A stretch of DNA of 64,000 nt from a virus (Duplodnaviria > Heunggongvirae > Uroviricota > Caudoviricetes), in IMG/VR virus record IMGVR_UViG_3300028832_000001, positions 36,007 through 100,006 of that record. The stretch is one strand, 5' to 3'. Both the position numbers and the translations under genes were made by a program. This document shows, in pieces, positions 1 through 64,000 of the stretch (position 1 is the first letter of the stretch; each line of letters opens with the position of its first letter). The notes under the pieces were generated by a model. The model worked only from the letters and a program-made list of their open reading frames with translations, was not told the DNA's origin and did not search any database.

Positions 1-2
1 GA

Positions 3-2213
3 TTGTATGGTATTTTGGCTAATGGTAAAATTGGTCAGATTAATATGAAGACAAAGACATTTAACAGTGAAAATAATGGAAACAATACTGTTATTCAGCT
101 TCGTATTGATGAATTAAAGAATGCACTTGCAAAAGCAATGAAAGAAAAAGATGCTTATGAAAAGTGGTTAGTCGAAGAACAGAAAAAGATTGACGAACGT
201 AACAAGAAACTTGAAGAAGAAATCAAGGGTCTTAAGAATCAGTCAGAAGGCGAAGGTTCTAAAGAAGGTGGAAATACTGAAGAACCTAAGAAGGACGGAA
301 TTTCTGTAAAGAAAGAATCTGTTTATTCTAGTGTTAAGAATATCTTAAAGGAAGACGAAGAAAAGTCCAAGAGTATGAAACTTGCCGATCAAGCTCAAGA
401 CGAATTGAAGAAGAAAGAAGCTGAGCTTGAAAAAGGTAAGAAGAAAAGAAATGAATTATATCTATTAAATGTTAAGAATTATATCGCAATTCTTGAAGAA
501 TATAAGAAAGTTCTTGGTCTTGAAAAATATATCAAAGAAGGATATGATACAATCAATATCTTGTTTGATCCAGATTCTGCAGAAGAACAGTATCAGGAAG
601 TTGTTAATGGTACTGGTGAAACTAGTGATGAAAATGAGAAAGAAGATAATGCCAAAACAGAATCTTTAACTCAACGTCTTGATAAGATAATGAAGAAATA
701 CCGTTTGGATGAAGCTGATGAAGGTGAAACTGCAGCTAGTGAAGAACTTGATGATTTAAATTCTGGTAGTTCAGAAGGTAAGTCAGAAGGTAGTTCTGAA
801 TCTGGAAATACTGACGCAAAGAAGAAAGATGATAAACCAGCAAATACCGAAACTCATAGTGATGAACCAGAAGTAAAGAGTAACAATAAGGGAAATCTTG
901 ATTGGGTTGAACGTGATAGAGCTGAAGGTTTAAAGGAAATCTATCGTATATTTGCAGAAGGTAAGCATGATGTTCGTATTGAAGTTTCTACATTCAACGA
1001 ATTAGCAAAGGCAAAAACTGCAAAAGAAGCATTTAAGCATGTTATTGAAGCATGTAGTTCTTTACAGCATACATTAGACAGAGTTAAGACTGTTGAGCCA
1101 ATCGTTGATGGTATTGTTGCATGTAATAAGATTGAAAAACGTTCTGATATTGCTGGATGTTTCGAAGTTATTAACTTTGGTAAAGATTCTGAAGAAGAGG
1201 AAAAACCAAAGGAAGAAAATAAAGAAGAAAATAAGGAAGAAAAATCTCCAGCTGAAGCAGAAAAGGTAATGATTGAACGTCTTACCAAATGTGTAGATGA
1301 GTCTAGCCCATTAATGGCTGGTCTTGTTGGTAAGATGAACGATATTGTAAAAACTGCAAAAGACGATACTTGGATTGATACTTATAAGAAGTTTAATGAT
1401 GAAACAAATTCTAAACTTGAAGAAATCTTTAAGGAAGTAGAAGATGTAGTTAAAGAAAGTGATAAAGGTAAAGAATTTGTTGCAAAGGTAAAGAATAATT
1501 TAGGTGATAAGAATGCATTATTGAAGATTTACCTTACAGTTTCAATGGTAAAGAACCTTATTTCTGCAGCAACTGCTCATGTTAAGGAAGTTGAGGAAAA
1601 GTCAGAAAATAAGCCAGCAGAAAATGCATCTTATGTTCCAGATACTAGCTTACCACAGTTAGATGAAGGTAATGAACCATATTTACATACTATTAATAAC
1701 TTAGAAGCAAAGTTCAAAGAAGTAGATAATTCTATTGACTTTAATACATTATTGCCAACAGATTTTAATAACGAAATTTATAATATTGCAGATGCGTCTA
1801 AATATAATGAAGCAGAACAAAAACTTGGCAATATTATTGGTTTGAGCGTAAAAGCTGCAGAAACAAAAAATAAAGTTTGTAGCATATTAACTACATTGGT
1901 CAGAACTGATGATGGTGATAATGATGTTATGAAAGCTGTTAAGGAGAAAAAACTTCCTTGCTTAAAGTGTATTGAACAATTCACTTCAGCACCTCGTAAT
2001 AATGATAAAGAAAGACCAAATGGTAATAGAAATATCTTCTATTTCTACGGCTTAATTCGAGCAATAACTGCATGTTTAACCAGTTTAAAGGGTGCAATCA
2101 AAGATAATAACGAACGTATTGTTCAAGGTGAAAAATCACAAGAAAGCTATATTCCGGAAGTTTCACCAAACACTTTGATGAATGAAATTTATAAATATAT
2201 AAGAGGAAATTAA
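3..2213 (+). CDS. Large acidic E/K-rich hypothetical protein, 5' end probably outside the window
   Basis: 736-aa open frame from the window edge; coiled-coil and low-complexity E/K/S/G segments; no recognisable family. Confidence 0.75.
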   Translation: MYGILANGKIGQINMKTKTFNSENNGNNTVIQLRIDELKNALAKAMKEKDAYEKWLVEEQKKIDERNKKLEEEIKGLKNQSEGEGSKEGGNTEEPKKDGISVKKESVYSSVKNILKEDEEKSKSMKLADQAQDELKKKEAELEKGKKKRNELYLLNVKNYIAILEEYKKVLGLEKYIKEGYDTINILFDPDSAEEQYQEVVNGTGETSDENEKEDNAKTESLTQRLDKIMKKYRLDEADEGETAASEELDDLNSGSSEGKSEGSSESGNTDAKKKDDKPANTETHSDEPEVKSNNKGNLDWVERDRAEGLKEIYRIFAEGKHDVRIEVSTFNELAKAKTAKEAFKHVIEACSSLQHTLDRVKTVEPIVDGIVACNKIEKRSDIAGCFEVINFGKDSEEEEKPKEENKEENKEEKSPAEAEKVMIERLTKCVDESSPLMAGLVGKMNDIVKTAKDDTWIDTYKKFNDETNSKLEEIFKEVEDVVKESDKGKEFVAKVKNNLGDKNALLKIYLTVSMVKNLISAATAHVKEVEEKSENKPAENASYVPDTSLPQLDEGNEPYLHTINNLEAKFKEVDNSIDFNTLLPTDFNNEIYNIADASKYNEAEQKLGNIIGLSVKAAETKNKVCSILTTLVRTDDGDNDVMKAVKEKKLPCLKCIEQFTSAPRNNDKERPNGNRNIFYFYGLIRAITACLTSLKGAIKDNNERIVQGEKSQESYIPEVSPNTLMNEIYKYIRGN

Positions 2214-2215
2214 AA

Positions 2216-2686
2216 ATGATACAAGAAGATTACGAAAAACTAGTAGAACATATAGCTGGAATTAATAACGACTATAAAATCGTAGTCGAAGATGTTGATT
2301 TGGATAGCTATGATGATGAACCTAAGGAAAAGAATTCCCGTCAGGAAATTCGTGATGCTATCAAGCCACAGGTTGATATTGCATCATCCTTGATTACTAC
2401 AATTAAGGATGGTTTTGCTGATAACATGGATCAAACAAAGCGAATGAATGATGCTATGGACCAGATTCAGTCTTGGGAAAAGACAATTCATGGTGCTTGT
2501 GAACAAATCCTTAAGACTGTCGAAGCAAAGGATGGTTCTGTAGATAGACCAGAATCTATTGTTAATGACAGTTCTAAATGTTCTCCAAAGGCATTCAACA
2601 AGTATATCAAGAATTATACCAGTAGAGACTATGGTGTTCTTGAACTTGCTGCAGCAATTATGGTTTTCTATAATTCTTTGAGCTAA
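2216..2686 (+). CDS. Hypothetical late protein
   Basis: 156 aa; TATAAATA at 2190-2197 and SD-like AGAGGA upstream; followed by a terminator hairpin. Confidence 0.75.
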   Translation: MIQEDYEKLVEHIAGINNDYKIVVEDVDLDSYDDEPKEKNSRQEIRDAIKPQVDIASSLITTIKDGFADNMDQTKRMNDAMDQIQSWEKTIHGACEQILKTVEAKDGSVDRPESIVNDSSKCSPKAFNKYIKNYTSRDYGVLELAAAIMVFYNSLS

Positions 2687-2705
2687 TTTAATTAAAAATA
2701 AAAAG

Positions 2706-2732
2706 AAAAGCAGTGAAAAATCACTGCTTTTT
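2706..2732. terminator. Bidirectional intrinsic terminator
   Basis: Stem AAAGCAGTGA/TCACTGCTTT with A- and T-tracts between convergent genes. Confidence 0.8.
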
Positions 2733-3146
2733 ATTATATACAAATTTTATATAATCTGCCCATTTTGTTTTCAATATATTTCTTTGGGCATCATTTAATA
2801 GTTCATTGTATCTTTTGGCTTCTTTATTGCCTATATCATATTCTTTTTTCAATGCGACTATTAAATCTTGGTCTGTTGCTTCTGTTTTATATGCATCGTA
2901 ATTAAAATAATGTTTTGTCTTTTTAACCCAAGTATATAAAATTGTATAATGTTGTTGATTTGTCAATTTCTGAACTGTCAACTCATTAATTAATGGTAAC
3001 AAATATTCATAACTTGACAAAAATCTATTTAAAATAAACTGGTTATATGCCGATTTATAATCATCTGGCAAATTTGCCCAGTCATATTTCTTTGTACAGA
3101 TTGAACCTAATATTTCAAAGATTGGATTTTTCTTTTTTTCACTCAT
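2721..3146 (-). CDS. gp62: Clamp-loader small subunit (T4 gp62-like)
   Basis: YNQFILNRFLS...INEL...QQHYTILY...KEYDIGNKEAKRYNELL matches the gp62 pattern of T4-like phages. Confidence 0.75.
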   Translation of the reverse strand: MSEKKKNPIFEILGSICTKKYDWANLPDDYKSAYNQFILNRFLSSYEYLLPLINELTVQKLTNQQHYTILYTWVKKTKHYFNYDAYKTEATDQDLIVALKKEYDIGNKEAKRYNELLNDAQRNILKTKWADYIKFVYNKKQ

Positions 3147-3307
3147 TCAAAATGGTCCTTAAATTCCATAGTGACTTTATCGTCATTAATCACTGATAGT
3201 TTTACTTCAATTAATGTTTTGTTATCCTTAAAAATATAGTAATTTCCTGCATCTTTTAACATAACAAAAGAAGGATCTTCTGTAAAACTCTTAATAATCT
3301 TATTCAT
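3143..3307 (-). CDS. Small hypothetical protein (54 aa, absent from the supplied ORF track)
   Basis: MNKIIKSFTEDPSF...MEFKDHFE; starts 1 nt after the upstream TAA and its TGA overlaps the gp62 ATG (ATGA), i.e. coupled at both ends. Confidence 0.65.
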   Translation of the reverse strand: MNKIIKSFTEDPSFVMLKDAGNYYIFKDNKTLIEVKLSVINDDKVTMEFKDHFE

Positions 3308-3308
3308 A

Positions 3309-4019
3309 TTAGTCCTTATTAAATTTGCTTAAACGTGAAATTGGCCAAACTCCATTAACTTTTTTATTCCATTTGTCAAAGAAAACTTTTTTAAGTTGTT
3401 CAAAAATCTCAGGCGGTTTTCCTTCACTAAAATGCTTAATGGTAATATCGATTGTAGAAACTTTGTAGCCACGTTCAAGAACTTGAAGGGAAATATCGGT
3501 ATCGTAAAAATGGAATCCTGCAAGATTTTCATCAAAACGTAATCCTTCTTCAAATATCCATTTCGGGAAGAACATACAACAACCGTCAACAGTAGCTAAA
3601 TAATCATGAACACCTGGATGTTCCTTCATAGGATATTCGATAGGTTTTCCATCTTTATCTTTTCCACCTTGAATAATATATCCAGAACCATATGTCCATC
3701 TACCACCAGCTCTAGGAACGCCATTCCACCAAGTACAATTTGTATCAAGAGCGATAGTTCCAATTACACCAGCAATACCTACATCACCATTTTCATAAAG
3801 TTTTGTTAACTTATAATTACAAACATCAAGCGGTGTAATAATCTGTGTATCATCATGTCTAAAACAAATGATAGGGTCATTATTTTTTAATACAATATTT
3901 TCAATAGCATAATTGTATTTCTTAGTCATTGAATCACCTAATGTATTATCAATATAAAAAACTGTTTTAGTATCTACTTGTTCAGGTTTACGTTCCGCTA
4001 CTGGAATTATCTCTATCAT
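3309..4019 (-). CDS. Glycosyltransferase-like protein (GT-A, Glyco_tranf_2_5/StrF-like)
   Basis: NYAIE...FRHDD...GIAGVIGT...ATVDGCCMF...FDENLAGFHFYDTDISLQ...IKHFSEG. Confidence 0.8.
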   Translation of the reverse strand: MIEIIPVAERKPEQVDTKTVFYIDNTLGDSMTKKYNYAIENIVLKNNDPIICFRHDDTQIITPLDVCNYKLTKLYENGDVGIAGVIGTIALDTNCTWWNGVPRAGGRWTYGSGYIIQGGKDKDGKPIEYPMKEHPGVHDYLATVDGCCMFFPKWIFEEGLRFDENLAGFHFYDTDISLQVLERGYKVSTIDITIKHFSEGKPPEIFEQLKKVFFDKWNKKVNGVWPISRLSKFNKD

Positions 4020-4701
4020 TACTAGTTCCTTTTAAAATGCTATCAAGTTGTCTAACTTCAAATTTTGCTTCATTTCCTTTAATTGCAGCATAATCGATAA
4101 GAATTTTTTGACCTAATGGAGAAAATATATTACTCTTATTATCTTTAATTATAACAAGACGTGAGAAAGGCATTTGACCTTCAAGCATATGTTCACGTTG
4201 TTGAAGTGTAAGAGATGGTGCTACAGTATCAACGTCTAATGGTAACTCATTATAATCGATTGCTTTAGCCATTACTGCAGCTTTATCTTCTTCATTAATG
4301 CTAGGTGCAAAAATATAGTAAGTTAAATGACATTTTGTTTGTTCTTTTTTAATTCTTTCGGCAATTTCTTCCGGAGACAATGGATTATCACCAAATTCTT
4401 TTAAATCTTCAAATATTGGCTCTAATTGGGTACTAAATAATTGTCCCGGTTTTACATATTTAAGTTTATTATCTTTAAAACAAGCAGTCAAAGGAAAGAC
4501 TGTTCGTTCTAACATTTCTGCTAAAATCTTACGTTCAGAATCCAAAGATACTTCAACGAAATAAAGATAAGCATTATTAATATATTCTATGGATTGCTTA
4601 TAATCCTGACAAATATGACATGCATCATCAGTAAAAATATAAATGCCATGTCGATAAGATAATAAAAATTTTTCAAAACTTAATTTTTGAGAATCAAACA
4701 T
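3988..4701 (-). CDS. Thioredoxin-fold protein with C-terminal extension
   Basis: IYIFTDDACHIC (CxxC) and VFPLTACFKD (cis-Pro strand) in the N-terminal ~100 aa. Confidence 0.65.
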   Translation of the reverse strand: MFDSQKLSFEKFLLSYRHGIYIFTDDACHICQDYKQSIEYINNAYLYFVEVSLDSERKILAEMLERTVFPLTACFKDNKLKYVKPGQLFSTQLEPIFEDLKEFGDNPLSPEEIAERIKKEQTKCHLTYYIFAPSINEEDKAAVMAKAIDYNELPLDVDTVAPSLTLQQREHMLEGQMPFSRLVIIKDNKSNIFSPLGQKILIDYAAIKGNEAKFEVRQLDSILKGTSNDRDNSSSGT

Positions 4702-4720
4702 ACGTCTTATTTATACAGAA

Positions 4721-4751
4721 AAAATATACCACTTATTAGGTGGTATATTTT
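4721..4751 (-). terminator. Intrinsic terminator
   Basis: AAAATATACCAC/GTGGTATATTTT stem downstream of the 5634-4769 gene pair. Confidence 0.75.
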
Positions 4752-4768
4752 AAAGTTTAAACTTCAGG

Positions 4769-5245
4769 TTATGCGATTGGATTTTCTTCCAGATCTTCAA
4801 GAACCGTATTGTAAGTCATTAATACTTTCTTGCCAGTTTCAGGATCAGGTTCCTTATGCTTAACATACCAAGCAATGTTCTTAATCATATCCTTTTCAGG
4901 ATCGCAAACAAAACTAAGAATATACTCAGTTGACCAGACACCATCATTAGATTCCTTACGTGTAGCAGAAATACCAATTAATTTTGCTGGGAAAATAAGA
5001 TCACTAAAAGTTACCTTATATTCTAATGTATAAGCATCAAGCGGAATATTAACCTTATCCCATGCATCTTGAGCAGCGGACTGGTCAAATGCACCGTTAA
5101 AATCAATATCCTGCTGAAACTGACGAGGGAAAGAACGAATGCTTGTATCTTCAACGACTTTCATCTGAAGAATCCAGAACATGTCTTCACCCTTCTTAAC
5201 AAGCTTGAAGTTAGCTAATGAACTGTCAAATCTTGCTGTATTCAT
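4769..5245 (-). CDS. Hypothetical protein
   Basis: 158 aa; TAATG overlap with the upstream gene. Confidence 0.7.
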   Translation of the reverse strand: MNTARFDSSLANFKLVKKGEDMFWILQMKVVEDTSIRSFPRQFQQDIDFNGAFDQSAAQDAWDKVNIPLDAYTLEYKVTFSDLIFPAKLIGISATRKESNDGVWSTEYILSFVCDPEKDMIKNIAWYVKHKEPDPETGKKVLMTYNTVLEDLEENPIA

Positions 5246-5634
5246 TACTTACCTGCCTTTACAGATTTTTCAATCTTCTTGCACTGATAAACTGCATGAT
5301 CGAGCTTAAAGCTAGCAAGTTCTTCTGCTTCATAAGCGTTAACAATCTGTAATGCTTCAAGTTGTTCGAGTGCACGGAAATATGCAAGGCTCTTACCAAC
5401 TTCCTTATTGAACTGGTCCTGATAATTGCAATGAGCAAAACCAGAAACAGTTACCTTAGACATATTCTGTTCCTTGAACCATTCTGTAATGGTCAAAGAA
5501 GTATTATGTTCTTCCCATTCAGTATAAACATCACGCTGGAATTCATCCTTGACATGTGTCTGCTTATATTCTGTACTATATCTAACCTTGACAATAAACT
5601 GTCTACCATTTGAAAGAATAACTCTCATTTTCAT
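5245..5634 (-). CDS. Conserved-type phage hypothetical protein
   Basis: 129 aa; AHCNYQDQFNKEVGKSLAYFRAL resembles the common phage A.C...D.F....G..IA..RA motif; SD AAAGGA. Confidence 0.7.
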   Translation of the reverse strand: MKMRVILSNGRQFIVKVRYSTEYKQTHVKDEFQRDVYTEWEEHNTSLTITEWFKEQNMSKVTVSGFAHCNYQDQFNKEVGKSLAYFRALEQLEALQIVNAYEAEELASFKLDHAVYQCKKIEKSVKAGK

Positions 5635-5662
5635 TTTCCTTTGTTTAAAAGATTTAACAATT

Positions 5663-5671
5663 CAAATATAG
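5663..5671 (-). promoter_or_regulatory. Putative host-RNAP (early/middle) promoter CTATATTTG
   Basis: Same 9-mer recurs at 15160-15168(-), 27765-27773(+), 55605-55613(-), with variant CTATATTTA at 7596-7604(-); resembles the Bacteroidota-type -7 element TAnnTTTG. Confidence 0.6.
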
Positions 5672-5721
5672 TTAAAATTTGTTAACTAAACTTTAATAAA
5701 AATAAAATTTGTATTTTTAAT

Positions 5722-5749
5722 AAAAAACGGAGTTTTTCAACTCCGCTTT
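5722..5749 (-). terminator. Intrinsic terminator
   Basis: CGGAGTT/AACTCCG stem with flanking A/T tract just after the glycosyltransferase stop. Confidence 0.75.
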
Positions 5750-5751
5750 AT

Positions 5752-6960
5752 TTAGATAATATCTTGTTCTTTTGAATCAAACATTGTCAGCATTTGATTT
5801 ATGTGCTGTGATGATTCAAGCCAACATCCAGAATTATTAATAAAATTATATTGCCAATTCAGGACTTCGTTATACTTATCTTTTTTACAGAGTTTCCAGA
5901 ATTTTTCATCTATTTGTGCAACAGTTGACTGGTCAGTAAACTTGCAATCTGGATGAATTTCTCTATATGGACTGTCGTCATTTGCTACGAAAGTATTACC
6001 CATGAAAACACATCCACATGCACAAGCTTCTGTAAATCTTAACGAAGACTTTGCACGGTTAAATGGATTATCAACAATGGATGCAATACTAAAGTCTGCA
6101 TGAACTTCCATGAATTTTCTTGGGAACGTATGAGAATCTGCCCATGGAATGTATTGAATCTTATCCTTGATTTCTTCCCAGAAGAATGGTAAAGAACCCA
6201 TTACATAAAAATCAATCTTATCTTCCTTGACATTCTTAATAACCCAATCACAGAGTGCTGTATTCCAGTCACCTCTATCTCCTGGCTGACCAGGATGTCC
6301 TTTAGGGAAATTCGGATTCTGACCAGGTTGCATTTTAGGAATAGGCTGTTTATAATGTGTAGGACTACCAGAATAGATAACACGAGGTTTAACTAAGTCT
6401 TCCTTGATATTAGTCTTTCTTTCGAAATTCCACAAATATCTTGGAACAACATTTTTGATAACCATTACATTATTAACATTAAATTTACGTTCAATAACTT
6501 TCTTGAGGTAAGGTGTAGAAACTACAATCAAATCCAACAATGGTAAAGTTTTTGATGCAACTTCCATAAGATTTTTAAGATTGTTATGAACTCCTTCATA
6601 ACTTGGGTTATAAATCGGAACAGAGTCATGAGCTTCATCAGTATCGCCAGTCAAAAAGACCAAATCATCAAATTCACCAACGAGCTTGAATCCAAACTTA
6701 GGCTGTAATTCCTTATAACGAGTAAGTAAATCAACATCGACACTGGTAATTGGTCTCTGGAAAACAATAGATTTAGCATGAGCCAAATATTGTGGTTCAA
6801 AAGTATAATACGGCATTAAAACAGGAATAACACCAATGTCATGGCCATTGATGTATTCTGCATTATAACGTAATCTTACATGTGAACATCCAGAAGTATC
6901 ACGGCAATAAATTATTGCAATGTTTTTACCATCTGTATTTTCAGTATGTGCGTTTAACAT
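5752..6960 (-). CDS. GT-B (family 4-like) glycosyltransferase
   Basis: CSHVRL...VFQRP...EFDDL...IVVSTPYL...VIKNVVP...IYSGSPTH...DNPFNRAKSSLRFTEACACG, typical of large-phage GT-B enzymes. Confidence 0.8.
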   Translation of the reverse strand: MLNAHTENTDGKNIAIIYCRDTSGCSHVRLRYNAEYINGHDIGVIPVLMPYYTFEPQYLAHAKSIVFQRPITSVDVDLLTRYKELQPKFGFKLVGEFDDLVFLTGDTDEAHDSVPIYNPSYEGVHNNLKNLMEVASKTLPLLDLIVVSTPYLKKVIERKFNVNNVMVIKNVVPRYLWNFERKTNIKEDLVKPRVIYSGSPTHYKQPIPKMQPGQNPNFPKGHPGQPGDRGDWNTALCDWVIKNVKEDKIDFYVMGSLPFFWEEIKDKIQYIPWADSHTFPRKFMEVHADFSIASIVDNPFNRAKSSLRFTEACACGCVFMGNTFVANDDSPYREIHPDCKFTDQSTVAQIDEKFWKLCKKDKYNEVLNWQYNFINNSGCWLESSQHINQMLTMFDSKEQDII

Positions 6961-6968
6961 AAATTCCT

Positions 6969-7562
6969 TTAATTATCATCTCCATAAGGATCATCGATGG
7001 TATTAAGATTTTCATAGAAATCCAAACCAGCAATTTCCTTTTCATTTCTTTCGTTCATTTCAGAAAGATATAAATTCAATGCGTTTGTGATAAGTTGTGT
7101 AACAAAAGCGAACGCACTAGAATTTCGAGTTTCGTCATATCTGTTAATATAGGTAAATAAAGTCATTAAAGCTTCTTGACGAATATCATCGATTTCTTCA
7201 TAGGCGGGAGACTGAACGAGTTTGAAAGAAATAATACGACCATTAATAACCTTAATGAATGCATCACAAATATCTTTCTTGACCTGTTCAAATTCCATAT
7301 TGAACTTATGACGTTCTTCTGGTGTCATAGTATTATAGCGTTCATGCAAAGCTCTAATTTCTTCACGCTTTCGCTGAATAAAGTCCTTAGAAACTTCATA
7401 CTTATCTTCTGTAATACTCTTTTTATTATTCTTATTTTCAAGCTTACGTTCGTATGCGTCGCACCATTCACCAGTATCATTGATATTCATCTTGTTGAAC
7501 TTAACGACTAACTCTCGTAAGTATTTATTTGAAATGTAACCTTCACCTTTTTCTTGTTTCAT
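6969..7562 (-). CDS. gp55: Late-transcription sigma factor (T4 gp55-like)
   Basis: YISNKYL...DDIRQEALMTLFTYINRYDETRNSSAFAFVTQLITNA matches gp55 (Y..N...FD..KS.NPFAY.TQI); many TATAAATA target sites in the window. Confidence 0.8.
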   Translation of the reverse strand: MKQEKGEGYISNKYLRELVVKFNKMNINDTGEWCDAYERKLENKNNKKSITEDKYEVSKDFIQRKREEIRALHERYNTMTPEERHKFNMEFEQVKKDICDAFIKVINGRIISFKLVQSPAYEEIDDIRQEALMTLFTYINRYDETRNSSAFAFVTQLITNALNLYLSEMNERNEKEIAGLDFYENLNTIDDPYGDDN

Positions 7563-7595
7563 ATTATACCTATATTAAATTCTATATCTATGTTG

Positions 7596-7604
7596 TAAAT
7601 ATAG
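7596..7604 (-). promoter_or_regulatory. Putative host-type promoter for gp55 (CTATATTTA)
   Basis: Variant of the CTATATTTG motif, with TTTACA ending 9 nt before TATATT. Confidence 0.5.
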
Positions 7605-7649
7605 AATTTTTTTGTAAATAAAAATTTACAAAACTTTTTTCTGATTTTT

Positions 7650-8612
7650 TTAGAAATGAGGAACACTAGGCATAGAAGGCATCGACGGAGCTGATGTTCT
7701 ATGTGCACCCATTGAAGGCATTTGAGATTTTGCCTTAGCAATTTCCTTCTGATTAGCCTCATTTTCTTCATTAATCATCTTATTGATAATCTGCTGTTCA
7801 ACTTCTACTTCAACCCATGACCAATCATTTGTTATTTGTAAATTTGAATACTTAGCAATTCTTGTTATTGTTTCAAGAATCTGAGATAAATCAACATTAT
7901 TAAATAAATTCTGGTCATTGATTTCAATTTTTACCTTATGTGGTTTACCACAATGAGGACAATCAATCGTGACTTCTTTAATAACACCACAATAATTATC
8001 ATCAATATGCGATTTTAAAGCCATAAAGTCATTTGCTGTCAGATTACTTACGAATGTATACTTTTCTTCCATAGAATTATCAGTATCAATCCATAAACAA
8101 ACTTCATCAATATCATCTTCTACAATAAATGAAGAATCTCTATATCGAGGAATTCTAACAGGTAATGTAATATCTAAGTCACTAAGATAAACAGAATTAA
8201 TAAAAGGATGATCCAAATATTTAAATTCTAAATCCAATAATTTAATTGTATGTTCAATCTGTTTCTTACATCCAGAACATTCTGGAATGGTTATTACGAA
8301 ACCATTAGCATTAATAAAACTGTTTAATCTAATCCAGAAAATCAAAAATTCTCTATCTGCTAAAAGCAAATCATCATAAGAAAAATTTTCAAGAATCGTG
8401 CACTTTTCGAGTAATTCATTACAAATGTTTGTAGCATTACCAGGAACAAGTGTAGCTAAAAACTTTACTTCGAGAACAGACATAGAACGTGCTTTTATCT
8501 TAGCATTCTTTGGATATAGTCTTCCTCGTGATGGCAATTCTTTTAAATCAATTTGCCAAAAATTAAAATTATCATAATTATGATTTATATTAGGGTCTTT
8601 TCTAATATTCAT
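7650..8612 (-). CDS. gp26: Baseplate hub assembly protein (gp26/gp51-like), paralogue 1
   Basis: LPSRGRLYP...LLLADREFLIFWIRLNS...CSGC...CPHC; start moved to MNIRK (8612) because GGGAGA SD precedes it. Confidence 0.7.
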   Translation of the reverse strand: MNIRKDPNINHNYDNFNFWQIDLKELPSRGRLYPKNAKIKARSMSVLEVKFLATLVPGNATNICNELLEKCTILENFSYDDLLLADREFLIFWIRLNSFINANGFVITIPECSGCKKQIEHTIKLLDLEFKYLDHPFINSVYLSDLDITLPVRIPRYRDSSFIVEDDIDEVCLWIDTDNSMEEKYTFVSNLTANDFMALKSHIDDNYCGVIKEVTIDCPHCGKPHKVKIEINDQNLFNNVDLSQILETITRIAKYSNLQITNDWSWVEVEVEQQIINKMINEENEANQKEIAKAKSQMPSMGAHRTSAPSMPSMPSVPHF

Positions 8613-8613
8613 A

Positions 8614-9222
8614 TTATTCTCCCAGATCTGATAATAAACGCATTGATGCAGTACCATTGAACATACCACCAGGAACTACGCCTGTTGCATAATCAACTGC
8701 TATTGCTGTAGCATTAATTGCATCTTTTAAATGTTTTTCAAATTCATCCCAGAAAATATTAAATATCTCTGGGTCAGCTGGATCTTCTGCTTGTATACGG
8801 GCTATAAATTTTTCACCATAAAGAATAAAGTGCCCAGTAACAAAACCAACCGATAAATTCGAAATAATACTTATCGGTGGTACAGAAACCCAAACTCTTA
8901 ATTTTTGGTTAATTGTTAAACCAATATAATTAAAGATGTTTGGAAATAATTGTTGCTCAGTTAAAGCATAAGATTGTAATATCATTGGTTGAAAGCTTAA
9001 AGTTTCCACTAATGGTTTAAGACATTCTGCAGCAAATGGAACAGTTGCACCATTTGGTGCTGTTACTGTACCTTTTACAGAACCTGTCTGAATTACCAAC
9101 CTTTCATTAAACCATTCATTAAGTGCTTCGGCTAATTTTACATAGTATAAACCGAAAGGCGTTGATGCTTCAATTTCTTTTAATTTAGGTTGAATGATAC
9201 TTCTAAAACTTCTAAATGCCAT
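8614..9222 (-). CDS. Hypothetical protein co-transcribed with TerL-C
   Basis: 202 aa; TAATG overlap with the terminase fragment; no recognised family. Confidence 0.7.
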   Translation of the reverse strand: MAFRSFRSIIQPKLKEIEASTPFGLYYVKLAEALNEWFNERLVIQTGSVKGTVTAPNGATVPFAAECLKPLVETLSFQPMILQSYALTEQQLFPNIFNYIGLTINQKLRVWVSVPPISIISNLSVGFVTGHFILYGEKFIARIQAEDPADPEIFNIFWDEFEKHLKDAINATAIAVDYATGVVPGGMFNGTASMRLLSDLGE

Positions 9223-10277
9223 TATTTAAAATCACTCCAGAAATCGTCATTATATTCCATTGCATCAGCCATCATGTCAATGGTCATATTATCTTCTTGT
9301 TTAATTTCTTCTTTGATTCTGATATTATCCATATCGATTTCTGGTTGTAATGTGGCATATACAGCCCAATATAAAGCTGAAACAGTATCATCATGATTTC
9401 CTTTTGCAGCTTTGAAAACGTTAGACTGTTGTTCTTCAAATCTTGAAAGTTCTGCAATAGTTACACCATCATGAATGGTAAGAATTTCAGCATCAACGAC
9501 TCTTTGTAATTCGAGGCATGCATCGAGCTTGGAACGTTTATCTGATTTAGTTCCTAAACCTTTACCTGCTTTTTCAGTATTTAAAAGATTTGGATTTTCA
9601 AGTGTATACCAAATTTCTTCTACAACCTGTTTACCTGGGTCATTGTTTTCAATAATGAAATAAGCATTGTTATACATCTTGGAAACATTGTCAATAATTC
9701 TGGCAAACTGACCAGGTTTTACAGTATTGGAACGATATGTTGCAACTTGTTCCATGTGATACTTGTCTTTAATTTCAATAACCTGAATACAAGCATAGTC
9801 ACCACCAACACCAGCACAAGGGTCACATCCCATTAAATAGAAATGTCCAGCTTCAGGCTTTTTATAAATCGATAATGACAAATCTTCATAGAGAACATCG
9901 ATTGGTTCCATTTCTACAAGTTTTTCAAGAACATTACCACTAATCAATGTATTAGAAGAACCAATGAATGAGCAGTTATGATGAATAACTCCATTCGTTG
10001 TTTCATACAATGCACCATCAATATTAAGAGGAGTATAAACTGTTTTAACTCCTACTTCTTCTATTTGAACAACTTGACTTATATCAAACGTGCTATTCTT
10101 TACTTGAGAACCACGTTTAAGATCTTTTGCATAAATGTCTTGATTATCAGGTGTTTTAAACCTATGGTCTAAAGAGCATGTAATTTCAGAATTATCAAAT
10201 ATAATATGAACAGACTCAGCTGATTTCTTCTGAAATCCATCGAATTTCTTGAATGTATCACCAATCTTAATAAACAT
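9222..10277 (-). CDS. gp17: Large terminase C-terminal (RNase H-like nuclease) half fused to a split-intein C-fragment
   Basis: aa 1-101 intein C-half ending HHN; extein starts CSFIGSSNTLI; nuclease motifs LMGCDPCAGVGGDY, IENN, HDDTVSAL; no ATPase domain. Confidence 0.9.
   Translation of the reverse strand: MFIKIGDTFKKFDGFQKKSAESVHIIFDNSEITCSLDHRFKTPDNQDIYAKDLKRGSQVKNSTFDISQVVQIEEVGVKTVYTPLNIDGALYETTNGVIHHNCSFIGSSNTLISGNVLEKLVEMEPIDVLYEDLSLSIYKKPEAGHFYLMGCDPCAGVGGDYACIQVIEIKDKYHMEQVATYRSNTVKPGQFARIIDNVSKMYNNAYFIIENNDPGKQVVEEIWYTLENPNLLNTEKAGKGLGTKSDKRSKLDACLELQRVVDAEILTIHDGVTIAELSRFEEQQSNVFKAAKGNHDDTVSALYWAVYATLQPEIDMDNIRIKEEIKQEDNMTIDMMADAMEYNDDFWSDFK
9975..10277 (-). mobile_element. Split intein C-fragment (IntC, atypically long, AceL-TerL type)
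   Basis: Block B CSLDH, block F VYTPLNI, block G VIHHN followed by Cys+1; starts at its own Met. Confidence 0.85.
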
Positions 10278-10310
10278 AAAAACTCACTGAAATAAACAGA
10301 ATATTTTATA

Positions 10311-10337
10311 TATTTATAACAACTAAAACTATAAATA
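10311..10337. promoter_or_regulatory. Divergent pair of T4-type late promoters
   Basis: TATAAATA on the minus strand at 10311-10318 (for TerL-C) and on the plus strand at 10330-10337. Confidence 0.8.
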
Positions 10338-10365
10338 TTATAAAACAATTAGAAGGGCTTAAAAT

Positions 10366-11712
10366 ATGTTAAATTTAGATGTAACTCCTGCTGAAATGAG
10401 TTCTGACGAAATCAAGTCATGGCTTAATGAATGTGCAGCTGAAATTGAAAAAGCATATGATGATGATAATATTACATATGCAAATAAGCTTGATATGATT
10501 TATCAAGCAGTAAAGCAAATGGGTGCTGAAAAACTCAAGAATGAATCCTTTAAGGGATATATGAAAGCTTCATTCTTATCAGAATCTGTTACTGAAGATG
10601 GTAATGATGCAACAAGCTTGATTGAAGTTGATGAATGTATCAATACAATTAAGAAGCAATTAAAAGATTGCGAAGTTGAACTTGATGCAAAGGTAACAGT
10701 TGATGAAAATTTAAAGGTTGTTGACTTTCAACCGATTACCGTTGATATTGGTTTTAAGCTTCCTTATATTGACGATTTGCAACACATTGTCTTAACATAT
10801 ACACCTTCTGAAATTCCTACTGATTTAGATATTGATTCTATTCCAGCCAAGGATTATAAGGCAACACCACAAGGCGAAAATACAGAAATTGCATTTAAGT
10901 CTATTACCAATTTGTCTGATAATCTTCCAGAATTAATGTTCAAGGAAACTATCGAATGGCCATTTGAAATGGATTTCAAGTCTGCTGCAGTAGAAAAGAA
11001 GTTTAATAAGAATAAGACTTTAACTGCTAAGATTGTTGCGTTACTTGGTAAGGAACAATTAATTAATAAGGTTAGTGGTTATCAGTCTACTCACTCTTCT
11101 GGTTCTAATAGAGCAACAAGAGCAAAGAGAGAAGCTGAAGTAATCAGGGCATCAGTTCGTGCTCGTGGACCATTCAAATCCAGAACTGAAATTCTTAAAG
11201 ATACACTTACTGCAATTCCAGGCATTACTTCTGTTAGAGAAATGGATGTCATGGGTGATCATAAGTATTATAAGAAGTTCAGAATTACCTTTAATGGCGG
11301 TTGGTTTGATGTTTTCAATGGCGGTATGGATTTCAGAGTTACTGATAGTACTGGTGGTTTCGGTAATAGTCAGGAATTCAGAACTGATACACATGATCCA
11401 GACGCATCTGTAAATAATACACGTAATAAAGTTGTAGCATATATCAAGCAGAGAATGGAAGCTATTAAACGTGGCGGTATGGGTGCTAGAGAACGTGCTG
11501 CTTTAGAGATGAGAAATAGACCGCAAAGACGCGATTTAACGACTGAATATAACGAGTTTGTTAAGATGGCTGAAGAAACCCTAGCTGGAACAAATGTCAC
11601 GTCCAGAGACGTCTTATCAGACAAATATGACCGTCTCATGTATAGTGAACGTTTCTTGTCTGATGAGCAGATGACTAAGATTACTGAACTTGCAACACAA
11701 CTTGATATTTAA
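10366..11712 (+). CDS. Putative internal head protein
   Basis: Late promoter; N-terminus has several gp21-type sites (WLNE, LKNE, FLSE, VTE) and the CTS-like FKGYMKASFLSE. Confidence 0.55.
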   Translation: MLNLDVTPAEMSSDEIKSWLNECAAEIEKAYDDDNITYANKLDMIYQAVKQMGAEKLKNESFKGYMKASFLSESVTEDGNDATSLIEVDECINTIKKQLKDCEVELDAKVTVDENLKVVDFQPITVDIGFKLPYIDDLQHIVLTYTPSEIPTDLDIDSIPAKDYKATPQGENTEIAFKSITNLSDNLPELMFKETIEWPFEMDFKSAAVEKKFNKNKTLTAKIVALLGKEQLINKVSGYQSTHSSGSNRATRAKREAEVIRASVRARGPFKSRTEILKDTLTAIPGITSVREMDVMGDHKYYKKFRITFNGGWFDVFNGGMDFRVTDSTGGFGNSQEFRTDTHDPDASVNNTRNKVVAYIKQRMEAIKRGGMGARERAALEMRNRPQRRDLTTEYNEFVKMAEETLAGTNVTSRDVLSDKYDRLMYSERFLSDEQMTKITELATQLDI

Positions 11713-11784
11713 AAAAAATAAAGCTTGGATAAATTCCAAGCTTTTTTAATATAAAAAAATATGTGAACAAAAGTTCACATATTT
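11713..11784. terminator. Two tandem terminator hairpins between convergent genes
   Basis: AAAGCTTGGA/TCCAAGCTTT and AAAAATATGTGAAC/GTTCACATATTTTT. Confidence 0.8.
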
Positions 11785-11803
11785 TTATTTTCTCCTAAAT
11801 CTA

Positions 11804-13051
11804 TTAGATAGCACCGTAGTCAGTTAATCTTGCAGCAACATCTAAGTAATTTTCGTAAGATTCGTTGATTAATTCTTTATTTTCTTCAACTTTAGTAGAT
11901 TCTTCAACTGGTTCTGTTTCAGCAACTGGAGTGTTATTAACTTGAACTTCTAAACCATTTGTCTGGAGAGCAGTTGTTGCACGTCTTAATGCAGCAGGAG
12001 TACCAGTAATATGAACAATAGAACCATCAATTTCAGAAGTTACGTTAACATTCGGGAAGATTTCTTCAGCAGCAATCTGTGCTTCTTCTGCATTAACAAA
12101 TTCAATCCAGAGATCATTAGAAGATGCTGTAGCAGCTGGTGCTTCAGGTGTAATGAATTCACCATATTCACCAATAAGATCTTCCAATTCTTCTTGTTTC
12201 TTCTTAATTGTAAGAGAACCATCTTCATTTTCAGTAAACTTAATGTTACCATTATTAAGTCTGATTCTTACACGAGTTAATGCACCTGGAGTTGCTGGCT
12301 TAAAGATAGATACCTTACCAGAAGCAACAGTATTAACTCTGTTTCTACCGACAGCGATTTCGAGCTTAGTATATAAACCTTCAACCTTTTCTCTTTCTTC
12401 TGCAGTAAGTTCATCTGCACGAGCCATTAATTGGTCAATACGGTCCTTGATAAGGTCAGCATTGGAACCACCACGGCTGAAAGAAGTAATAGAATTTTGA
12501 ATATTTCTAATGAGTGTTTTAGCATCAAGTGCGCTATCGTCACGAGAATGAGTAGTTCTTGCAAGACCTTGTTCAGTCCAACCGCCTTGCGGAATACCTT
12601 CACCGCCTTCAACACACTGATTAATATATTCTCTTTCTTTCTGTAATTCTTCGAGATATTCTTGATTACCTGTTTCTGGGAATACTGCAAGTGCTGCATC
12701 GAAGTTTGCTAAAAGAGTTTCAGCAGTATTCTGAGACATACCCTTACTGTTAGCACTCTTAAAGTCATTTTCAACCTTAGAAAGAGCTTCAGCAACACCG
12801 AATGTCTTAGCTTGACCTCTAACTGTCAAATCAACAGTTCCTGCATCTTCAAGACCTGCGAAAGAACCAGTATAACGACCATTAAAACGAGCCATTTCGG
12901 AAAGAATCTGATATGACTTTGTTTTTGTAGCACGACGTGATTCTAAGGATTCCATCAAGCTCTTAACAGTATTCTTAATATAGCCATCAAGATTATCATT
13001 GACAGAGTAACCAACAGAACCTAAAATTTTCTTTGCTTCATTTAATTTCAT
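11804..13051 (-). CDS. Putative prohead core/internal protein with EAxxI...GY motif
   Basis: Starts MKLNEAKKILGSVGY; LMESLE, ILSE and LINE sites; TATAAATA at 13083-13090 and AGGAGA SD. Confidence 0.6.
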   Translation of the reverse strand: MKLNEAKKILGSVGYSVNDNLDGYIKNTVKSLMESLESRRATKTKSYQILSEMARFNGRYTGSFAGLEDAGTVDLTVRGQAKTFGVAEALSKVENDFKSANSKGMSQNTAETLLANFDAALAVFPETGNQEYLEELQKEREYINQCVEGGEGIPQGGWTEQGLARTTHSRDDSALDAKTLIRNIQNSITSFSRGGSNADLIKDRIDQLMARADELTAEEREKVEGLYTKLEIAVGRNRVNTVASGKVSIFKPATPGALTRVRIRLNNGNIKFTENEDGSLTIKKKQEELEDLIGEYGEFITPEAPAATASSNDLWIEFVNAEEAQIAAEEIFPNVNVTSEIDGSIVHITGTPAALRRATTALQTNGLEVQVNNTPVAETEPVEESTKVEENKELINESYENYLDVAARLTDYGAI

Positions 13052-13095
13052 TTTAAATTCTCCTAATTTAATTACTTTATATTATTTATAAAGAA

Positions 13096-13497
13096 TTATT
13101 CAGAAATATTATTAATATTGAATTTTCTGACTTTTTTATAATTAACCGCTTCGTTATGTGAAACAATATCGAATTTTGTTCTATGCGGGATGATTTCGTT
13201 CATATCATTAATAGAAATCATATGCCATTTTGTTAGCCATAATGCAATAGAATTGCGTCTTTCTATATCTTCTAAAGATACATTACCAAAGCCATGATAT
13301 CCATTCTTATTAGGAGCTAATGTAAATAATTGTTTAAAATGAACTAAATAATACGTATCAAACTGTTTTAAAAGGTGACAAGATTGATAAATTATCTTAT
13401 TTTTCTTATCAACAATTCCCATTCTTGACAATGTTTCTTTAATAACATTTGGATCTACCAGTAGCTTCACTTCCAATAATCTGTTTGTCTGGTACAT
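13096..13497 (-). CDS. regA: Translational repressor RegA
   Basis: KETLSRMGI...IYQSCHLL...YYLVHFKQL...EDIERRNSIALWLTKW aligns with T4 RegA. Confidence 0.9.
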   Translation of the reverse strand: MYQTNRLLEVKLLVDPNVIKETLSRMGIVDKKNKIIYQSCHLLKQFDTYYLVHFKQLFTLAPNKNGYHGFGNVSLEDIERRNSIALWLTKWHMISINDMNEIIPHRTKFDIVSHNEAVNYKKVRKFNINNISE

Positions 13498-13923
13498 TTA
13501 ATATTCCTCTGGTTTCCAATCAAATTCTTTCATTTCACTTAAGAATAATTTATTAGCAACAGCTTCTGGTTCAATTTCATCAGTTATTGAACTAGTAAAG
13601 AATGTCATTAAAATATCTTTAACGCTTGTATATCTAACAAGTTCAGATTCAGATAATTTCGAGAAGCCATAATCAGCATAACCATTATTACTATAAATTA
13701 AATCCATTTCTTTTTTAAGTTTAGTAATATTAAGGTATTTACTATTGTAAATTAAATACTTATTATTTTTAACTTCTCTAGCTGTCCAAATAGTAGGTTT
13801 TGCAGTTTTAACTACTTCTTCAAGCGTTAATTCTTTATCAGCTTTACGAACAACTGTATCTTTTATCTGTTCATCAGTCGCTTTATTTTCTTCTTCTACT
13901 AGATATTGCTTAAAATTAATCAT
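13498..13923 (-). CDS. Hypothetical protein with T4-type capsid-targeting N-terminus
   Basis: MINFKQYLVEE; ATG lies 5 nt after TATAAATA. Confidence 0.65.
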   Translation of the reverse strand: MINFKQYLVEEENKATDEQIKDTVVRKADKELTLEEVVKTAKPTIWTAREVKNNKYLIYNSKYLNITKLKKEMDLIYSNNGYADYGFSKLSESELVRYTSVKDILMTFFTSSITDEIEPEAVANKLFLSEMKEFDWKPEEY

Positions 13924-13939
13924 ATAATTATTTATAAGT

Positions 13940-13967
13940 AAAAAAGGAGTATTAAAGTACTCCTTTT
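13940..13967 (-). terminator. Intrinsic terminator
   Basis: AAAAGGAGTA/TACTCCTTTT stem after the gp26-like paralogue 2. Confidence 0.75.
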
Positions 13968-13986
13968 TCTTTATTTTTTGTTAAAA

Positions 13987-14778
13987 TTACTTAATTTTTG
14001 GTAAGAAGAACGACGGAACGAATGGCATCGGAAGTAAAATATCTTCACCACAAGAATCGCACTTAAACTTTGCTACTGGCTTTGCACTGAAAAGCAATTC
14101 TGCCATTTCATTTGTAAAATGACTGAAGCTCTTTGCATCCATATCACAAATATATTCGTAAGCCTTATACAAAGACATCTTAGTATCATTTACCTTAAGA
14201 ATATAGCTAGAAAGTTCAAGAAGTTCAGGATTGATTTCAATCATGATGTTTTGGTCATTCTTTAAACGATTGATTGCACCTTCAGTAGCGATTGTCGGAT
14301 AAGTAATTGTAATCTTATCCTTATTTGGTAATTCAATATATTCTGGAACGTCTTTGTCAAGATATGTAACGTCAAGATTCTTGAGGAAGAACTTATAATT
14401 TCTGATATTACCACAATTATCACAAGTTCCACGAAGAAGGAACGGAATATCATCATAAGTGAAAGCACGGAGGTAATAAATTAACCAAATCTTATCACCT
14501 GTAAGAATCTTACCTGTTTCAATACCCCATAAACAATTAGAAAGAACATTATTAATAACATTATTAATATTATTTTCATTAATTGTTGCAAGATTCTTAA
14601 TATTTAAAGTATTTAATTTCTTTACATAGATTGTTTCTGGATAGAATTTACCTCTTGACGGTAATAAACTCTTATCCAACATTACTGCACCTTTAGGTGG
14701 TTGATTACTTAACTGATTAGAAACTTCTCCAACATTACTTTGAGTAATATTATTCAAATCTAACTTTTCTGATTTCAT
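13987..14778 (-). CDS. gp26: Baseplate hub assembly protein (gp26/gp51-like), paralogue 2
   Basis: LPSRGKFYP...ILTGDKIWLIYYLRAF...CDNC...CDSC...FFLP; TATAAATA at 14811-14818. Confidence 0.7.
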   Translation of the reverse strand: MKSEKLDLNNITQSNVGEVSNQLSNQPPKGAVMLDKSLLPSRGKFYPETIYVKKLNTLNIKNLATINENNINNVINNVLSNCLWGIETGKILTGDKIWLIYYLRAFTYDDIPFLLRGTCDNCGNIRNYKFFLKNLDVTYLDKDVPEYIELPNKDKITITYPTIATEGAINRLKNDQNIMIEINPELLELSSYILKVNDTKMSLYKAYEYICDMDAKSFSHFTNEMAELLFSAKPVAKFKCDSCGEDILLPMPFVPSFFLPKIK

Positions 14779-14849
14779 ATTTTCACCTTTAATATTTAAA
14801 CAATTTTATATATTTATAAATTTTAAATATCTATCTATACACACGTTCA

Positions 14850-15155
14850 AAATATCTGTAGAGACAATAAGCCTATTTAAGGAAATAGGCAAAAGACTAA
14901 TACATCTGTCTTCGACTAGTGGATTTACAAACGAGCTTACGGGTCGGTCATCCTGTACTCCGGCTATATCTCGTCCTACCAATGGCGGCTAAATATACTG
15001 CTTGCTAGACAGTATTTCGATGAACATTCCATTATCCGTTAATACCGGATCATATAAATGAAAGACACAGTTCTAGTATCTTTAATGGCTAACCCTCTAC
15101 CGACAGTTCCATTGGATTGGTCTTCGCTCCGAGGAATTAGACTTTGGAATTTATG
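14850..15155 (-). ncRNA. Candidate structured non-coding RNA of unknown class
   Basis: ORF-free ~440-bp gap, GC-richer than other spacers; CTATATTTG promoter at 15160-15168; at least six stems including G-U pairs, plus a possible pseudoknot. Confidence 0.55.
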
Positions 15156-15217
15156 GAATCAAATATAGATTGATTGTAAAATTTTGTAAACTAAAGAATA
15201 CCAAAAAGTCTGATTTT

Positions 15218-17272
15218 TTAGCTTAGATAACCATATTCCCTAATAACACGTTTAAAGCTTGCTTTAGTTTTATCTTTAACTTTTAACTTATCAACACTTC
15301 TGGATAATTCATCCAATGTAGCCTGACTAAATGTTCCACGTTTAATATCTTCATTAAGCATCTGAACATTACTTTCATCCTTATTGAACTGGTTCCAAAC
15401 AGTCTTAAATCCACTATAAGCATGTTCCATATGTAACATACCCTGAACTGTCTTATTAGCAGTGCCTTTATTGCTATCAATAACTGTTTGTCTAGTGCTT
15501 TCAGACCAACCCTCGGTATCTACTAACATATTCTTATCGCTAACTCTCTGAGAAGCATCTTCATCAAGCTGAATATTTAGATAAATACCCTTACCCTTAT
15601 CAAGCTTAACTACAGATGTATTACCATAGTCATCTGTAATAACACCACCTGTTGTTTCAAGTAATTGATTAAGACCTTCTTTAGCACCTTTCAAGTTTGC
15701 TTTCTTACGTTCTTCTTTAGTAGTATAACCTATACCACCACCATTTGCTAAAAATACGTCAACAATTGCTTCTTTACCACCAAATGCTTCTTGAACAGCC
15801 TTGTTAAGTGAAGCAGAATCTTTGAACTGCATTGTAACACCATTGATGTTAACAGTAATTTCACCAAGGTCACTATAACCTCTAGCACCTTCAGAAGAAC
15901 CAGAACCTAAGTTAATTGTACCTCTTGCACCACCAGTATCAAGCATATCAAAGAATACGTGTCCACGTTCACCTTCCCTAGCAGTAACTTCTTTTTCATA
16001 AGAATAAACAATAGCACCTATTAATGGGTCATTACCATTATAACTACTACGTATAGGTGTGGTTTCTTTCTTAGGAGTATCAACTTCCATACCAACAGCT
16101 TCTTTAATTGCTCTATTCAAATCATCTTCAGTTGCATAATCTTTCTGTAATTCTTTAGCAAGAGAATCAGCATCAGTTACTGGTTTATTCAATTCATCAA
16201 TTCTAGCAACATTTTCATTCATCTTATATAAAATATCACTAATTTCTGCAACTGTTTCTTCATCAGCATTAGTAAATTTTAAGAATCTTGCTACAGCTTC
16301 AGTTTCATAAATATCTGCACCATTTGCAGCATTAAATCCGACTAATTCATAATCACCACCAGCAACAGATTCTTTTGTATTCTCACCATGTTCAGCACGA
16401 ATATTAGCATTCAAGAAATTCAATAGAGTTTCAGTTTGATTTGCCATTGTGCTGCCACCTTTACTTTCAGCAATTTGTTGCATAAGTGCTAGTTGTTCAG
16501 GAGAAGCATTTTCCATACTTTTTGCATAAGCAACAGCAAGGCGTTCCATCATATATTGATTTAAATCTAAGTTTTCATTAGCCAATTCATCAATTCTCTT
16601 ATCAGCCAATTTACGTTCAGCTTTCAATATCTTATCAGCATACTCAGTATTTTTATGATTTTTGAGAGTTTCTTTAAGAGCATCATTAAGCGCTTTATTA
16701 TCTGGCAATGTATATTCTGTAGTATATCTGCTTATTTCATCATTATCACCATAATGTTCTAATGTTAATGGTTCGTCCATTACATAAACAACATTAAATG
16801 TAGCAGTAATTTCGATTGGACTACCAAATCCGTTATTATTGAAAGATGGCATTCCATGTTCTTTTAAACGACATACATAAACTTTTCTATCAGCAACGTC
16901 TACCATTGATTCATTAAATTGTGTAACGCGTATATTGATAAGAGGAGGTAAATATCCTTTATAGAGATTCGGTCCCATCCATGTACATAATTGTTTAAAG
17001 ACTTCCATCTTGTCTGTTTCTTCAAAAGTAATTTCTAATGAAGTTTCACCATACTTAAAGATAGGAACGACATATGCAGTATTACCGAAAACCTTTTTAT
17101 TTTCGGTATCTAATTTATATACTGGTTGAGTAATCTTCTTAATAGTATACTTGAATTTAGTATACTCTTCAATTCTATCACCTTCAGCAGCATTAGGCCA
17201 GATTTCAGCACTGAATCTGTAATTGATATGTGGTCTAAGCCTTTGTATATTAAAAATATTTACAAGTCCCAT
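15218..17272 (-). CDS. Tail-tube-fold (gp19/gp54-like) domain fused to a ~500-aa extension
   Basis: N-terminal RPHINYRFSAEI...KKITQP...LEITFEET...EITATFNV is tube-like; coupled downstream of gp14. Confidence 0.55.
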   Translation of the reverse strand: MGLVNIFNIQRLRPHINYRFSAEIWPNAAEGDRIEEYTKFKYTIKKITQPVYKLDTENKKVFGNTAYVVPIFKYGETSLEITFEETDKMEVFKQLCTWMGPNLYKGYLPPLINIRVTQFNESMVDVADRKVYVCRLKEHGMPSFNNNGFGSPIEITATFNVVYVMDEPLTLEHYGDNDEISRYTTEYTLPDNKALNDALKETLKNHKNTEYADKILKAERKLADKRIDELANENLDLNQYMMERLAVAYAKSMENASPEQLALMQQIAESKGGSTMANQTETLLNFLNANIRAEHGENTKESVAGGDYELVGFNAANGADIYETEAVARFLKFTNADEETVAEISDILYKMNENVARIDELNKPVTDADSLAKELQKDYATEDDLNRAIKEAVGMEVDTPKKETTPIRSSYNGNDPLIGAIVYSYEKEVTAREGERGHVFFDMLDTGGARGTINLGSGSSEGARGYSDLGEITVNINGVTMQFKDSASLNKAVQEAFGGKEAIVDVFLANGGGIGYTTKEERKKANLKGAKEGLNQLLETTGGVITDDYGNTSVVKLDKGKGIYLNIQLDEDASQRVSDKNMLVDTEGWSESTRQTVIDSNKGTANKTVQGMLHMEHAYSGFKTVWNQFNKDESNVQMLNEDIKRGTFSQATLDELSRSVDKLKVKDKTKASFKRVIREYGYLS

Positions 17273-17275
17273 AGA

Positions 17276-18133
17276 TTACCAACCCTCAAAAGGATCATAG
17301 TATTGTGGATTCTCTTCTTTAATTTCTTCAGACTTATATATGACATTAGTCGGAACATTATCTTTTGGTTCATTGTTAATATCAGTATCAGTCATTGCAT
17401 CTGTATTTGTAGATAACATATCAGATTCAGGTGCAACTTCACTTGTCTTGTCTGTTGTAGAAGTAGAAGTATCAAGTTTAAATGTTTCTGCAAGTTCTGC
17501 ATACTTTCTAAATTCATCCATTGGGTCACTATTAACATTGAGTTCATCAACGTTTTCATGATTGTTGTGCCAGACACGTAACTTGAATGTATAAGTAATT
17601 GGAGTAGACAAGAATGTCGTCTGTTCAGCAAATTCCTTTACATTAACAACTTCATAATAAGTGTCAGAATATTCGATATAAACAATATCACCAATCTTTG
17701 GAACCTCAGCTTCGTAAATATCCTTCATATCTGGATATGAAAGTTGAGATGCTTCATAGAAATGTTGAACTGTGCATTGACAAGTTATAATTTCTGGAAA
17801 AATCATACCCTGAAGTTCATATTGTCTCTGCATTGTTGGGATAGATTCAGTATACATCTTTAATAAGAATCTACGTTCTACATTTGCCAATGGGTCTTCA
17901 CCATATAATCTGTCTTTTTTAGTATCAATGTTTTTTAAATAATATTGAACTTCAAATCCAAACATATTATATGCTTCAGAAGAAAGTTCAGAAAGTAATG
18001 CTGCTTCTGCTTTATAACAGTCATTTTCCATACTATCGAAATAACGAGGAGCAGTCCAGTCCTTACCTTGGACTGAACAGTTACCCTGTTTAAATAGTTT
18101 AGAAAATTCAGATGCATATGATTGAACTGCCAT
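17276..18133 (-). CDS. gp14: Neck protein (T4 gp14-like)
   Basis: EAYNMFGFEVQYY...RLYGEDP...PKIGDIVY...YYEVVNV...YTFKL. Confidence 0.8.
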   Translation of the reverse strand: MAVQSYASEFSKLFKQGNCSVQGKDWTAPRYFDSMENDCYKAEAALLSELSSEAYNMFGFEVQYYLKNIDTKKDRLYGEDPLANVERRFLLKMYTESIPTMQRQYELQGMIFPEIITCQCTVQHFYEASQLSYPDMKDIYEAEVPKIGDIVYIEYSDTYYEVVNVKEFAEQTTFLSTPITYTFKLRVWHNNHENVDELNVNSDPMDEFRKYAELAETFKLDTSTSTTDKTSEVAPESDMLSTNTDAMTDTDINNEPKDNVPTNVIYKSEEIKEENPQYYDPFEGW

Positions 18134-18137
18134 ACAT

Positions 18138-18149
18138 TATTTATAAATA
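18138..18149. promoter_or_regulatory. Palindromic bidirectional late promoter TATTTATAAATA
   Basis: Two overlapping TATAAATA boxes within a 16-bp perfect palindrome (18136-18151) between divergent genes. Confidence 0.8.
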
Positions 18150-18173
18150 ATAAAGAATATTGGAGAATTTTAA

Positions 18174-18758
18174 ATGGATAAAAAATACGGAAAAATCTTT
18201 AAAACTGTTCCAAAACAATCTTTTAGCGATTATTTTTCTACTAAAAAAAGAGAAATAAATGACGAAGAAAGATATAATGAAGCAGTTAGAATTATGCATG
18301 AACATCGATATGCTATTTTAAACGAAGGTAAAATGGCACAATGGATTGCTGGTGTTGCATTGTCATTAGGACTTATTACTAATGCCATGGCAAGAGATTT
18401 TAATGCTCAAGCTTCATCTGGATATACAAGTCAGAAAGCATCTACTTCTATATTTAATAAAAATTTACAGAAGAATTTTAATATGGAATCTGACGTTCAG
18501 TTGACTGACACGATGGTTCAAAATATTGTTGATAATGTCGCTAAGAAGATTGCAAATAGAATGGTTAAAGAAAATAAATATGAAGAAGATGAATTACTTG
18601 AACTTCCAGAATGGAAAGATGCAGTTGAATTCTATAAGCAACTTGTAAAGGCTGATGAAAGTTTAGGTAATATGTTTTCTCGTCGTTTAGATAAAGCACT
18701 AACACAAAGTATTAGAATTGCTCCTAACATACAACGATATGTTTTAAAGAATGGTTAA
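18174..18758 (+). CDS. Putative packaged protein with a cryptic signal-peptide-like segment
   Basis: SFSDYF...EAVRIMHEHRYAILNE|GKMAQWIAGVALSLGLITNAMA|RDF. Confidence 0.6.
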   Translation: MDKKYGKIFKTVPKQSFSDYFSTKKREINDEERYNEAVRIMHEHRYAILNEGKMAQWIAGVALSLGLITNAMARDFNAQASSGYTSQKASTSIFNKNLQKNFNMESDVQLTDTMVQNIVDNVAKKIANRMVKENKYEEDELLELPEWKDAVEFYKQLVKADESLGNMFSRRLDKALTQSIRIAPNIQRYVLKNG

Positions 18759-18761
18759 ATT

Positions 18762-18787
18762 AAAAAGGTTACTCAAACGAGTAACCT
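18762..18787. terminator. Bidirectional terminator
   Basis: AAGGTTACTC/GAGTAACCTT stem between convergent genes. Confidence 0.8.
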
Positions 18788-18794
18788 TAAATTT

Positions 18795-19271
18795 TTAATT
18801 CTTACCAAGTAATGTAATTAAATCATCTTTTGTTTGTCTTGGTGTTTCATATTTAACAAATTGACCACCACCATTTGCAAATGCTTCACAATTTTTTCTG
18901 AAGTCATCAATCAATACTGAATTTTGGTCAGCATAATATTCTTTTTCTTTACCAAGATTCGTAATAATAATGTGATGTTTATCAATTTTGGTATTATTCT
19001 TTAACCAATTTAGTTTACCAATCTTACCGTCTGTGAAATTTACAGAAGTTAAGATAAATAAATCTATATTTTCTTGTTCACAGAGTTTTAAAATCCATTC
19101 GTAAAGTTCTTTACCTTCAGGAAGCCACTCCATTTCTTCCCAGAATTCTGGACCTCCCTGGTGAACTATTTCCCAGTTGACCTTGTTACCGTTAATACAT
19201 TCATACTTTTCGCATTGTCCGCGAAAATTAACAATAACACCGTCCATGTCAAGAAAAATTTTATCAATCAT
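18795..19271 (-). CDS. HAD-superfamily 5'(3')-deoxyribonucleotidase-like protein
   Basis: IFLDMDGVIVNF, ILTS, GKLNWL, VLIDDF. Confidence 0.85.
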   Translation of the reverse strand: MIDKIFLDMDGVIVNFRGQCEKYECINGNKVNWEIVHQGGPEFWEEMEWLPEGKELYEWILKLCEQENIDLFILTSVNFTDGKIGKLNWLKNNTKIDKHHIIITNLGKEKEYYADQNSVLIDDFRKNCEAFANGGGQFVKYETPRQTKDDLITLLGKN

Positions 19272-19284
19272 AATTTATCCTATA

Positions 19285-19974
19285 TTATTTATAGATAAAA
19301 TCAGAAGCTATTAGTCCAAGCGGATGTTCATCAGTCTTGGTTATAAAAACTTCCTGAATATATTTTGGTTGATTATTTAGGTTTTCTATACCAAATTTAA
19401 GTTTCAATTCAAGTCGTAAAGACTCACAAAGCGAAAATGCGTCAATAATATCAGAAGTTGGAGCTGCACCTTTCTTACCGTCTTTTACTGGAGGTAAGTC
19501 AGAAATATCTAACAAAATATTACCATAACTCTTTTTCTCATTCATTTCAAGAAGAGTATTTTTCATTCTGATTTTATCAGCATTACCATAATCAGAGAAA
19601 AGTTTTTTATTCTGGTTAGGCGGATAAAATCTGAGTTTTTTACCTTCTCTAAATAGCATTTGTTTGATATATCCTTCAAATTCTGCCAAATCAAAGACTT
19701 TACCACTTTTACCACGAGATAATGCAAAGGCTTCAACTGCTATATAATCACAATCTTTACACCATTCTAAAATAGTATCTTCCAAGAAACTATAACGTTG
19801 ATATATGTTATTGTAATCTTTATAACTGTAAAAGACCAACCCTGGTAATATAGCATTTTTCTTGACAGTTGTAAATCCATGTCTTTCTAAATTCTGAATA
19901 TTAAATTTATCGTCAACTTCTTCGATAACGACACCCGAGCTGGTAATGGAAAGATCAAGTCCTGCAATTTTCAT
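19285..19974 (-). CDS. ruvC: RuvC-like Holliday junction resolvase
   Basis: IAGLDLSITSSG, IAVEAF, LAEFEG, GNADK, DIIDAF: full RNase H-fold acidic set. Confidence 0.8.
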   Translation of the reverse strand: MKIAGLDLSITSSGVVIEEVDDKFNIQNLERHGFTTVKKNAILPGLVFYSYKDYNNIYQRYSFLEDTILEWCKDCDYIAVEAFALSRGKSGKVFDLAEFEGYIKQMLFREGKKLRFYPPNQNKKLFSDYGNADKIRMKNTLLEMNEKKSYGNILLDISDLPPVKDGKKGAAPTSDIIDAFSLCESLRLELKLKFGIENLNNQPKYIQEVFITKTDEHPLGLIASDFIYK

Positions 19975-20002
19975 AATTTCACCTTTAAAATAAACACTTT
20001 TC

Positions 20003-20014
20003 TATTTATAAATA
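20003..20014. promoter_or_regulatory. Palindromic bidirectional late promoter TATTTATAAATA
   Basis: Between divergent ruvC-like gene and the 20022 structural cluster. Confidence 0.75.
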
Positions 20015-20021
20015 TTTATGT

Positions 20022-21299
20022 ATGGCTAATATATATGTTGATTTGAAAAACGGTGAAATTCCAGCAATACCATTTGCGACTGGAAAAATATTTGATGTTA
20101 ATTCGCCTATTGATAAGTCAAAAATACCAATAGATCCAGAAACAACAGACACCAATGATAATATTGATGAAAAAATAGCATCTGATAGTTTTATTACTCC
20201 AGTGGAATATTATAATAAGATTTCTGACGGAACACATGGTAGTGTTGAAAAAGATAAGCAGGGTTATTATAATGAAAATGGAACAAACTCCAATATTGAA
20301 ATAAAGTGGTTCTGGTTAGAAGAATTAAAGAACTGGTGTACTTATATGGTTTCAACAAATGGCCATGAAGCACTTAATATTTTTACATTGAGCGTTTGGA
20401 ATGGTAAGAATGGTTGGATTAGTATTGCAAATAGAACAATGGCTGGTGATCCTTATTCAATTTCACAAGATTTATTTTGCATTCGTAAATTCCAAGAACC
20501 ATTTTTATTAGATGCGAGAGGATATTATTTATCTAATAATACATTTATTCCTGGAACAGATAAGCATGTATATGAAAAGCTTTATTCTGGTAAAAATGAT
20601 ATTACGCAAATACGTGGTTTAGTTCAAAATGTATATCAAGATCAAGTTGTATCTTTATTGCCATTTAGATTACAACATATTATGGGTATTAGATTACAGA
20701 AAAATACAAAATATACAATAAATGACCAAAACAATTTCCAGACAATACGTTGGAATACTTTATATAATCCAGTTACCGCAGAAAAAGTAATTGGAACTTA
20801 TTTAGGTGCATATGCACAAGCAAATGTAAGATACCCGGTATCAACTGGTATTCCTACTGTTTGGCGATTGCCATCTGGTGATATATTTTTAGCTACAACA
20901 TTTTATTGGAATGCTGATAATGGCAATGCATATTATTTTGCAAAAGATGAAGGTGGATTATTTAGAAAAAGATTTTATAAAACTGGTGATACACCGGAAT
21001 TTAAGATGATGGGTGATAATGACTTTACTGCTGCATCATGGATTAATTCATTATGTGCTAGTTATTTTGGTTCTGGTAATAATAAGACAATAGAAAATGA
21101 TTGGTTAAGAGAAAAACCACCAGCAACTAATGATGAAACAGATTATTCTATTGATTATACTAATATGCTTGATACAACTAAAACGTTTGAACAACATAAT
21201 ATAAATAAAGAAAATTCTATGAAGTGTACTTTTACGGTTCATAGACCGAATGTTACAACAGAAGAAGCTCAGACACCTGATTACGCTAAAAAGTGGTAA
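20022..21299 (+). CDS. Hypothetical protein, probably virion structural (fibre/baseplate cluster)
   Basis: 425 aa, N/Y/T-rich; first gene of a coupled late cluster. Confidence 0.6.
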   Translation: MANIYVDLKNGEIPAIPFATGKIFDVNSPIDKSKIPIDPETTDTNDNIDEKIASDSFITPVEYYNKISDGTHGSVEKDKQGYYNENGTNSNIEIKWFWLEELKNWCTYMVSTNGHEALNIFTLSVWNGKNGWISIANRTMAGDPYSISQDLFCIRKFQEPFLLDARGYYLSNNTFIPGTDKHVYEKLYSGKNDITQIRGLVQNVYQDQVVSLLPFRLQHIMGIRLQKNTKYTINDQNNFQTIRWNTLYNPVTAEKVIGTYLGAYAQANVRYPVSTGIPTVWRLPSGDIFLATTFYWNADNGNAYYFAKDEGGLFRKRFYKTGDTPEFKMMGDNDFTAASWINSLCASYFGSGNNKTIENDWLREKPPATNDETDYSIDYTNMLDTTKTFEQHNINKENSMKCTFTVHRPNVTTEEAQTPDYAKKW

Positions 21300-21303
21300 A
21301 TAA

Positions 21304-24300
21304 ATGGAATCTTTTATTTTTAATGATTTTAAGAGAAGAATAATTGAAGGCGAAGTGCCTCTATCAGATACTTGGACACTGTTCCCAGTAAATAAGTCAT
21401 TTACTGCGGAATTTGATGGTAAACTTGAGTATATTAAAAGTAGTAATGATCTTAAATTGTTTTATCAAGCAAATCATAAAGATGAAATTTATGATTTTGA
21501 CAATTTTAAAACAAATATGTTTTTGGAAAATTATATTTATGAAAAGCTTGAAACTACTGATTTAAAGTCAAAACCATTTTTTGTTACTGAAGACAATTTT
21601 GAATATTTCTTAACTATATTTCCAGGACAAGAACATTTAAGAGAATTGTTCTTTAGTGCTAATGAGGACCGTACTGTTTTTTATAATTTTTCAAGACCTG
21701 ACCATAAAGTTAAAGAAGCAGTTGGTGATAATATTGTAGAAAAAGATGTATTCCGTGGTTTTTATTATGTAAATACTGCTGAAGAATTAAAGTGGTGTGC
21801 AGATAAAGTTAATGGAACAATTTATGATAATAAAATCAATATTGTATTAGGTGATAATATTGGTGTTAATAAAGAAAATTTTACAATTGATTCAATAGGA
21901 AATACATCTATTGATAATAATTCTGATTTTAAAATAATCAATTTTTCAATCGGTTCAAATCCAGCACAGCCATTTGAAGGTATTTTCTATGGTAATGGTT
22001 TTAAATTCGTTAATATAGTTCTTGATTGTCAAGAAGATGTTAATGGTATTTTTGGTTATATTGGAACAGAAGGTATAGTTTCTACTGTTAGAATTGATGG
22101 TGTTAATATTTTAAGATGTAAAAAAGCAATTTCATTAACACATTTAACAACTGATGGTTCTAACATTTATGCAGGTATATTATGCGGTAAAAATAATGGC
22201 GCTATAGAAAATGTAACTGTTAATGGTAATGTTATTTTTACAAAGTTTGTTCCTAAAATGTATCATTCTAAAATGAAGACTGATAATAAGGACCAAGCAC
22301 AATCAACTACAACTTTTGAATATTATCCAAATTATTATTGTTATGATAATCCAGGTAATATTATTCCTTACATTGGTTATTTCAATGAAGGTGTTTTCGC
22401 AACATTTTCTGGATATAATGCACAAGGTAATATTCAATTCTATTGGAATACTGAATCTCCAGTTCTTTATGAAGGTATAACTCAAGATACAAATGCTATT
22501 CAATCACCATTGGAATGGTATTATTTTGATTCTCGTCCAAATATTAGCGATGAGACACATTCGTATTTTTACATGTATAATACTTATGTTAAGAATCGTC
22601 TTAATGTATTGTGGTATGATGGAACTATTATTGATAAAGCTGCTCAAATGGCAGGTAAAAAAGCTGGACAAATCTGTTCTAATGGTTTATATTTAGTAGA
22701 ACCATCAGATTTATTAGGATATGATCCTAATGGTACATATCTTAGAAATCAATACGGTTTAAGTCCACAAATATACAATAGATTAAAATATGCACAATAT
22801 TTTAATAAGTCTATAAAATTATCTCAACAAAATAGAGCAGCATATTATGTTTCACCATTAATTGGTAACAATAATAATATTGTTAATAATGTTTGTATAT
22901 CATGTTCTGCATATACGTCTGGAACTTTTGTTGGTTTCATGGGTGGTATTGCTGGTATGCAAAATTATGGTAATCTTTCAAATATATGTAGTTGTATTAG
23001 TGCATATGATGTTCCAGAAACTTCTACAGATTTAAAACAAAAAACATATTATAAGCGTGATTGGGAATATAATACTTTAAACGGCGTTGAATATGTATTC
23101 CCAAAGAAGAGTATTAAAAATATTGGCGGTTTATTTGGTGCTTGTGTTGTTCAAGGCAATTATGGAGTTCCTGGACTTACAATAACTAATGTTGTTGCTC
23201 ATTTAAATAATAAAAATAATATTATTTTTAGAGATAGCCTTGAAACCCCAATGTATGATGACTATTATTTTAATAATAGATTTGGAACATTTGCTGCAAT
23301 GATGGAGCTTAATACTTCTAACATTAGTGATTTTTGGAATTATACTCATGAATTAAATAATCCGCAAAATAGATGTATTAAAGTAACAAATGGCATTTTT
23401 GGTTATGCTGAATATTTTGCTGCTGAAGATGGTGTATTAAAATGTTCTCCATATTGTATTGAATCAGAAGGAGTTAGTAATTACCAATATTGGATGTATG
23501 GTGTTGCTTCACCATTATTTGCTGAATTGAAACCTACTTATTTGGCAACACCATCTATTATTTCAACATTATTTGAAAATGTTGGTACTCCATTAGAAAA
23601 TAATAATACATATTCTCATGTTGGTATTTTTGGTGTTGACCAAAATTTTGCTGCACCATTCTCTAATCCTAATTTCTGGTCAATTAATACAGAATTAGAT
23701 TTACCTGGTGTTGGTGGCACTCAAATAGAAGATACTGTTAATCATACTACTGGCAACTTTGATGTATTTACTGCTGCTGGTGGTATTCCAAATAGTATTA
23801 TTGATAGATTAAATACACCATATTCTGAAAACTTCTCAATTGACCTTAGTTTAATGGCATCAAAACTTGTTTATTGGGAAAATTGCCAGATTAATAATAA
23901 TTACAATCAAGCAGCACAAGTTTTTACAACAGTTAAATATCCAGCTGCAGCACAAATTCAACCTGCTTATTGTGCAACAGCAGTAGATGCAAATATGAAT
24001 GCTGTTGGTGATATTTTACAATGTAACGGTGCAATAACTCAAGCAGCTACGGCAGTTGGTTTTAACTCTCATAATGTCTTAGATTATGCAGCAAATAAAG
24101 TTCTAACTACATATCCATATTTTGGTTCAGATTTAGAGCTCGTTCCAAACCATGATTTGACTTATTTACGAGATCAATTAGGTCATGGATTTAAAAAAGT
24201 AGCATTTACGGCACAAAATCCAGCATTTAATCAAGCACAATCTGACTTCTATGTTTATGATGGCGTTGTTAATGACCACCAGTTAGCAAATAACGTTAAA

Positions 24301-26199
24301 GAAGTATATATGACCATAGAAGAAGAGGCATTCCAATATAAGCCATTCACAGATGTTCCTATTCCAGGTGGTAATAGAGATGCTCAAGTTGCTAAAATTA
24401 ATCAACTTTATAAAGTTTCTGCACTTCTATCACAAGAAAATGGTTGTAATTCTAATAGAACTGGTGTAAAAGAAGGTAGATTAGTTCAGCTTTCTCATAA
24501 GTTTGGTTGGAGAGGACATTATAATGAACGTTTATATGTTCCTCAAATTAAAATAAATTATGGTTTTTCAATATACAGTGATTATACATCAGATGATGAA
24601 CGTTATAATACTTTTGTTATTCCATTCGATGTATTTACTGAACAAGATGCAGCAGCCGTAGATACTCCAAGGCCATGGCCACCTGATAGTACATTTGAAG
24701 GATTCTATATAATTTCTTATGTTGATAATGGTAGATATGGTGATTTAAATGATGATGGACATGATTATCAGTGGAGAGAACCAGGTCGTGGCATTGGTAG
24801 TATACATAATTATTTAAATATTACTAAATCAGAAGTAATTCCAATTACTGAATATTTTACAGGATTTGCTGACGCAGAAAGAACAGTTCAAAATTGGACT
24901 CAAATTCCGCCTGTTCCATCAATTTCACGTAAAAAAGTTGTTGCAAAATATAGATGGGTTGCAGAAAATAATAGATATGAATTTATTGCAGCAGCTGATC
25001 CGGCTCAAACAACAACTGATTTTAGTTTGGCAGCAACAGGTTATTTCGCTAATGATATAACTACTATTACAGATAGTTCAGATACTGCAGAAACTATTGC
25101 ATATAAGAAAGCTCATTTCTTTATGGATGTGAATAGAGTAGTATCGGCTGATGATGGTAAAAAATATCAATGTTATGGTCCAGTAGAAGGAGAACAATTA
25201 ACATTTTATCCGGCTGGTAGCCAATCTCCATCTACATTACCAGCAAATCCAGATTTAGTAATTATAGCAGATAATTCTAAAGGTATGAATGAAACTGCAA
25301 TAAATTTAACTAATGTAACAATAGAAGAACTTAACTGGCAAACACAATTTGAAAAAATTGCTGCTATTGAGCCAGGCTTCACTGTACATTTTATTAATGA
25401 TTGGCCAGTAACAGCACCATATGCTTATAATTATGTATCATTAAATTATGCATTATATACTACAAAAGATAATAACCCAGATAATATTACATATCCAGAA
25501 CCATGGTATAGATTAGGTATAAAAGGTAAATTTTATAATAATTTAGCTATGTCAACTCATGTTGATAATCCAGGATTAGTTGCTGCTGGAGAAAATTATA
25601 TTGGTTATGATCCAGCATCATATTCAACATGGTTATATAATAGATCAACATCTATTAGAAACAATGTCAATGAAGCTAATAAAAATGTATCAACTCAAGA
25701 TGACCAATTATTAAATTACTATAAGTATACTTATGAAAAATCAGCACCATATCCGTATACTGATTGTAAAGATGGTATACCTTTAGATATTAAGTTTGAT
25801 TATAAAAATGATAAAACTGGATTCTGGTTTAAAATGCCAAATACAAGTGGTCATATAGAATATAATGATAAGATTCATTATGGTAGTAATGTTTTCAATA
25901 TTGGTAAAACATTAAGTCAAGATTCTTTATTAAATGGCTGTTTTGTTTCGGCACAAAAAATAAGAAATGAATATAAGTGGATTACTAGTGGTTTTTCTGC
26001 AGACGACTTTGAAGGTATATATATTAGAGATAGTAAAGAAAAACCAGTAATGTATATTGATGTTGGTTTAGGTGAATGTACTGAAGGAACATCATGGACA
26101 TTAAGTGCATATCCATCAGTTAATTTTGAAACTGAAAATAAAGAAAGATATAATACATTAATAAATCAAACTAGTGGATTACTTTTGGAGATAGACTAA
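21304..26199 (+). CDS. Very large fibre/adhesin-like virion protein
   Basis: 1631 aa; GLUG-like beta-helix repeats (GIFGYIG, AGILCGKNNG, GGIAG, GGLFG); N/Y/T-rich. Confidence 0.6.
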   Translation: MESFIFNDFKRRIIEGEVPLSDTWTLFPVNKSFTAEFDGKLEYIKSSNDLKLFYQANHKDEIYDFDNFKTNMFLENYIYEKLETTDLKSKPFFVTEDNFEYFLTIFPGQEHLRELFFSANEDRTVFYNFSRPDHKVKEAVGDNIVEKDVFRGFYYVNTAEELKWCADKVNGTIYDNKINIVLGDNIGVNKENFTIDSIGNTSIDNNSDFKIINFSIGSNPAQPFEGIFYGNGFKFVNIVLDCQEDVNGIFGYIGTEGIVSTVRIDGVNILRCKKAISLTHLTTDGSNIYAGILCGKNNGAIENVTVNGNVIFTKFVPKMYHSKMKTDNKDQAQSTTTFEYYPNYYCYDNPGNIIPYIGYFNEGVFATFSGYNAQGNIQFYWNTESPVLYEGITQDTNAIQSPLEWYYFDSRPNISDETHSYFYMYNTYVKNRLNVLWYDGTIIDKAAQMAGKKAGQICSNGLYLVEPSDLLGYDPNGTYLRNQYGLSPQIYNRLKYAQYFNKSIKLSQQNRAAYYVSPLIGNNNNIVNNVCISCSAYTSGTFVGFMGGIAGMQNYGNLSNICSCISAYDVPETSTDLKQKTYYKRDWEYNTLNGVEYVFPKKSIKNIGGLFGACVVQGNYGVPGLTITNVVAHLNNKNNIIFRDSLETPMYDDYYFNNRFGTFAAMMELNTSNISDFWNYTHELNNPQNRCIKVTNGIFGYAEYFAAEDGVLKCSPYCIESEGVSNYQYWMYGVASPLFAELKPTYLATPSIISTLFENVGTPLENNNTYSHVGIFGVDQNFAAPFSNPNFWSINTELDLPGVGGTQIEDTVNHTTGNFDVFTAAGGIPNSIIDRLNTPYSENFSIDLSLMASKLVYWENCQINNNYNQAAQVFTTVKYPAAAQIQPAYCATAVDANMNAVGDILQCNGAITQAATAVGFNSHNVLDYAANKVLTTYPYFGSDLELVPNHDLTYLRDQLGHGFKKVAFTAQNPAFNQAQSDFYVYDGVVNDHQLANNVKEVYMTIEEEAFQYKPFTDVPIPGGNRDAQVAKINQLYKVSALLSQENGCNSNRTGVKEGRLVQLSHKFGWRGHYNERLYVPQIKINYGFSIYSDYTSDDERYNTFVIPFDVFTEQDAAAVDTPRPWPPDSTFEGFYIISYVDNGRYGDLNDDGHDYQWREPGRGIGSIHNYLNITKSEVIPITEYFTGFADAERTVQNWTQIPPVPSISRKKVVAKYRWVAENNRYEFIAAADPAQTTTDFSLAATGYFANDITTITDSSDTAETIAYKKAHFFMDVNRVVSADDGKKYQCYGPVEGEQLTFYPAGSQSPSTLPANPDLVIIADNSKGMNETAINLTNVTIEELNWQTQFEKIAAIEPGFTVHFINDWPVTAPYAYNYVSLNYALYTTKDNNPDNITYPEPWYRLGIKGKFYNNLAMSTHVDNPGLVAAGENYIGYDPASYSTWLYNRSTSIRNNVNEANKNVSTQDDQLLNYYKYTYEKSAPYPYTDCKDGIPLDIKFDYKNDKTGFWFKMPNTSGHIEYNDKIHYGSNVFNIGKTLSQDSLLNGCFVSAQKIRNEYKWITSGFSADDFEGIYIRDSKEKPVMYIDVGLGECTEGTSWTLSAYPSVNFETENKERYNTLINQTSGLLLEID

Positions 26200-27146
26200 T
26201 GAGCAAACCATATGTATTTAATTCATTTAAACATCTTTTGTTTAAAACCGGCTCTGGTAAAAATGCTGATTTATATAATAGCATATATTTTGATGCATGG
26301 TTATGTCCAAAAGGTAGGAATTTTTCCGGAATTAAAAGAATAGATGCTAATCTTCGTACTTATTTTCCAGATCCAAATGGAAATGATAGTAGTAAAATGA
26401 TTAGCTATGTAGCTAATTTAGGTTTATTACAAAGAGAAAATGTTTTCAGCGAAGATGGATTACCATCTGAGGATTGTTATCAGTCTGAAAATTTTTTAAA
26501 TATTCCTGCTTCTGCCTATATTTTTTCAAAAAGACAATATCCGCAAGGTTGTATAGTTGATAGAGACTATAATTATCGTTCTTATGATTATTATGTTGAT
26601 GATACAACATTAGATACTGTTCATAAGTATTATGATCCAATCATGAATCCAACAAATGATTATAATATAGAAAAAGTACGTAGTAATTTGGAAGCAAGAA
26701 ATGGTTTTCATAGCGACGTAGAAAGTACATGGACATCTGGTTTAAAACCGTATTTTGAATCAGAATATGGTTTTACAAGTGGATATAACTCAACTGAATA
26801 TGCTGCATATAATATTAAAGAATTGCCATTGGTTGAAAATCAAATAAATGTTAAATCTCCAGTAAGACAATTTGATATTCCTCCAGTAAATATGGTAGGT
26901 GGATCATTATTCATAACCTGGTATAATGGAGAAAGACAGACATTATATAACAATAATGGTAATTTAGTAACAGAAGAAATTGATCCAGCTACTAAAAAGA
27001 AAAATCCATTAGTGTTTAGAAATTTTCCAGCTAATAGTGCTAGTTGTATTCCAGTATGTTATATGGATTTACCACAGTCATATAATTTGAATAATGTTCT
27101 ATTAAATATAGAATGGTCAGAAAATGGCTTATTTTCTCTAAAATAG
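26199..27146 (+). CDS. Structural protein with termini related to the preceding gene
   Basis: N-terminal YVFNSFKHLL and C-terminal PVCYMDLP...IEWSENGLFSLK; TAATG overlap. Confidence 0.55.
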   Translation: MSKPYVFNSFKHLLFKTGSGKNADLYNSIYFDAWLCPKGRNFSGIKRIDANLRTYFPDPNGNDSSKMISYVANLGLLQRENVFSEDGLPSEDCYQSENFLNIPASAYIFSKRQYPQGCIVDRDYNYRSYDYYVDDTTLDTVHKYYDPIMNPTNDYNIEKVRSNLEARNGFHSDVESTWTSGLKPYFESEYGFTSGYNSTEYAAYNIKELPLVENQINVKSPVRQFDIPPVNMVGGSLFITWYNGERQTLYNNNGNLVTEEIDPATKKKNPLVFRNFPANSASCIPVCYMDLPQSYNLNNVLLNIEWSENGLFSLK

Positions 27147-27221
27147 AATATAAATAAAATATGCGAAATTTATAGAAAAAATTCCTTTTCTATAAAAAAT
27201 AAAAATATTTTATTATATTTT

Positions 27222-27740
27222 ATGTCTATATACGGTAAAAGTTATACACAAGGTATATACAACCCGACAAAACCAGAGAAATGTATAAACATAAATGGTG
27301 CAATGGGAAGTAAATGCAATACGATTACGTATCGTAGCAGTTGGGAATTAAAATTCATGAAATTCTGTGACAAGTATGATTCAATACTTGAATGGGGTTC
27401 AGAAGTTTTAAAAATTCCATATATTTCAGAAGTCGATGGTAAGCAACATACTTACATTACCGACTTCTATTTTGTTTGTAAGGAAAAGACAGGCAAGATA
27501 GTAAAATATATTCTTGAAGTAAAACCTAAATCTCAAATGCCGAGACTTGATGAATGTGGTCAGATTCTTTATCCTGATCCGCCGAAAGTCAGAAGTCAAA
27601 GAGCATTGAATGCTTGGCAAGAACGTTGCAATGTTCTAAGAGTTAATAATTCTAAATGGCAAGCAGCTCGTAGATGGTGTAGAGAACATGGTTTTGTTTT
27701 CAAGGTATTGACAGAAGAAGAAATCGGAATAAATTACTAA
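27222..27740 (+). CDS. gp4: Head-completion nuclease (T4 gp4-like, TnsA fold)
   Basis: YRSSWELKFMKFCD...WGSE...IPY.S..DGK.H.Y..DF...LEVKPK.Q...N.SKW.AA. Confidence 0.9.
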   Translation: MSIYGKSYTQGIYNPTKPEKCININGAMGSKCNTITYRSSWELKFMKFCDKYDSILEWGSEVLKIPYISEVDGKQHTYITDFYFVCKEKTGKIVKYILEVKPKSQMPRLDECGQILYPDPPKVRSQRALNAWQERCNVLRVNNSKWQAARRWCREHGFVFKVLTEEEIGINY

Positions 27741-27778
27741 TATAAATATATTTAAATAAATTTACTATATTTGAATTT

Positions 27779-28330
27779 ATGGGAGTTTTTGATAATTTAA
27801 AAGAAGAATTCAATATTGAAGAAGCAGAATCACAGGTTAAGTCTGTGATTTCAACTGCTAATGAAAAGATTGAAGAAGTCAAAGAAGGTATAAAGACACA
27901 AAAGTATACCATTGAAGATAAGGAATATATTAAAGCCGAACTTCAAGATTTGATTGCATCTGACCGTGAAGTCATGGAATCTTTAAAAGACATGATTGTA
28001 AATGGCGGTGGAACTCCAAATTTATATGCCGTTTATGCAACGGTTTCTAAATCTGTCAGAGAGAATGTTCAACAATTAAAAGAACTTTGCAAAGACATTA
28101 CAAATTATCAAGTTATTGAATCTAACGAAGAATTCAAAGAAAAAGCTTTGGCAAGTAAAGAAAGACTTGCAGAAAAGAGACTTGCTGGTAAGAGTAATGG
28201 AAACAATGCCCCTGGACAGATTACTCAAAATAATACGTATATTTTTAATCCAAAAGAACAATACGAAGTAATGAAAAAATTAGATATACCGGCAGTTCAA
28301 GTAGAACATCCGGATTTTGATTTGTCGTAG
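27779..28330 (+). CDS. gp16: Small terminase subunit (gp16-like)
   Basis: FDNLKEEFNIE start; EYIKAELQDLI...YAVYATVSKSV...L; C-terminal ITQNNTYIF..KE; follows gp4. Confidence 0.65.
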   Translation: MGVFDNLKEEFNIEEAESQVKSVISTANEKIEEVKEGIKTQKYTIEDKEYIKAELQDLIASDREVMESLKDMIVNGGGTPNLYAVYATVSKSVRENVQQLKELCKDITNYQVIESNEEFKEKALASKERLAEKRLAGKSNGNNAPGQITQNNTYIFNPKEQYEVMKKLDIPAVQVEHPDFDLS

Positions 28331-28338
28331 AGGTAAAA

Positions 28339-28641
28339 TTGTTGTTTTCTGTATATTACAAGATAGAACATAGGGAAGAATTTCTTAAAAAACACTTTGA
28401 TAAAGTTTTCAAAACTTATACTGAAGAAGAAAAAGAAATTTCTATTGATCGTCTTACAGATTTAATGGAATTAATGGTAAATATGCTGTTAACAGGTGAT
28501 AAATGTGGACTTTATGACCTTTTAACAAAGAAAAATACAAAATCTGCAAGAGTTTTCTTCAATTATTTGACTTGTTCAAATATTCGTAGTATAAATAAAG
28601 AAATGATTAAAGACAGAATTAACGAAGTCTTTAAGATTTAA
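28339..28641 (+). CDS. Hypothetical protein (TTG start)
   Basis: 100 aa; AGAGGT SD. Confidence 0.6.
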   Translation: MLFSVYYKIEHREEFLKKHFDKVFKTYTEEEKEISIDRLTDLMELMVNMLLTGDKCGLYDLLTKKNTKSARVFFNYLTCSNIRSINKEMIKDRINEVFKI

Positions 28642-28652
28642 GGAACGCGATT

Positions 28653-29465
28653 ATGAAAAATATTAAAGAAATGTTAGATGCCGTAATTGAACCGATCAAG
28701 CTCGGTAGTGATTCCGGTTTTTCTAATTTTTTAACTGAAGAATCAGATTTTGAAGGAACTAGAATCATAACCGAAGAAGATGATCCATTTGGTGGTGCAG
28801 GTGGAGATATGGGTGGTGGTGATGCTGGTGGCGGAGATGCTGGCGGTGATCCATTTGGCGGTGGCGGAGACGCCGGCGGAGCAGGTGGCGGTGCTGACCC
28901 ATTTGGTAACGATATGGGCGGTGGAGCTGGTGGTGGCTCTGATAATGGTGGTAATGGTGGCGGTGCCGAAGGTGGTGCCGAAGGTGAGGACGATGAAGAA
29001 AAAGACCCAGATGAAAATCCGGCTTTAACTGACGGTTCTCATGATCCTGACCCAGAATTCAATCAGGGTGAAACCGATCCAAATGACATAACATTGTCTA
29101 AGAATGCTTCAATTAGCAATAAGTTCAATATCACAGATATTATGAAGACTGTCTCGACAGTTATTCAGACATTGAGTGAAGACCAACTTGTTGAAATTGA
29201 AAAGGTAAAGAATGATGTTGAGTTAATATTTAATGGCTTCTTGCTCAATGAAGAAGATCTTGAATTCGATAATGTAGAAAATGCAATATTCTTAATTGAA
29301 AAGATTGCTGAAAAGTTAGATATTAAGCCAAAGTCTTATTTAATCCGAAAGATGAAAGAACCTTTGATTAAGAAGCGTGATAGTATTAAGCAAGATATTG
29401 CCACTAAGAAGGGTGAACTTAATACGACTCGAGACATTCTTACAAAACTTGATACTAAGATATAA
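28653..29465 (+). CDS. Gly/Asp-rich putative prohead core protein
   Basis: FSNFLTEE and IITEE cleavage-type sites; DPFG-GG repeats; C-terminal coiled coil; TATAAATA at 28590-28597. Confidence 0.55.
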   Translation: MKNIKEMLDAVIEPIKLGSDSGFSNFLTEESDFEGTRIITEEDDPFGGAGGDMGGGDAGGGDAGGDPFGGGGDAGGAGGGADPFGNDMGGGAGGGSDNGGNGGGAEGGAEGEDDEEKDPDENPALTDGSHDPDPEFNQGETDPNDITLSKNASISNKFNITDIMKTVSTVIQTLSEDQLVEIEKVKNDVELIFNGFLLNEEDLEFDNVENAIFLIEKIAEKLDIKPKSYLIRKMKEPLIKKRDSIKQDIATKKGELNTTRDILTKLDTKI

Positions 29466-29496
29466 AAAGAAAACCGGTTTAAAAACCGGTTTTTTA
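29464..29496. terminator. Bidirectional terminator, ACCGGT family copy 1
   Basis: AAAAAGAAAACCGGTTTAAAAACCGGTTTTTT. Confidence 0.8.
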
Positions 29497-29512
29497 TTTT
29501 ATTAAATATTTT

Positions 29513-30028
29513 TTAGTTCAAGTCAAATTCTGGAAGCTCAGACTTTTCACCTTCTGTTTGACCATCGTCTTCCATAACAGGTGATTCTGTCTGTTCTTCA
29601 ACTACTGGTTTTTCCTGAACTGTCTCAACCACCTCTTTCTTCTTTCTTGTTTTCTTAGGCTTATTTTCAACAACCGGAGTTTCTTCAGTTGCTTGTGTTG
29701 TTTCAACATTTGTTTCAGGAACATTTGTAACCTCTACTTTATTTTCTTGTGCTTGTTTTTGTGCCTTCAAATTGGCAATAAATGCTTCATATTCAGCTTC
29801 GAAAGTATCTAATGCTGGAGTTCTACGAGAACTATAACCACCACGACCGTGACGTTCTGGAATAGCAGGTGCTACAGGTTCTGGTAAATCTACGCCAATT
29901 AATTCAGCACGTTGCTTGTCCATTTCAGAGTATTGAGTACCATTATGAATTGAATTATAACGGTCTTTCATACGTGCCTGTAAATCGGCTAAAAAGTTCT
30001 TATTTCTTGTATTGATTTTTCTTCCCAT
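29513..30028 (-). CDS. Hypothetical low-complexity E/T/K protein
   Basis: Start moved to MGRKINTR (30028), preceded by AGGA SD. Confidence 0.65.
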   Translation of the reverse strand: MGRKINTRNKNFLADLQARMKDRYNSIHNGTQYSEMDKQRAELIGVDLPEPVAPAIPERHGRGGYSSRRTPALDTFEAEYEAFIANLKAQKQAQENKVEVTNVPETNVETTQATEETPVVENKPKKTRKKKEVVETVQEKPVVEEQTESPVMEDDGQTEGEKSELPEFDLN

Positions 30029-30032
30029 TTTA

Positions 30033-30413
30033 TTATTCCTTAATATGTAATAACATTGTTTCAGGGACATTATAGACTATATATCCTGGTGGATTAGTTT
30101 TATTTCCCTTAATAATTTTTAGTGTAAATAAATTTATACTATTTATTGGATCTGACTGACCAATTATTTGATAAATACATTCATCGCCATTTACATTACT
30201 TGTAACTTTATCATTTACTTCAAATGGACGATATGTTTCTTCAATTTCTACCCCATTAGTAGATTTTTCAATATTTTCGGAATTTATAGTTTTTGCATTC
30301 TTAACGGCAACAGTAAGATCACGTGCAATCCATTCAGGACAGTTCTTACTACTTACTACTTTTTTAATTCCATTTAATAAAATATTTAGTTGTTCTTTAC
30401 GTATATCTTCCAT
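30033..30413 (-). CDS. Hypothetical protein
   Basis: 126 aa; TAATG overlap. Confidence 0.65.
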   Translation of the reverse strand: MEDIRKEQLNILLNGIKKVVSSKNCPEWIARDLTVAVKNAKTINSENIEKSTNGVEIEETYRPFEVNDKVTSNVNGDECIYQIIGQSDPINSINLFTLKIIKGNKTNPPGYIVYNVPETMLLHIKE

Positions 30414-31000
30414 TAGTCACTACTCAAATTGTCTTCATCTTTAAATAATATCTTTAGAATATGAAGCTCCTTTTTAAACTTCTGTAAACAGTCAGATATT
30501 GTTTTGTCAAAGTCATTAAGATGAGTACTAATTTGTCTTGCGACACGGCCCGCACTAGCAGCTCTGGTTGGCGGATAGTTATATGATTCAAAGCCCTTCA
30601 TGAAATCTGCACTTGGTTTTGATAAATCAGGAAGTTCTTTCTTAAAAATTTTTGCATAAAGTGTCCAACATGCATTTTCGAAACTTTCGATAGTATTAGC
30701 AAGTTCGACGCCTTCACGTAATTTACGTTTTTTCTTCTTTTTCTTCTTTTTCTTTGGAATCTGATTTAACCAATATCCAGGGTGATGAGCATCAGGAACG
30801 CCTTTATAAAGTGGATTAACACTAAATGGAGAGCGTTGATATAATAATCCCATACGTTGAGGACAGCAACCTTTGCAGTCACCGCCATGTGGAATACCTT
30901 GATCAGCACCAAGCGGAGCACCAACACCGATTCCAAAATCCTCGTCTAAAACCTTATATCCGTTTTTCTTAAGAACTTCTACAGCTTCTTCTAAAGTCAT
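30413..31000 (-). CDS. Putative internal head protein carrying a copy of the major capsid N-arm and a poly-Lys tract
   Basis: MTLEEAVEVLKKNGYKVLDE|DFGIGVGAPLGADQGIPHGGDCKG (21/25 identical to gp23 aa 54-78); KKKKKKKKKRKLRE; TATAAATA at 31033-31040. Confidence 0.7.
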   Translation of the reverse strand: MTLEEAVEVLKKNGYKVLDEDFGIGVGAPLGADQGIPHGGDCKGCCPQRMGLLYQRSPFSVNPLYKGVPDAHHPGYWLNQIPKKKKKKKKKRKLREGVELANTIESFENACWTLYAKIFKKELPDLSKPSADFMKGFESYNYPPTRAASAGRVARQISTHLNDFDKTISDCLQKFKKELHILKILFKDEDNLSSD

Positions 31001-31006
31001 AAAAAC

Positions 31007-31501
31007 CTAGCTAATCTTTAAATTATACTTATTATTTATATCAGTTACGTAAGAATTCCATTTATTTCCATGCGCATAGTTCTCTAAATACAGAATTTTA
31101 TTGAATAAATCTGTATTTTCTTTATTATATGCATCAAAAGCTGCAGCGATTTCGCCACCAGTAAGTTCAAGGAATATCTTATAATGTAACATTTCATGAA
31201 GCATTGTTCTTTCTAAAGCTTCATAAGGTCTTTTATGAGTTTTGGAGATTTCAATCCTTGGATTCTTTAAAATTTTATTTTCAAAGTCAATATCAAATTT
31301 GAAATAACCATTGACTTCAGAACTATCGATGATATTGACTGGAATTTTAATCAAAGAATTATCAAAATACATGTTATTACATGCATCAAAAATTTTGCTT
31401 AAATATTTTTCAGTCAATTCAAAATGTTTACTAAAAAGATTCATAATCTCGCCATGATGATTTAAGGAAATCTGTTCTATCCTTTGTAAATGTTTTGCCA
31501 T
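31007..31501 (-). CDS. SprT-like zinc metalloprotease
   Basis: FDACNNMYFDNSL...NGYF...IEIS...TMLHEMLH...HG..W; true start may be Met20 (31444). Confidence 0.75.
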   Translation of the reverse strand: MAKHLQRIEQISLNHHGEIMNLFSKHFELTEKYLSKIFDACNNMYFDNSLIKIPVNIIDSSEVNGYFKFDIDFENKILKNPRIEISKTHKRPYEALERTMLHEMLHYKIFLELTGGEIAAAFDAYNKENTDLFNKILYLENYAHGNKWNSYVTDINNKYNLKIS

Positions 31502-31694
31502 TAACGGTTACAGTTACAGTTCTCGAAGTAGATTCTACAACTTGAACTTTTACTGGACAACATGCTTTTACTTCAGGAATTTTTGTCCAATAATAGTAAC
31601 CATCTACTATATTAAACCCATACTTTTCTTTTTCGCTCTGATATAATCGTTCACATTCTGGACAACGTGGTTTTGGCGGAGGTGGAAAAAACAT
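31431..31694 (-). CDS. Small hypothetical Cys-containing protein
   Basis: 87 aa with CPEC; starts 1 nt after the upstream stop. Confidence 0.55.
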   Translation of the reverse strand: MFFPPPPKPRCPECERLYQSEKEKYGFNIVDGYYYWTKIPEVKACCPVKVQVVESTSRTVTVTVNGKTFTKDRTDFLKSSWRDYESF

Positions 31695-31695
31695 A

Positions 31696-32235
31696 TTAAT
31701 GCTTCCTTAATATAGTGTCTAACTCACTGTTTAACTGTCTGACAACATATTGTTTAGAGATTATCTCGGAATTTAAAAGATAGTTTTGAATTCTCTTATC
31801 TTTATATAAACCTTTAATCCAGTTGACAGAAGATAAACAATACATTTTTGGACGTAACCATTCTCTAAGCTTGAACATTAATAAATCAAGATTAGAAATT
31901 GCGTTATGTTCTTCCTGGGTTTTCGGATTTCTTATCAATTTTCCATTACGGTCAATAAGACCTAATTTATAAGCCTTTGTTGTCGTTGGAATAGTTGTAA
32001 TAGATTTAAGAAAAACAAAAACAAGAACATTATCAATGTCCCTATTATGTGTACTTAGGTTTATTTTCTTATTATGAGTTTTTAAAGAATATAGTGTTTC
32101 ACGTGCTTCTGTTAATATTCCATTTGCTTCAAAATAAGCAGACATGGTTTCGGCATTGTTTACTAAACGCTGTAAACCAGAAACACTATTTTTATCTTCT
32201 AAGGCGTAAAAAAATCTTTCCCAGAGTTTTTCCAT
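31696..32235 (-). CDS. Conserved T4-like-phage hypothetical protein
   Basis: FLKSI..IP....AYKLGLIDRNGKLIR motif; ATG 4 nt after TATAAATA. Confidence 0.65.
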   Translation of the reverse strand: MEKLWERFFYALEDKNSVSGLQRLVNNAETMSAYFEANGILTEARETLYSLKTHNKKINLSTHNRDIDNVLVFVFLKSITTIPTTTKAYKLGLIDRNGKLIRNPKTQEEHNAISNLDLLMFKLREWLRPKMYCLSSVNWIKGLYKDKRIQNYLLNSEIISKQYVVRQLNSELDTILRKH

Positions 32236-32250
32236 ACAATATTTATAGCT

Positions 32251-33111
32251 TTAATGACACCATTCAGTCTCATTGATAGAATTTCCATCATCGATTATTT
32301 CATCACAATTATAATGATATGAACAAGATTCTTGTTTAGGTCTATACATTCTTTGTGTTCCTAAATATGGATCTTGTTGTGTAGAAGATGAAATTTCTGT
32401 TTTAACTTCCATCGGTGTTCCGTCAATATCTGCACCTTGTTTAGTACTTTTTACAGTTTTATGAGTAATCGGGTCAGTTCTGACGTCACCAAAACTTTTC
32501 TTAGATTCTGATTTCAAAAAATTGTTATATTTCTCAGAAATAGAATCTGCAATCTTCTTCATCATACTTCTAATATTTAACATATTATGAAGTTTTGTAT
32601 TTGGGTCATCTTTTAAAGTTCTTTGATGAGCAATCATACATGTAGAATCACTACAGTATTTTTCATAACCTCTAATAACACTTATGAACGTCGTTTCTTT
32701 ATGACATGTTGGACAATATCCTTCATCTTCTTTTCTGACATAAGTATCATAATAGAGTTTTGGATTATAGATATTATGCTCTTTTTTCAAGTGATTATTA
32801 AACTTTTTTGATGCCGCATTAGCAGAATCGGCAGAAATCATCATATCACAGATTTCACACTTTAATTCTGTATATTCTTGTTGTTTTGGCGCTTTATTAC
32901 TACAAGTTGTAGAACAATATTCTGCATAACCTTTATTTAAACCATTATAAGTGGTCGGTTTTCCACAGATTTTACAGATTCCTTCACCTTCTTTCTTAAG
33001 AAACTTGTCATAATACTCTTGCATGCCCAATTTATGGTCATTTTTGATATGAAGAGCAAAAGACATAGCGTCTTCATAGGTTCTTCCACATATTTTACAT
33101 TCGTAACTCAT
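32251..33111 (-). CDS. Tandem zinc-finger protein (2 x [C2H2 + CxxC...YCSxxC])
   Basis: CKICG..H..H, CKICG...YCSTTC, CEICD..H..H, CPTC...YCSDSTC. Confidence 0.75.
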   Translation of the reverse strand: MSYECKICGRTYEDAMSFALHIKNDHKLGMQEYYDKFLKKEGEGICKICGKPTTYNGLNKGYAEYCSTTCSNKAPKQQEYTELKCEICDMMISADSANAASKKFNNHLKKEHNIYNPKLYYDTYVRKEDEGYCPTCHKETTFISVIRGYEKYCSDSTCMIAHQRTLKDDPNTKLHNMLNIRSMMKKIADSISEKYNNFLKSESKKSFGDVRTDPITHKTVKSTKQGADIDGTPMEVKTEISSSTQQDPYLGTQRMYRPKQESCSYHYNCDEIIDDGNSINETEWCH

Positions 33112-33118
33112 CGTTAAA

Positions 33119-33130
33119 TATTTATAAATA
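33119..33130. promoter_or_regulatory. Palindromic bidirectional late promoter TATTTATAAATA
   Basis: Between the divergent Zn-finger and tail-fibre genes. Confidence 0.8.
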
Positions 33131-33159
33131 ATATAAAATCAATAATAAGGTTTAAAAAT

Positions 33160-36100
33160 ATGGCTGAAATTGGAAATAAGTTTATTTTTACTACAGAAGG
33201 TCGTACTTCATTAGTTGCCCAGCTAGGTGGTATACGATTTTCAGTTTTAGGTGCAGTTTTAATTCAGGGTCTTAAACCAGTTGAAGTACCAGAAGATAAA
33301 AAAGATACTACTTTTGAAGATGCTTTCAAAAATTTGACATTAGAAAGTCTTTCACTTGATAATGGTGTTGTATTAGGTTTAAAAAATGTTGATTATAGTG
33401 CATTAGGTAATCAAAAGATTTATCCAGTAGCACTTGATAGTTATCAGAGTGCAGTTAATAATATTACACAGAATTTAATTCCTTTGCATTATGTTCCAGC
33501 ACAGGAAGTAGAAGATACGATTGGAAATGTTTATGGTATCTATGAATTAGATGTTGACCAAACATTATTATCTTGTAATTTTGTCGGTGATGATTCTGAT
33601 GTTTCTTTTGCACATATTGGTCTTATTGGTAAGCAATATACACAGACTGATGATGCAACATATAATGTTGATCACACGCAAAAACCAATATTAGTTGGTA
33701 TTGCTCAGTTAGATGGTGATTATGACGAAGAAACAAATGTTTATGAAGGTGGTATTCAACTTCTTGCCGAACAAAATCAGTATGTCAATATCAAATTAAA
33801 GCTTCGTTTTACATTAGACGAGCGTGATCGTGATATTGCTCTTGCTATTAATACTGAAGATCCAGATACTAGGGCAGTTTTAGCTATTTCTGATAAACTT
33901 TCTTTAGTTAATAATGGTCTTAAGACCAAGGCAAAGGAAGGTGTCAAAGTCGCAGCTGATAAGAGTATTATTGAAAATTTCAACCTCAATAAGGAAGGTG
34001 CATTAGCAACAGATAAGACTTTAATGGTTGCTGAAACATATAATGCTGATGAACTTGAAAATGAATGGAATGGTGTTGGTTTGATTCATCTTATTAACCG
34101 TGAAAATCAGGAAGATGATGATGAAAATCCATATACTCCGCAAGTTGTTTTATCTACAATAGAACATTATGAAAACTTGGAGACTGAACCAGTCGTAAGT
34201 TATAACGTCATGATGTTATTGCAAGGTAAAGGCAAAGACGTTCCAACAATAAATCTCGAATCTAAATATGAAGACATTGTTGCAGAAGCTAATGAAGCAA
34301 TGGGTCAAGAAACAACTGGTGTTGCATATCAAGAACAATATTTTAAAATTAATGGCACTGAATGCCCAAAATTTGTAATGTCAACAAAACCAGAATATGA
34401 TAATATTGCAGTAGACATATTTGGTTTAAATAATAATATACTTGATGATGGTAATCCAGATAAATTTTTATTTACGAAAAATAATGTTTCTCATGTAAAT
34501 GACATTAATGCTAAATTAGATGAAAATATTATTATTGGTGGTAATAACAATCTTGTTGAGGCAAGACATTCAAATGCATTAATTAATTCATGGTATAATG
34601 TTACTCGTAATGAATGTGAAGACAATACTATAATAAATTCAGATTCTAATATACTTCAAAAATTTACTGATACTTGCGTTGTTTTAAATTCAAATTATAA
34701 TACATTTAATATAAATGCACTTTTACCAGATTATGAATTTGATTGGTGGTATGATAATATAAGACTTACTACAGTTATAAATTCTTCTGAGAATAATATT
34801 CACAAAGTAAAAAAAGCAGTATTATTGAATGCTAATAATAACTTAATTAATGCAGGTGTAGGTTGTATCGGTGAAGGATGTGAACCATCAGAAAATATTA
34901 GTATAATTGGTGGTGAATATAATTCTGTATATAATTGTAATAATTTATACATATTAGGTTCTTATCATCGTGTATTCATGGATAATACTGATTTTGAAGA
35001 TGGAATTAATAAGAGAACATTAATATTAGGTCAAAATAGTGACTGGAATTGGTCAACTATGCGCAATTGGAAGTCCAGACCAGGTATTATCTATGGTAAT
35101 GGTAATGAAAATGGTAGTAATGAAAGAAATGCATTAGAATTCTTCCCAGATGAAGGATTGTTAAAACTTTATGATAAGTCTGGTAATTCTACTGTAACTA
35201 TTGGTGGCGATGTTGGTATTAAGGTTGATAATACTACTAACTTTAATATGGACATGAAGTCTTTGAATTTAACAGATAAACTTTTACTTTCAAAGGGTAA
35301 TAAGTCAATAACATTATCAACTGTTGATACAGAAAATATTGTCGTATCGGATGGTGATAGTCAAAACACACTTAAATATAAATCTAGTAATAATATATTG
35401 ACTCTTAATGGTCATGGATATGAAGGTAATTACTCTAATAGTTATTTAAATTTTAAATGGAATTCTTATACAGCACAGATTGATCCTAGTGAATTTAGAA
35501 TTGACTCTCAGGTTAATACTACACCTAATAGAATGTCAATAACAGATACAGGACTTGTTATTAGTAAAAGTAATAAGCCAGTAGTTACAATTAATAATGA
35601 CACTTATTATCAAAAAGCAAGAGTAGATATTTTATGTGGTATATTATATGGTGTAAGTAACATAATAAATGCAAAAGTTACATATTATAAAGGTCCAGCT
35701 GAGTTAGGAGCCTGGTTCCGTACTCTTTGGGAGTCTGCACCGCCTATTGCATGGTGTGATGATGACGATGATAAAAAACCAAGACCTAATGAAGCTATTT
35801 ATTGTTGTAAATATAATGGTGATTGGAAAGCATATAGACTTGACGAAAATGATACAGGTAGTTATACAAATAAAATAGCATGGTCTGTTTTTGAAACTTT
35901 AGTAGCAAATAATACTAATAATTATAGTCATCCATATAAATGGAATAATGATAATAGCAAATTCTTCTATATGATAAGCACATTACCAGAAATTACAAGA
36001 ACAGTAGATGAAATCGAAATTAATTTATATATTGATGATATAGTAGGTATGAATATTGGTTTATTATGGAATTTGCAGCCATATAATTCTTGGGCAGATT

Positions 36101-36375
36101 CTTATGGACCAATGGTTAAATTAAATGTTATTTTGTCAAATGGTTTATTTGGTAATGGCGAAGGCGAAGATTTCTATTATTGGAAATGTTTTAATGCAAC
36201 TTCTAAAAGTTCATCAGATAGTCCAACTGAAATGGATTATGAAAGAATAAGCTTAACATATGATAAGCCATTAACTTTAGTATCAAGACCATTATATACT
36301 TCTGTTGGAACACCTACAACAAATATTGGTCCAGCTAATAAAATGTGGGGTTGGTATAGATATTATGGTTATTAA
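33160..36375 (+). CDS. Tail fibre / baseplate-attached fibre protein
   Basis: N-terminal FIFTTEGRTSL resembles tail-collar fibre N-domains; Asn-rich beta-helix repeats (IIGGNNN, LINSWYN, IIGGEYN). Confidence 0.6.
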   Translation: MAEIGNKFIFTTEGRTSLVAQLGGIRFSVLGAVLIQGLKPVEVPEDKKDTTFEDAFKNLTLESLSLDNGVVLGLKNVDYSALGNQKIYPVALDSYQSAVNNITQNLIPLHYVPAQEVEDTIGNVYGIYELDVDQTLLSCNFVGDDSDVSFAHIGLIGKQYTQTDDATYNVDHTQKPILVGIAQLDGDYDEETNVYEGGIQLLAEQNQYVNIKLKLRFTLDERDRDIALAINTEDPDTRAVLAISDKLSLVNNGLKTKAKEGVKVAADKSIIENFNLNKEGALATDKTLMVAETYNADELENEWNGVGLIHLINRENQEDDDENPYTPQVVLSTIEHYENLETEPVVSYNVMMLLQGKGKDVPTINLESKYEDIVAEANEAMGQETTGVAYQEQYFKINGTECPKFVMSTKPEYDNIAVDIFGLNNNILDDGNPDKFLFTKNNVSHVNDINAKLDENIIIGGNNNLVEARHSNALINSWYNVTRNECEDNTIINSDSNILQKFTDTCVVLNSNYNTFNINALLPDYEFDWWYDNIRLTTVINSSENNIHKVKKAVLLNANNNLINAGVGCIGEGCEPSENISIIGGEYNSVYNCNNLYILGSYHRVFMDNTDFEDGINKRTLILGQNSDWNWSTMRNWKSRPGIIYGNGNENGSNERNALEFFPDEGLLKLYDKSGNSTVTIGGDVGIKVDNTTNFNMDMKSLNLTDKLLLSKGNKSITLSTVDTENIVVSDGDSQNTLKYKSSNNILTLNGHGYEGNYSNSYLNFKWNSYTAQIDPSEFRIDSQVNTTPNRMSITDTGLVISKSNKPVVTINNDTYYQKARVDILCGILYGVSNIINAKVTYYKGPAELGAWFRTLWESAPPIAWCDDDDDKKPRPNEAIYCCKYNGDWKAYRLDENDTGSYTNKIAWSVFETLVANNTNNYSHPYKWNNDNSKFFYMISTLPEITRTVDEIEINLYIDDIVGMNIGLLWNLQPYNSWADSYGPMVKLNVILSNGLFGNGEGEDFYYWKCFNATSKSSSDSPTEMDYERISLTYDKPLTLVSRPLYTSVGTPTTNIGPANKMWGWYRYYGY

Positions 36376-36392
36376 TAAATAAACAAAAAATT

Positions 36393-36421
36393 AAAACCTT
36401 ATACATTACGTATAAGGTTTT
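36393..36421. terminator. Bidirectional terminator
   Basis: AAAACCTTATAC/GTATAAGGTTTT. Confidence 0.8.
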
Positions 36422-36443
36422 TTATTTTATATTTTTTAAGATT

Positions 36444-39314
36444 TTAGTTCATTTTATATTTTACATTAATTTTATTGAAGAGAACTGGTAATTCCATATC
36501 AGTACTGAAATTTACAATATTATTATTGTCGTCCAAGATAGAATCACAAATACCTGGCTTAATTAATGGATAAATATCCATAATTAATTTTGTAGCAGCT
36601 TCCCATTCTTGAGAATCATAATCAGTAGATTCATTAATTGCTTCTCTACCAGCATCTGTATTTTTATATGGACTTAATATCATATTAGGAACTACGTAAT
36701 TCCAGAAGCTATCTTCAGAAATCGATCTACTTTGTGGGCTATTTAAGTTACCCCTACGTAAAATAGTTTCATCCCTGATAGTAAATTCTGCATTTCCAAG
36801 CGCATTAATTAATATATCTATTTTATATGGTAATTCTATTGCTCTTTGAACACTTGTAATTTCTTGCAATTGATGTGTTTGATCAGATAACCAATATTTA
36901 AGTAAGAATACTACAAGTTCAAAATCATTAAGCGAAAGTTTATAGTCACCAATATTATTTTCAGAAAGATTAGATGTAGATTCATAATCTTCATCAGTTT
37001 TAGTGATAATTTCTAATTCAATAACACCATCTTCTGTAGCATTTCTTATTTCAGCATCAGAACTAGCACTTAAATCTACAGCAGTTGTACCAGCATTACG
37101 ATAGAAATCCATAGTTCCTTCACGTTGAAGTGTTAATGGATATAAGTAAATATATTTATCATCAGATGATGTTTCACAAACAATATCATATGTTTGTTGA
37201 TTTACATTATAACTAGGACTTGAAGGATTATGATTACTATCTACAAATTTAATTTTAAATGTTACATTTCGTTCTCTAAAGATTGCTTCATTTATGCTAT
37301 TACCATTTTGGTCAACTTTAGAAATTTGAATAGCATTCCACCAACCACTTCCGTATCTTTCATTAACTTGATAATCATATTTAACAGCAGAACGTGCAGC
37401 AGCATAAGAATTTAAATCGTAATCTTGTATAATACGGAAATCACTATTATACAAGTCATTCCATTTAAATCTCATTGTTGGAGATTTAATCATGCTAGAA
37501 ATCTTAAAGTCAATATCTACAGCTTTAGTTCTATCATTCTTATTATATAAGTCAATAATTTCAGATTTATAAATACGTCTATCAGATGCAAGTTTTTGAT
37601 CAAGATATTCGTAAACCTTATTTTGCATTTCTTTAGTATAAGCTTCAATATCAGTTAATGGATCAACGTAGACTGTTCCAACAGCATCAAAATATTGAAC
37701 AAATGGAACCATTGGAAGTAAGATACTATTAACTTCAATTTTATGCTTACAGTTATCATAGATTAGTCTTACATTCTTAAGCCATTGTTCATCCGCTTCA
37801 GATTTGAATATCTTATTATAATATCCTTCATAAGAGTAAAGCATTTTAATAAAGTCACAAATATGGTCCAAATACTTATCACCATAAATTGTAACAGCAT
37901 CATTATTTTCATCATGACCAGTTAATAAGTTAACTGGTGCCCAGTTTCCGTTATTTTTCTTATAGAGATGTCCAAGAATTGAGTAGAAAATATTATTCTG
38001 AATAAGTTTGTGAACAATATTTTGTGGTAATTTCTGTTGAACTTCTTGCTGACCATAAACAAGTGCATTTTGAACAGTTATTGGGCTAGTCAAGCCTCTA
38101 AAGTAAGAAGTATAGTCATCTTTAGTAACAAGCTTTCCGCAAGAAGAGAAGTATGCAGGAGCATTAATCTTGATACTATCCTGTGTTTCAAAGAATTCAC
38201 CACCGTAAATATCAGAATTAATAATGAACTGAACGTTGTTAGTTACGTCAATAACATTACCATCAACAGAAACATTGATTTGATTATTGTGGGACATAAC
38301 AGAACCTTTAACACCAGTTACATTACATTCTTTACCCTTAGTGGCAATATACTTAACATAGATATTATCATTATAAGATTTCAAACCAATATCACAGATT
38401 TTTGGTTCTGTGCTAAAGCTTAATCTAACAGTTTTATCGGAATTAGTATCAATAAGACAGATTTTGAATTTATTATCTCTTGGTTTATCTGCTGGCCAGT
38501 TTACAACTTCTTCATTTAAGTGAATTGCTTGTGTTTCAATAGTAAAGAGGTTATCCTTTTCCATTGCGGTATCAAGATCAGGCCCGATACCGACTTTACA
38601 CCAGCTTAAATCTTTATAGAAAGTATTATTTTTGTAACCATACGGGTCACGCTTACCATACCAGTCAGAAAAGTCAAGGTCATTAATATCATAGAACTGG
38701 TTAGTCTCGCCAATTTTATCCATATTTGCAGTTCCAAGGATTTCTATAGTTTTTCTTTCACCTTGGAAGCACTTAATAGGAGTAGTATACTTTGTATCGT
38801 AATAAGAAATACCAGCTAATGGAATATAGACTGCTTTTTCATTAGGAACAGAGAAATAAAGTTCCTTAACCCAGTCATTAGATTGACCGTTAATAACGTC
38901 GTCTTGAGTTAATTTATAGCTATATCCACTGTCAAGAATATATTTATTACCATTGAAAGATAAATCCATATTTTCTTGGCTAAAGAAGATTTCTGTTCCA
39001 GCTTTAATTCCTTCTGGGAGTGGTCCTTTTAATCTGATTATAAGTTCACATCTTGCTGGAATTGCTCTTCTAGGGTTATAACCAAGACCTTTAGCATGCT
39101 TGATAACACTAGAATCTAATCGAGCAGTGGAAATAAACGATTCTTCTGCAGTTCTCTGTAAATAAAAGTTTGTCATATCCATACATGCACAAAGCATTTC
39201 CTGGAACATGCCATAAATTGTAGCAGAACCGATATTCTTAAATCGCGGGTCAGAATTTAATCTAGCTCTGAAATCTTGTAGGAGCTGTTCGTAAGTTACA
39301 TTTAAATAATTCAT
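36444..39314 (-). CDS. gp6: Baseplate wedge subunit (gp6-like)
   Basis: TYEQLLQDF...ESFISTARLDSSVIKHAKGLGYNP; ETQDSIKINAPAYFS...LVTKDDY. Confidence 0.85.
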   Translation of the reverse strand: MNYLNVTYEQLLQDFRARLNSDPRFKNIGSATIYGMFQEMLCACMDMTNFYLQRTAEESFISTARLDSSVIKHAKGLGYNPRRAIPARCELIIRLKGPLPEGIKAGTEIFFSQENMDLSFNGNKYILDSGYSYKLTQDDVINGQSNDWVKELYFSVPNEKAVYIPLAGISYYDTKYTTPIKCFQGERKTIEILGTANMDKIGETNQFYDINDLDFSDWYGKRDPYGYKNNTFYKDLSWCKVGIGPDLDTAMEKDNLFTIETQAIHLNEEVVNWPADKPRDNKFKICLIDTNSDKTVRLSFSTEPKICDIGLKSYNDNIYVKYIATKGKECNVTGVKGSVMSHNNQINVSVDGNVIDVTNNVQFIINSDIYGGEFFETQDSIKINAPAYFSSCGKLVTKDDYTSYFRGLTSPITVQNALVYGQQEVQQKLPQNIVHKLIQNNIFYSILGHLYKKNNGNWAPVNLLTGHDENNDAVTIYGDKYLDHICDFIKMLYSYEGYYNKIFKSEADEQWLKNVRLIYDNCKHKIEVNSILLPMVPFVQYFDAVGTVYVDPLTDIEAYTKEMQNKVYEYLDQKLASDRRIYKSEIIDLYNKNDRTKAVDIDFKISSMIKSPTMRFKWNDLYNSDFRIIQDYDLNSYAAARSAVKYDYQVNERYGSGWWNAIQISKVDQNGNSINEAIFRERNVTFKIKFVDSNHNPSSPSYNVNQQTYDIVCETSSDDKYIYLYPLTLQREGTMDFYRNAGTTAVDLSASSDAEIRNATEDGVIELEIITKTDEDYESTSNLSENNIGDYKLSLNDFELVVFLLKYWLSDQTHQLQEITSVQRAIELPYKIDILINALGNAEFTIRDETILRRGNLNSPQSRSISEDSFWNYVVPNMILSPYKNTDAGREAINESTDYDSQEWEAATKLIMDIYPLIKPGICDSILDDNNNIVNFSTDMELPVLFNKINVKYKMN

Positions 39315-39434
39315 GTGATTCTAAACCTTTCTAAACTTTTATATTATTTATAATCTTTAGAAGCCTTCGGAGAAATTTTTAGGTAGTCACATTATAAATA
39401 ATACAAATAACAAATAATCTTAGAAGGAAAAACA

Positions 39435-41057
39435 ATGAATCTTAATTTTTTAAACCCATTTAGCTCTGAATTCTTAAAAACTTCCCCGGAACATAGTGAA
39501 CAACGTGCAATCGAAGCTGCACGTAATTCTTATGGTAAAGGTGAAGATACAATTGACTGGAATGCAATAGCAGGAAGTTACAATAACAATGGTTATGTAG
39601 ATCCAGCAACACCTTATGACCAAAATAATATTGTTTTTGAAACATTATTTACAAATAAATGGCAAAAAATTTCTTGGTATCGTTCTATGGCCATGTACCC
39701 ATTGGTTGGTAAAGGTCTGAATATTATGGCGGACGAAGCAGTTTGTCCAGACGCACTTGGAAATGTTGCAATGTTCGATATTGAGGAACCGTTCAAATCT
39801 AAATTTACTGCAACAGAATTTGCAGCATTGAAGATGGAATTTGACTATATTGTTGACTGTGTTATTGGTAAAGAAAATATTTGGGATTATTATTATAAAT
39901 GGCTTGTTGATGCCGAACTCTTCTGGGAAATTTGTTTAAATGATGCAGGTGATAAAGTTGTTGGTATTAATACTTTAGCACCTTATGCAATGCTCGTAAT
40001 TTATGACAAAGATTCTGATAATATTAATGGTTATATTGAAAACATTAATTATCTCAATCAGGCACAGGATAAGACTTCTGAAATTAAGAAGTTCCTTCCT
40101 AACCAAGTTGCTTATGTCAGATATCCGTTAATTTGGACAAATAGAAATGATATTCGTGGTCATTTGGAACGTTCTATCAGACCATTGAACCAATTAAGAA
40201 ATATTGAAGATGCTTTGACTGTTTATCGTATCACTCGTGCAACTGAACACCGTGTATTTAACATTTATACTGGTAGAATGCCGAGAACTGATGCTGCTGC
40301 TTATGTCCAGGAAATTAGAAATAAGTATCGTAAGAATTTGACTATTGATAATACTACTGGTATGGTCAATGCCGTTAAGAATACTCAAGCAATGACTGAA
40401 GATTTCTTCTTCCAGAAGGATGACTCTGGTAACGGTTCTACAGTTGAAACTTTCGCATCTGGTTCTACTTTTGATGGTCAGCTTCAGGATGTTTGGATGT
40501 TCCAGAAGCAGGTTATGGACGGTATGTTCATTCCTCAGGCAAGATGGAAATCTGATGAAGTTGGTGGTGCTTCTTATAATCCAGGTATTGATCAGGCTAA
40601 CCACGAAGAAGTTTCTTTCCAGAGAGTTAATAGAAGATTAAGAAGAAGATTTGCAGATATTATCAAGCAAGTTTACCTCGTTCACTTGAGAGTTCGTGGT
40701 TATAAGGAAAAATTCCTTGATAAGGCTTTGTATAATATCGATTTACATCCAGCAACAGACTTTGAAAGAATGCGTGACTTGAACCTTGCTGAAAAACGTG
40801 GTTCTGTTATTGGTACTCTTTCTCAGTTCTTACCAACATCTTCTAATATTAAGCCAGGTGCTGAAGAACTTGCTCCAATTTTCTCTAAGCAATTCTTCAT
40901 GGAGAAGATTCTCGGTATGTCTACTCAAGATATTCTCTTGAATAATAAGATGCTTGAATCTGAAATTAAACAGATGAGAGAAGAATCAGAAGCTGCACAG
41001 GCTGAAGGCGGAGAATCTCCAGATGCTGAAGGCGGCGGAAGCGACTTAGGTTTCTAA
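39435..41057 (+). CDS. gp20: Portal protein
   Basis: YRSMAMYP...ADEAV...WLVDAEL...RPLNQLRNIEDALTVYRITRA...EDFFF...VETFASG...F..RLRRRF; TATAAATA at 39393-39400. Confidence 0.95.
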   Translation: MNLNFLNPFSSEFLKTSPEHSEQRAIEAARNSYGKGEDTIDWNAIAGSYNNNGYVDPATPYDQNNIVFETLFTNKWQKISWYRSMAMYPLVGKGLNIMADEAVCPDALGNVAMFDIEEPFKSKFTATEFAALKMEFDYIVDCVIGKENIWDYYYKWLVDAELFWEICLNDAGDKVVGINTLAPYAMLVIYDKDSDNINGYIENINYLNQAQDKTSEIKKFLPNQVAYVRYPLIWTNRNDIRGHLERSIRPLNQLRNIEDALTVYRITRATEHRVFNIYTGRMPRTDAAAYVQEIRNKYRKNLTIDNTTGMVNAVKNTQAMTEDFFFQKDDSGNGSTVETFASGSTFDGQLQDVWMFQKQVMDGMFIPQARWKSDEVGGASYNPGIDQANHEEVSFQRVNRRLRRRFADIIKQVYLVHLRVRGYKEKFLDKALYNIDLHPATDFERMRDLNLAEKRGSVIGTLSQFLPTSSNIKPGAEELAPIFSKQFFMEKILGMSTQDILLNNKMLESEIKQMREESEAAQAEGGESPDAEGGGSDLGF

Positions 41058-41074
41058 TAGAAAATTTAGAATAT

Positions 41075-41107
41075 AAAAAGAAAACCGGTTTTAATAACCG
41101 GTTTTTT
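41075..41107. terminator. Bidirectional terminator, ACCGGT family copy 2
   Basis: AAAAAGAAAACCGGTTTTAATAACCGGTTTTTT. Confidence 0.8.
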
Positions 41108-41127
41108 AAATTTAATTTTTTTATCTA

Positions 41128-41724
41128 TTAGGTGTAGATAACTTCGAATGTAGAGTAGCTGAATGTGCAGGTTCTGGTAATCTTAGAATCACCATTCTGG
41201 TCAAGAGAAACACTCTGGACAGTCTTTGGCCATACACGATAAAGTCTCCACTTCAACGGAAGAAGTTCTTTAAGAGTAGAATCATAAAGGAGAACTTCAA
41301 CAGTTGCACAGTAACGAGAAGCGAAGTTAGAAAAAGCACCACCAGTAATATTATTAGTAGAACCACCAATATCGTCCTGGAAACCTTGGTTCATGAGAAG
41401 GTTTGCCCAACGATGTAATGCTTGAGAAATGGTAGTATCTTGGAATTCATCCCACTGAATATCAAAAGTACCACTAACAGTAGCCTTACCAGGATAGAGA
41501 AGTTTAGTTCCCATATATTGTGTATCAAGTTCACCAAATTCCTTTTGTGGTAATGTTGCTGTTCTTGCCTTAATCATTAAATCGTCGGCATCTAATAATT
41601 GTGATAATGGCGAATCGGATTCGTAAAGAAATCTAACCTGGAAAAGATATGCCTTAGCAAGGTCAGGTAAGTTAGCCAACTTACCCCAGACGCTCATACT
41701 TGTATCAAACTTTTGTGTTGCCAT
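41128..41724 (-). CDS. gp19: Tail tube protein
   Basis: LAKAYLFQV...ARTATLP...QYMGTKLLYPGK...LYRVWPKTVQSVSLDQ...CTFSY; TATAAATA at 41760-41767. Confidence 0.8.
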   Translation of the reverse strand: MATQKFDTSMSVWGKLANLPDLAKAYLFQVRFLYESDSPLSQLLDADDLMIKARTATLPQKEFGELDTQYMGTKLLYPGKATVSGTFDIQWDEFQDTTISQALHRWANLLMNQGFQDDIGGSTNNITGGAFSNFASRYCATVEVLLYDSTLKELLPLKWRLYRVWPKTVQSVSLDQNGDSKITRTCTFSYSTFEVIYT

Positions 41725-41896
41725 AATAGCTAATCTCCTTGAATTTTTTTATTCTTTATTATTTATAGAAAAATTTAGGAAAAATAATTAGAACTTAAAA
41801 ATTCTGAAAAATCACATAAAACCGTTATAAATAATTATATAGTTTAAAACTTTGTGGAAAAGAAAAAAGGTTTATAATATTTATTAGGAGAAACGT

Positions 41897-44800
41897 ATGG
41901 CAAAATATAGTACGCCAGGTATAAGATTTACAGAAATCGATAATACCATCCGTTCAGAAGCTGAACCAGGATTAGGTATCGGTGCGATTGTCATGAAGTC
42001 CAATAAAGGACCTGTTAATCAGCGTGTCGTTACCAGAAATTATAACGAATTTACAGAAATTTTCGGTGAACCAGAGACTTTGACCGACTATGGTCACTTT
42101 GCTGCAGAAAATTATTTTGCAAATTCGACTCAAATGTATGCCGTTCGTGCAACTATGGGTGATGAGCAATACTCTCAAATCCAGTTCACTTATGACGGTG
42201 CACCAGTAACCGCAACGAACAAGTCCAAGGACACATGTAAGTTCGTTTATGTCGATAACCAGAGCGACAATACGCTTAAGCTTTTGTCTCCATTGTCTGC
42301 TGTCACTCAAGTTGACGCTATGACCGCAGGTGGTGACTGGTTAGATAATCCAGATGGTCAATTCGGTTACACACTCAAGCAGCGTGCATATTATGGCACA
42401 TTCTCTGATATTTTGTCAGAAACAGAAGATTTAATCATTTATAAGGGTAAGAATGACGAACACGGTGCTGAATCCTGGGAAGGAAATATCGTTGAAAAAG
42501 GTATTCACGTCATGTACCCATATTCTGTCGATTCTCAGGGTAAAAATCCGTTAATCGAAAATAAACTTTTGTTTACCGCTTCTGCATGGTATAATGAATC
42601 TGCTAATGCAACTCAGTGTGATGTTAGAAAAGTCGGAACTTTGTTCAAGACAACAGTTTCTGTTCCTGCTTCTGCAACTCTTAACAGAAAGCAAGTCAAT
42701 ATTACTTTCTACGGTGAAGAATCTGCAGTTAGTGGCTGGCCAACAAGCGGTGTTGCTTATCAGGATATTTTCACAGATGATAACTTCTTTGGTGATTTCC
42801 CAGGCCCATGGAAAGACGGAACTTCTGGTTATGGTTATGTAGACGCACAGCGTATGGAAATCATGGACTGGGACGATCCAGATATTAAGAAGACTTACTA
42901 TGTTGATAGCGATAATTTCGCAAGTGGCACATCTGGTGTTTCTGGTATCAAATATACAGAATTCTTCAGTGTTGACCCAAGCTATGCAATTATCGGTAAT
43001 CATCCGACAATGGATTTCGATGGTAAGGCTGGTGCTGATGCATTATTCTGCTCTGCAGTTTCTGAAATGTATTTGAATACAGATAAGACTAAGGTTGCAT
43101 ATCTCGGTAATGATGATATTGATAAGCGTTCTCCAAGAGACGTTATCATCGATATGCTCGATGCTTATAGCTGTAACGACATTTCTGATATTAACGAATA
43201 CTTCTACCTCAAGTATTACGATGCAACAACCAAGTCCATCGTTGAAAAGATTATTAAGGAAGATGCAAAGGATTGCTTCGATCCTAAGGGTAAGTATTTC
43301 GACAAGCATGTTGAAAAGTATTTGTTCTGGCTCTATGCTGGTAAGGGCGAAAACAAGCTCACAAAGGCTCCAGTCTATATTGCTGATGAACCAGAATTGG
43401 TAAGCTTGCCAATCGATAACACCTATGTTTACACCGATGGTGAAACTGGTGAAAAGATTATCAGAAATAATATTGTTGCTAACCCATCTTCTTATATCTT
43501 CAACTCTGTTGATAAGACTTATGCAGATGGTTATACTGTTAGAACTGAAGCTGACGATGAACCAGGTAATGGTGACATTGAACAGTACAAGTCTGTCTTC
43601 GATGATCAGCTCGTTATTGCTTCTATTGGTCCTGGTAAGTATGGTGATGATATTGGTATTTCCATCATCACAACTGAATGTTCTGAAATTCCAGCATTAA
43701 ATCATCAGAATGCATTTAACTGGAAGTACAGATATGATGACGAAGACCGTGTTAACAATGATACAACTCCATATAATGAAAATGAAATGGATTTGACTTG
43801 GAAGAAGGTTTTCAGAATTAACGTTTACATCAAGTCTAAGACACAGACCGCAGAAGCTGCTTGGGGCTTTGGTATGGATGCTCTCCTCAAGGATCCTGCA
43901 GAATCTTGGTATGTTTCTACTGACCCGTATGCAAAGGACGGTGAAGGCAACAGTCTTTACGCTCCAACTGTAATTAACGGTCATTCTGATTATATCTACG
44001 TTTCTCGTGCTTCTGTTACTGATGCTGTTAACGGTGTTGGTAAGTATACTCAACCAACCCAGACATTCGCAATTTACGGTTTAACTGGTGGTAAGAATTC
44101 TGAAAAGAATAATATCGCTGAAAAGACCGCAGCATTATCGCTCTATTCTGATAGACGTCGTGCACCATTCGATATTCTCTTTAACGTCGATGCAATCGAT
44201 ACCTTCAATGGTCGTCAGCGTTACAACGCTCACCAGAGAAAGATTGCTCAGATTGCTGCAGCAAGAACTATGGATATTGGTGTTGTTCAGGTTACATCTA
44301 AGTCTGCAAAGACTGCTAAGGCTATGTTATCTGAATCTAAGATGTTCAACTTCAACAAGGGTGATTATGTAGCTGAATACGGTGGTTACGATAAGTATTA
44401 CAATGGTACACTTGCTTCTTGGATTTACTTACCTAAGTCTGTTGCTGGTGCTTGTGCTATGGCTTACTGTGACACATTCTCTTATTCTTGGATGGCACCT
44501 GCTGGTGTTGCTCGTGGAACAATCAACTATACCAACGGTCAGTTGCTCAAGTTGACAGACGACGAAATCGGTCAGCTCTATGACAACAACGTTAACACAA
44601 CACGTGACTGTGGTAACTATGGTGTTGTTCTTTGGGGACAGAAGACTGCTCTCAAGAAGAACAGCTTGCTCAACAGAATCAACGTCCGTCGTTGCTTGAA
44701 CTTTATCGAAAAGCGTCTTGAAAACATGATGACTCCGTACCTCTTCATGCAGAACAGTGTTAACACTCGTGCTTCTGCAAGAAACGACATTGACTCCTTC

Positions 44801-44977
44801 TTACAGAGAGTTAAGTCTGCAGAAGGTATTGACCGTTATCAGGTTAGCGTTACTCAAGACCCAGAAGATCCGACAATCATGAATGTCAATATCATTGTCT
44901 ACCCGACAAGCGCTATCGAATTCATCGATGTTAAGATCATTATTAACCGCTCTACAGTCACTGTTACTGAAGAATAA
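41897..44977 (+). CDS. gp18: Tail sheath protein (enlarged, 1026 aa)
   Basis: TPGIRFTEID...GPVNQ...FGEP; C-terminal WMAPAG..RG...LYDNNVN...WGQKT...RINVRR...PTSAIEFI; TATAAATA at 41826-41833. Confidence 0.95.
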   Translation: MAKYSTPGIRFTEIDNTIRSEAEPGLGIGAIVMKSNKGPVNQRVVTRNYNEFTEIFGEPETLTDYGHFAAENYFANSTQMYAVRATMGDEQYSQIQFTYDGAPVTATNKSKDTCKFVYVDNQSDNTLKLLSPLSAVTQVDAMTAGGDWLDNPDGQFGYTLKQRAYYGTFSDILSETEDLIIYKGKNDEHGAESWEGNIVEKGIHVMYPYSVDSQGKNPLIENKLLFTASAWYNESANATQCDVRKVGTLFKTTVSVPASATLNRKQVNITFYGEESAVSGWPTSGVAYQDIFTDDNFFGDFPGPWKDGTSGYGYVDAQRMEIMDWDDPDIKKTYYVDSDNFASGTSGVSGIKYTEFFSVDPSYAIIGNHPTMDFDGKAGADALFCSAVSEMYLNTDKTKVAYLGNDDIDKRSPRDVIIDMLDAYSCNDISDINEYFYLKYYDATTKSIVEKIIKEDAKDCFDPKGKYFDKHVEKYLFWLYAGKGENKLTKAPVYIADEPELVSLPIDNTYVYTDGETGEKIIRNNIVANPSSYIFNSVDKTYADGYTVRTEADDEPGNGDIEQYKSVFDDQLVIASIGPGKYGDDIGISIITTECSEIPALNHQNAFNWKYRYDDEDRVNNDTTPYNENEMDLTWKKVFRINVYIKSKTQTAEAAWGFGMDALLKDPAESWYVSTDPYAKDGEGNSLYAPTVINGHSDYIYVSRASVTDAVNGVGKYTQPTQTFAIYGLTGGKNSEKNNIAEKTAALSLYSDRRRAPFDILFNVDAIDTFNGRQRYNAHQRKIAQIAAARTMDIGVVQVTSKSAKTAKAMLSESKMFNFNKGDYVAEYGGYDKYYNGTLASWIYLPKSVAGACAMAYCDTFSYSWMAPAGVARGTINYTNGQLLKLTDDEIGQLYDNNVNTTRDCGNYGVVLWGQKTALKKNSLLNRINVRRCLNFIEKRLENMMTPYLFMQNSVNTRASARNDIDSFLQRVKSAEGIDRYQVSVTQDPEDPTIMNVNIIVYPTSAIEFIDVKIIINRSTVTVTEE

Positions 44978-44996
44978 GTTAATAAAATATAGAATT

Positions 44997-45023
44997 AAAG
45001 ACACCAGTTTCTGGTGTCTTTTT
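44997..45023 (+). terminator. Intrinsic terminator
   Basis: AAAGACACCAG/CTGGTGTCTTT followed by T-tract. Confidence 0.85.
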
Positions 45024-45066
45024 TTATTATACCCTTTTAAAACTATAAATAACAAAAGAGGAAATC

Positions 45067-48000
45067 ATGGATTTTAACATATCTGAAAACAGCACAGACA
45101 CACGTTATTTTTTAACTGTTGAATTTACTCAGCCAATTTTGCCATTTTTAACTAATGGAACATTTAATATATCAATTAAAGATATGTTAATGATGACTAC
45201 AATAAACATTGATAGTTTAGATGTTTTACTTAATCAATATGGTTTGACAGTTCCTTATAGAACTTCCATTCAAGATCAGTTAGATAATTCTTTAATTAAT
45301 AATAAAGGTATTGTTATAACAATTCCTAATGATAATACCTTATCTTTTACAATGATTCCTCGTTGCATGGAAATAAACACCAATAAGATTATTGGTTTTT
45401 ATGATTCTATGATAAATATTCATGCAGAATATAATGCTGTAACAGTAGATGTAAATACTACTGCAAAATTATATCCAAGATTAGTAAGATCTGATACTTT
45501 AGATAAATATGCACCTGAGCCAGATCCAGTATTACCATCTGATGTAGATAGATGTTGTTATACATATCCGGATATTTATCAGGATAGTACAAAGAAAATT
45601 ACGCATAATGTTGTTTACAATACAGATTCTGAATTTTATGCTAATTCAACAACTTCTGCAAATACCCCACCTGAAGAAGTTCCATCTTATGTTAGTAAGT
45701 TAAGTGCATATTTTACAGCAGAAGAAGCTGACGGTTTTATTCCAGACTGGAAGAATGCTGTTTCTTGGTTATATAATGATAGAAATAAATCTCATGTTGA
45801 TGTTGATTGGGAATGTTTAGATGAAGAACCAACCGTCTATAATACATATGTTGTAGGTAATTCAGATGATGTTGAAATTCAAGAAAATTATTGGTTAACT
45901 ATTTCTGCATATCAGATTAATCAATATGTTTTTGCTAAAAATTTACCACCAAATAGATATGAAAATAAATTGTTCTTTGGATTGAGTGCAGAACATATCG
46001 ATATTTATCCACCACTTGAGCCAGTTCATGAACTTTATATGCCAGATACTCTTATAATTACACCTGTAAATCCAACATATGTATTTGTTGGTGATGATAC
46101 TCATACAGAATATCCATGTCCAACAAGAGTATTGGAAATTAATGATTATAGTTTACCACCTATTGAACAAGATGGTGTTGAACATTTTGAAATAAATTTG
46201 GATCCAAATGGTAATGGACATAATGCATTCTTATTTAGTGATCCACAATATAAAAATATCGTAGCTTGTAATTTAAATGTTCGTTATTTTGATGTTAATA
46301 ATAATATGATTCCTCATGGTGCATTACCTTGGGACTCATTATATGGGTCAAATGGTTATAATTTACCTGATATTACAGCAACAAATTCTATAATTGATGT
46401 TTCTATTAGTGCTATAGAAAACGTATTATTACATTATGATAATATTGATCATGCTGTTGTATCTGCTCATATTGAAGTTGAATTAGATAGTGATTTAGTT
46501 GATGAAGATTCAGAAACACATAAAGTACCAATCGAAGAAGCACCATATTGGATAAGTAGAGATTATGCACTTACAACAGGTTGGAGATATATTGATTCTG
46601 TTCAAACAATTTGGAATAAGTATGAACATCCAGCACCAGTAGTAGAATATCGTGCTCCTGCACAAATTAATATGAATATTCTTCCGCAATATGCATCGGT
46701 TAATAATCCATCTTGGCAGACATCTCCAAATCGTATTTTAAATGTAAATGCTAATACTCCAGACGATATTGAATTTGGTAGAGAATTGCTTACAATTTCT
46801 ATTAATCCAAGTAATTTGAATAATTTTATTACTAGTGCATCTGATAGATTAGATGTAACATATTATATTAATTATCCAGGTTCTCATAGAGGTGAGGATG
46901 CAACATTAACAACTACATTTGGTACTGAACCAGTTCCTGAAACATATACACTTAGTGTCCCTGCTGATACAAGTGAACCATTAACTGCAAATATTAATTT
47001 ATCTGGTGAGTTAGATGAAGATGCAACAATTACTATTGCAGCTGAACTTGTATTATATGATCCAAACGGAACAAGAGAACAAGAAATAAAAGATAGATAT
47101 CATGTTGACTTATCAATGCTTCCAGATTGGAATAAGATTCCAGCAGTTACTTTGAATTGGACTAGAAGATATACAGATCCATTTATTCCAGACCCATGGA
47201 CTGAATTTGATAAGTATGTTATCTTTACACAGTCTGAATTGGATATTGATAATTCTTATATTGGTGTTAAATCAATTACTGCACCATGTGTTAAGGTTAA
47301 TAATGGTTCTATAGTTGAATCTGAATTATTCATTACTGGTAAAAAGAAAGTACAAGATACTACTAGCGCATGTCTTGCTTTTATTAATGCTAATACAACA
47401 AAAACATTGGCTGATGGAAGACATATAGATTATACTAGTGCTACGGAAGCAAGAGAAACTACAATATATGGGGGTCAATTACGTGGTTCTGTTAATGCAT
47501 TAAGTGATTATAAAGTTCATATTGCGGATGATGCGGATTATCCAGAGTTTACTAATACAAATCCGTCTTATATTGGAAATATCGTAGATAACGATGGTTA
47601 TCTTGAAGATTTAATTATGCCTATAGAAGAACCACCAGAATTAGTTCAATTAGATAATATGGAATTTATTGGTGAAGAATCTATTATCAGAGATACTGAC
47701 GCAACAATTAATTTAGATGCGAGTGTTAATAATCATTATGATGTATTACAATGCGGTGATAGAGGTATAATTAATTTAAAGAAAGGAACTTATTACTTTA
47801 ATTCTGTTACACTTGGTGTTGGAACACAAATTAATATTGAAAATAATCTTGGTGATAATGAATTCGTAAGAATATTTGTAAGGGGTGATTTCAATGCAGC
47901 AAATACAATCGATATTAATAATCCTAATGTAAATTTGAAATCATTTATGATTTATTCTCATGAAGGTAATATTGATTTTGCAGCAAAAACTTCAAATAAT

Positions 48001-48171
48001 TTCAACTATGGTATTGCAGTTGCACCAGGAAAACCAGATCCAGATACTGGAAAACCAATGGCTGGAACTGGTGAAATAAGATTCCATAACTCTGTTATTT
48101 GGACTGGTGCATTATGGGCACAAAAAGTTGATCTACAAGGTAACTGTGAAGTTCATTCTTATGGAAATTAA
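45067..48171 (+). CDS. Large virion surface/fibre-like protein with C-terminal beta-solenoid (DUF7305-like)
   Basis: KGTYYFNSVTL...VRIFVRG...FMIYS...GIAVAP...WTGALWAQKVDLQG; TATAAATA at 45044-45051. Confidence 0.55.
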   Translation: MDFNISENSTDTRYFLTVEFTQPILPFLTNGTFNISIKDMLMMTTINIDSLDVLLNQYGLTVPYRTSIQDQLDNSLINNKGIVITIPNDNTLSFTMIPRCMEINTNKIIGFYDSMINIHAEYNAVTVDVNTTAKLYPRLVRSDTLDKYAPEPDPVLPSDVDRCCYTYPDIYQDSTKKITHNVVYNTDSEFYANSTTSANTPPEEVPSYVSKLSAYFTAEEADGFIPDWKNAVSWLYNDRNKSHVDVDWECLDEEPTVYNTYVVGNSDDVEIQENYWLTISAYQINQYVFAKNLPPNRYENKLFFGLSAEHIDIYPPLEPVHELYMPDTLIITPVNPTYVFVGDDTHTEYPCPTRVLEINDYSLPPIEQDGVEHFEINLDPNGNGHNAFLFSDPQYKNIVACNLNVRYFDVNNNMIPHGALPWDSLYGSNGYNLPDITATNSIIDVSISAIENVLLHYDNIDHAVVSAHIEVELDSDLVDEDSETHKVPIEEAPYWISRDYALTTGWRYIDSVQTIWNKYEHPAPVVEYRAPAQINMNILPQYASVNNPSWQTSPNRILNVNANTPDDIEFGRELLTISINPSNLNNFITSASDRLDVTYYINYPGSHRGEDATLTTTFGTEPVPETYTLSVPADTSEPLTANINLSGELDEDATITIAAELVLYDPNGTREQEIKDRYHVDLSMLPDWNKIPAVTLNWTRRYTDPFIPDPWTEFDKYVIFTQSELDIDNSYIGVKSITAPCVKVNNGSIVESELFITGKKKVQDTTSACLAFINANTTKTLADGRHIDYTSATEARETTIYGGQLRGSVNALSDYKVHIADDADYPEFTNTNPSYIGNIVDNDGYLEDLIMPIEEPPELVQLDNMEFIGEESIIRDTDATINLDASVNNHYDVLQCGDRGIINLKKGTYYFNSVTLGVGTQINIENNLGDNEFVRIFVRGDFNAANTIDINNPNVNLKSFMIYSHEGNIDFAAKTSNNFNYGIAVAPGKPDPDTGKPMAGTGEIRFHNSVIWTGALWAQKVDLQGNCEVHSYGN

Positions 48172-48204
48172 AAAAAAGAAAACCGGTTTTAAAACCGGTT
48201 TTTT
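48171..48204. terminator. Bidirectional terminator, ACCGGT family copy 3
   Basis: AAAAAAAGAAAACCGGTTTTAAAACCGGTTTTTT. Confidence 0.8.
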
Positions 48205-48223
48205 AATTTAAAATTTTTAATTA

Positions 48224-48598
48224 TTAAACAGCTGCAGGTGCTGGAACATCATCGTGTTTGCAACATTTACAGCTGAAAATTTCAGTATCTGGACCGACCT
48301 TAGATGGTGGAAGCAACTTATGAGTATGACCGTCACCTACTGGTTGGCAAACACCGTCTTTAATAAAGTGAACGTGACCACCGACCATAGTAATCGGAGT
48401 TTCTTTATTAATATTTGATGGTTCGTTTAATGCATCGCTAGTTCTACCATAGCCAGTTTCATCAAAAATCCAGTATTCGTGATGATGTGGACCCATAGCT
48501 GAAGAACCTTCAAAAACGTCAGTCACACCGATTTGTGAAGTATTTTCATTTAAAGCCAATGCACATTGTTCATTTACATAATCTGCATATTTTTTCAT
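48224..48598 (-). CDS. His-rich (HxH repeat) putative metal-binding internal protein
   Basis: MKKYADYVNE..LNE CTS-like start; PHHHEY, GHVH, GHTH, CKCC. Confidence 0.6.
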   Translation of the reverse strand: MKKYADYVNEQCALALNENTSQIGVTDVFEGSSAMGPHHHEYWIFDETGYGRTSDALNEPSNINKETPITMVGGHVHFIKDGVCQPVGDGHTHKLLPPSKVGPDTEIFSCKCCKHDDVPAPAAV

Positions 48599-48622
48599 AG
48601 TAATTCCTTTTAATCGTTATAT

Positions 48623-48634
48623 TATTTATAAATA
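48623..48634. promoter_or_regulatory. Palindromic bidirectional late promoter TATTTATAAATA
   Basis: Between two divergent small genes, each with an SD. Confidence 0.8.
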
Positions 48635-48651
48635 AATATAAGGAGAAAGCC

Positions 48652-48924
48652 ATGAAAGATATTAATGAAGGTTTTTTTAAAGATAAATATCAGAGATATA
48701 AAGCAGCAGTTATTAGTATTTTAAAGTCTCGTGGTATTAATGCTTTGGCATTAGGACATTATTTAGACGCATATTGTAGAGATTTTTTTGCAGATAACAT
48801 GTCTGCTGACGATTGTGCTACATCTATTGCAGAAAATAGACTTGCAAAAGAGAAAGCAATGGTTGCAGAAGCAATGCGAATTATGCGTGAACATGGGTAT
48901 AGGGTAAAGCCATACAAGAAATAA
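48652..48924 (+). CDS. Small protein with EAxxI...GY motif
   Basis: MKDINE|G start; C-terminal EAMRIMREHGYRV; AAGGAG SD. Confidence 0.65.
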   Translation: MKDINEGFFKDKYQRYKAAVISILKSRGINALALGHYLDAYCRDFFADNMSADDCATSIAENRLAKEKAMVAEAMRIMREHGYRVKPYKK

Positions 48925-49061
48925 TATAAAAATATATCAATAATAGACCAACTATAAGATATAGTTGGCTTTTTCTGTTTAAATTTTAACAAAAAAATCA
49001 ATTTTTAACCTATAAATAAAATATAAAGAATAAAATTCTATGTTAAATTGGAGGAATCAAA

Positions 49062-50039
49062 ATGGATAAAATTCTTGAAACCCTTTCCCAAAAATTCTCA
49101 GCAGAAGAATTGAATGAGGTCAAAAAGGCTATTGAATTCACTGTTGATGAAAAGGTAAAGGCAAAGTCTGAACAAGAAGCCAAGATGATTGCCAAGAAAG
49201 CTGATGAATTTTGTCAGAAGAAGATTAAGGAAGCTGTTGAAAAGAAGACTGCCGAAATCGAAGAAATTGCTAACAAGTTCTGCGAAGAACGTTGTGAAAA
49301 GTTGAGCAAGGAAGCCGATGCAAAGGTTGAATCTTATAAGAAGAAACTCGAAGAAGCTTCAGAACAGTATATCCTTGAATATTTCGATGAGAAGTTCACA
49401 GAAAAGTACGGGCAAGAACTCGAAGCTATCGAAGAAAAAGTTATTACAGGCTTGGATAAGTATCTTGAATATAACATCAATGAAAAGATTGGTCCGGAAA
49501 TGATTCAGAAGACTGCATTGCAAGAAACCTGTCAGCCGATTGTTGAAGAGTTCATTCACATTCTTGAAGACAGATATGTTGCACCTAACACCACTGGTTC
49601 TAAGAGAATCCGCGAATTGAAGGCAGAAAATGCTGAAGTCCGTGCATCTCTCCAGAAGCAGCTCGATGAAAACATGCGTCTCGCTGAATTGGTCGAAAGC
49701 ACTGGTAAGAAGTCTTTGATTTCTGAAAAGGTTGCTGACCTCTCTGCAGATCAACGTCTCAAGGTTCGTAAGTTCTTCAAGGAAAAGAGCTTGAATGAAA
49801 CTAAGAAGGATATTGATGCTTATATCGAAATGATCCAAGAACAAGCTGACTCTATCAACGCTATGCGTTATGAAAGAGAACAATTGTTTGAAAGTCATGA
49901 AAAGCCGGTTCGCAAGTCTCGCTATGTCGAAGACCGCACGAACGAAACTATCACTGAAAAGTTTAAACCAAAACGCCGTGAATTGAGCGCTCGCGAACGC
50001 ATGATGCTTGGTTCCGCTAACCTAATTGATGAAAATTAA
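49062..50039 (+). CDS. gp22: Prohead core scaffold protein
   Basis: LSQKFS...IEFTVDEKVK...LDKYLEY; coiled coil; directly upstream of gp23; TATAAATA at 49011-49018. Confidence 0.85.
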   Translation: MDKILETLSQKFSAEELNEVKKAIEFTVDEKVKAKSEQEAKMIAKKADEFCQKKIKEAVEKKTAEIEEIANKFCEERCEKLSKEADAKVESYKKKLEEASEQYILEYFDEKFTEKYGQELEAIEEKVITGLDKYLEYNINEKIGPEMIQKTALQETCQPIVEEFIHILEDRYVAPNTTGSKRIRELKAENAEVRASLQKQLDENMRLAELVESTGKKSLISEKVADLSADQRLKVRKFFKEKSLNETKKDIDAYIEMIQEQADSINAMRYEREQLFESHEKPVRKSRYVEDRTNETITEKFKPKRRELSARERMMLGSANLIDEN

Positions 50040-50126
50040 CTGAAATGCGAAAAATCTAATTTTTCGTTTATAAATAAAATATAGAAATTCAGAAATAAAG
50101 TAATTTTTTAATAGGAGAAAAAACAA

Positions 50127-51446
50127 ATGAAGATTACAAAGACACAAGCCGGTATGATGGAACGCTGGGGCAAGGCTCCAGGCGGACTTTCAGTCGCTGG
50201 CATTAAGGACAATCTTGTCCGTTATAATACTGCACGTCTTTTGGAAAACCAGCAGACTAAGAACCTCGGTTCTGAACTCTTGACTGAAGATTTTACTCAG
50301 GGCGTAGGTGCTCCACTTGGTCTTGACCAGGGTATTCCACACGGTGGTGACGCAAAGGGTGTTTTCGCACCGATTTCTTTGGCACTTGTCCGTCGTGTTT
50401 TCCCACAGCTTTTCGCTAACGTCCTCGTTGGTGTTCAGCCATTGACTGGTCCTGTCGGTCTTGCTTTCGCACTCCGTTACATTTATAAGACCAATAACCC
50501 GAACGAACTCGTTGAAGCCGCATGGAAGGCAGTTCCTCGCTTCTCTGGTTATACCGGTTCTACCGCTAACACAGATGGCGAATGGGATGCTGGTACTGGT
50601 GTTGATACTCAGTCTGCTGAAGGCTGGAAGATCACTGGTCCGACCTTCGGTTCTGATGACCCGTCTGTAAGCCGTAAGATGCCAGAACTTGGTCTTATGC
50701 TCAGCCGTCAGTCTATCGTTGCTAAGACCCGTAAGCTCGCTGCTAGCTTCTCTCTCGAATCTGCAGCTGATATCAAGGCTATGCAGGGTATCGAAATGAT
50801 GACTGAAATGATCAACGTTCTCCAGCAGGAAATGACTGCAGAAATGGACCGTGAAACAATCGGCCGCTGCAAGAGCCTCTGTACTCCACGTGTTTACAAC
50901 AAGGCTGATCAGACCCTCGCTAACAACGATTCCTTCATTGGTACAAACTCTCAGGAACGTTTCGGTCTCATCATCACTCACATCATGAAGGGTGTTAACG
51001 ACATTCGTACCGCTACTCGTCGTGGTGCTGCTAACATTGCAGTCGTCTCCCCAGACGTTGCTACTGTTCTTCAGGTTGCTAACCCATGGTTCACCAAGGT
51101 TGCTCATGAAGTTAACGGTTCTGCAGTTACTCCGGAAATGGGTACTCTTAACGGTGTTGTTAAGGTCTTCTGTGACCAGTATGCTGTTGACGAATTCGGT
51201 GCAAACGACAACGGTGAAGTTCTCTTAGCATTCAAGGGCTCTAGCCTCTATGATGCAGGTGTTATCTTCTGCCCATACGTTACCGGTGTTGTCAATCAGG
51301 CTATCGATCCTAACGACTTCTCTCCAAGAGTCGGTATCATGAGCCGTTATGGTTTCGCACACAACATGCTTGGTGCTGAAAACTATTATCGCTTGCTCAA
51401 GTTCAACGGACTCTTCGCAGACGCTCCAGAGTCTCTCGTTTGGTAA
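50127..51446 (+). CDS. gp23: Major capsid protein
   Basis: LLENQ...LTE|D...LVRRVFPQLFA...GVQPLTGPVGLAFALR...KTRKLAASFSLESAADIKA...FCPY...P.VGIMSRY; TATAAATA at 50069-50076. Confidence 0.97.
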   Translation: MKITKTQAGMMERWGKAPGGLSVAGIKDNLVRYNTARLLENQQTKNLGSELLTEDFTQGVGAPLGLDQGIPHGGDAKGVFAPISLALVRRVFPQLFANVLVGVQPLTGPVGLAFALRYIYKTNNPNELVEAAWKAVPRFSGYTGSTANTDGEWDAGTGVDTQSAEGWKITGPTFGSDDPSVSRKMPELGLMLSRQSIVAKTRKLAASFSLESAADIKAMQGIEMMTEMINVLQQEMTAEMDRETIGRCKSLCTPRVYNKADQTLANNDSFIGTNSQERFGLIITHIMKGVNDIRTATRRGAANIAVVSPDVATVLQVANPWFTKVAHEVNGSAVTPEMGTLNGVVKVFCDQYAVDEFGANDNGEVLLAFKGSSLYDAGVIFCPYVTGVVNQAIDPNDFSPRVGIMSRYGFAHNMLGAENYYRLLKFNGLFADAPESLVW

Positions 51447-51468
51447 TCGATATTGAACAAACAGATTT

Positions 51469-51499
51469 AAAAATACAGGTCTTTATGGCCTGTATTTTT
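51469..51499 (+). terminator. Intrinsic terminator
   Basis: AAAATACAGG/CCTGTATTTT stem. Confidence 0.8.
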
Positions 51500-51520
51500 A
51501 TTTAATAATAAATAATACAT

Positions 51521-52147
51521 ATGAGATTTAAGGATTTTTACAATTTAAACGAAAGCATTTATGCAAATGTTTCTAAGCTTAAAAAACTATTTAATCTTGC
51601 ATTAGATGGCGGAAACTTAGATGATTATCTTAGGGTTGATAGATATGCACCAGAAGAATTAATACTTATTTCACCTATGATTTTAGATGAAATAACAGAA
51701 GAAGAAGTTATAAAGATTTGTGATTCTGCTGGTTTCTATTGTAGTATTCATCACAATGATAAAGGAAAACCTCTTCCTTTTGACCCTATCTATATTACAC
51801 CAAAGAACCAAAAAGAACCGCTAAACATTGGCGCACAAGAATATTATCATTGTTCGTTAGCTGCAAATTTAGATAAATCTGGTTTACGTTTAAAATCAAG
51901 AAAGGTTGATAATGATTATGATGTATATGATGATAGAATTTATCTAGTTCCTGTTGCATTAGCTGGCGATCCAAATGAAATAATAGACATGGTTGCATCA
52001 GAACATAATTGCGATAAATCTGAAGTTTATGTTTATAAAGTAACTTTACCTAAAGGATATGAAGTCTATCAAGACCCAACTAAGCGTGAAGCAGTATATG
52101 TAACTAATGCAATTCCACCTAAATACATTACAAAAATAAATTTGTAA
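51521..52147 (+). CDS. ADP-ribosyltransferase-fold (Tpt1/KptA-like) protein with capsid-targeting N-terminus
   Basis: MRFKDFYNLNE; YYHCS...SGL...RIYL...YKVTL...YQDP...VYVTNAIPPKYI. Confidence 0.55.
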   Translation: MRFKDFYNLNESIYANVSKLKKLFNLALDGGNLDDYLRVDRYAPEELILISPMILDEITEEEVIKICDSAGFYCSIHHNDKGKPLPFDPIYITPKNQKEPLNIGAQEYYHCSLAANLDKSGLRLKSRKVDNDYDVYDDRIYLVPVALAGDPNEIIDMVASEHNCDKSEVYVYKVTLPKGYEVYQDPTKREAVYVTNAIPPKYITKINL

Positions 52148-52191
52148 ACTTTTATACAAGAATTACCAAAAATTTTTTATAAATAAAATAG

Positions 52192-52215
52192 GTGTATGGG
52201 AATGGTCCCGTGCAT
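52192..52215 (+). promoter_or_regulatory. 5' UTR RNA hairpin after a late promoter
   Basis: GUGUAUGGGA-augg-UCCCGUGCAU with three G-U pairs, just downstream of TATAAATA (52178-52185). Confidence 0.55.
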
Positions 52216-52238
52216 AGGAAAATTTAGGAGAAATAACC

Positions 52239-52622
52239 ATGAAACGTAGAGAAGACATTTACAATTTGGGTAATGATTACTTCCAGAAGGCTGAAGTTTA
52301 CTTCCGTACAACTTCCGCAGAAGTTGAAGCAGTTAGCGGTAAGAGCCCAGTTTATTCTGATGGTATCTATCACTATACTCAGGAACCGGTTTACGAACTC
52401 TCTGGTGGCACTAGTGCTCTCAACAAGAGAATCTTCAACGTTCTTCCACAGAAGGATTGGACACCAGTTGACTTCGAAGGTGCTGATACATTCAGCGCTA
52501 TCAATGATGCTTCTGCTGTCTTCAGCAAGGATTATGCAACTGGTATTGTTGTTGACCTCAACGGCGGCGACACTGCTAAGAGCGACTGGTCTAAGACCCC
52601 AGGTGGCAAGACTGACAAGTAA
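52239..52622 (+). CDS. Small, probably abundant virion protein (capsid decoration candidate)
   Basis: 127 aa; gp23-like codon bias (TTC/AAC/GAC/AAG/CTC); strong AGGAGA SD; own promoter and terminator. Confidence 0.6.
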   Translation: MKRREDIYNLGNDYFQKAEVYFRTTSAEVEAVSGKSPVYSDGIYHYTQEPVYELSGGTSALNKRIFNVLPQKDWTPVDFEGADTFSAINDASAVFSKDYATGIVVDLNGGDTAKSDWSKTPGGKTDK

Positions 52623-52646
52623 TCATTAACAGATTATAAACAATTT

Positions 52647-52678
52647 AAAAAGCCTTAGAGTAAAATCTAAGGTTTTTT
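52647..52678. terminator. Bidirectional terminator
   Basis: AAAGCCTTAGA/TCTAAGGTTTT. Confidence 0.75.
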
Positions 52679-52982
52679 ATTTTAATAATTCTTCAATTTT
52701 TTTATCAACTTTATAATTTTCTTTTTCCATCATACCGTCCATTGCCCAGGAAATATCTTTTTTAAATTCTTCTTCATTAAATACATATTTTTTGAACAAG
52801 CGTGTATAACCAGCATTAAAGTGAATATAACATATTAGCTCGTTAGATATTATAGAAATGTTACCAAATAGGTAATGACGATTAAAGCCAATAAGATACA
52901 TATATTGAGAAATACGACAAGAATAAAGCTTATATTTCTTTATTATGTCAATAATATCTTGTTCAACATATATTCTCTGCAT
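52677..52982 (-). CDS. Hypothetical protein
   Basis: 101 aa, Y/I-rich. Confidence 0.5.
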   Translation of the reverse strand: MQRIYVEQDIIDIIKKYKLYSCRISQYMYLIGFNRHYLFGNISIISNELICYIHFNAGYTRLFKKYVFNEEEFKKDISWAMDGMMEKENYKVDKKIEELLK

Positions 52983-52994
52983 ATTTTATATATT

Positions 52995-53022
52995 AAAAAA
53001 CCGGAACGTTAATTCCGGTTTT
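52995..53022 (-). terminator. Terminator related to the ACCGGT family
   Basis: AAAACCGGAA/TTCCGGTTTT. Confidence 0.75.
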
Positions 53023-53041
53023 ATTTTAATGTAATATTTTA

Positions 53042-53695
53042 TTATCGTCTATTTCTATGATAAGCAGACTGTCTAGTACCTGCTGCTAAGTCCATGTTAG
53101 AACCACCGAACATAGCGCCTTGTAATACAAAAAGAACTGCAGTTGAATTTTTTGCAGCTTGAATTCTGGCACTTAATGTCTTGTAATACTTATCACCAGT
53201 TACTTCGCGAGCCTTTTCAAGAAATTCTGCCTTTGCAACATCAAGACCGACTTCATCAGCAAGCTTTGTAAAGTAACCGTCTTTAATATAATCTGCACAA
53301 AGTTGAGAAAGCGGAGTTCCTTCAGCAGTTCCGAAACCTTCATCTAATGTCATAGTTTCGTCTAAAGTCATGCCTTCTAAGTCGAGGTCATCTTCTAAAG
53401 CTTCGTCAACTTTGTCTTTCTTCTTTGCCCAGAAAGGAACAAAATCGGATTTCTTACCTTTCTTCTTACCTTTCTTTTTCTTGCCACCACAACCGCAGCA
53501 ACCTTCATCAAGTTCATCATCGTCTTCAATTTCTTCGTCTTCACGAATTAATTGATAACCTGCTTCTTCGGCAATACGCTTTGCCTCTTCGAGCTCTTCA
53601 CGAGCAACACGTTGACGGAAAGATTCGCCTTCTGAATTCTTGACGACGTGATAACCTTTACCTTCTACAATTTTTTTAGCTTCTAAAAATGTCAT
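53042..53695 (-). CDS. Putative internal protein with two EAxxI...GY motifs and a K/C-rich patch
   Basis: LEAKKIVEGKGY, EEAKRIAEEAGY, LDE|GCCGCGGKKKKGKKK, repeated LDE sites; two TATAAATA upstream. Confidence 0.65.
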   Translation of the reverse strand: MTFLEAKKIVEGKGYHVVKNSEGESFRQRVAREELEEAKRIAEEAGYQLIREDEEIEDDDELDEGCCGCGGKKKKGKKKGKKSDFVPFWAKKKDKVDEALEDDLDLEGMTLDETMTLDEGFGTAEGTPLSQLCADYIKDGYFTKLADEVGLDVAKAEFLEKAREVTGDKYYKTLSARIQAAKNSTAVLFVLQGAMFGGSNMDLAAGTRQSAYHRNRR

Positions 53696-53799
53696 ATTAA
53701 AGTCCTTTAATTGTTATTTATATTATTTATAACTTCATAATTCCGAAAAATTTAAATATTAAACTATAAATATATTAATAGAATATAAGGAATTTAAAT

Positions 53800-54465
53800 A
53801 TGGAAGCTAAAAAGTTATTAAATGAAGCTGCTATTGCCGAATCAAAGATTCTTAATGAAGAAACTAACGGCGTAAAGCACATGTATATTTCTGGTCCTTT
53901 CCTTCAGGCTGTAGATACTAACAGAAACGGGCGTATCTATTCTAGGGAAATTATTGAAAGAGAAGTTAATAAGTTCCAGGGTCTTATTGAATCTCGTGAA
54001 GCTGTTGGTGAACTTTCTCACCCAGAATCAATCGAAATTAACCCAGACCGTGCAGCAATCTTGATTACTGAATTAAAGATGGATGGTAATCTTGCAATCG
54101 GTAAGGCTAAGGTTCTTACTACCCCATGTGGAAAGATTCTCGAATCTCTTTTGAATGATGGCGTTCGTATGGGTGTTTCCTCTCGTGGAACTGGTAACTT
54201 GACTGAAGGTAACATGGTTGCAGATGACTATTCTCTTGCAACAATCGATGCGGTTTATATGCCATCTGCTCAGGTTGCTTATGCTGATGCAATGTATGAA
54301 TCTGTCCAATATGCATCTAAGTGGGTTCTTAATGAAGCAACTGGTCTCTATATTGAAAAGAGAGAAAAGGTTGACGAAGCTACTAAGGCATTCAATAAGA
54401 AGGTTGACGATATTGGTTCTAAGATTATCGTTGAAGCCTTTAAGGATTGGTTAAAGGCAATCTAA
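53800..54465 (+). CDS. gp21: Prohead protease
   Basis: YISGPFLQA...NRNGRIY...GELSHP...GKAKVL.TPCG...GVSSRGTG...D.V..PS; TATAAATA at 53765-53772. Confidence 0.95.
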   Translation: MEAKKLLNEAAIAESKILNEETNGVKHMYISGPFLQAVDTNRNGRIYSREIIEREVNKFQGLIESREAVGELSHPESIEINPDRAAILITELKMDGNLAIGKAKVLTTPCGKILESLLNDGVRMGVSSRGTGNLTEGNMVADDYSLATIDAVYMPSAQVAYADAMYESVQYASKWVLNEATGLYIEKREKVDEATKAFNKKVDDIGSKIIVEAFKDWLKAI

Positions 54466-54484
54466 AATAAATTTACATAAAATA

Positions 54485-54513
54485 AAAATAGAGGTTTTAA
54501 AACCTCTATTTTT
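54485..54513. terminator. Bidirectional terminator
   Basis: AAAATAGAGGTT/AACCTCTATTTT. Confidence 0.8.
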
Positions 54514-55580
54514 TATATGGATGCTTTTTCACAGAATACGTTATGGTCCCAATATTGAATTGCGTTCGTAAACCATTCAACTTGTTCCATAGAAATAGGT
54601 GTATATCTATGATAATCTGTTGCTAAGTCAAAACCGTTTTTCTTAGCAAATGCTCTTCCATGAATGTGACCATAAAGAACAATACTATCTGGATAACGAG
54701 GATGAACCTTACCTTCATCCGGTTCGTGAATTACATGATAAGTCTTTTTATTATGTTCAAACGTAGCCTTAGATACAACGTCTATATGCCTATTCTTTAG
54801 CTCAGAAACAGCCTTATTAACGTCTGTTTCTATCTTCCTATCATAATTACCCATGACCAAAATAAGCTGCTTATAATTCAAATCAGATAGTATATTTTTC
54901 ATCGTAGAGACATCACCGAAGTCACCAGCATGATAAACAATATCGTTCATCGTAACAGTCTTATTCCAGTTGCTAATCATTTCCAAATCCATTTCAAAAA
55001 GATTAACAAATGGTCTTCTGGAATAATTCAGAGTTCTTTCTTGAGAGAAATGTGTATCAGAAGTGAAGAACATATCTGTAGGAGACTTTTCAAGTTTCTT
55101 GACAACATGTTTCAAGAGTTCTTCAAGATTATTCCAATACTTGATTTTCTTCATATCAAGTCTGCACTTGAGATAATCATTCTTTTCTGCCCAATCAGGA
55201 AAACCAGAGTAAATACCAGGCTTGTCGAACCAGTCACCAAATTCAATATTGGTTGTAAATGCAGGATGTTTCTTTTGAATATCTCTTGCAACCCAGAAGA
55301 CAATAGCAGAAGCTTTCTTCATTGCGATATATTCCCAAGTGGTTTGCTTGAGCAATGCTTTATCACCATACTTTTCACGAAGCTTCATAAAATCCGGATT
55401 TGTAGGGGTAATAACTTTACCAGTAAAACTTAACTTTTCGAGAATTTCAAATGCTTCTTTTCTCCAGTCATCTTCATAGTTTTCTCTAGGGCAAGGACCA
55501 GCTAGGAAGATAGAATTATTCATATCACCAGATAATTGTTCTTCTGGATCCATGTCAGTATTAACTTTTATTATATTCAT
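54513..55580 (-). CDS. Fusion of a nucleoside 2-deoxyribosyltransferase-like domain and a calcineurin-like metallophosphoesterase
   Basis: SIFLAGP...WR...QTTWE...IVFW...TNIEFG, then FFTSDTHF...HAGDFG...GNYD...LYGHIH; start moved to MNIIK (GAGGA SD; CTATATTTG at 55605-55613). Confidence 0.8.
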   Translation of the reverse strand: MNIIKVNTDMDPEEQLSGDMNNSIFLAGPCPRENYEDDWRKEAFEILEKLSFTGKVITPTNPDFMKLREKYGDKALLKQTTWEYIAMKKASAIVFWVARDIQKKHPAFTTNIEFGDWFDKPGIYSGFPDWAEKNDYLKCRLDMKKIKYWNNLEELLKHVVKKLEKSPTDMFFTSDTHFSQERTLNYSRRPFVNLFEMDLEMISNWNKTVTMNDIVYHAGDFGDVSTMKNILSDLNYKQLILVMGNYDRKIETDVNKAVSELKNRHIDVVSKATFEHNKKTYHVIHEPDEGKVHPRYPDSIVLYGHIHGRAFAKKNGFDLATDYHRYTPISMEQVEWFTNAIQYWDHNVFCEKASI

Positions 55581-55613
55581 ATTATCCTCTAATAATTCGT
55601 AATACAAATATAG

Positions 55614-55637
55614 AAAAAGACTGTCAAGTGACAGTCT
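55614..55637 (-). terminator. Intrinsic terminator overlapping the next promoter's TTGACA
   Basis: AAGACTGTCA/TGACAGTCTT. Confidence 0.7.
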
Positions 55638-55661
55638 TATGTAAATTTTATTTGACTTTTA

Positions 55662-56216
55662 TTAATATAATGGACCGCGGCCGCGTTGCATGTTGTTGAA
55701 ACTTTGCATTGCCATATCGTCGAGGAATTCATCAGCTTCTTCAGGACCATATTCGTAAGATTCGTCGTCATTTTCAATATCGAAATCATCAATATCATTA
55801 TAGACTTCATTATCTGGAATATTGTTCGGATCAGTTTCCCATTCAATATAACCCTGGAAATTGCAACGTTCGCAACCTTCACCACCGCAATCAGGACAGA
55901 TATTTACTTCTTGGTCATCACAACATTCTCTATGATCAGCTGAGCAACAGTCATCACCATCACAGTTGAGTCCGCATTCCTTCAAAAGATAATCTTGGAA
56001 TTTCTTGGAATCAAAAACCGGATGCTTGCCAGAATACTTCTTAGATTCCTTAACAAAACGTAAACCGTTTGCATTAACGATTCGCTTTGCTTCAGCAAGC
56101 TTTTCTTCTGGGGTCATTTCTTTTTCTTTTGATTCAGAAACTTGCTTCTTGTCAGTCTTTCTAACAAGATGATAGCCATTCTTCTGAACAATCTTAACTG
56201 CGTCTTCAAATTTCAT
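55662..56216 (-). CDS. Protein with two EAxxI...G motifs and a Cys-rich (DnaJ-like CxxCxGxG) zinc module
   Basis: EDAVKIVQKNGY, AEAKRIVNANGL, CPDCGGEGCERC; acidic tail. Confidence 0.65.
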   Translation of the reverse strand: MKFEDAVKIVQKNGYHLVRKTDKKQVSESKEKEMTPEEKLAEAKRIVNANGLRFVKESKKYSGKHPVFDSKKFQDYLLKECGLNCDGDDCCSADHRECCDDQEVNICPDCGGEGCERCNFQGYIEWETDPNNIPDNEVYNDIDDFDIENDDESYEYGPEEADEFLDDMAMQSFNNMQRGRGPLY

Positions 56217-56228
56217 TTTAAATTCTCC

Positions 56229-56657
56229 TTAGGTAAATTTTAAAAGTAATCCGTATTCATTTTCTAATTTCTGAACTGTGTCAGACATTAGGTTATTCAA
56301 TGCAACTTTGCTCTTGAATTGTTCAGAAAGTTTTTCAACTTCATCAATATAGAAGCGAAGTTTTCTAAGTGCATTTTCTTTATTGTAGATTTCGTCAGAA
56401 ATCATGTAGTTCTTGGATGCAACTTTGAATGGTGTTCCAGTAGCCAAGACGATTTCAACGAGTTGGTCTGCAAAATCTCTAATTGTTTCGTATACTGTCT
56501 GGAAATGTGTGTGGTGGAAACCAGAATCACATGACCAGTGGAAAATGTGGACCTTATTGGCAAATGTAAGAGAATCTACTGCGAAAGTATACAAATTCTG
56601 ATATTCTGCCTCATTAGTTCCAGCAAGATATGATATAAAAGTTTCTGTTTCTTCCAT
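56229..56657 (-). CDS. Ferritin/Dps-like four-helix protein (DUF5856-like)
   Basis: KVHIFHW...HTHFQTVYETIRDFADQLVE; TATAAATA at 56673-56680. Confidence 0.7.
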   Translation of the reverse strand: MEETETFISYLAGTNEAEYQNLYTFAVDSLTFANKVHIFHWSCDSGFHHTHFQTVYETIRDFADQLVEIVLATGTPFKVASKNYMISDEIYNKENALRKLRFYIDEVEKLSEQFKSKVALNNLMSDTVQKLENEYGLLLKFT

Positions 56658-56703
56658 AAAAATTCCTTTTATTATTTATAATTATTAAACTCTGAATTTT
56701 CGG

Positions 56704-58674
56704 TTAATTTTCTATTGGATGATCTGCCCTATATTCTTTAAGTGCATTCTTAGCAGTTGAACGGAACAATGCTGGAACATTATCATTAATCATCTGCTCA
56801 TTTGCGACAATAGTTAATGTTCCTTCATCATTTTTAAACTTGTTGAAATATCCTTTAGCCATTGGTTTATAAAGGGTTGGAACATACTTGTCAATATCAG
56901 CTTCTGTTAAAGTGATAAGGTCTGGATTTTGTTGAACCTTTGGTTTTGGTTGTTCTTTTACAGGTTCTGGTTCTGGTTCTGATTTTGACTGATCTACTAC
57001 AGGTTTAGGTTCAGATTTTGGTTGTTCTGTCGATGCAGTTTGTTCCTGTGTAGCAGGTTTATTATTTTTAGACATATAGTTTTCATAAGCTGATTTAAAC
57101 TTATCTTTTTCTATTTCACCATTACCATAGAGCATGTTATAGTTTAAGCCTTTATTATCTTCACCTAAACCATCTTGTATATCTTGTTTTGCCGCGATTT
57201 CACCCCATTGTGTAGAAGTTAAACCTTGATATTTTCTTTCGTTAGGGTCAGCTTTAGAAATGCCAGCCTTTGCTAATTTTTCTTCACTGATTTTTGGTTT
57301 ATCGTTTGTATTATTTTCTTGCTGTTCTGGATATAATGTTACTGGGGTGTCTAATTTTACCGGTTTCATTGGATCTTCTGCTACAGAAGTTTTAACTTTT
57401 GCAGTATCAATAGGTTTATTGTCTGAATTTCCTATTGTTACTATAGTATCATTCGGTAAATCAGTATTTTCATTATTAGCATATTCAGTTTCAGAATTTA
57501 TCATATTTAAAACTCTAGCATCATGTCTTTCTTTAAGACCTTCCCAGTCTTTTTCATTGACAATGCTTTGAGCTTTTGCACGTTCTTCTTCGGTATAACC
57601 AGCATCATAAGTTTTATCATATCTCGGTTTACCATTATCGAGTTCACCTCGCATCATTCTATATGCGAGTTCATCAGTTCTATCTTCAGGAGATAACGAA
57701 TTTAAGTCAACAGGATTATTATTTCTATTTGACTGAATAAGAACATCATTTAATACCATTTCACTATCAGTATTAGTTTCTGGACGTTCTTGTTCTGTAA
57801 CAGAATCAGTAACAGTATTTTGACCAGTTGGAACTTCACCGGCATTATTAAATTCATTTTGTAATGCAGTATTATTTGAATCAGGAAGAGCAACGTCTGG
57901 ACTTGTCGGGTCAACAGTAATATCAGTAACATTTTCTACTGGCTTTTCTCCGCTATTAGTTGATTCTTGTAATGGACTATCTGGATTAGATTCTTCAATA
58001 ACTGGAGCAGTAACTTCTTCTGTCGGTGCAGGAGATTCTTGTGCTGTTGATGGTTCTTCTTCCTTGGTTTCTTTTGCATAAGCGTCTTCTTCACCTGAAA
58101 GAACATAGAAGGAACGATATGAAAATTTTAAAGTCCATTTTGCAATATCAGCAGAGCTATAATCAAGATCAAATTTAGTATAGTCTACAAGCTTTAATTC
58201 TTTGAATACATATTTTAAATAAACGGTTGAAAAAATATTATTAAAAACATATACAGTTAATTCTGGAATATAATCAGTCAATTTATATTCGAATGTATCT
58301 TCATCAAATAATTTTGATAAAAATAAATTTACCAGATTAGTAATAGCAAGCGTTCCATCTTTAGTATAATGTTCAATTAGTTCTATTTCTAAATCACCCA
58401 AAGATGTTGGGTCCATATAAATAATGGTTTTGCTATTATTACCATATTCAAAGATTTCTTCTTTTGGTTTATATGACGGTAAAGTAACAGAAGTGCATTC
58501 ACAAAGCTCAATTTCACCATTTTCTGGCTTTGTGGTTTTTAAAGCATATCTGTTCTCTTTTGGACTATTATCATTCCAAAAATCAGCATCATCAAGTTTT
58601 AAACGAACCTGATAAGAATCTGATAATTTTATAGTTTTGGTCGTTAAATAGCCATAAATATTGCATAAACTCAT
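56704..58674 (-). CDS. Tail-tube-fold domain fused to a long extension with a Cpl-7-like cell-wall-binding motif
   Basis: N-terminal CTSVTLPSY...LEIELIE...YVFKELKL...FDLDYSS...WTLKFSY; DELAYRMMRGELDNGKPRY...AGY...QSIVN. Confidence 0.6.
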   Translation of the reverse strand: MSLCNIYGYLTTKTIKLSDSYQVRLKLDDADFWNDNSPKENRYALKTTKPENGEIELCECTSVTLPSYKPKEEIFEYGNNSKTIIYMDPTSLGDLEIELIEHYTKDGTLAITNLVNLFLSKLFDEDTFEYKLTDYIPELTVYVFNNIFSTVYLKYVFKELKLVDYTKFDLDYSSADIAKWTLKFSYRSFYVLSGEEDAYAKETKEEEPSTAQESPAPTEEVTAPVIEESNPDSPLQESTNSGEKPVENVTDITVDPTSPDVALPDSNNTALQNEFNNAGEVPTGQNTVTDSVTEQERPETNTDSEMVLNDVLIQSNRNNNPVDLNSLSPEDRTDELAYRMMRGELDNGKPRYDKTYDAGYTEEERAKAQSIVNEKDWEGLKERHDARVLNMINSETEYANNENTDLPNDTIVTIGNSDNKPIDTAKVKTSVAEDPMKPVKLDTPVTLYPEQQENNTNDKPKISEEKLAKAGISKADPNERKYQGLTSTQWGEIAAKQDIQDGLGEDNKGLNYNMLYGNGEIEKDKFKSAYENYMSKNNKPATQEQTASTEQPKSEPKPVVDQSKSEPEPEPVKEQPKPKVQQNPDLITLTEADIDKYVPTLYKPMAKGYFNKFKNDEGTLTIVANEQMINDNVPALFRSTAKNALKEYRADHPIEN

Positions 58675-58678
58675 ACAT

Positions 58679-58690
58679 TATTTATAAATA
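58679..58690. promoter_or_regulatory. Palindromic bidirectional late promoter TATTTATAAATA
   Basis: Fills a 20-bp divergent gap; both ATGs lie 4 nt away. Confidence 0.85.
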
Positions 58691-58694
58691 GTAT

Positions 58695-59546
58695 ATGAAT
58701 CCAAATAACTTAAAAGATTGCTTAACTAAGTTCTGGACACCGAAAAAATGCGGAAAATCCGGAGAACCTGAAGATTTTATTGAACAACATGATATGATTC
58801 TGGGTAGGACTTTAATGGCTGACCCGGCTGATTTATTAGAACAATTAGAAGAAAATACATTCAATTTTCAGAAGTTTGATATGATTGAATGGTCAGATTT
58901 TTTAAGACGTGCAAATTTAGCAGAATATTTAAGATCTGATTATATAAAGCTTGCATTAGATGTAACAACTACAAGACCAGCTATAGGAAAAGGAGAATTT
59001 CTTTTTGTAAGCTGTTTCTCTAATCTTGGATTTGCAAATGGTAAAGGAGATATTGTAGATTTTAAAACAGGTAAACGTTGTGAATTTAAAGGTATTCGTT
59101 CTACATTATCAGGCGACAGTAAAGCATATAGACAAATGAATAAATCAATCATTTATTCTATATTTTCTCTATTTGGCACTGGTTCTTCTCATGACCATTT
59201 TAATCGTAAATGTGCAAGAGATATTGATGAATTATTAAAGTCAAAACCAAGTTTAATAAATGAAGTATTAAAACGTTTACAAAATTTAACAGAACCAGAT
59301 CTGAGTTTTATAAAGCCATTTGCTGAATTATATGAAATTAAGAAAGATATTTTTATGGTTGTTGGTGCAATGCAACTTTGCATTTATTTGAAGACACAAA
59401 ATTCACAATATATTTTGTTTACAAATGATGAAGGATTTAGATGTTTTGAACAACCAAAGAGTGCAGAAGATGCATATTATATCGTTAATGAACTTAAATT
59501 ATCAAGTTGGCAAACTAGTGATTATGGTATGACTATAGGTATGTAA
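58695..59546 (+). CDS. PD-(D/E)xK nuclease-like protein
   Basis: IGKGEFL...GKGDIV...RCEFKG. Confidence 0.5.
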   Translation: MNPNNLKDCLTKFWTPKKCGKSGEPEDFIEQHDMILGRTLMADPADLLEQLEENTFNFQKFDMIEWSDFLRRANLAEYLRSDYIKLALDVTTTRPAIGKGEFLFVSCFSNLGFANGKGDIVDFKTGKRCEFKGIRSTLSGDSKAYRQMNKSIIYSIFSLFGTGSSHDHFNRKCARDIDELLKSKPSLINEVLKRLQNLTEPDLSFIKPFAELYEIKKDIFMVVGAMQLCIYLKTQNSQYILFTNDEGFRCFEQPKSAEDAYYIVNELKLSSWQTSDYGMTIGM

Positions 59547-60961
59547 TGGCAGACGGAAATGATAAGAACATATTAGACCCATCATCTGCATCGCAGTCTG
59601 GTCCAACAGCTTCTGTTAATAACGTAATAGAAGTTTTGTATGGTAGTGATGATATTCAAAAAGCATATCCGATTCCGACAAACAAGATAGATAAGATTCA
59701 GATTAAAGAAAGTTTCTTTTCAAAACTTCCAACTTTGAAACTTATCTTGTCTGACGTTGGTACTCTTTTCAATACCGTTGGCTTTCAGATTGGTTATACA
59801 ATCAATGTTAAGATTACTCCAATTGTTAAGAATAAAGATGTTATTCCAAGACCTTATGTAAATTCAAATTTTACAATTCAATCAATTAACTATGTTTTTG
59901 ATTTGGATAAGAAAGATTACGTATATGAATTGAATTGTATATATCCAGCAGAAAAATATTTGAATGATATTTGTGTTTGGCCAGTAACTGAAATCGATGC
60001 ACTTAATATTGAAAAGCAATATACTAGTGAAGAATTGTTACGTTTAATTTGCACACGCGGTGGTTTAGGATTTTATTCTAATTTAACTACGGAACCAAGT
60101 GATAGCATGGCATGGCTTAATTGTAGCTTAACTTATAGCGAGTTTGCAGAGAAGGTAATAAAACATGCATGGGTTGGCGATGATGATATGCCGATTCTTT
60201 ATGTAAACAAGGAAGGCACAGCAATTTATAATACATTAAATACAATGTGTAATGGTGCTACAAAATATACTTATATTCATAAAACTTTATATGATATGAA
60301 GTATAAGCCGACAGGAAATAATCCGAATAGAAAGCCAAGCGGATATAGAACATTTACAGATATGACGTTTAATAACGTTGGTTATATTCAGAACCAAGGT
60401 GCTTATGGTGTAAAAACATATATTTACAATCCATATCATATTAAGAGCATAAATCCGCTTAGTATCAAACCAAAAGTTCCGAAGAATATTAAGAATGTAA
60501 CTCTTAATGATGCATGTTTGCGTTATAAAGAATTCCATGATAATAAAATAAGAGTTGCACAGATGAGTAATAAATCACCTGGACAAGTACAGAATTTTAG
60601 ATATTCTTTCTCTAAGATGCACTTTAAACAGACACATGAAAATTATGATTATGCTCCACAACATAATGAAAGTATCAAACGTGCATTCTTCCAGCAATTT
60701 GTTTCTTTGACTGTTGACGCAGTTAACCAACCAGATTATGATTTTGACCCATTACAGATGGTTTATCTTGGTGATAAGATAAGTGTTCGTGTAGATTCAA
60801 CTTATAATCCAGGAACTATCCAGTCTGGCGATTATATCGTAACTGGATTAGTTCATAATTTTTATCCAAGGTCTAATTACACAATAAATATAATCGCAGC
60901 AAACGATGGTATCAATGGTGTAGGCCAGTTGAAAAAAGAAAGTGATATTAATAAGAAGTAG
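59546..60961 (+). CDS. Baseplate hub protein (gp27-like)
   Basis: IQIKESFFSKLPTLKLILSD...; C-terminal LGDKISV...SGDYIVTGLVHNF; immediately precedes gp5. Confidence 0.65.
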   Translation: MADGNDKNILDPSSASQSGPTASVNNVIEVLYGSDDIQKAYPIPTNKIDKIQIKESFFSKLPTLKLILSDVGTLFNTVGFQIGYTINVKITPIVKNKDVIPRPYVNSNFTIQSINYVFDLDKKDYVYELNCIYPAEKYLNDICVWPVTEIDALNIEKQYTSEELLRLICTRGGLGFYSNLTTEPSDSMAWLNCSLTYSEFAEKVIKHAWVGDDDMPILYVNKEGTAIYNTLNTMCNGATKYTYIHKTLYDMKYKPTGNNPNRKPSGYRTFTDMTFNNVGYIQNQGAYGVKTYIYNPYHIKSINPLSIKPKVPKNIKNVTLNDACLRYKEFHDNKIRVAQMSNKSPGQVQNFRYSFSKMHFKQTHENYDYAPQHNESIKRAFFQQFVSLTVDAVNQPDYDFDPLQMVYLGDKISVRVDSTYNPGTIQSGDYIVTGLVHNFYPRSNYTINIIAANDGINGVGQLKKESDINKK

Positions 60962-60969
60962 GTTTATTT

Positions 60970-61749
60970 ATGGCAATGAATACAGATGAAATGCTTAATG
61001 AAATAATGAGTAAGGTTGATTCTGGTTTTAAGGAACAACAGGCAGACACTTACGAAAAATTTTCACAAGATCCGCATGACAGATGGACTGGTAAAGTTAT
61101 TGATAACGTAGATCCAGAAATGCTTGGTCGTGTAAAGATTCTTGTTTTTGGTTATTATGACGAATTGGCAGAATTCGCATTGCCATGGGCAGTACCTGAT
61201 ATTGGTTATATCGGTGGTTCGAATGGTAGTTTCGTTGTTCCTGAAGTTGGAACTTTTGTCAGAGGATATTTTGACCAAGGTGACATTCAGAAACCAATTT
61301 ATGACTCTATTGCATTCAGTGAAATGACTGCTAAGAATAAAACCAAAAATATGATGATTAATAAGTTGGAGAATTATCCTCATAAGATGGTTCTTATGGA
61401 AACTGACCAAGGTGATTATCTGACTTTGAATCGTTTTGATGGTGAAACAAAATTCCATCATAGAAGTGGTTTTGATATAACAATCGGTGCAGATGGTTCT
61501 TTAACTATCAATACTGGTGCTAGATATTCTCAACAAGGAAATATCAAAATTGAATGTCATGGTGATACAGAAATAAAGACAAATGGTGATACTTCTGTTA
61601 CTTCTGAATTTGGTAATGTAACTGTAGATTCTAAGTTGGGATTCGTTATGCTTGGTAAAAATCAGGCAAAACAGTTGGTTAATAACTTACCTATTTGTCC
61701 TATTACTGGAATGCCACATTGCACTGGTAATACTAATGTTATCTGTTAA
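60970..61749 (+). CDS. gp5: Baseplate central spike (gp5 OB-fold + beta-helix, no lysozyme domain)
   Basis: GKVIDNVDPEMLGRVKILVFG...LPWA...FVVPEVGTFVRGYFDQGD...P; HHRSG; C-terminal CPITGMPHC. Confidence 0.8.
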   Translation: MAMNTDEMLNEIMSKVDSGFKEQQADTYEKFSQDPHDRWTGKVIDNVDPEMLGRVKILVFGYYDELAEFALPWAVPDIGYIGGSNGSFVVPEVGTFVRGYFDQGDIQKPIYDSIAFSEMTAKNKTKNMMINKLENYPHKMVLMETDQGDYLTLNRFDGETKFHHRSGFDITIGADGSLTINTGARYSQQGNIKIECHGDTEIKTNGDTSVTSEFGNVTVDSKLGFVMLGKNQAKQLVNNLPICPITGMPHCTGNTNVIC

Positions 61750-61770
61750 TTTTAGGTATATAAATATTAT

Positions 61771-62175
61771 ATGTTAGAACTAAATAAAAATCCAGATTAT
61801 ACTTGGTTAGAAACCAGTAAGATTGACAGCGAATATTATGATTTAAACGCTGATTTACGTGGTGTCGAAGTATGGAACAAAGATGCATTAGATCAGATGA
61901 TTGAGATGGTCATTGTTACAGAACCACATGAACGTTTATTTAATTTATCCTTTGGTTCTCCATTATATCAAGTATTATTTGATAATTTTAATCAATTAGA
62001 TAGAATAGTAAATACTGTATTTGATACTATTGAATATTGGGTTCCAGTTACAATCGATAGAGCAAATGCAGATGTTGAAGCTGATGAAGATAATCATGCA
62101 TTATTATTTAAGATTCCATATGTTTCAAATAATGGCATGATTAAAGGAATATTTGCAAGAAAAATCAGTAAGTAA
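61771..62175 (+). CDS. gp25: Baseplate wedge subunit (gp25-like)
   Basis: ALDQMIEMVIVTEPHERLFNLSFGSPLYQVLFD...IEYWVP. Confidence 0.85.
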   Translation: MLELNKNPDYTWLETSKIDSEYYDLNADLRGVEVWNKDALDQMIEMVIVTEPHERLFNLSFGSPLYQVLFDNFNQLDRIVNTVFDTIEYWVPVTIDRANADVEADEDNHALLFKIPYVSNNGMIKGIFARKISK

Positions 62176-62185
62176 GGTATAATAA

Positions 62186-63613
62186 ATGGTTGATAACGAA
62201 ATAAGAAATTTTGCAGGACCAAAGATAGAGCATGACAGCAAAACAGGCTTGTCACATTTTATCCTATCAACCACTTATGATACTCCTGCAGGTCCTGAAA
62301 TTATCCAGCTACATGGATTACTTTCAGATTTGCCAGAAATTAGTTTTACAGTTAATTATGAAGATGGTCCTGGTAATGAATGGCAGGATATTTTATCTAA
62401 TTTCATGACTAATGACTTAATGTCAATATTTAATGCTATTGGTGCAAAGGGTGCAGGATTCAAAAATATAGTTAAGGCTGGTTCTTGGACAAAGCAGGTC
62501 TATGCTGGTTATGCTCCTTCAACAATACCATTAAAGTTTAGAATTTATACTAGAGATACCTTTGGACAGTCTAATGTTGAAATGTGGAAAAAGTATCTCG
62601 TTAAATTTGCATCAATTAATGACGGTAATAAATTTAGTATAGGTGCAGCTACAGATAATATATTTAATGCTATAGCAACAGCATATAATACTGGTGAAGA
62701 TGTTGCAGAACTTGCAAATAGTTCTGTAACCGCTTTAAAGAATACCACAGATGTTACAGCAGGTCAGTCAAATTCAAAAAGCGAAGGTAATGATTTCGTT
62801 TCTAAATCTATGACTGTTGAAGCACAAATAGATGCAATTAAAACAGCATTAGCAGATATTTCTGCACTTGCATCTGCGAATGATGTTTTTAAAATTGACA
62901 TGAAGATTGAAAAAAACAATGAAACTGTAACAGAATATTTAGGTTGGGGCGGTGCATATACTCCTATTACTTTTACTGCAAGTTTTACAGATACTAGAGC
63001 AGCAAATTCTAATGTAACATTAGCTCCTGTTGAAATTGGTAGACTTAATGCAGTTACTATGACTGGTAATGAAGACCCTGATGAAATTTATATTTCTTAT
63101 GAAGATTTAGAAGGTGCTATTGATGATTTTGTTGGTAAATGTTCATCATTAAGCAATGAAGCAGCATCAAAAATTAAAGATACCTTAGGTGATTCTTCAA
63201 AAAAGAAAATAAAAGATGCATTTGAAGCAAAAGCACCACATGAAGCAAAAAATAATGATATTCGTAAATTAGGAAAATTTATTAAAGATAATGCCAATGC
63301 TATTGGTGATATTATGGTTTCTAAATATGATGAAAACCGTGTTTATGAAACTATGAATATTGAAAATAGCCTAGGTGAAAAGTTATGGCATCTAAATATT
63401 TACGATAATGTCATCTTTAACATGGCAAAACCATTAGTCGTTTATATTTCTGAATGGAGTTATAAAGCATCAGAAGAACGTGATGGTAATGATCCTGTTT
63501 ATTATGATTTTGAAATTACTTGTGCATTAGACCAAGTTTATTCTCGTGATACATGGAATAAAATTTTAGCAAGACCAGCAACAGAAATAAAGCTGCCAAT
63601 TGGTGGTTTTTGA
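62186..63613 (+). CDS. Baseplate tube-initiator-like protein (gp48/gp54 class) with internal insertion
   Basis: TKQVYAGYAPSTIPLKFRIY; C-terminal WHLNIY...YISEWSYK...PVYYDFEITC. Confidence 0.5.
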   Translation: MVDNEIRNFAGPKIEHDSKTGLSHFILSTTYDTPAGPEIIQLHGLLSDLPEISFTVNYEDGPGNEWQDILSNFMTNDLMSIFNAIGAKGAGFKNIVKAGSWTKQVYAGYAPSTIPLKFRIYTRDTFGQSNVEMWKKYLVKFASINDGNKFSIGAATDNIFNAIATAYNTGEDVAELANSSVTALKNTTDVTAGQSNSKSEGNDFVSKSMTVEAQIDAIKTALADISALASANDVFKIDMKIEKNNETVTEYLGWGGAYTPITFTASFTDTRAANSNVTLAPVEIGRLNAVTMTGNEDPDEIYISYEDLEGAIDDFVGKCSSLSNEAASKIKDTLGDSSKKKIKDAFEAKAPHEAKNNDIRKLGKFIKDNANAIGDIMVSKYDENRVYETMNIENSLGEKLWHLNIYDNVIFNMAKPLVVYISEWSYKASEERDGNDPVYYDFEITCALDQVYSRDTWNKILARPATEIKLPIGGF

Positions 63614-63632
63614 AACCGCTAATAAATGATGT

Positions 63633-64000
63633 TTAACATAATATTTCTGTTAAATCAGCATCGGTTAATACATACTGTGTTTGTAATGATACATTAAAAT
63701 CTACATATATTGGATTATTATTATATGTTGTATTTAATGATGGTTTAAATGACCATGATTTTAATAACCATTTTACTTTAGGCGATGATTTAATTAAACC
63801 ATTAATATCAAGCTTTATTAATGGACAACCACCTGTATCATTATCTTCCATATTGCCAAGACCTTCAATAAATTCTTTTAAGTGGTCTATGTCCTGTTTA
63901 ACTTCTTTAGATGCTAGACTTCCTTCAAGTTTATTATTTTTTATAGAATTACCAATATCTCTAAATGAAATCTTTTCATTGCCAAGATTATTTTTTAAAC
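63633..64000 (-). CDS. 3' end of a paralogue of the 62186 gene (runs off the window)
   Basis: Frame open to the window edge; LIKLDINGLI...LLKSWSFKPS...PIYVDFNVSLQT aligns with the C-terminus of 62186..63613. Confidence 0.65.
   Translation of the reverse strand, partial: LKNNLGNEKISFRDIGNSIKNNKLEGSLASKEVKQDIDHLKEFIEGLGNMEDNDTGGCPLIKLDINGLIKSSPKVKWLLKSWSFKPSLNTTYNNNPIYVDFNVSLQTQYVLTDADLTEILC

Follow-up and report, generated by a model that had tools for sequence, protein, structure and literature searches.

Six proteins encoded in the window, the whole 64,000-nucleotide stretch of viral DNA analysed here, share a tag of about 20 residues with a larger set of otherwise unrelated proteins of the same phage. 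With a probability of roughly 0.55, we read this tag as the lineage's own version of a capsid targeting sequence (CTS), which would load late cargo into the prohead. Such a version appears more likely than a 'second' signal beside a T4-type one of 10 aa, as the original prediction had it.

The tag family in the window and the genome

All eight motif copies predicted in six open reading frames (ORFs) of the window were found in place, and the translations of these ORFs agreed with those quoted. The copies are as follows, with a slash marking a junction here and below:

12992..13051 (-), tag copy, P0001 residues 1-20 (gene 11804-13051, 415 aa); no Glu site directly after GY, the next hydrophobic-x-Glu being L-M-E at residues 32-34
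18270..18326 (+), internal tag copy, P0002 residues 33-51 (gene 18174-18758, 194 aa), ending I-L-N-E
30941..31000 (-), tag copy, P0003 residues 1-20 (gene 30413-31000, 195 aa), ending V-L-D-E20
48859..48915 (+), C-terminal tag copy, P0004 residues 70-88 (gene 48652-48924, 90 aa); the protein starts with MKDINE/GFFKDKY
53636..53695 (-), first tag copy, P0005 residues 1-20 (gene 53042-53695, 217 aa), without Glu site
53540..53596 (-), second tag copy, P0005 residues 34-52, ending L-I-R-E
56157..56216 (-), first tag copy, P0006 residues 1-20 (gene 55662-56216, 184 aa), without Glu site
56046..56102 (-), second tag copy, P0006 residues 39-57, ending F-V-K-E

The phage is T4-like and has a 416-kb (415,750-bp) genome. 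For the profile scan that had been proposed as a check, an HMM was built from the eight window copies only and searched against every ORF of 40 aa or more in this genome. At i-E<0.01 it yielded 17 matches, nine of them outside the window, and none in the reversed proteome or in any of 10 shuffled proteomes. With the iterated HMM, 21 proteins with 23 copies in total passed i-E<0.01 in the whole genome, and the number of carriers rises to about 27 once weaker copies are included. The predicted family of six proteins was thus an undercount, most carriers being located outside the window. The tag has the consensus MNLxEAKxLLKxNGYxLIKE and mostly starts at residue 1-2. Apart from it, the carriers are unrelated, because an all-versus-all BLASTP with the tag masked gave no pair at E<0.01. 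Their cargo is mostly unannotated, and many carriers are acidic.

When 1.84 billion representative proteins were searched with a profile, 201 clusters were obtained at E<=1e-3, and the tag was located at residues 1-3 in 136 of the 147 database representatives analysed. None of the cultured phages in the collection searched carries it. It had been described as usually N-terminal and often followed by hydrophobic-x-Glu. This applies to most copies; a minority is internal or C-terminal, and three of the eight window copies, together with the C-terminal copy, have no Glu site.

The tag is modular, and a given cargo domain can carry it at either terminus. For one such domain of 58 residues, it is N-terminal in other phages (L080, L093), C-terminal in P0004 and present twice downstream in P0180 (E 1e-16, 3e-16; P0004 against the N-terminally tagged L080, E 1e-16). 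At the same junction, untagged N-termini of this domain still have MKDINE/ and MLDE/. In the AlphaFold2 model of P0001, residues 1-63 have a pLDDT <50 and the folded core begins at about residue 64, so that the tag belongs to an N-terminal extension of low confidence and not to the fold. The model of P0006 contains a helix (36-49) and a strand (52-55), likewise at low confidence, and a helix-plus-strand structure of the tag can accordingly be proposed only tentatively.

Two alternatives bear on this conservation. Constraint on the nucleotide level, as in a translation-start enhancer or a recombination sequence, would fit the AT-rich coding sequence of the tag and its location at gene starts. 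It is scarcely credible, being largely refuted by codon analysis: several synonymous codons are used at conserved residues (Gly14: GGT 6, GGA 5, GGC 7, GGG 1; Leu10: TTA 6, CTT 11, CTC 2), and therefore selection acts on the peptide, not on the DNA. Copies inside proteins and at C-termini also argue against it. The tag might also be a generic helix-strand cap at the N-terminus that evolves easily and serves no common function, and that recombination or gene birth has distributed over new small genes of AT-rich jumbo phages. The pattern does resemble common alpha-beta elements (PASTA, L7/L12), and a Pfam domain was found in 0 of 100 carrier representatives, as should be the case for young orphan genes. 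We nevertheless consider this improbable, as E5, A6, L10, G14 and Y15 are 90-100% conserved over hundreds of clusters and the tag is the best-conserved part of the P0001 family, contributing 8 of the 31 invariant columns in orthologues down to 24-37% identity. Nor would a generic cap explain why the tag is so strictly associated with late promoters and so specific for Glu, as described below.

Late promoters, head genes and the Glu site

As predicted, the tagged genes mostly have their own TATAAATA box, which precedes the start codon by 25-40 nt in five of the six window genes:

13083..13090 (-), TATAAATA late-type promoter box upstream of 11804-13051
18142..18149 (+), TATAAATA box upstream of 18174-18758
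31033..31040 (-), TATAAATA box upstream of 30413-31000
48627..48634 (+), TATAAATA box upstream of 48652-48924
53715..53731 (-), two overlapping-range TATAAATA boxes upstream of 53042-53695
56673..56680 (-), TATAAATA box upstream of 56229-56657

The sixth gene, 55662-56216, is located one gene downstream of the box at 56673(-) and is most likely co-transcribed with 56229-56657 from it, again in agreement with the prediction. Genome-wide, a separate TATAAATA is present for 16 of the 27 tagged genes and for 107 of all 695 genes (Fisher p 1e-7). At the operon level, TATAAATA-driven units contain 24 of 27 tagged genes versus 250 of 695 overall (p 1e-8). Judged by these promoter sequences, the tagged proteins would be expressed late, alongside the head proteins.

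The following head features are encoded in the window:

49062..50039 (+), 325-aa protein rich in Glu/Lys and in helix, encoded immediately before the capsid gene
50127..51446 (+), gp23-type major capsid protein (233 bits), with an inferred maturation cut after L-L-T-E54
53800..54465 (+), gp21-type prohead protease, Pfam Peptidase_S77 (98.7 bits)
30869..30940 (-), P0003 residues 21-44 (DFGIGVGAPLGADQGIPHGGDCKG), a near copy of the major capsid protein's inferred mature N-terminus

By position and composition, the product of 49062..50039 can be considered a candidate for a gp22-like scaffold. The window also has portal and head-closure genes, the head genes being interleaved with tagged genes, and the multi-tag genes cluster around the protease and capsid genes. 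The gene of P0005, whose orthologues retain both tag copies, is divergent from the protease gene. The phage thus combines a gp21-type protease with T4-type head proteins, and all near-complete relatives with 11-20 tags encode an S77 protease, as do the multi-tag relatives G011-G013.

The capsid cut is placed by comparison with T4 gp23, which is cut after F-L-T-E65 according to full-length and mature PDB chains. LLTE/DF of the phage protein aligns with FLTE/AE of T4 in the same ungapped register, and in both proteins V-R-R ends 36 residues after the cut. The protease itself has conserved K-L-L-N-E9, K-x-x-x-E20 and W-V-L-x-E179 sequences resembling self-processing sites, of which L-L-N-E9 and V-L-x-E179 are invariant and parallel the terminal processing of T4 gp21 (PMC9026906).

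Among 127 non-redundant N-terminal metagenome tags, 108 have hydrophobic-x-Glu, with Glu at Tyr+3 in 19, at +4 in 17 and at +5 in 72, while hydrophobic-x-Asp occurs in the same three registers in 14. In the rest of the same proteins Glu (9.5%) and Asp (9.2%) are about equally frequent, each tripeptide occurring at ~2.6% per position. Glu is hence preferred over Asp by ~8:1, and hydrophobic-x-Glu is kept while its register shifts. Glu is followed mostly by S, D, G, A or N, and 17 of the 127 tags lack a Glu site where one would be expected. Cleavage by T4 gp21 occurs after L/I-x-E and is blocked when Asp replaces this Glu (PMC9026906). The tag site matches the inferred capsid cut LLTE/D and the protease's own LLNE and VLNE, and at the sequence level the tag end is a putative (L/I)-x-Glu site of the prohead protease.

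In one carrier, P0003, the tag ends in VLDE20 and is followed by DFGIGVGAPLGADQGIPHGGDCKG, and in the capsid protein LLTE54 is followed by DFTQGVGAPLGLDQGIPHGGDAKG. The two proteins match by BLASTP with E 4e-13 and 27 of 49 residues identical, the alignment spanning the cut junction.

Proposed capsid targeting and alternative readings

The prediction of a capsid-addressing tag that ends in a protease site is in part, and indirectly, supported by the late-unit enrichment, the protease and head genes amid tagged genes, the Glu preference, the junction copy in P0003 and the modularity. It fits less well with copies that are not strictly N-terminal, with Glu-less copies and with look-alikes where no such protease is detectable. 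In complete phage genomes of 72-80 kb that have no detectable Peptidase_S77, tag-like N-termini (22-30 bits) are found on coiled-coil proteins. A small folded-looking family (GYFVDNLWHV) likewise has tag-like N-termini and no Glu site, and look-alikes of the helix-Gly-aromatic-strand pattern occur in bacterial HTH proteins, making the pattern a generic one.

As a capsid targeting sequence, the tag would consist of two parts. The first (L3, E5, A6, K7, I/L9, L10, N-G-Y) may form a short amphipathic helix that docks the carrier on the prohead core, and the second (Y-x-hydrophobic-hydrophobic-x-Glu) may be an extended stretch presenting a gp21-type cleavage site. Tagged proteins made late would be recruited into the assembling prohead, and the Peptidase_S77 protease would then cut off the tag after Glu. 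Mature cargo would stay in the head, part of it probably being ejected into the host. In T4, gp22, gp67 and gp68 are core components that are cut into pieces, and the multi-tag products of the genes next to the protease gene (53042, 55662) probably belong to the same kind.

The tag could instead be an autonomous docking or oligomerisation handle for another shared partner (phage chaperone, tagged protein or host factor), unrelated to capsid loading, in which hydrophobic-x-Glu is merely the end of a beta-strand. Its occurrence at either protein end and in tandem agrees with this, as do the tag-like N-termini in phages where Peptidase_S77 was not detected. In addition, the low-confidence model of P0006 has only two strands, one per tag, which therefore must pair together. 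A handle does not predict the ~8:1 Glu/Asp preference and the register shifts that keep hydrophobic-x-Glu, or a capsid cleavage junction directly after the P0003 tag, and it leaves the clustering of multi-tag genes at the protease and capsid genes unexplained; we regard it as unlikely, though deserving serious consideration.

We give somewhat less credit to a more far-reaching idea, in which the tag is a position-independent docking module with separable targeting helix and cut site. Recruitment would then occur by tag-to-tag strand pairing with multi-tag hubs beside the protease (53042, 55662 and relatives with 3-4 tags), and one carrier, by imitating the N-terminal arm of the mature capsid protein, would also become inserted into the shell's inner face. 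If true, this would be a new, programmable loading of a proteome of at least 25 proteins in giant T4-like phages.

A RiPP-like recognition leader for a modifying enzyme, e.g. a phage radical-SAM enzyme, was also considered. Radical-SAM genes are located at 149.9, 180.1 and 182.0 kb of the genome and tagged genes at 151.0-153.1 (four), 177.05 and 183.3 kb, so that 6 of 27 tagged genes lie within ~3.5 kb of a radical-SAM gene. These represent only three independent loci, the other 21 of 27 being far away, which means that tagged genes are not consistently adjacent to a modifying-enzyme gene. No conserved modifiable residue follows the tag, and the Glu-site statistics and junction mimicry point to a protease. 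A leader function is thus very unlikely.

Comparison with known systems

The T-even CTS has the sequence MKTYQEFIAE, and the tag consensus shows no similarity to it beyond the final hydrophobic-hydrophobic-x-Glu. With only these positions in common, the tag is either an analogue of the CTS or a distant variant of it, and homology cannot be demonstrated. Both are short N-terminal peptides on otherwise unrelated late proteins with this ending, in phages that have T4-type head genes together with a gp21-type protease. In T4, the CTS forms the N-terminal propeptides of IPI, IPII, IPIII, Alt and gp24 and is removed by gp21 (Mullaney and Black 1996, reviewed in PMC9026906, PMC3012670). T4 propeptides are given as 10-20 residues long (PMC5694885), a range that includes the length of the tag. 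In contrast to the CTS, which is found on ~5 proteins, the tag is present on ~27 and also occurs internally, C-terminally and in tandem, and many of its cargoes are acidic whereas T4 internal proteins are basic.

Local likeness of the helix-plus-strand type xEAkxxLexaGfkV also exists to PASTA (PF03793) and to the ribosomal L7/L12 C-terminal domain (PF00542), with weak matches (E 0.01-0.02 for single window proteins, 36 bits summed in a multi-tag protein). The tag was rejected as a PASTA domain, which comprises one helix and three strands in about 64 residues: only positions ~8-37 (~26 of 64) are covered, no single stretch exceeds the curated threshold and the rest of the domain is absent, making it a look-alike and not a member. 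Encapsulin cargo-loading peptides are short and portable, like the tag, and bring diverse cargo into an HK97-fold shell; they usually sit at the C-terminus, attach directly to the shell protein and are not cleaved off by a protease.

In the giant phages SPN3US, phiKZ and 201phi2-1, long propeptides of head and ejection proteins are removed by gp21-like proteases, and dozens of head-internal proteins are processed after Glu (PMC5694885, PMC9026906). Those propeptides mostly have 80-160 residues and no single consensus, whereas here one compact 20-residue consensus is reused. One tagged carrier, an SLT lytic transglycosylase, has matches to PHROGs of internal virion proteins and lytic tail proteins. 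Hydrophobic segments follow the tag in this carrier and in P0002, where the segment is membrane-span-like (residues 57-73), comparable to the SPN3US gp47 ejection protein, in which a propeptide is followed by a transmembrane segment.

A family of tagged proteins encoded mostly in predicted late transcription units

The genome is represented by a single viral contig of 415,750 bp, with a G+C content of 34% and direct repeats at its termini, and the window corresponds to positions 36007-100006 of it. In the original prediction, eight copies of a peptide of about 20 residues (the tag) were described in six genes, and all six translate as quoted. With a profile made from just these eight copies, as had been proposed, 17 copies were detected in the ORFs of the genome (i-E<0.01), nine of them outside the window, but none in the reversed proteome or in ten shuffled proteomes. 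After iteration the profile converged at 23 copies in 21 proteins, and with weaker copies included, about 27 carriers were obtained, many of them encoded in tandem gene clusters outside the window. Thus, the family is real and non-random, but its size had been understated. As consensus, M-N-L-x-E-A-K-x-[IL]-L-K-x-N-G-Y-x-[LIV]-[IL]-K-E was obtained, and the tag generally begins at residue 1-2. Apart from the tag the carriers are unrelated, as expected, since an all-vs-all BLASTP with masked tags gave no pair at E<0.01. Conserved tag residues are encoded by several synonymous codons, which argues for selection on the peptide; conservation at the nucleotide level was rejected for the same reason.

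Homologues of the tag were searched with a 45-residue alignment, and related loci were collected via degenerate DNA patterns. Among 1.84 billion representative proteins, the profile search yielded 201 clusters at E<=1e-3, and the tag was N-terminal in 136 of the 147 database clusters analysed. Between 10 and 20 tags are present in each of two near-complete relatives (411 and 424 kb) and in a fragment of 291 kb, and an S77 protease is encoded in all three. Against the phage collection, megablast of positions 48000-57000 of the window gave no match and tblastn with a consensus-like tag only a single one at chance level, so that no cultured tagged phage was found there.

Judged from its sequence, the phage is a distant relative of T4; the identity of its capsid protein to the counterparts in cultured T4-like cyanophages does not exceed 33.5%. 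The head genes in the window are interleaved with the tagged genes.

Tagged genes and head genes in the window
11804-13051 (-): tagged, P0001
17276-18133: head-closure protein
18174-18758 (+): tagged, P0002
30413-31000 (-): tagged, P0003
39435-41057: portal
48652-48924 (+): tagged, P0004
49062-50039: scaffold candidate, 325 aa, Glu/Lys-rich
50127-51446: gp23-type capsid protein
53042-53695 (-): two tags, P0005
53800-54465 (+): Peptidase_S77 (gp21-type) protease
55662-56216 (-): two tags, P0006

The gene at 48652 is located just upstream of the scaffold candidate, the one at 53042 and the protease gene are divergently oriented, and the one at 55662 lies two genes beyond the latter. In agreement with the original prediction, a T4-type late box, TATAAATA, was present 25-40 nt upstream of the start codon in five of the six tagged genes, and the sixth (55662) is served from a box at 56673 (-). 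Genome-wide, 16/27 tagged genes have their own late box, compared to 107/695 of all genes (p 1e-7), and at the operon level 24/27 belong to late units, compared to 250/695 (p 1e-8). Because of this enrichment, an equal share of profile matches in non-late genes, which had been named as possible counter-evidence, was not found. A 286-aa ORF (32251-33111, -) that weakly matches a PHROG of homing endonucleases (E 2.7e-6) is also located among the structural genes.

The Glu site at the end of the tag

Four independent lines suggest that the end of the tag is probably a site for the gp21-type protease. Full-length and mature PDB chains of T4 gp23 differ by 65 residues, and cleavage therefore occurs after F-L-T-E65. 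The capsid protein of the phage has L-L-T-E54 at the same ungapped distance as in T4, 36 residues before the end of the conserved V-R-R, and we infer a cut at this position. Three candidate self-processing sites are conserved across the protease and 17 homologues: K-L-L-N-E9, a second x-x-E20 and W-V-L-x-E179. Of these, L-L-N-E9, E20 and V-L-x-E179 are invariant across all 18, and the sites are reminiscent of those discussed for terminal processing of T4 gp21 (PMC9026906). In the N-terminus of the protease, MEAKKLLNE, a stretch similar to the tag's first half (EAKKLL) runs directly into a presumed cut site, an arrangement like that of a short propeptide of the T4 type.

In 127 non-redundant tags, hydrophobic-x-Glu occurred with the Glu at positions +3, +4 and +5 from the Tyr in 19, 17 and 72 cases, respectively, while hydrophobic-x-Asp in the same registers was observed in only 14, although Glu and Asp are equally frequent elsewhere in these proteins. 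The residue after the Glu is usually small or polar. A gp21-type site is L/I-x-Glu and Asp blocks processing (PMC9026906), so that such a site predicts both the preference for Glu and the shifts in register, whereas a strand with a structural role only would be expected to hold a single register and to accept Asp as well. The hydrophobic-x-Glu site expected after the tag was indeed frequent, but it is absent in three copies of the window and in the C-terminal copy, which weakens this reading. Complex prediction of tag residues 1-32 (22-row alignment) with the catalytic region of the protease (residues 21-180, 18-row alignment) scored 0.00 in two runs without controls, which speaks in neither direction with regard to binding.

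The fourth line comes from P0003, in which the tag ends in V-L-D-E20 and is followed by DFGIGVGAPLGADQGIPHGGDCKG, a near copy of DFTQGVGAPLGLDQGIPHGGDAKG, with which the capsid protein would start after its cut. BLASTP of both proteins gave an E value of 4e-13 with an alignment spanning the junction, and P0003 may insert into the inner capsid face by mimicking the N-terminal arm of the capsid protein. The copied part comprises the first ~24 residues of the mature capsid protein and is followed by a Cys cluster; residues 83-94 consist of 11 Lys and a single Arg, and the C-terminal part is unrelated.

Portability of the tag and comparison with the T4 capsid targeting sequence

From the arrangements in which it is found, the tag is recognisable as a portable module. 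A 58-residue cargo domain (GFFKDKY...RDYF...DCA) bears it in three ways: N-terminally in two IMG/VR phages (L080, L093), with GYELIDE directly before GFFKDKY; C-terminally in P0004, where MKDINE is all that precedes GFFKDKY (E 1e-16); and as two tags downstream of the domain in the protein P0180, which starts with MLDE (E 3e-16). The tag accounts for 8 of 31 invariant columns in the P0001 family, at an overall identity of 24-37%, and in the AlphaFold2 model of P0001 it is part of a low-confidence extension of 63 residues that lies outside the folded core. There are also proteins with 2-4 tags and a Glu site after each. The AlphaFold2 model of P0006 (20 orthologues) is mostly disordered (mean pLDDT 49.6), with a weak hint that each tag might form a helix and a strand. 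The P0005 orthologues P0016, P0018 and P0022 range from 157 to 315 aa, with large indels between the tags and a conserved C-terminal domain and a hypervariable central region. In the NCBI record, P0018 is a hypothetical protein assigned to a Methanobrevibacter sp. MAG; its 417,694-bp contig is probably a relative of the present phage that was binned with archaeal sequences.

Among known systems, the capsid targeting sequence (CTS) of T4 is the closest (PMC3012670, PMC9026906, PMC5694885). Tag location, diversity of carriers, protease, late timing and the cut-site ending are alike, while sequence relatedness is not demonstrable; on this basis, we consider it slightly favoured, with a probability of about 0.55, that the tag works like the CTS. 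Compared to the latter, the tag is longer, has a predicted helix-turn-strand build, is position-independent, often occurs in several copies and would serve dozens of cargoes.

A CTS-like role is weakened by tag-like N-termini on coiled-coil proteins in complete phage genomes of 72-80 kb without detectable Peptidase_S77. One of these proteins (L061:503-1426) starts with MTFEEAKKILKKEGY and has a degenerate second copy; an ORF of >2,567 aa (L061:2853-10553) follows downstream, and PHROGs searches of the flanking genes in this 73-kb phage did not identify the module. Also weakening is a small family continuing with GYFVDNLWHV, in which the tag-like start has no Glu site and appears to belong to a folded domain. 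Its members (L091:6553-6933, L094:3364-3654, L043:9516-9731) are proteins of 70-127 aa starting with M-x-x-x-EAKxxLxxxGYFVDNLWHVxDV on phage contigs of 11-206 kb, and Peptidase_S77 was present in both contigs checked (L094, L109). Furthermore, six tagged genes at three loci lie near radical-SAM genes, which counts against the CTS-like role. Another weak point is the likeness of the helix-Gly-aromatic-strand pattern to parts of PASTA and L7/L12 and its presence in bacterial HTH proteins; a PASTA domain was rejected, as only part of the domain is resembled.

Candidate cargo proteins

If the tag works like the CTS, it would be a barcode listing capsid-packed proteins, probably injected into hosts, from sequence alone for an uncultured family of 290-435-kb gut phages: ~27 proteins here and at least 200 metagenome protein clusters, almost all without known domain. 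In T4 and phiKZ-like phages, such cargo includes anti-defence and host-takeover proteins, and the tagged set would thus be a defined pool for new ones. The targeting principle of T4 would then scale from ~5 cargoes to dozens with a signal movable to either protein end, and a compact handle would be available for loading foreign proteins into large capsids, as in T4.

Of the carriers in this genome, only an SLT lytic transglycosylase (genome positions 271509-272354) has a recognised domain, which matches PHROGs for endolysin, lytic tail protein and internal virion protein. No domain was found with Pfam in 100 other carrier representatives, and no family for the six window carriers in Pfam, PHROGs or NCBIfam. 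The P0001 model had no match at E<=1e-3 in BFVD and PDB (Foldseek) and no usable one in the ESM Atlas; its C-terminal half resembles generic tandem ferredoxin-like units, and this cargo was therefore not identified. The predicted pI of the mature parts spans 4.1 to 9.7, so that charge gives no signal either way.

In P0002, the tag (residues 33-51, ending with I-L-N-E) immediately precedes a hydrophobic segment like a membrane span (57-73), and in the SLT carrier outside the window (L021) a Gly/Ala-rich hydrophobic stretch; this combination recalls the ejection protein gp47 of SPN3US. A phosphoesterase (Metallophos) gene (54513-55607, -) adjoins the two-tag gene 55662-56216, and the same pairing, Metallophos and then a 470-aa four-tag protein, was observed in a distant phage contig (L027:9041-11413). 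In another phage contig (L047:5700-6887), a 396-aa protein is encoded whose tag ends in V-I-M-E and in which Pfam detects a metalloprotease domain of the SprT-like HExxH type (E 1.5e-8); by this assignment, it is the second tagged cargo in which an enzyme can be recognised.

Follow-up and report, generated by a model that had tools for sequence, protein, structure and literature searches.

The described RNA closest to the one analyzed here is the cow-rumen-2 motif (Rfam RF02947), which is listed as an sRNA gene of 106 nt and which reportedly comes from Weinberg et al. in 2017. The family is among those refined with R-scape (PMC11701678), and the main text of that 2017 paper (PMC5737381) does not name it. 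In the literature searched, which lay outside the supplement of the original motif paper, no description of a full-length form was found. Among larger RNAs, ROOL and GOLLD are carried by phages, and OLE RNA assembles into a ribonucleoprotein (PMC12286853). Large bacterial and phage RNAs with multiple pseudoknots are rare, and those of known function are mostly catalysts or core ribonucleoproteins (PMC10861870).

The RNA described here gave a full-length match to cow-rumen-2, with helices P8 to P11 agreeing and covarying. It differs from RF02947 in being about three times longer, with additional 5' and 3' domains; in two pseudoknots, PK1 and the putative PK2, which Rfam does not include and which would take the place of its 2-bp GG/CC hairpin; and in being phage-encoded, with its own promoter and with three or four copies in large genomes. 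In character, as a stand-alone and pseudoknotted RNA, it is most like raiA and ROOL. The raiA motif (RF03072) is also stand-alone and trans-acting; it has a swappable periphery and two covarying pseudoknots, and over 50 of its positions are highly conserved (PMC10861870). Whereas raiA is a single-copy chromosomal RNA of Bacillota and Actinomycetota, the present RNA is multi-copy and was found only in phages; raiA was rejected as its identity on this ground and because its model gave no match at E 10. ROOL and GOLLD resemble it in being phage-borne and elaborately folded (ROOL with several pseudoknots), and GOLLD also combines a conserved with a variable region (PMC12286853). Both were rejected, since neither model matched, the RNA has 300-400 nt versus about 600-800 nt and falls below about 580 nt, and it lies neither in nor near tRNA islands.

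The locus and its genome

The window (the whole 64-kb stretch of DNA that was analyzed) comes from a complete phage record of 415,750 bp (G000), in which four copies of the RNA were located, at 51, 113, 273 and 359 kb. The phage is T4-like, with a terminase, a head-closure protein, a RegA-like repressor and a gp26-like hub, and carries 47 tRNAs. Its terminase large subunit is apparently split: the gene in the window (9222-10277, minus strand) starts with about 100 aa ending in HHN-C, followed by the nuclease half, and the ATPase half, encoded on the opposite strand at a distance of about 59 kb (G000 104931-105851, plus strand), ends in a tail of about 35 aa starting at Cys. As read from the sequence, this terminase appears to be split naturally by a split intein. 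Between tRNA clusters lies another stand-alone ORF that resembles the terminase ATPase (PF03237; G000 300756-301532, minus strand) and lacks an intein tail. Two tRNA-like elements of 111-117 nt within a tRNA cluster (L342:2158-2394, corresponding to G000 ~310757-310993, minus strand) match YrlA (Y RNA-like) weakly, at 35.9 bits against a cut-off of 69, in a genome without Ro60. Additionally, a CCA-adding-type nucleotidyltransferase and a T4 Rnl1-like RNA ligase adjoin each other at G000 269033-271460 (minus strand), 1.3-4 kb downstream of one RNA paralogue.

The largest gap in the window without ATG-initiated ORFs of at least 60 aa spans positions 14779-15217 (439 nt), and its GC content is 0.33 versus 0.12-0.26 in the next seven gaps, as an earlier note made from the sequence alone had observed; within the RNA proper the GC content is about 0.41. 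The second-largest ORF-free gap (28331-28652, 322 nt) has a GC content of 0.26. Elsewhere in G000, seven further GC-rich gaps without long ORFs (779-1670, 10195-10677, 18444-19269, 230564-231184, 378889-379772, 381705-382277 and 406354-407512), one of them with a GC content of 0.63, gave no Rfam match and may hold further RNAs or short genes.

The only match returned by cmscan in the window was RF02947, at 14916-15021 on the minus strand (107.7 bits, cut-off 66, full model 1-106). Because the core is cow-rumen-2, the earlier note was mistaken in assigning the RNA to an unknown class. The Rfam consensus helices are 95% paired among the homologues, with double changes at 21 of 24 pairs, and by score and helices the RNA is classified here as an RF02947 member. 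tRNA and tmRNA were rejected, as ARAGORN found none in the window and a 58-aa frame overlapping the RNA is unconserved among homologues. The 684-aa product of the upstream gene had no family match in Pfam or PHROG. The features of the locus are as follows.

13987..14778, minus strand: downstream neighbour, T4 gp26-like baseplate hub protein (PF12322, E 7.5e-9)
14811..14818, minus strand: T4-type late promoter TATAAATA of the downstream gene, kept in orthologues without the RNA
14854..14909, minus strand: twin segments R1 (14904-09) and R2 (14854-59), one after each P12 strand
14862..14917, minus strand: 3' domain, closed by P12 (14917-12 with 14862-67) and holding hairpin 14871-90
14862..15152, minus strand: full RNA, about 290 nt, or up to about 315 nt with a tail to ~14838; probable ends, from paralogue and orthologue homology
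14916..15021, minus strand: RF02947 cow-rumen-2 core, with P8 (14995-15015) and the arm P9-P10-P11 (14921-14980)
14944..14957, minus strand: invariant 14-nt loop, with the 3' strands of PK2 and PK1 and a free AGG
14982..14990, minus strand: near-invariant strand, with the putative PK2 5' strand (14982-86) and a candidate partner (14987-90) of GGCU 14870-73
15018..15020, minus strand: PK1 5' strand, pairing with 14944-14946, absent from the Rfam structure
15030..15087, minus strand: three-way junction of P4 (15087-84 with 15030-33), P5 (15061-83) and P6 (15034-50)
15088..15142, minus strand: type A 5' domain, with helix P2 (15140-31 with 15089-97)
15160..15190, minus strand: host-type promoter, TTTACA at 15185-90, 17 nt, TATATTTG at 15160-67; probable start ~15152-15155
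15218..17272, minus strand: upstream neighbour, 684 aa, with weak tail-tube-like leads

Homologues and their distribution

Pattern scans yielded 81 distinct core sequences, 49 of which are non-redundant at 95%, and synteny-based searches added further members; a looser pattern scan returned noise alone when scored with our own covariance model. Loci L116 and L136, whose 5' and 3' halves are of different paralogue types with the junction in the conserved core, look like recombinants or assembly chimeras and were excluded from the alignments. The copy at L008:3760-3883 carries several substitutions at otherwise invariant positions and is possibly decaying.

Every match examined was phage DNA. 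The nine GTDB matches (L141-L149), in bins labelled Methanobrevibacter, Bacilli, Coprovivens and Succinivibrionaceae, are on contigs of up to 191 kb, seven of which are 93-97% identical to G000 over kilobases, and all nine carry 8-14 homologues of G000 genes. Cellular copies were rejected because all nine are mis-binned phage contigs. A search of cultured phages for the RNA gave no match. Among related near-complete genomes of 411-424 kb, one has four copies (G001) and another three (G013), and a near-complete genome of 248 kb has one. The paralogues within G000 are 66-77% identical in the core and 42-64% identical in the 5' domain.

Extent and domain organization

Judged from 45-49 non-redundant homologues, the RNA measures about 290-315 nt and is three times as long as the Rfam model, and its 5' and 3' domains covary; homology extends beyond the model by about 130 nt on the 5' side and by 55-85 nt on the 3' side. 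Covariation among homologues, which the earlier note had proposed as a check, was thus found, and the gap very probably holds a real noncoding RNA gene of about 290-315 nt with cow-rumen-2 as its core.

Three types of 5' domain were distinguished, namely A (the window copy, with a shortened form A'), B and C, and an AYYCAA hairpin loop is common to types A and C. In type A, helix P2 is 91% paired with double changes at six of ten pairs, and the domain has an invariant internal loop (GGARCGAA / URUCGG) and a capping hairpin with the AYYCAA loop. In the three-way junction, P4 is 98% paired with all four pairs double-changed, and double changes were counted at 8/8 pairs of P5 and 3/5 pairs of P6.

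The 3' domains sort into about ten clades around a near-invariant CCU loop (14880-82) and a near-invariant AGGCU (14870-74). P12 shows indel covariation, with an A on both strands or on neither in 39 concordant cases (21+17+1) and one discordant case. In L331, L332, L334 and L032, a minimal 3' domain is followed by a GC-rich multi-hairpin element of about 100 nt before a late promoter.

The twin segments R1 and R2 are weak in the window copy and strong in long 3' variants. They are alike within one RNA and unlike between RNAs, even between the paralogues of one genome, and their own score exceeds nearly all cross-clade scores in six of nine clades. Mutual pairing of R1 and R2 was rejected (mean rank 0.48, no better than cross-RNA controls), as was a switch in which both share one partner (rank 0.39); no partner common to both was consistently found elsewhere in the RNA. 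A helix closing the 5' and 3' ends is plausible by eye and was unsupported (own-versus-other duplex rank 0.44); its ACAU word was also found after a protein-gene promoter.

Secondary structure and pseudoknots

The folding energy of the single sequence lies within the range of its shuffles (z = -0.59), so the case for the RNA is comparative and not thermodynamic. An unbiased covariation scan was performed over 32,157 column pairs in 45 sequences, with compensatory events counted on a tree, and its top pairs fall almost exclusively in P2, the 5' hairpin, P8-P11 and one pseudoknot. The three pairs of PK1 are formed in 45/45, 45/45 and 43/45 sequences, with four and three pair types at the variable pairs, and in the divergent copy L271, which was outside the scan, both variable pairs changed concordantly; such covariation shows PK1 to be a real pseudoknot.

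The second pseudoknot, PK2, would pair 14986-82 with 14947-51; it contains one C-A mismatch, is nearly invariant and is likewise not in Rfam. One lineage repairs the C-A to U-A, and L271 loses both mismatch bases; these two independent natural-variant events are suggestive, though not proof, of a second pseudoknot stacked on the first. The mismatch-repairing lineage also lengthens AGCC/GGCU on both sides with a C-G pair, a single event. The 2-bp GG/CC hairpin of Rfam is nearly invariant, and both of its C's would also be needed for PK1 and PK2.

The revised model is 93% paired versus 35-39% for slid controls and 79% for the set of pairings in the earlier note, with double changes at 44 of its 58 pairs; these counts take in related sequences and are not probabilities. 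The supported helices contain 50 G-U versus 5 A-C, which points to a minus-strand RNA rather than to DNA. At least 95% conservation was found at 78 positions, many of them unpaired. Only 21 of the 66 model pairs occur in the minimum-energy fold, and therefore tertiary contacts or a partner are probably needed.

The overall reading of the earlier note, a phage noncoding RNA of about 300 nt with a pseudoknot and its own host-type promoter, is borne out by covariation, strand asymmetry and promoter conservation. The nine pairings that it listed are all complementary in the sequence, and they fared differently among the homologues. The stems at 15061-83, 15034-50, 14995-15015 and 14931-74 have covariation support, and hairpin 14871-90 has it in part (64% paired, in a poorly aligned region). 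Hairpin 14893-912, also in a poorly aligned region, is poorly kept (58% paired), stem 15109-13/15084-88 is 79% paired with no double changes, and stem 15145-50/15026-31 is 49% paired; the latter two stems were rejected. For the proposed pseudoknot between 15099-104 and 14943-48, the 3' strand was correctly placed but its 5' partner was not: the pairing breaks when the 3' strand varies (17/31 and 24/31 paired at two key pairs), and the 5' strand is missing from type B and C members.

Promoters and genomic context

The TTTACA (15190-85) located 17 nt before TATATT, as given in the earlier note, is present, and sites of this type alone are within chance expectation (13 found, 14.5 expected). Among the homologues of type A/A', 31 of 36 have a TTTAC-N17/18-TATATTTG-type promoter with TAnnTTT(G/A)-type elements that lie 19-28 nt ahead of the first helix. 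TAnnTTTG is a Bacteroidota-type -7 element. A late-type TATA element is found instead in six of eight type B and all three type C members, and the promoter class of the window RNA also precedes other G000 genes. The window RNA may be expressed early, as the earlier note proposed. Shine-Dalgarno sites were found for 204 of 447 G000 genes versus 21 in a control window, and Bacteroidetes generally lack Shine-Dalgarno use (PMC6847099); a Fibrobacter-like host is our guess.

Across the homologue loci, no conserved neighbouring gene was found; more than ten families are represented among the downstream genes, several of which are convergent. Orthologues of the gp26-like gene with 52-57% identity keep TATAAATA and have no RNA upstream. 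The cumulative GC skew of G000 has its minimum at 344,513 and its maximum at 161,836, and the minimum lies 15 kb from the nearest RNA copy and far from the window copy. The conserved promoter, the more than ten downstream families, some of them convergent, and the lack of a tie to the skew minimum make a stand-alone, trans-acting RNA most likely. A 752-nt gap at G000 342685-343436, about 1 kb from the skew minimum, has a promoter-like site and no Rfam match, and is a candidate replication origin.

Proposed function and alternative explanations

We propose that host RNA polymerase transcribes the window copy from its own promoter, which is conserved, perhaps early. The invariant loop 14944-57 would then pair with two distant strands, which would stack PK1 on PK2, and the CCU and AGGCU of the 3' domain probably dock on the remaining free core bases, as one variant supports. 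Around this knot, the 5' and 3' domains are exchangeable modules, as the three 5' types and about ten 3' clades show. The folded particle would act in trans, serving during takeover as a decoy or scaffold that binds a conserved macromolecule of host or phage, most plausibly one of the machinery for translation, RNA processing or defence. With promoters of host or late type, the three or four paralogues would serve different times or partners. An invariant knot with a swappable periphery implies that every copy keeps one site for one partner or reaction. Binding is preferred narrowly, because no cleavage-like edge, intron behaviour or ribozyme model match was found and because the short helices probably need support. 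A stand-alone phage noncoding RNA of about 300 nt that binds in trans is our best explanation as a whole, held tentatively, and the decoy or scaffold step on its own is put forward slightly more tentatively still. Neither a reverse transcriptase (PF00078) nor Ro60 was found in the complete G000 genome, and both were rejected as partners of the RNA for this reason.

An invariant multi-pseudoknot core with a C-A mismatch suits a catalytic site equally well. The stacked pseudoknots could thus be the active site of an undescribed ribozyme class, self-processing or working in trans on tRNAs, with the 3' CCU/AGGCU hairpin docking as substrate or guide; we regard this, including the docking, as unlikely but with an appreciable chance. 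The invariant knot within a variable periphery agrees with it, as does the base rate, since large bacterial noncoding RNAs of established function are mostly ribozymes (PMC10861870), and besides its 47 tRNAs the phage encodes a CCA-adding-type enzyme and an RNA ligase, both 1.3-4 kb from one paralogue. However, the RNA matches neither RNase P, glmS nor any ribozyme model even at E 10, conservation lies on both sides of the core with no cleavage-site-like edge, the RNA never interrupts an ORF, its copies are outside tRNA clusters, and a test of two alternative folds of the 3' domain was not significant. The more specific idea that cow-rumen-2 is the catalytic centre of such a phage class in rumen jumbo phages, with three or four stacked pseudoknot helices, a docked 3' CCU/AGGCU hairpin and paralogues with swapped periphery under host-type and late promoters, is somewhat less likely again. 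An RNA-only oligomer or cage, like ROOL, GOLLD or the OLE dimer, with contacts through the twin segments or the AYYCAA loop, is quite improbable: phage-borne ornate RNAs do form such assemblies (PMC12286853) and the twin segments are similar within each RNA, but the RNA is half the size of ROOL, R1:R2 pairing does not exceed the cross-RNA controls (mean rank 0.48), and raiA, pseudoknotted and about 200 nt long, is a monomer.

The promoter, the structured RNA and the AT-rich downstream tract would also fit a transcript priming an origin, like the T4 R-loop origins or ColE1 RNA II. The promoter is of host type, the 3' flank is AT-rich and each genome has several copies, and T4 itself uses several R-loop-type origins. 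Against this, the AT tract is explained by the late promoter, the copies at 51, 113, 273 and 359 kb do not coincide with the skew minimum (344,513) or maximum (161,836), no copy was located in the large gap by the minimum (342.7-343.4 kb), and the promoters of most type B and C copies are of late type. The earlier note had named GC-skew evidence of an origin as a possible counter-finding; no copy is tied to the skew minimum and the window copy is far from it, which weighs modestly against an origin, as skew also follows the coding strand and T4-like phages have several origins. We consider the origin about as improbable as the oligomer. A selfish mobile RNA element or its remnant, to which the several copies and their presence or absence at orthologous loci could point, is less likely than these: the genome has no reverse transcriptase, the paralogues are old (66-77% core identity) and at fixed loci within clades, and no ORF is interrupted. 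Lowest of all stands a cis-regulatory leader or riboswitch of the downstream gene with 14871-90 as its terminator. A terminator-like match does occur at 14890-71, and the RNA is on the strand of the gp26-like gene in 12 of 12 close loci; but downstream genes are unrelated and partly convergent, the U-tract is unconserved and P12 spans the hairpin, and the gene's own TATAAATA and its persistence without the RNA in orthologues at 52-57% identity rule against a leader.

Several known RNA classes were also compared directly. The glmS ribozyme (RF00234) and the nested double-pseudoknot ribozymes share a core of short stacked pseudoknot helices, and a few short words of the RNA presumably resemble glmS, a lead only; the strand order of the glmS pseudoknot is presumably reversed relative to the window RNA. 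No glmS gene lies downstream, and conserved domains lie 5' of the would-be cleavage site; glmS was rejected for lack of a match at E 10 and because the RNA is not in glmS leader position. Bacterial RNase P RNA (RF00010) is similar in size, in its conserved core and variable periphery and in short AAGUC and GGCU words, but the bulged base varies here (U, A or C) and pairs locally, and a closing P1 helix is unsupported. It was rejected, as no match was found in the genome at E 10 and CR-I to CR-V with the P4 pseudoknot do not fit. A group I intron was rejected because its S-like word pairs in P11 by covariation, the RNA is always intergenic and there is no Rfam match, and a retron, DRT or DGR noncoding RNA was rejected because PF00078 is absent from the complete genome.

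Implications for the cow-rumen-2 family

What is new here, as judged from comparative analysis, is that a catalogued orphan motif has a larger form with a different fold. The analysis extends an orphan Rfam fragment of 106 nt to a defined gene of about 300 nt whose ends are placed approximately, corrects its fold and supplies natural variants, so that probing, cryo-EM and catalysis assays can be applied to it directly; both peripheral domains would be missing from a construct trimmed at the Rfam limits. Retention of three or four diverged paralogues by several phages of 410-424 kb suggests that the RNA has a function under selection.

Follow-up and report, generated by a model that had tools for sequence, protein, structure and literature searches.

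Assembly of the T4 head is one of the best-studied pathways, and yet T4 carries a small gene, 61.1, which copies the cleavage site and the N-fist of its own major capsid protein (MCP) and has no assigned role. The T4 protease gp21 cuts after L/I-x-E (PMC9026906). In the cleaved but unexpanded head, residues 66-105 of the MCP, gp23, are disordered and lie in the interior, where contact with the scaffold core is probable; upon expansion they come to lie on the outside of the shell, folded as an arm and a 25-residue N-fist, and the N-fist binds a pair of subunits in its own capsomer and another pair in the adjacent one (PMC9546572, PMC9958956). After expansion the segment 66-104 binds, in all, four neighbouring subunits, and the N-terminus of gp24* reaches a neighbouring hexamer (PMC9546572, PMC9958956). 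The head-length mutations A66D, A94V and G97S map to the same N-terminal region of gp23 (PMC9546572). Sequences that target proteins to the capsid have been described for the T4 internal proteins IPI, IPII, IPIII and Alt (Mullaney and Black 1996, summarised in PMC9026906).

The product of gene 61.1 (NP_049649.1, 54 aa) has a leader that ends in I-K-E, and it is identical to T4 gp23 residues 57-93, a stretch that spans the cut site, at 17 of 37 positions (E 6e-9). It is annotated as hypothetical, with no published function and, in the papers searched, only two mentions in passing. It matches two profiles, phrog_1823 (3e-33) and positions 108-154 of phrog_2086 (1e-15), and its relatives are found in 1,433 GenBank phage records, where some have been named automatically 'major capsid protein'. 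In a long form, such as the 159-aa protein WJJ54698.1 of Acinetobacter phage AB1I1M-1 (phrog_2086), a further N-terminal domain and the gp61.1 part are joined in one chain.

Here we analyse a gene of a rumen phage in which the same design is seen plainly: a near-exact copy of the capsid N-terminus, two predicted cut sites and a Lys tail, present once per genome and changing with the MCP.

The phage and its head genes

The window, that is, the whole stretch of 64,000 nucleotides analysed here, corresponds to bases 36007-100006 of the complete 415,750-bp genome of a T4-like phage (about 416 kb), which has direct terminal repeats. Sequencing runs with matching DNA come from the gut of cattle, sheep and goats. 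The phage has no cultured relative; the nearest MCP of a GenBank phage is 33.5% identical to its own.

The head genes are of T4 type. They include the portal gene (39435-41057) and, on the plus strand, the genes for a gp22-type scaffold protein (49062-50039; Pfam T4_CASP, E 5e-7), the MCP (P0002, 50127-51446; Pfam Gp23, E 5.5e-69; PHROG 'major head protein') and a gp21-type prohead serine protease (53800-54465; Pfam Peptidase_S77, E 2.8e-28); the sheath gene (41897-44977) is of T4 type as well. The MCP is predicted to be cut after L52-T-E54 (50280-50288, plus strand), and the first 39 residues of the mature protein are then encoded by 50289-50405. A search of the genome for a full-length gp24-like paralogue, which would be the vertex protein, found none. 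The window contains 39 copies of the T4 late-promoter consensus, TATAAATA, and 36 of these lie no more than 80 nt ahead of the start codon (ATG) of an ORF of at least 80 aa, where 1.9 would be expected for random places. The genes for the MCP, scaffold, portal and protease each have the box ahead of them.

Anatomy of the predicted precursor

ORF 30413-31000 (minus strand, as are all its parts below) encodes a precursor of 195 aa, P0001. Its own TATAAATA box of T4 late type stands at 31033-31040, 32 nt before the ATG at 31000, and its ribosome-binding site looks weaker than that of the MCP gene. Residues 1-20 (30941-31000) form a leader ending in L18-D-E20, the first predicted cut site. This leader follows the pattern M-x-L-x-E-A ... 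N-G-Y ... L/I-x-E, a tag that opens 22 ORFs of the genome. Residues 21-45 (30866-30940) copy the mature N-terminus of the MCP, the equivalent of the T4 N-fist, and fall mostly in columns that are invariant among 28 homologues, while residues 46-58 (30827-30865) show a weaker likeness to the MCP N-arm (MCP residues 80-93), including an R-M-G that is almost invariant across the modules described below. Next come a conserved Pro/His/aromatic linker ending in Q-I-P (residues 59-82, 30755-30826; invariant at N62, P63, G67, V68, A71, H72, H73, P74, Y76, W77, L78, Q80 and P82), a run of nine Lys, an Arg and a Lys (residues 83-93, 30722-30754), and L94-R-E96 (30713-30721), the second predicted cut site. 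The rest of the protein (residues 97-195, 30416-30712) is a variable four-helix domain, with AlphaFold2 pLDDT mostly above 90. The predicted peptide D21-E96 would have 76 residues, a mass of 8.4 kDa, a pI of 10 and a net charge of +11.

The preliminary description, made from the sequence of the window, had pointed out a near-perfect likeness to the MCP, and the comparison bears this out. P0001 residues 20-44 (30943-30869) and MCP residues 54-78 (50286-50360) are identical at 21 of 25 positions, each stretch being preceded by an L-x-E site, and the nine-Lys tract followed by a K-L-R-E site is also as described (nine Lys plus R-K-L-R-E, residues 83-96). BLASTP extends the match to residues 11-58 of P0001 and 45-93 of the MCP (27 of 49 identical, E 4e-13). 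At the DNA level the two copies have diverged, again as had been noted: in the stretch scanned, 9 of the 20 codons for the same amino acid differ. Other pairs of module and MCP on single contigs (n=7) differ at 8-15 of about 20 codons for shared residues. These differences indicate that the identity is kept at the protein level and does not come from recent gene conversion. In the 415,750-bp genome P0001 and the MCP hold the only two copies of this N-terminus. A chance match or a relic of recent recombination is ruled out by the BLASTP E-value, the codon divergence and the invariant columns.

With the L-T-E site and the V-R-R-x-x-P motif as anchors, no gap is needed to align MCP residues 55-93 with T4 gp23 residues 66-104. 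P0001 does not match PF07068, the HK97-fold domain of Gp23, and its likeness to the MCP stops at residue 58. Judged by this alignment, the module is a copy of the mobile element of the MCP, ending where the fixed body of the capsid protein starts.

The alignment of 28 homologues of P0001 has 39 invariant columns, of which 38 lie within residues 20-84 (E20 to K84) and the remaining one is E96; where the alignment has a residue two positions before E96, that residue is L, V or I. Residues 97-195 are poorly conserved, and unrelated domains take their place in relatives. Contigs from RNA libraries of two studies span the gene (30416-31065 and 30213-31085); these are contigs of relatives, and DNA carry-over is possible, so that they do not prove transcription. 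The variant places listed inside the module in these contigs are all at third codon positions (12 of 12). As read from these sequence comparisons, the mimic is under strong purifying selection. In the Lys tract AAA and AAG codons alternate, the longest run of A being 6 here and 3-7 across 19 modules. This would fit avoidance of slippery runs, but is only suggestive.

AlphaFold2, run with the 28 homologues, predicts a helix for the tag (residues 3-12), disorder for residues 19-66 (pLDDT below 50) and a confident four-helix domain at residues 94-193. The predicted disorder of the module alone is what would be expected if the arm folds on binding. A fold search with the C-terminal domain returned generic helical bundles only (best Z 7.8), with no informative match. 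Neither Pfam, PHROGs nor NCBIfam has a family for P0001, and neither tblastn of P0001 nor megablast of 29000-33000 finds a match in GenBank phages.

Another late ORF, 53042-53695 (minus strand, 217 aa), lies divergently to the protease gene and encodes a tandem pair of tags, a stretch of acidic residues, and a cluster of Cys and Gly that passes into a Lys-rich tract (C-C-G-C-G-G-K-K-K-K-G-K-K-K); from its sequence it looks like another processed basic head protein. The likeness of its 'T-L-D-E / G-F-G' to the start of the module is faint and not significant (E 0.01).

A module conserved in relatives

Word-based and exhaustive profile searches gathered 91 related proteins. The set found with the module profile comprises 80 cluster representatives at 50% identity, from 40 to 602 residues long, about 10 of which are whole or partial MCPs. 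The other clusters, about 70, share one module, consisting of x-x-Glu, a copy of the mature MCP N-terminus, a variable linker and a basic tract. The proteins are otherwise unrelated and carry it N-terminally, internally or at their extreme C-terminus; wherever it stands, its first residue follows x-x-Glu. The preliminary description had named a lack of conservation in relatives beforehand as one result that could refute it; the conservation across these clusters speaks for the claim. One module gene, besides the MCP gene, is present in each of four genomes that are complete or nearly so (416, 424, 248 and 243 kb).

We analysed whether copies and capsid proteins vary together, comparing 28 residues in four lineages for which both genes lie on one contig. 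Within this clade few parts of the MCP are as well conserved as its N-terminus, which leaves little variation for such tracking. Nevertheless, MCP and module have lineage-marking residues in common: P-L-G-L-D-Q and K-G in the lineage of this phage, P-T-G-A-D-Q and K-A in the second, K-A in the third, and S-M, T-G-L-N-Q and G-G-P-G-K-G in the fourth, which includes two genomes of about 245 kb. For each module lineage its own MCP is the best or joint-best match, and the true pairing of modules and MCPs ranks 1 of 24 permutations, the lowest rank possible for four lineages. The co-variation that had been proposed as a check is thus found in part: in lineages A-C the residue after G-G-D never matches, being Cys or Gly in the modules and Ala or Ser in the MCP. 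The module of P0001 is slightly nearer to the common form of the MCP than to its own MCP, which has derived T-Q and L residues. Taken together with the diverged synonymous sites, the tracking argues for a shared constraint, or for an old conversion followed by selection, and against recent copying.

Outside these four pairings the records are less informative. One sample has both modules with the signature 'G-I-P-Y-G-G-D-G-K' and MCPs that bear it, a hint only, and none of the contigs examined contains the two genes together. Two modules of the G-G-P-G-K-G lineage have no MCP within 10 kb. MCP P0166 had been taken to lie on the contig of locus L023, but a direct search showed otherwise. Several MCP-bearing fragments (records that are 16-37% complete, and short ones) yielded no module; being incomplete, they say nothing on its absence.

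The proteins that carry the module differ in what surrounds it. In the 245-kb lineage a mixed-charge Lys-rich stretch stands in place of the pure basic tract (L216, L220 in G022). In L216 (record G021, 136090-136281) this stretch continues into an internal copy of the tag helix that ends in I-R-E, and from this arrangement the tag may have a second use, joining the units of a polyprotein through a cleavable linker. In P0051 the domain behind the module is homologous to the C-terminal half of ORF 51521-52147 (E 4e-8), and in P0045 the N-terminal domain that carries the module is homologous to ORF 48652-48924 (E 7e-10). The first of these ORFs (plus strand, 208 aa, of no known family) directly follows the MCP gene. 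The second (plus strand, 90 aa) has its own late promoter box and a tag-like helix end without a cut site, and lies directly before the scaffold gene, the position where T4 has genes 67 and 68.

Comparison with T4 gene 61.1 and other systems

It had been suggested that nothing equivalent to this gene had been described. That does not hold: T4 gene 61.1 is an equivalent with the same layout, though an unstudied one. Like P0001, T4 gp61.1 has a leader ending in hydrophobic-x-Glu, followed by a copy of the N-terminus of the phage's own capsid protein and then by Q-I-P and Lys (Q-I-P-K-K-K-K in T4, nine Lys in P0001). P0001 differs in that its copy is closer to its own MCP (21/25 against 17/37), and in having a conserved linker of 24 residues, a longer Lys tract, a second predicted cut site and a further domain. 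Its gene has a late promoter box of its own, unlike T4 61.1, which lies among replication genes (early or middle genes) with no TATAAATA box before it.

Beyond Q-I-P-K-K-K, no profile or BLAST link joins P0001 to gp61.1: P0001, its residues 1-100 and three other module proteins match neither phrog_1823 nor phrog_2086. This is to be expected if the copies follow capsid proteins that have diverged to about 30% identity. A link is seen in the neighbouring gene. The ORF at 31696-32235 (minus strand, 179 aa), which lies upstream of the module gene in 40 loci across lineages, is helical, matches positions 5-66 of phrog_2086 and is similar to the N-terminal domain of the gp61.1 long form of the Acinetobacter phage (BLASTP E 2e-9). 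By these matches the 179-aa ORF is the free form of that domain. It found nothing among GenBank phages by tblastn, and its model has no PDB match at E 0.001 or better. By layout and linkage P0001 is likely the counterpart, among rumen jumbo phages, of T4 gp61.1, although by profile it is not a member of the family. Seen in this way, P0001 is a striking variant of an annotated, uncharacterised family that reaches T4, one with a polylysine tail and a predicted cut site at either end of the peptide.

As judged from its sequence, P0001 also resembles the T4 internal proteins, which have a short N-terminal propeptide (10-20 residues) ending in L/I-x-E, are loaded with the prohead core, lose the propeptide to gp21 and leave basic products that stay with the DNA. 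The internal proteins, however, have no copy of the capsid protein; and in P0001 it is the peptide, not the tag, that is conserved, and cuts are predicted at both of its ends. By the gap-free alignment the N-fist and N-arm of gp23* (residues 66-105) are a parallel to the copy itself, but the N-termini of gp23* and gp24* are parts of shell subunits, whereas the P0001 peptide would be detached, with no capsid fold behind it. In adenovirus the basic, DNA-associated core precursors pVI and pVII are trimmed by the virion protease, and their cleaved N-terminal peptides sit in a pocket inside the major capsid protein. Adenovirus is of an unrelated lineage and fold, and its peptides copy no segment of a capsid protein.

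Possible function of the peptide

The best reading, given the tag, the two protease-type sites, the late box, the presence of a protease gene, the fusion partners and the pattern of selection, is a processed prohead peptide, and we consider it probable that the product of P0001 is a protease-processed, head-associated peptide. As an overall explanation we favour a late polyprotein precursor that is cut to give a capsid-mimic peptide docking as a free-standing fist; this we put forward tentatively, as just short of evenly balanced. We infer cleavage, packaging, docking partner and the role of the tail as follows. The late precursor would consist of a 20-residue head-targeting tag, cut site 1, the 76-residue peptide D21-E96 ending at cut site 2, and a 99-residue helical domain, and would most likely enter the prohead with the scaffold core. 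The gp21-type protease would cut it after L18-D-E20 and L94-R-E96, as it would cut the MCP after L52-T-E54. The freed peptide would then have the same new N-terminus as the mature MCP, nearly the same first 25 residues and a weaker likeness over the next 13, and could dock, as a free-standing fist, on the surface that partners the MCP's own N-terminus, while its polylysine tail would attach to DNA or to an acidic surface. This docking mechanism is possible, though we would sooner bet against it than for it. A complex prediction with two mature MCP chains and the peptide D21-E96 gave a score of 0.00 and returned no verdict.

Several observations weigh against the explanation that we favour. In T4 the N-fist ends on the outer surface after expansion (PMC9546572, PMC9958956), so that a peptide whose fist sat outside while its tail held the DNA would have to thread the shell. 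The preliminary interpretation finds support in that the mimic is real, has protease-type flanks, is conserved and follows the MCP; apart from its claim of novelty, the point to correct is the tethering of DNA by poly-Lys, which in a simple form, at the inner surface, would need an extra assumption given the outside position of the T4 N-fist (PMC9546572, PMC9958956). In a closed lattice, moreover, every fist site is served by a capsid subunit, except perhaps near the vertices, and since no gp24-like vertex protein was found, a vacancy at the vertices cannot be argued. The inexactness of the copy at the residue after G-G-D (lineages A-C) also counts against this explanation, as do the replacement of the pure basic tract in one lineage, and the position of T4 61.1 among replication genes, its lack of a late box and the failure of P0001 to match a gp61.1 profile.

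The alternative that survives best is that the copy imitates the part of the MCP that touches the scaffold core, and serves only to load a basic peptide and its fused domain into the prohead; the peptide would later be a free internal peptide that coats the DNA or is co-injected with it, and would not bind the shell. The interior position of the gp23 N-terminal region before expansion, its probable contact with the core and the head-length mutations that map there (PMC9546572) all favour such a handle, as do the flanking domains, which vary like cargo, the fusion, in relatives, of the module to a homologue of the 90-aa ORF that precedes the scaffold gene, and the net charge of +11. On the other hand, a dedicated 20-residue tag is already present on 22 ORFs, and P0001 has this tag plus the copy. 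The start of the module always coincides with the cut site, suggesting that the free N-terminus is important once cleavage has taken place, and the strict conservation over residues 20-84 seems more than loading would need. We consider loading alone rather unlikely.

A more far-reaching reading is a detached rivet that acts in trans on the capsid. T4-like phages, from T4 to the 400-kb rumen phages, would make a detached copy of the N-fist that is released by the protease and used in expansion, locking into those fist sites that subunits cannot fill (around vertices or the portal); its arm would pass through the shell, and its basic tail would hold the outermost DNA. In this specific form the idea is distinctly unlikely; if true, it would describe a kind of head component not described so far. 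More generally, if the peptide is a component of the head, published inventories and structures of the T4 head miss a part, one that would be relevant to the completion of expansion, of shell stabilisation or of DNA anchoring. As T4 carries a counterpart, the question is accessible in T4 by ordinary genetics, mass spectrometry and cryo-EM.

It is also conceivable that the precursor or the peptide acts as a regulator, competing with the MCP for the protease or for the arm-docking sites and so timing cleavage or expansion, or affecting head size, while being absent from the finished particle. The likeness covers residues before the cut too, both in P0001 and in T4 gp61.1; two small core proteins of T4, gp67 and gp68, are said to take part in determining head size (PMC9026906); and the ribosome-binding site, weaker by its looks than that of the MCP, would suit a protein of this kind. 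A decoy, however, needs neither the conserved linker nor the basic tail, and the protease seems not to need the copied residues, because other tagged proteins have unrelated residues after their cut sites. We regard a regulator of this kind as quite improbable. Hardly credible is a decoy for host immunity, in which the copy would imitate a capsid epitope sensed by a host defence and block or mislead the sensor: Lit protease senses the Gol peptide of T4 gp23 and CapRel senses the capsid protein, and the mimicry itself and the place of T4 61.1 among early or middle genes would agree with such a role, but it gives no part to the two flanking cut sites, the head-targeting tag, the late promoter box or the polylysine tail, and the hosts of the family range from Escherichia to uncultured rumen bacteria.

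Neighbouring genes

The module gene lies in a cassette of minus-strand ORFs. Besides the 179-aa ORF, its second member is an 87-aa Cys-containing ORF (31431-31694), found in 37 loci. An SprT-like ORF with an HExxH motif (31007-31501; Pfam SprT-like, E 5.5e-5, which is below the curated cut-off) lies directly upstream of the module gene, and precedes it in 24 loci of the long-linker lineages. That a gene resembling a DNA-dependent protease adjoins a gene for a polylysine peptide is curious. On the downstream side, the stop codon of the module gene overlaps the start of the next ORF (TAATG), and the two ORFs that follow, 30033-30413 and 29513-30070 (both on the minus strand), overlap each other as well; the first of them (126 aa) is conserved in 22 loci. 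From these overlaps the module gene and the two downstream ORFs look like a translationally coupled operon. In other lineages (L099, 10403-10879; L226) the module gene adjoins a gene for a gp2-like DNA end protector (phrog_429, E 1.8e-13) and is also downstream of ClpP-like, eIF-1a-like and Cpn10-like genes.
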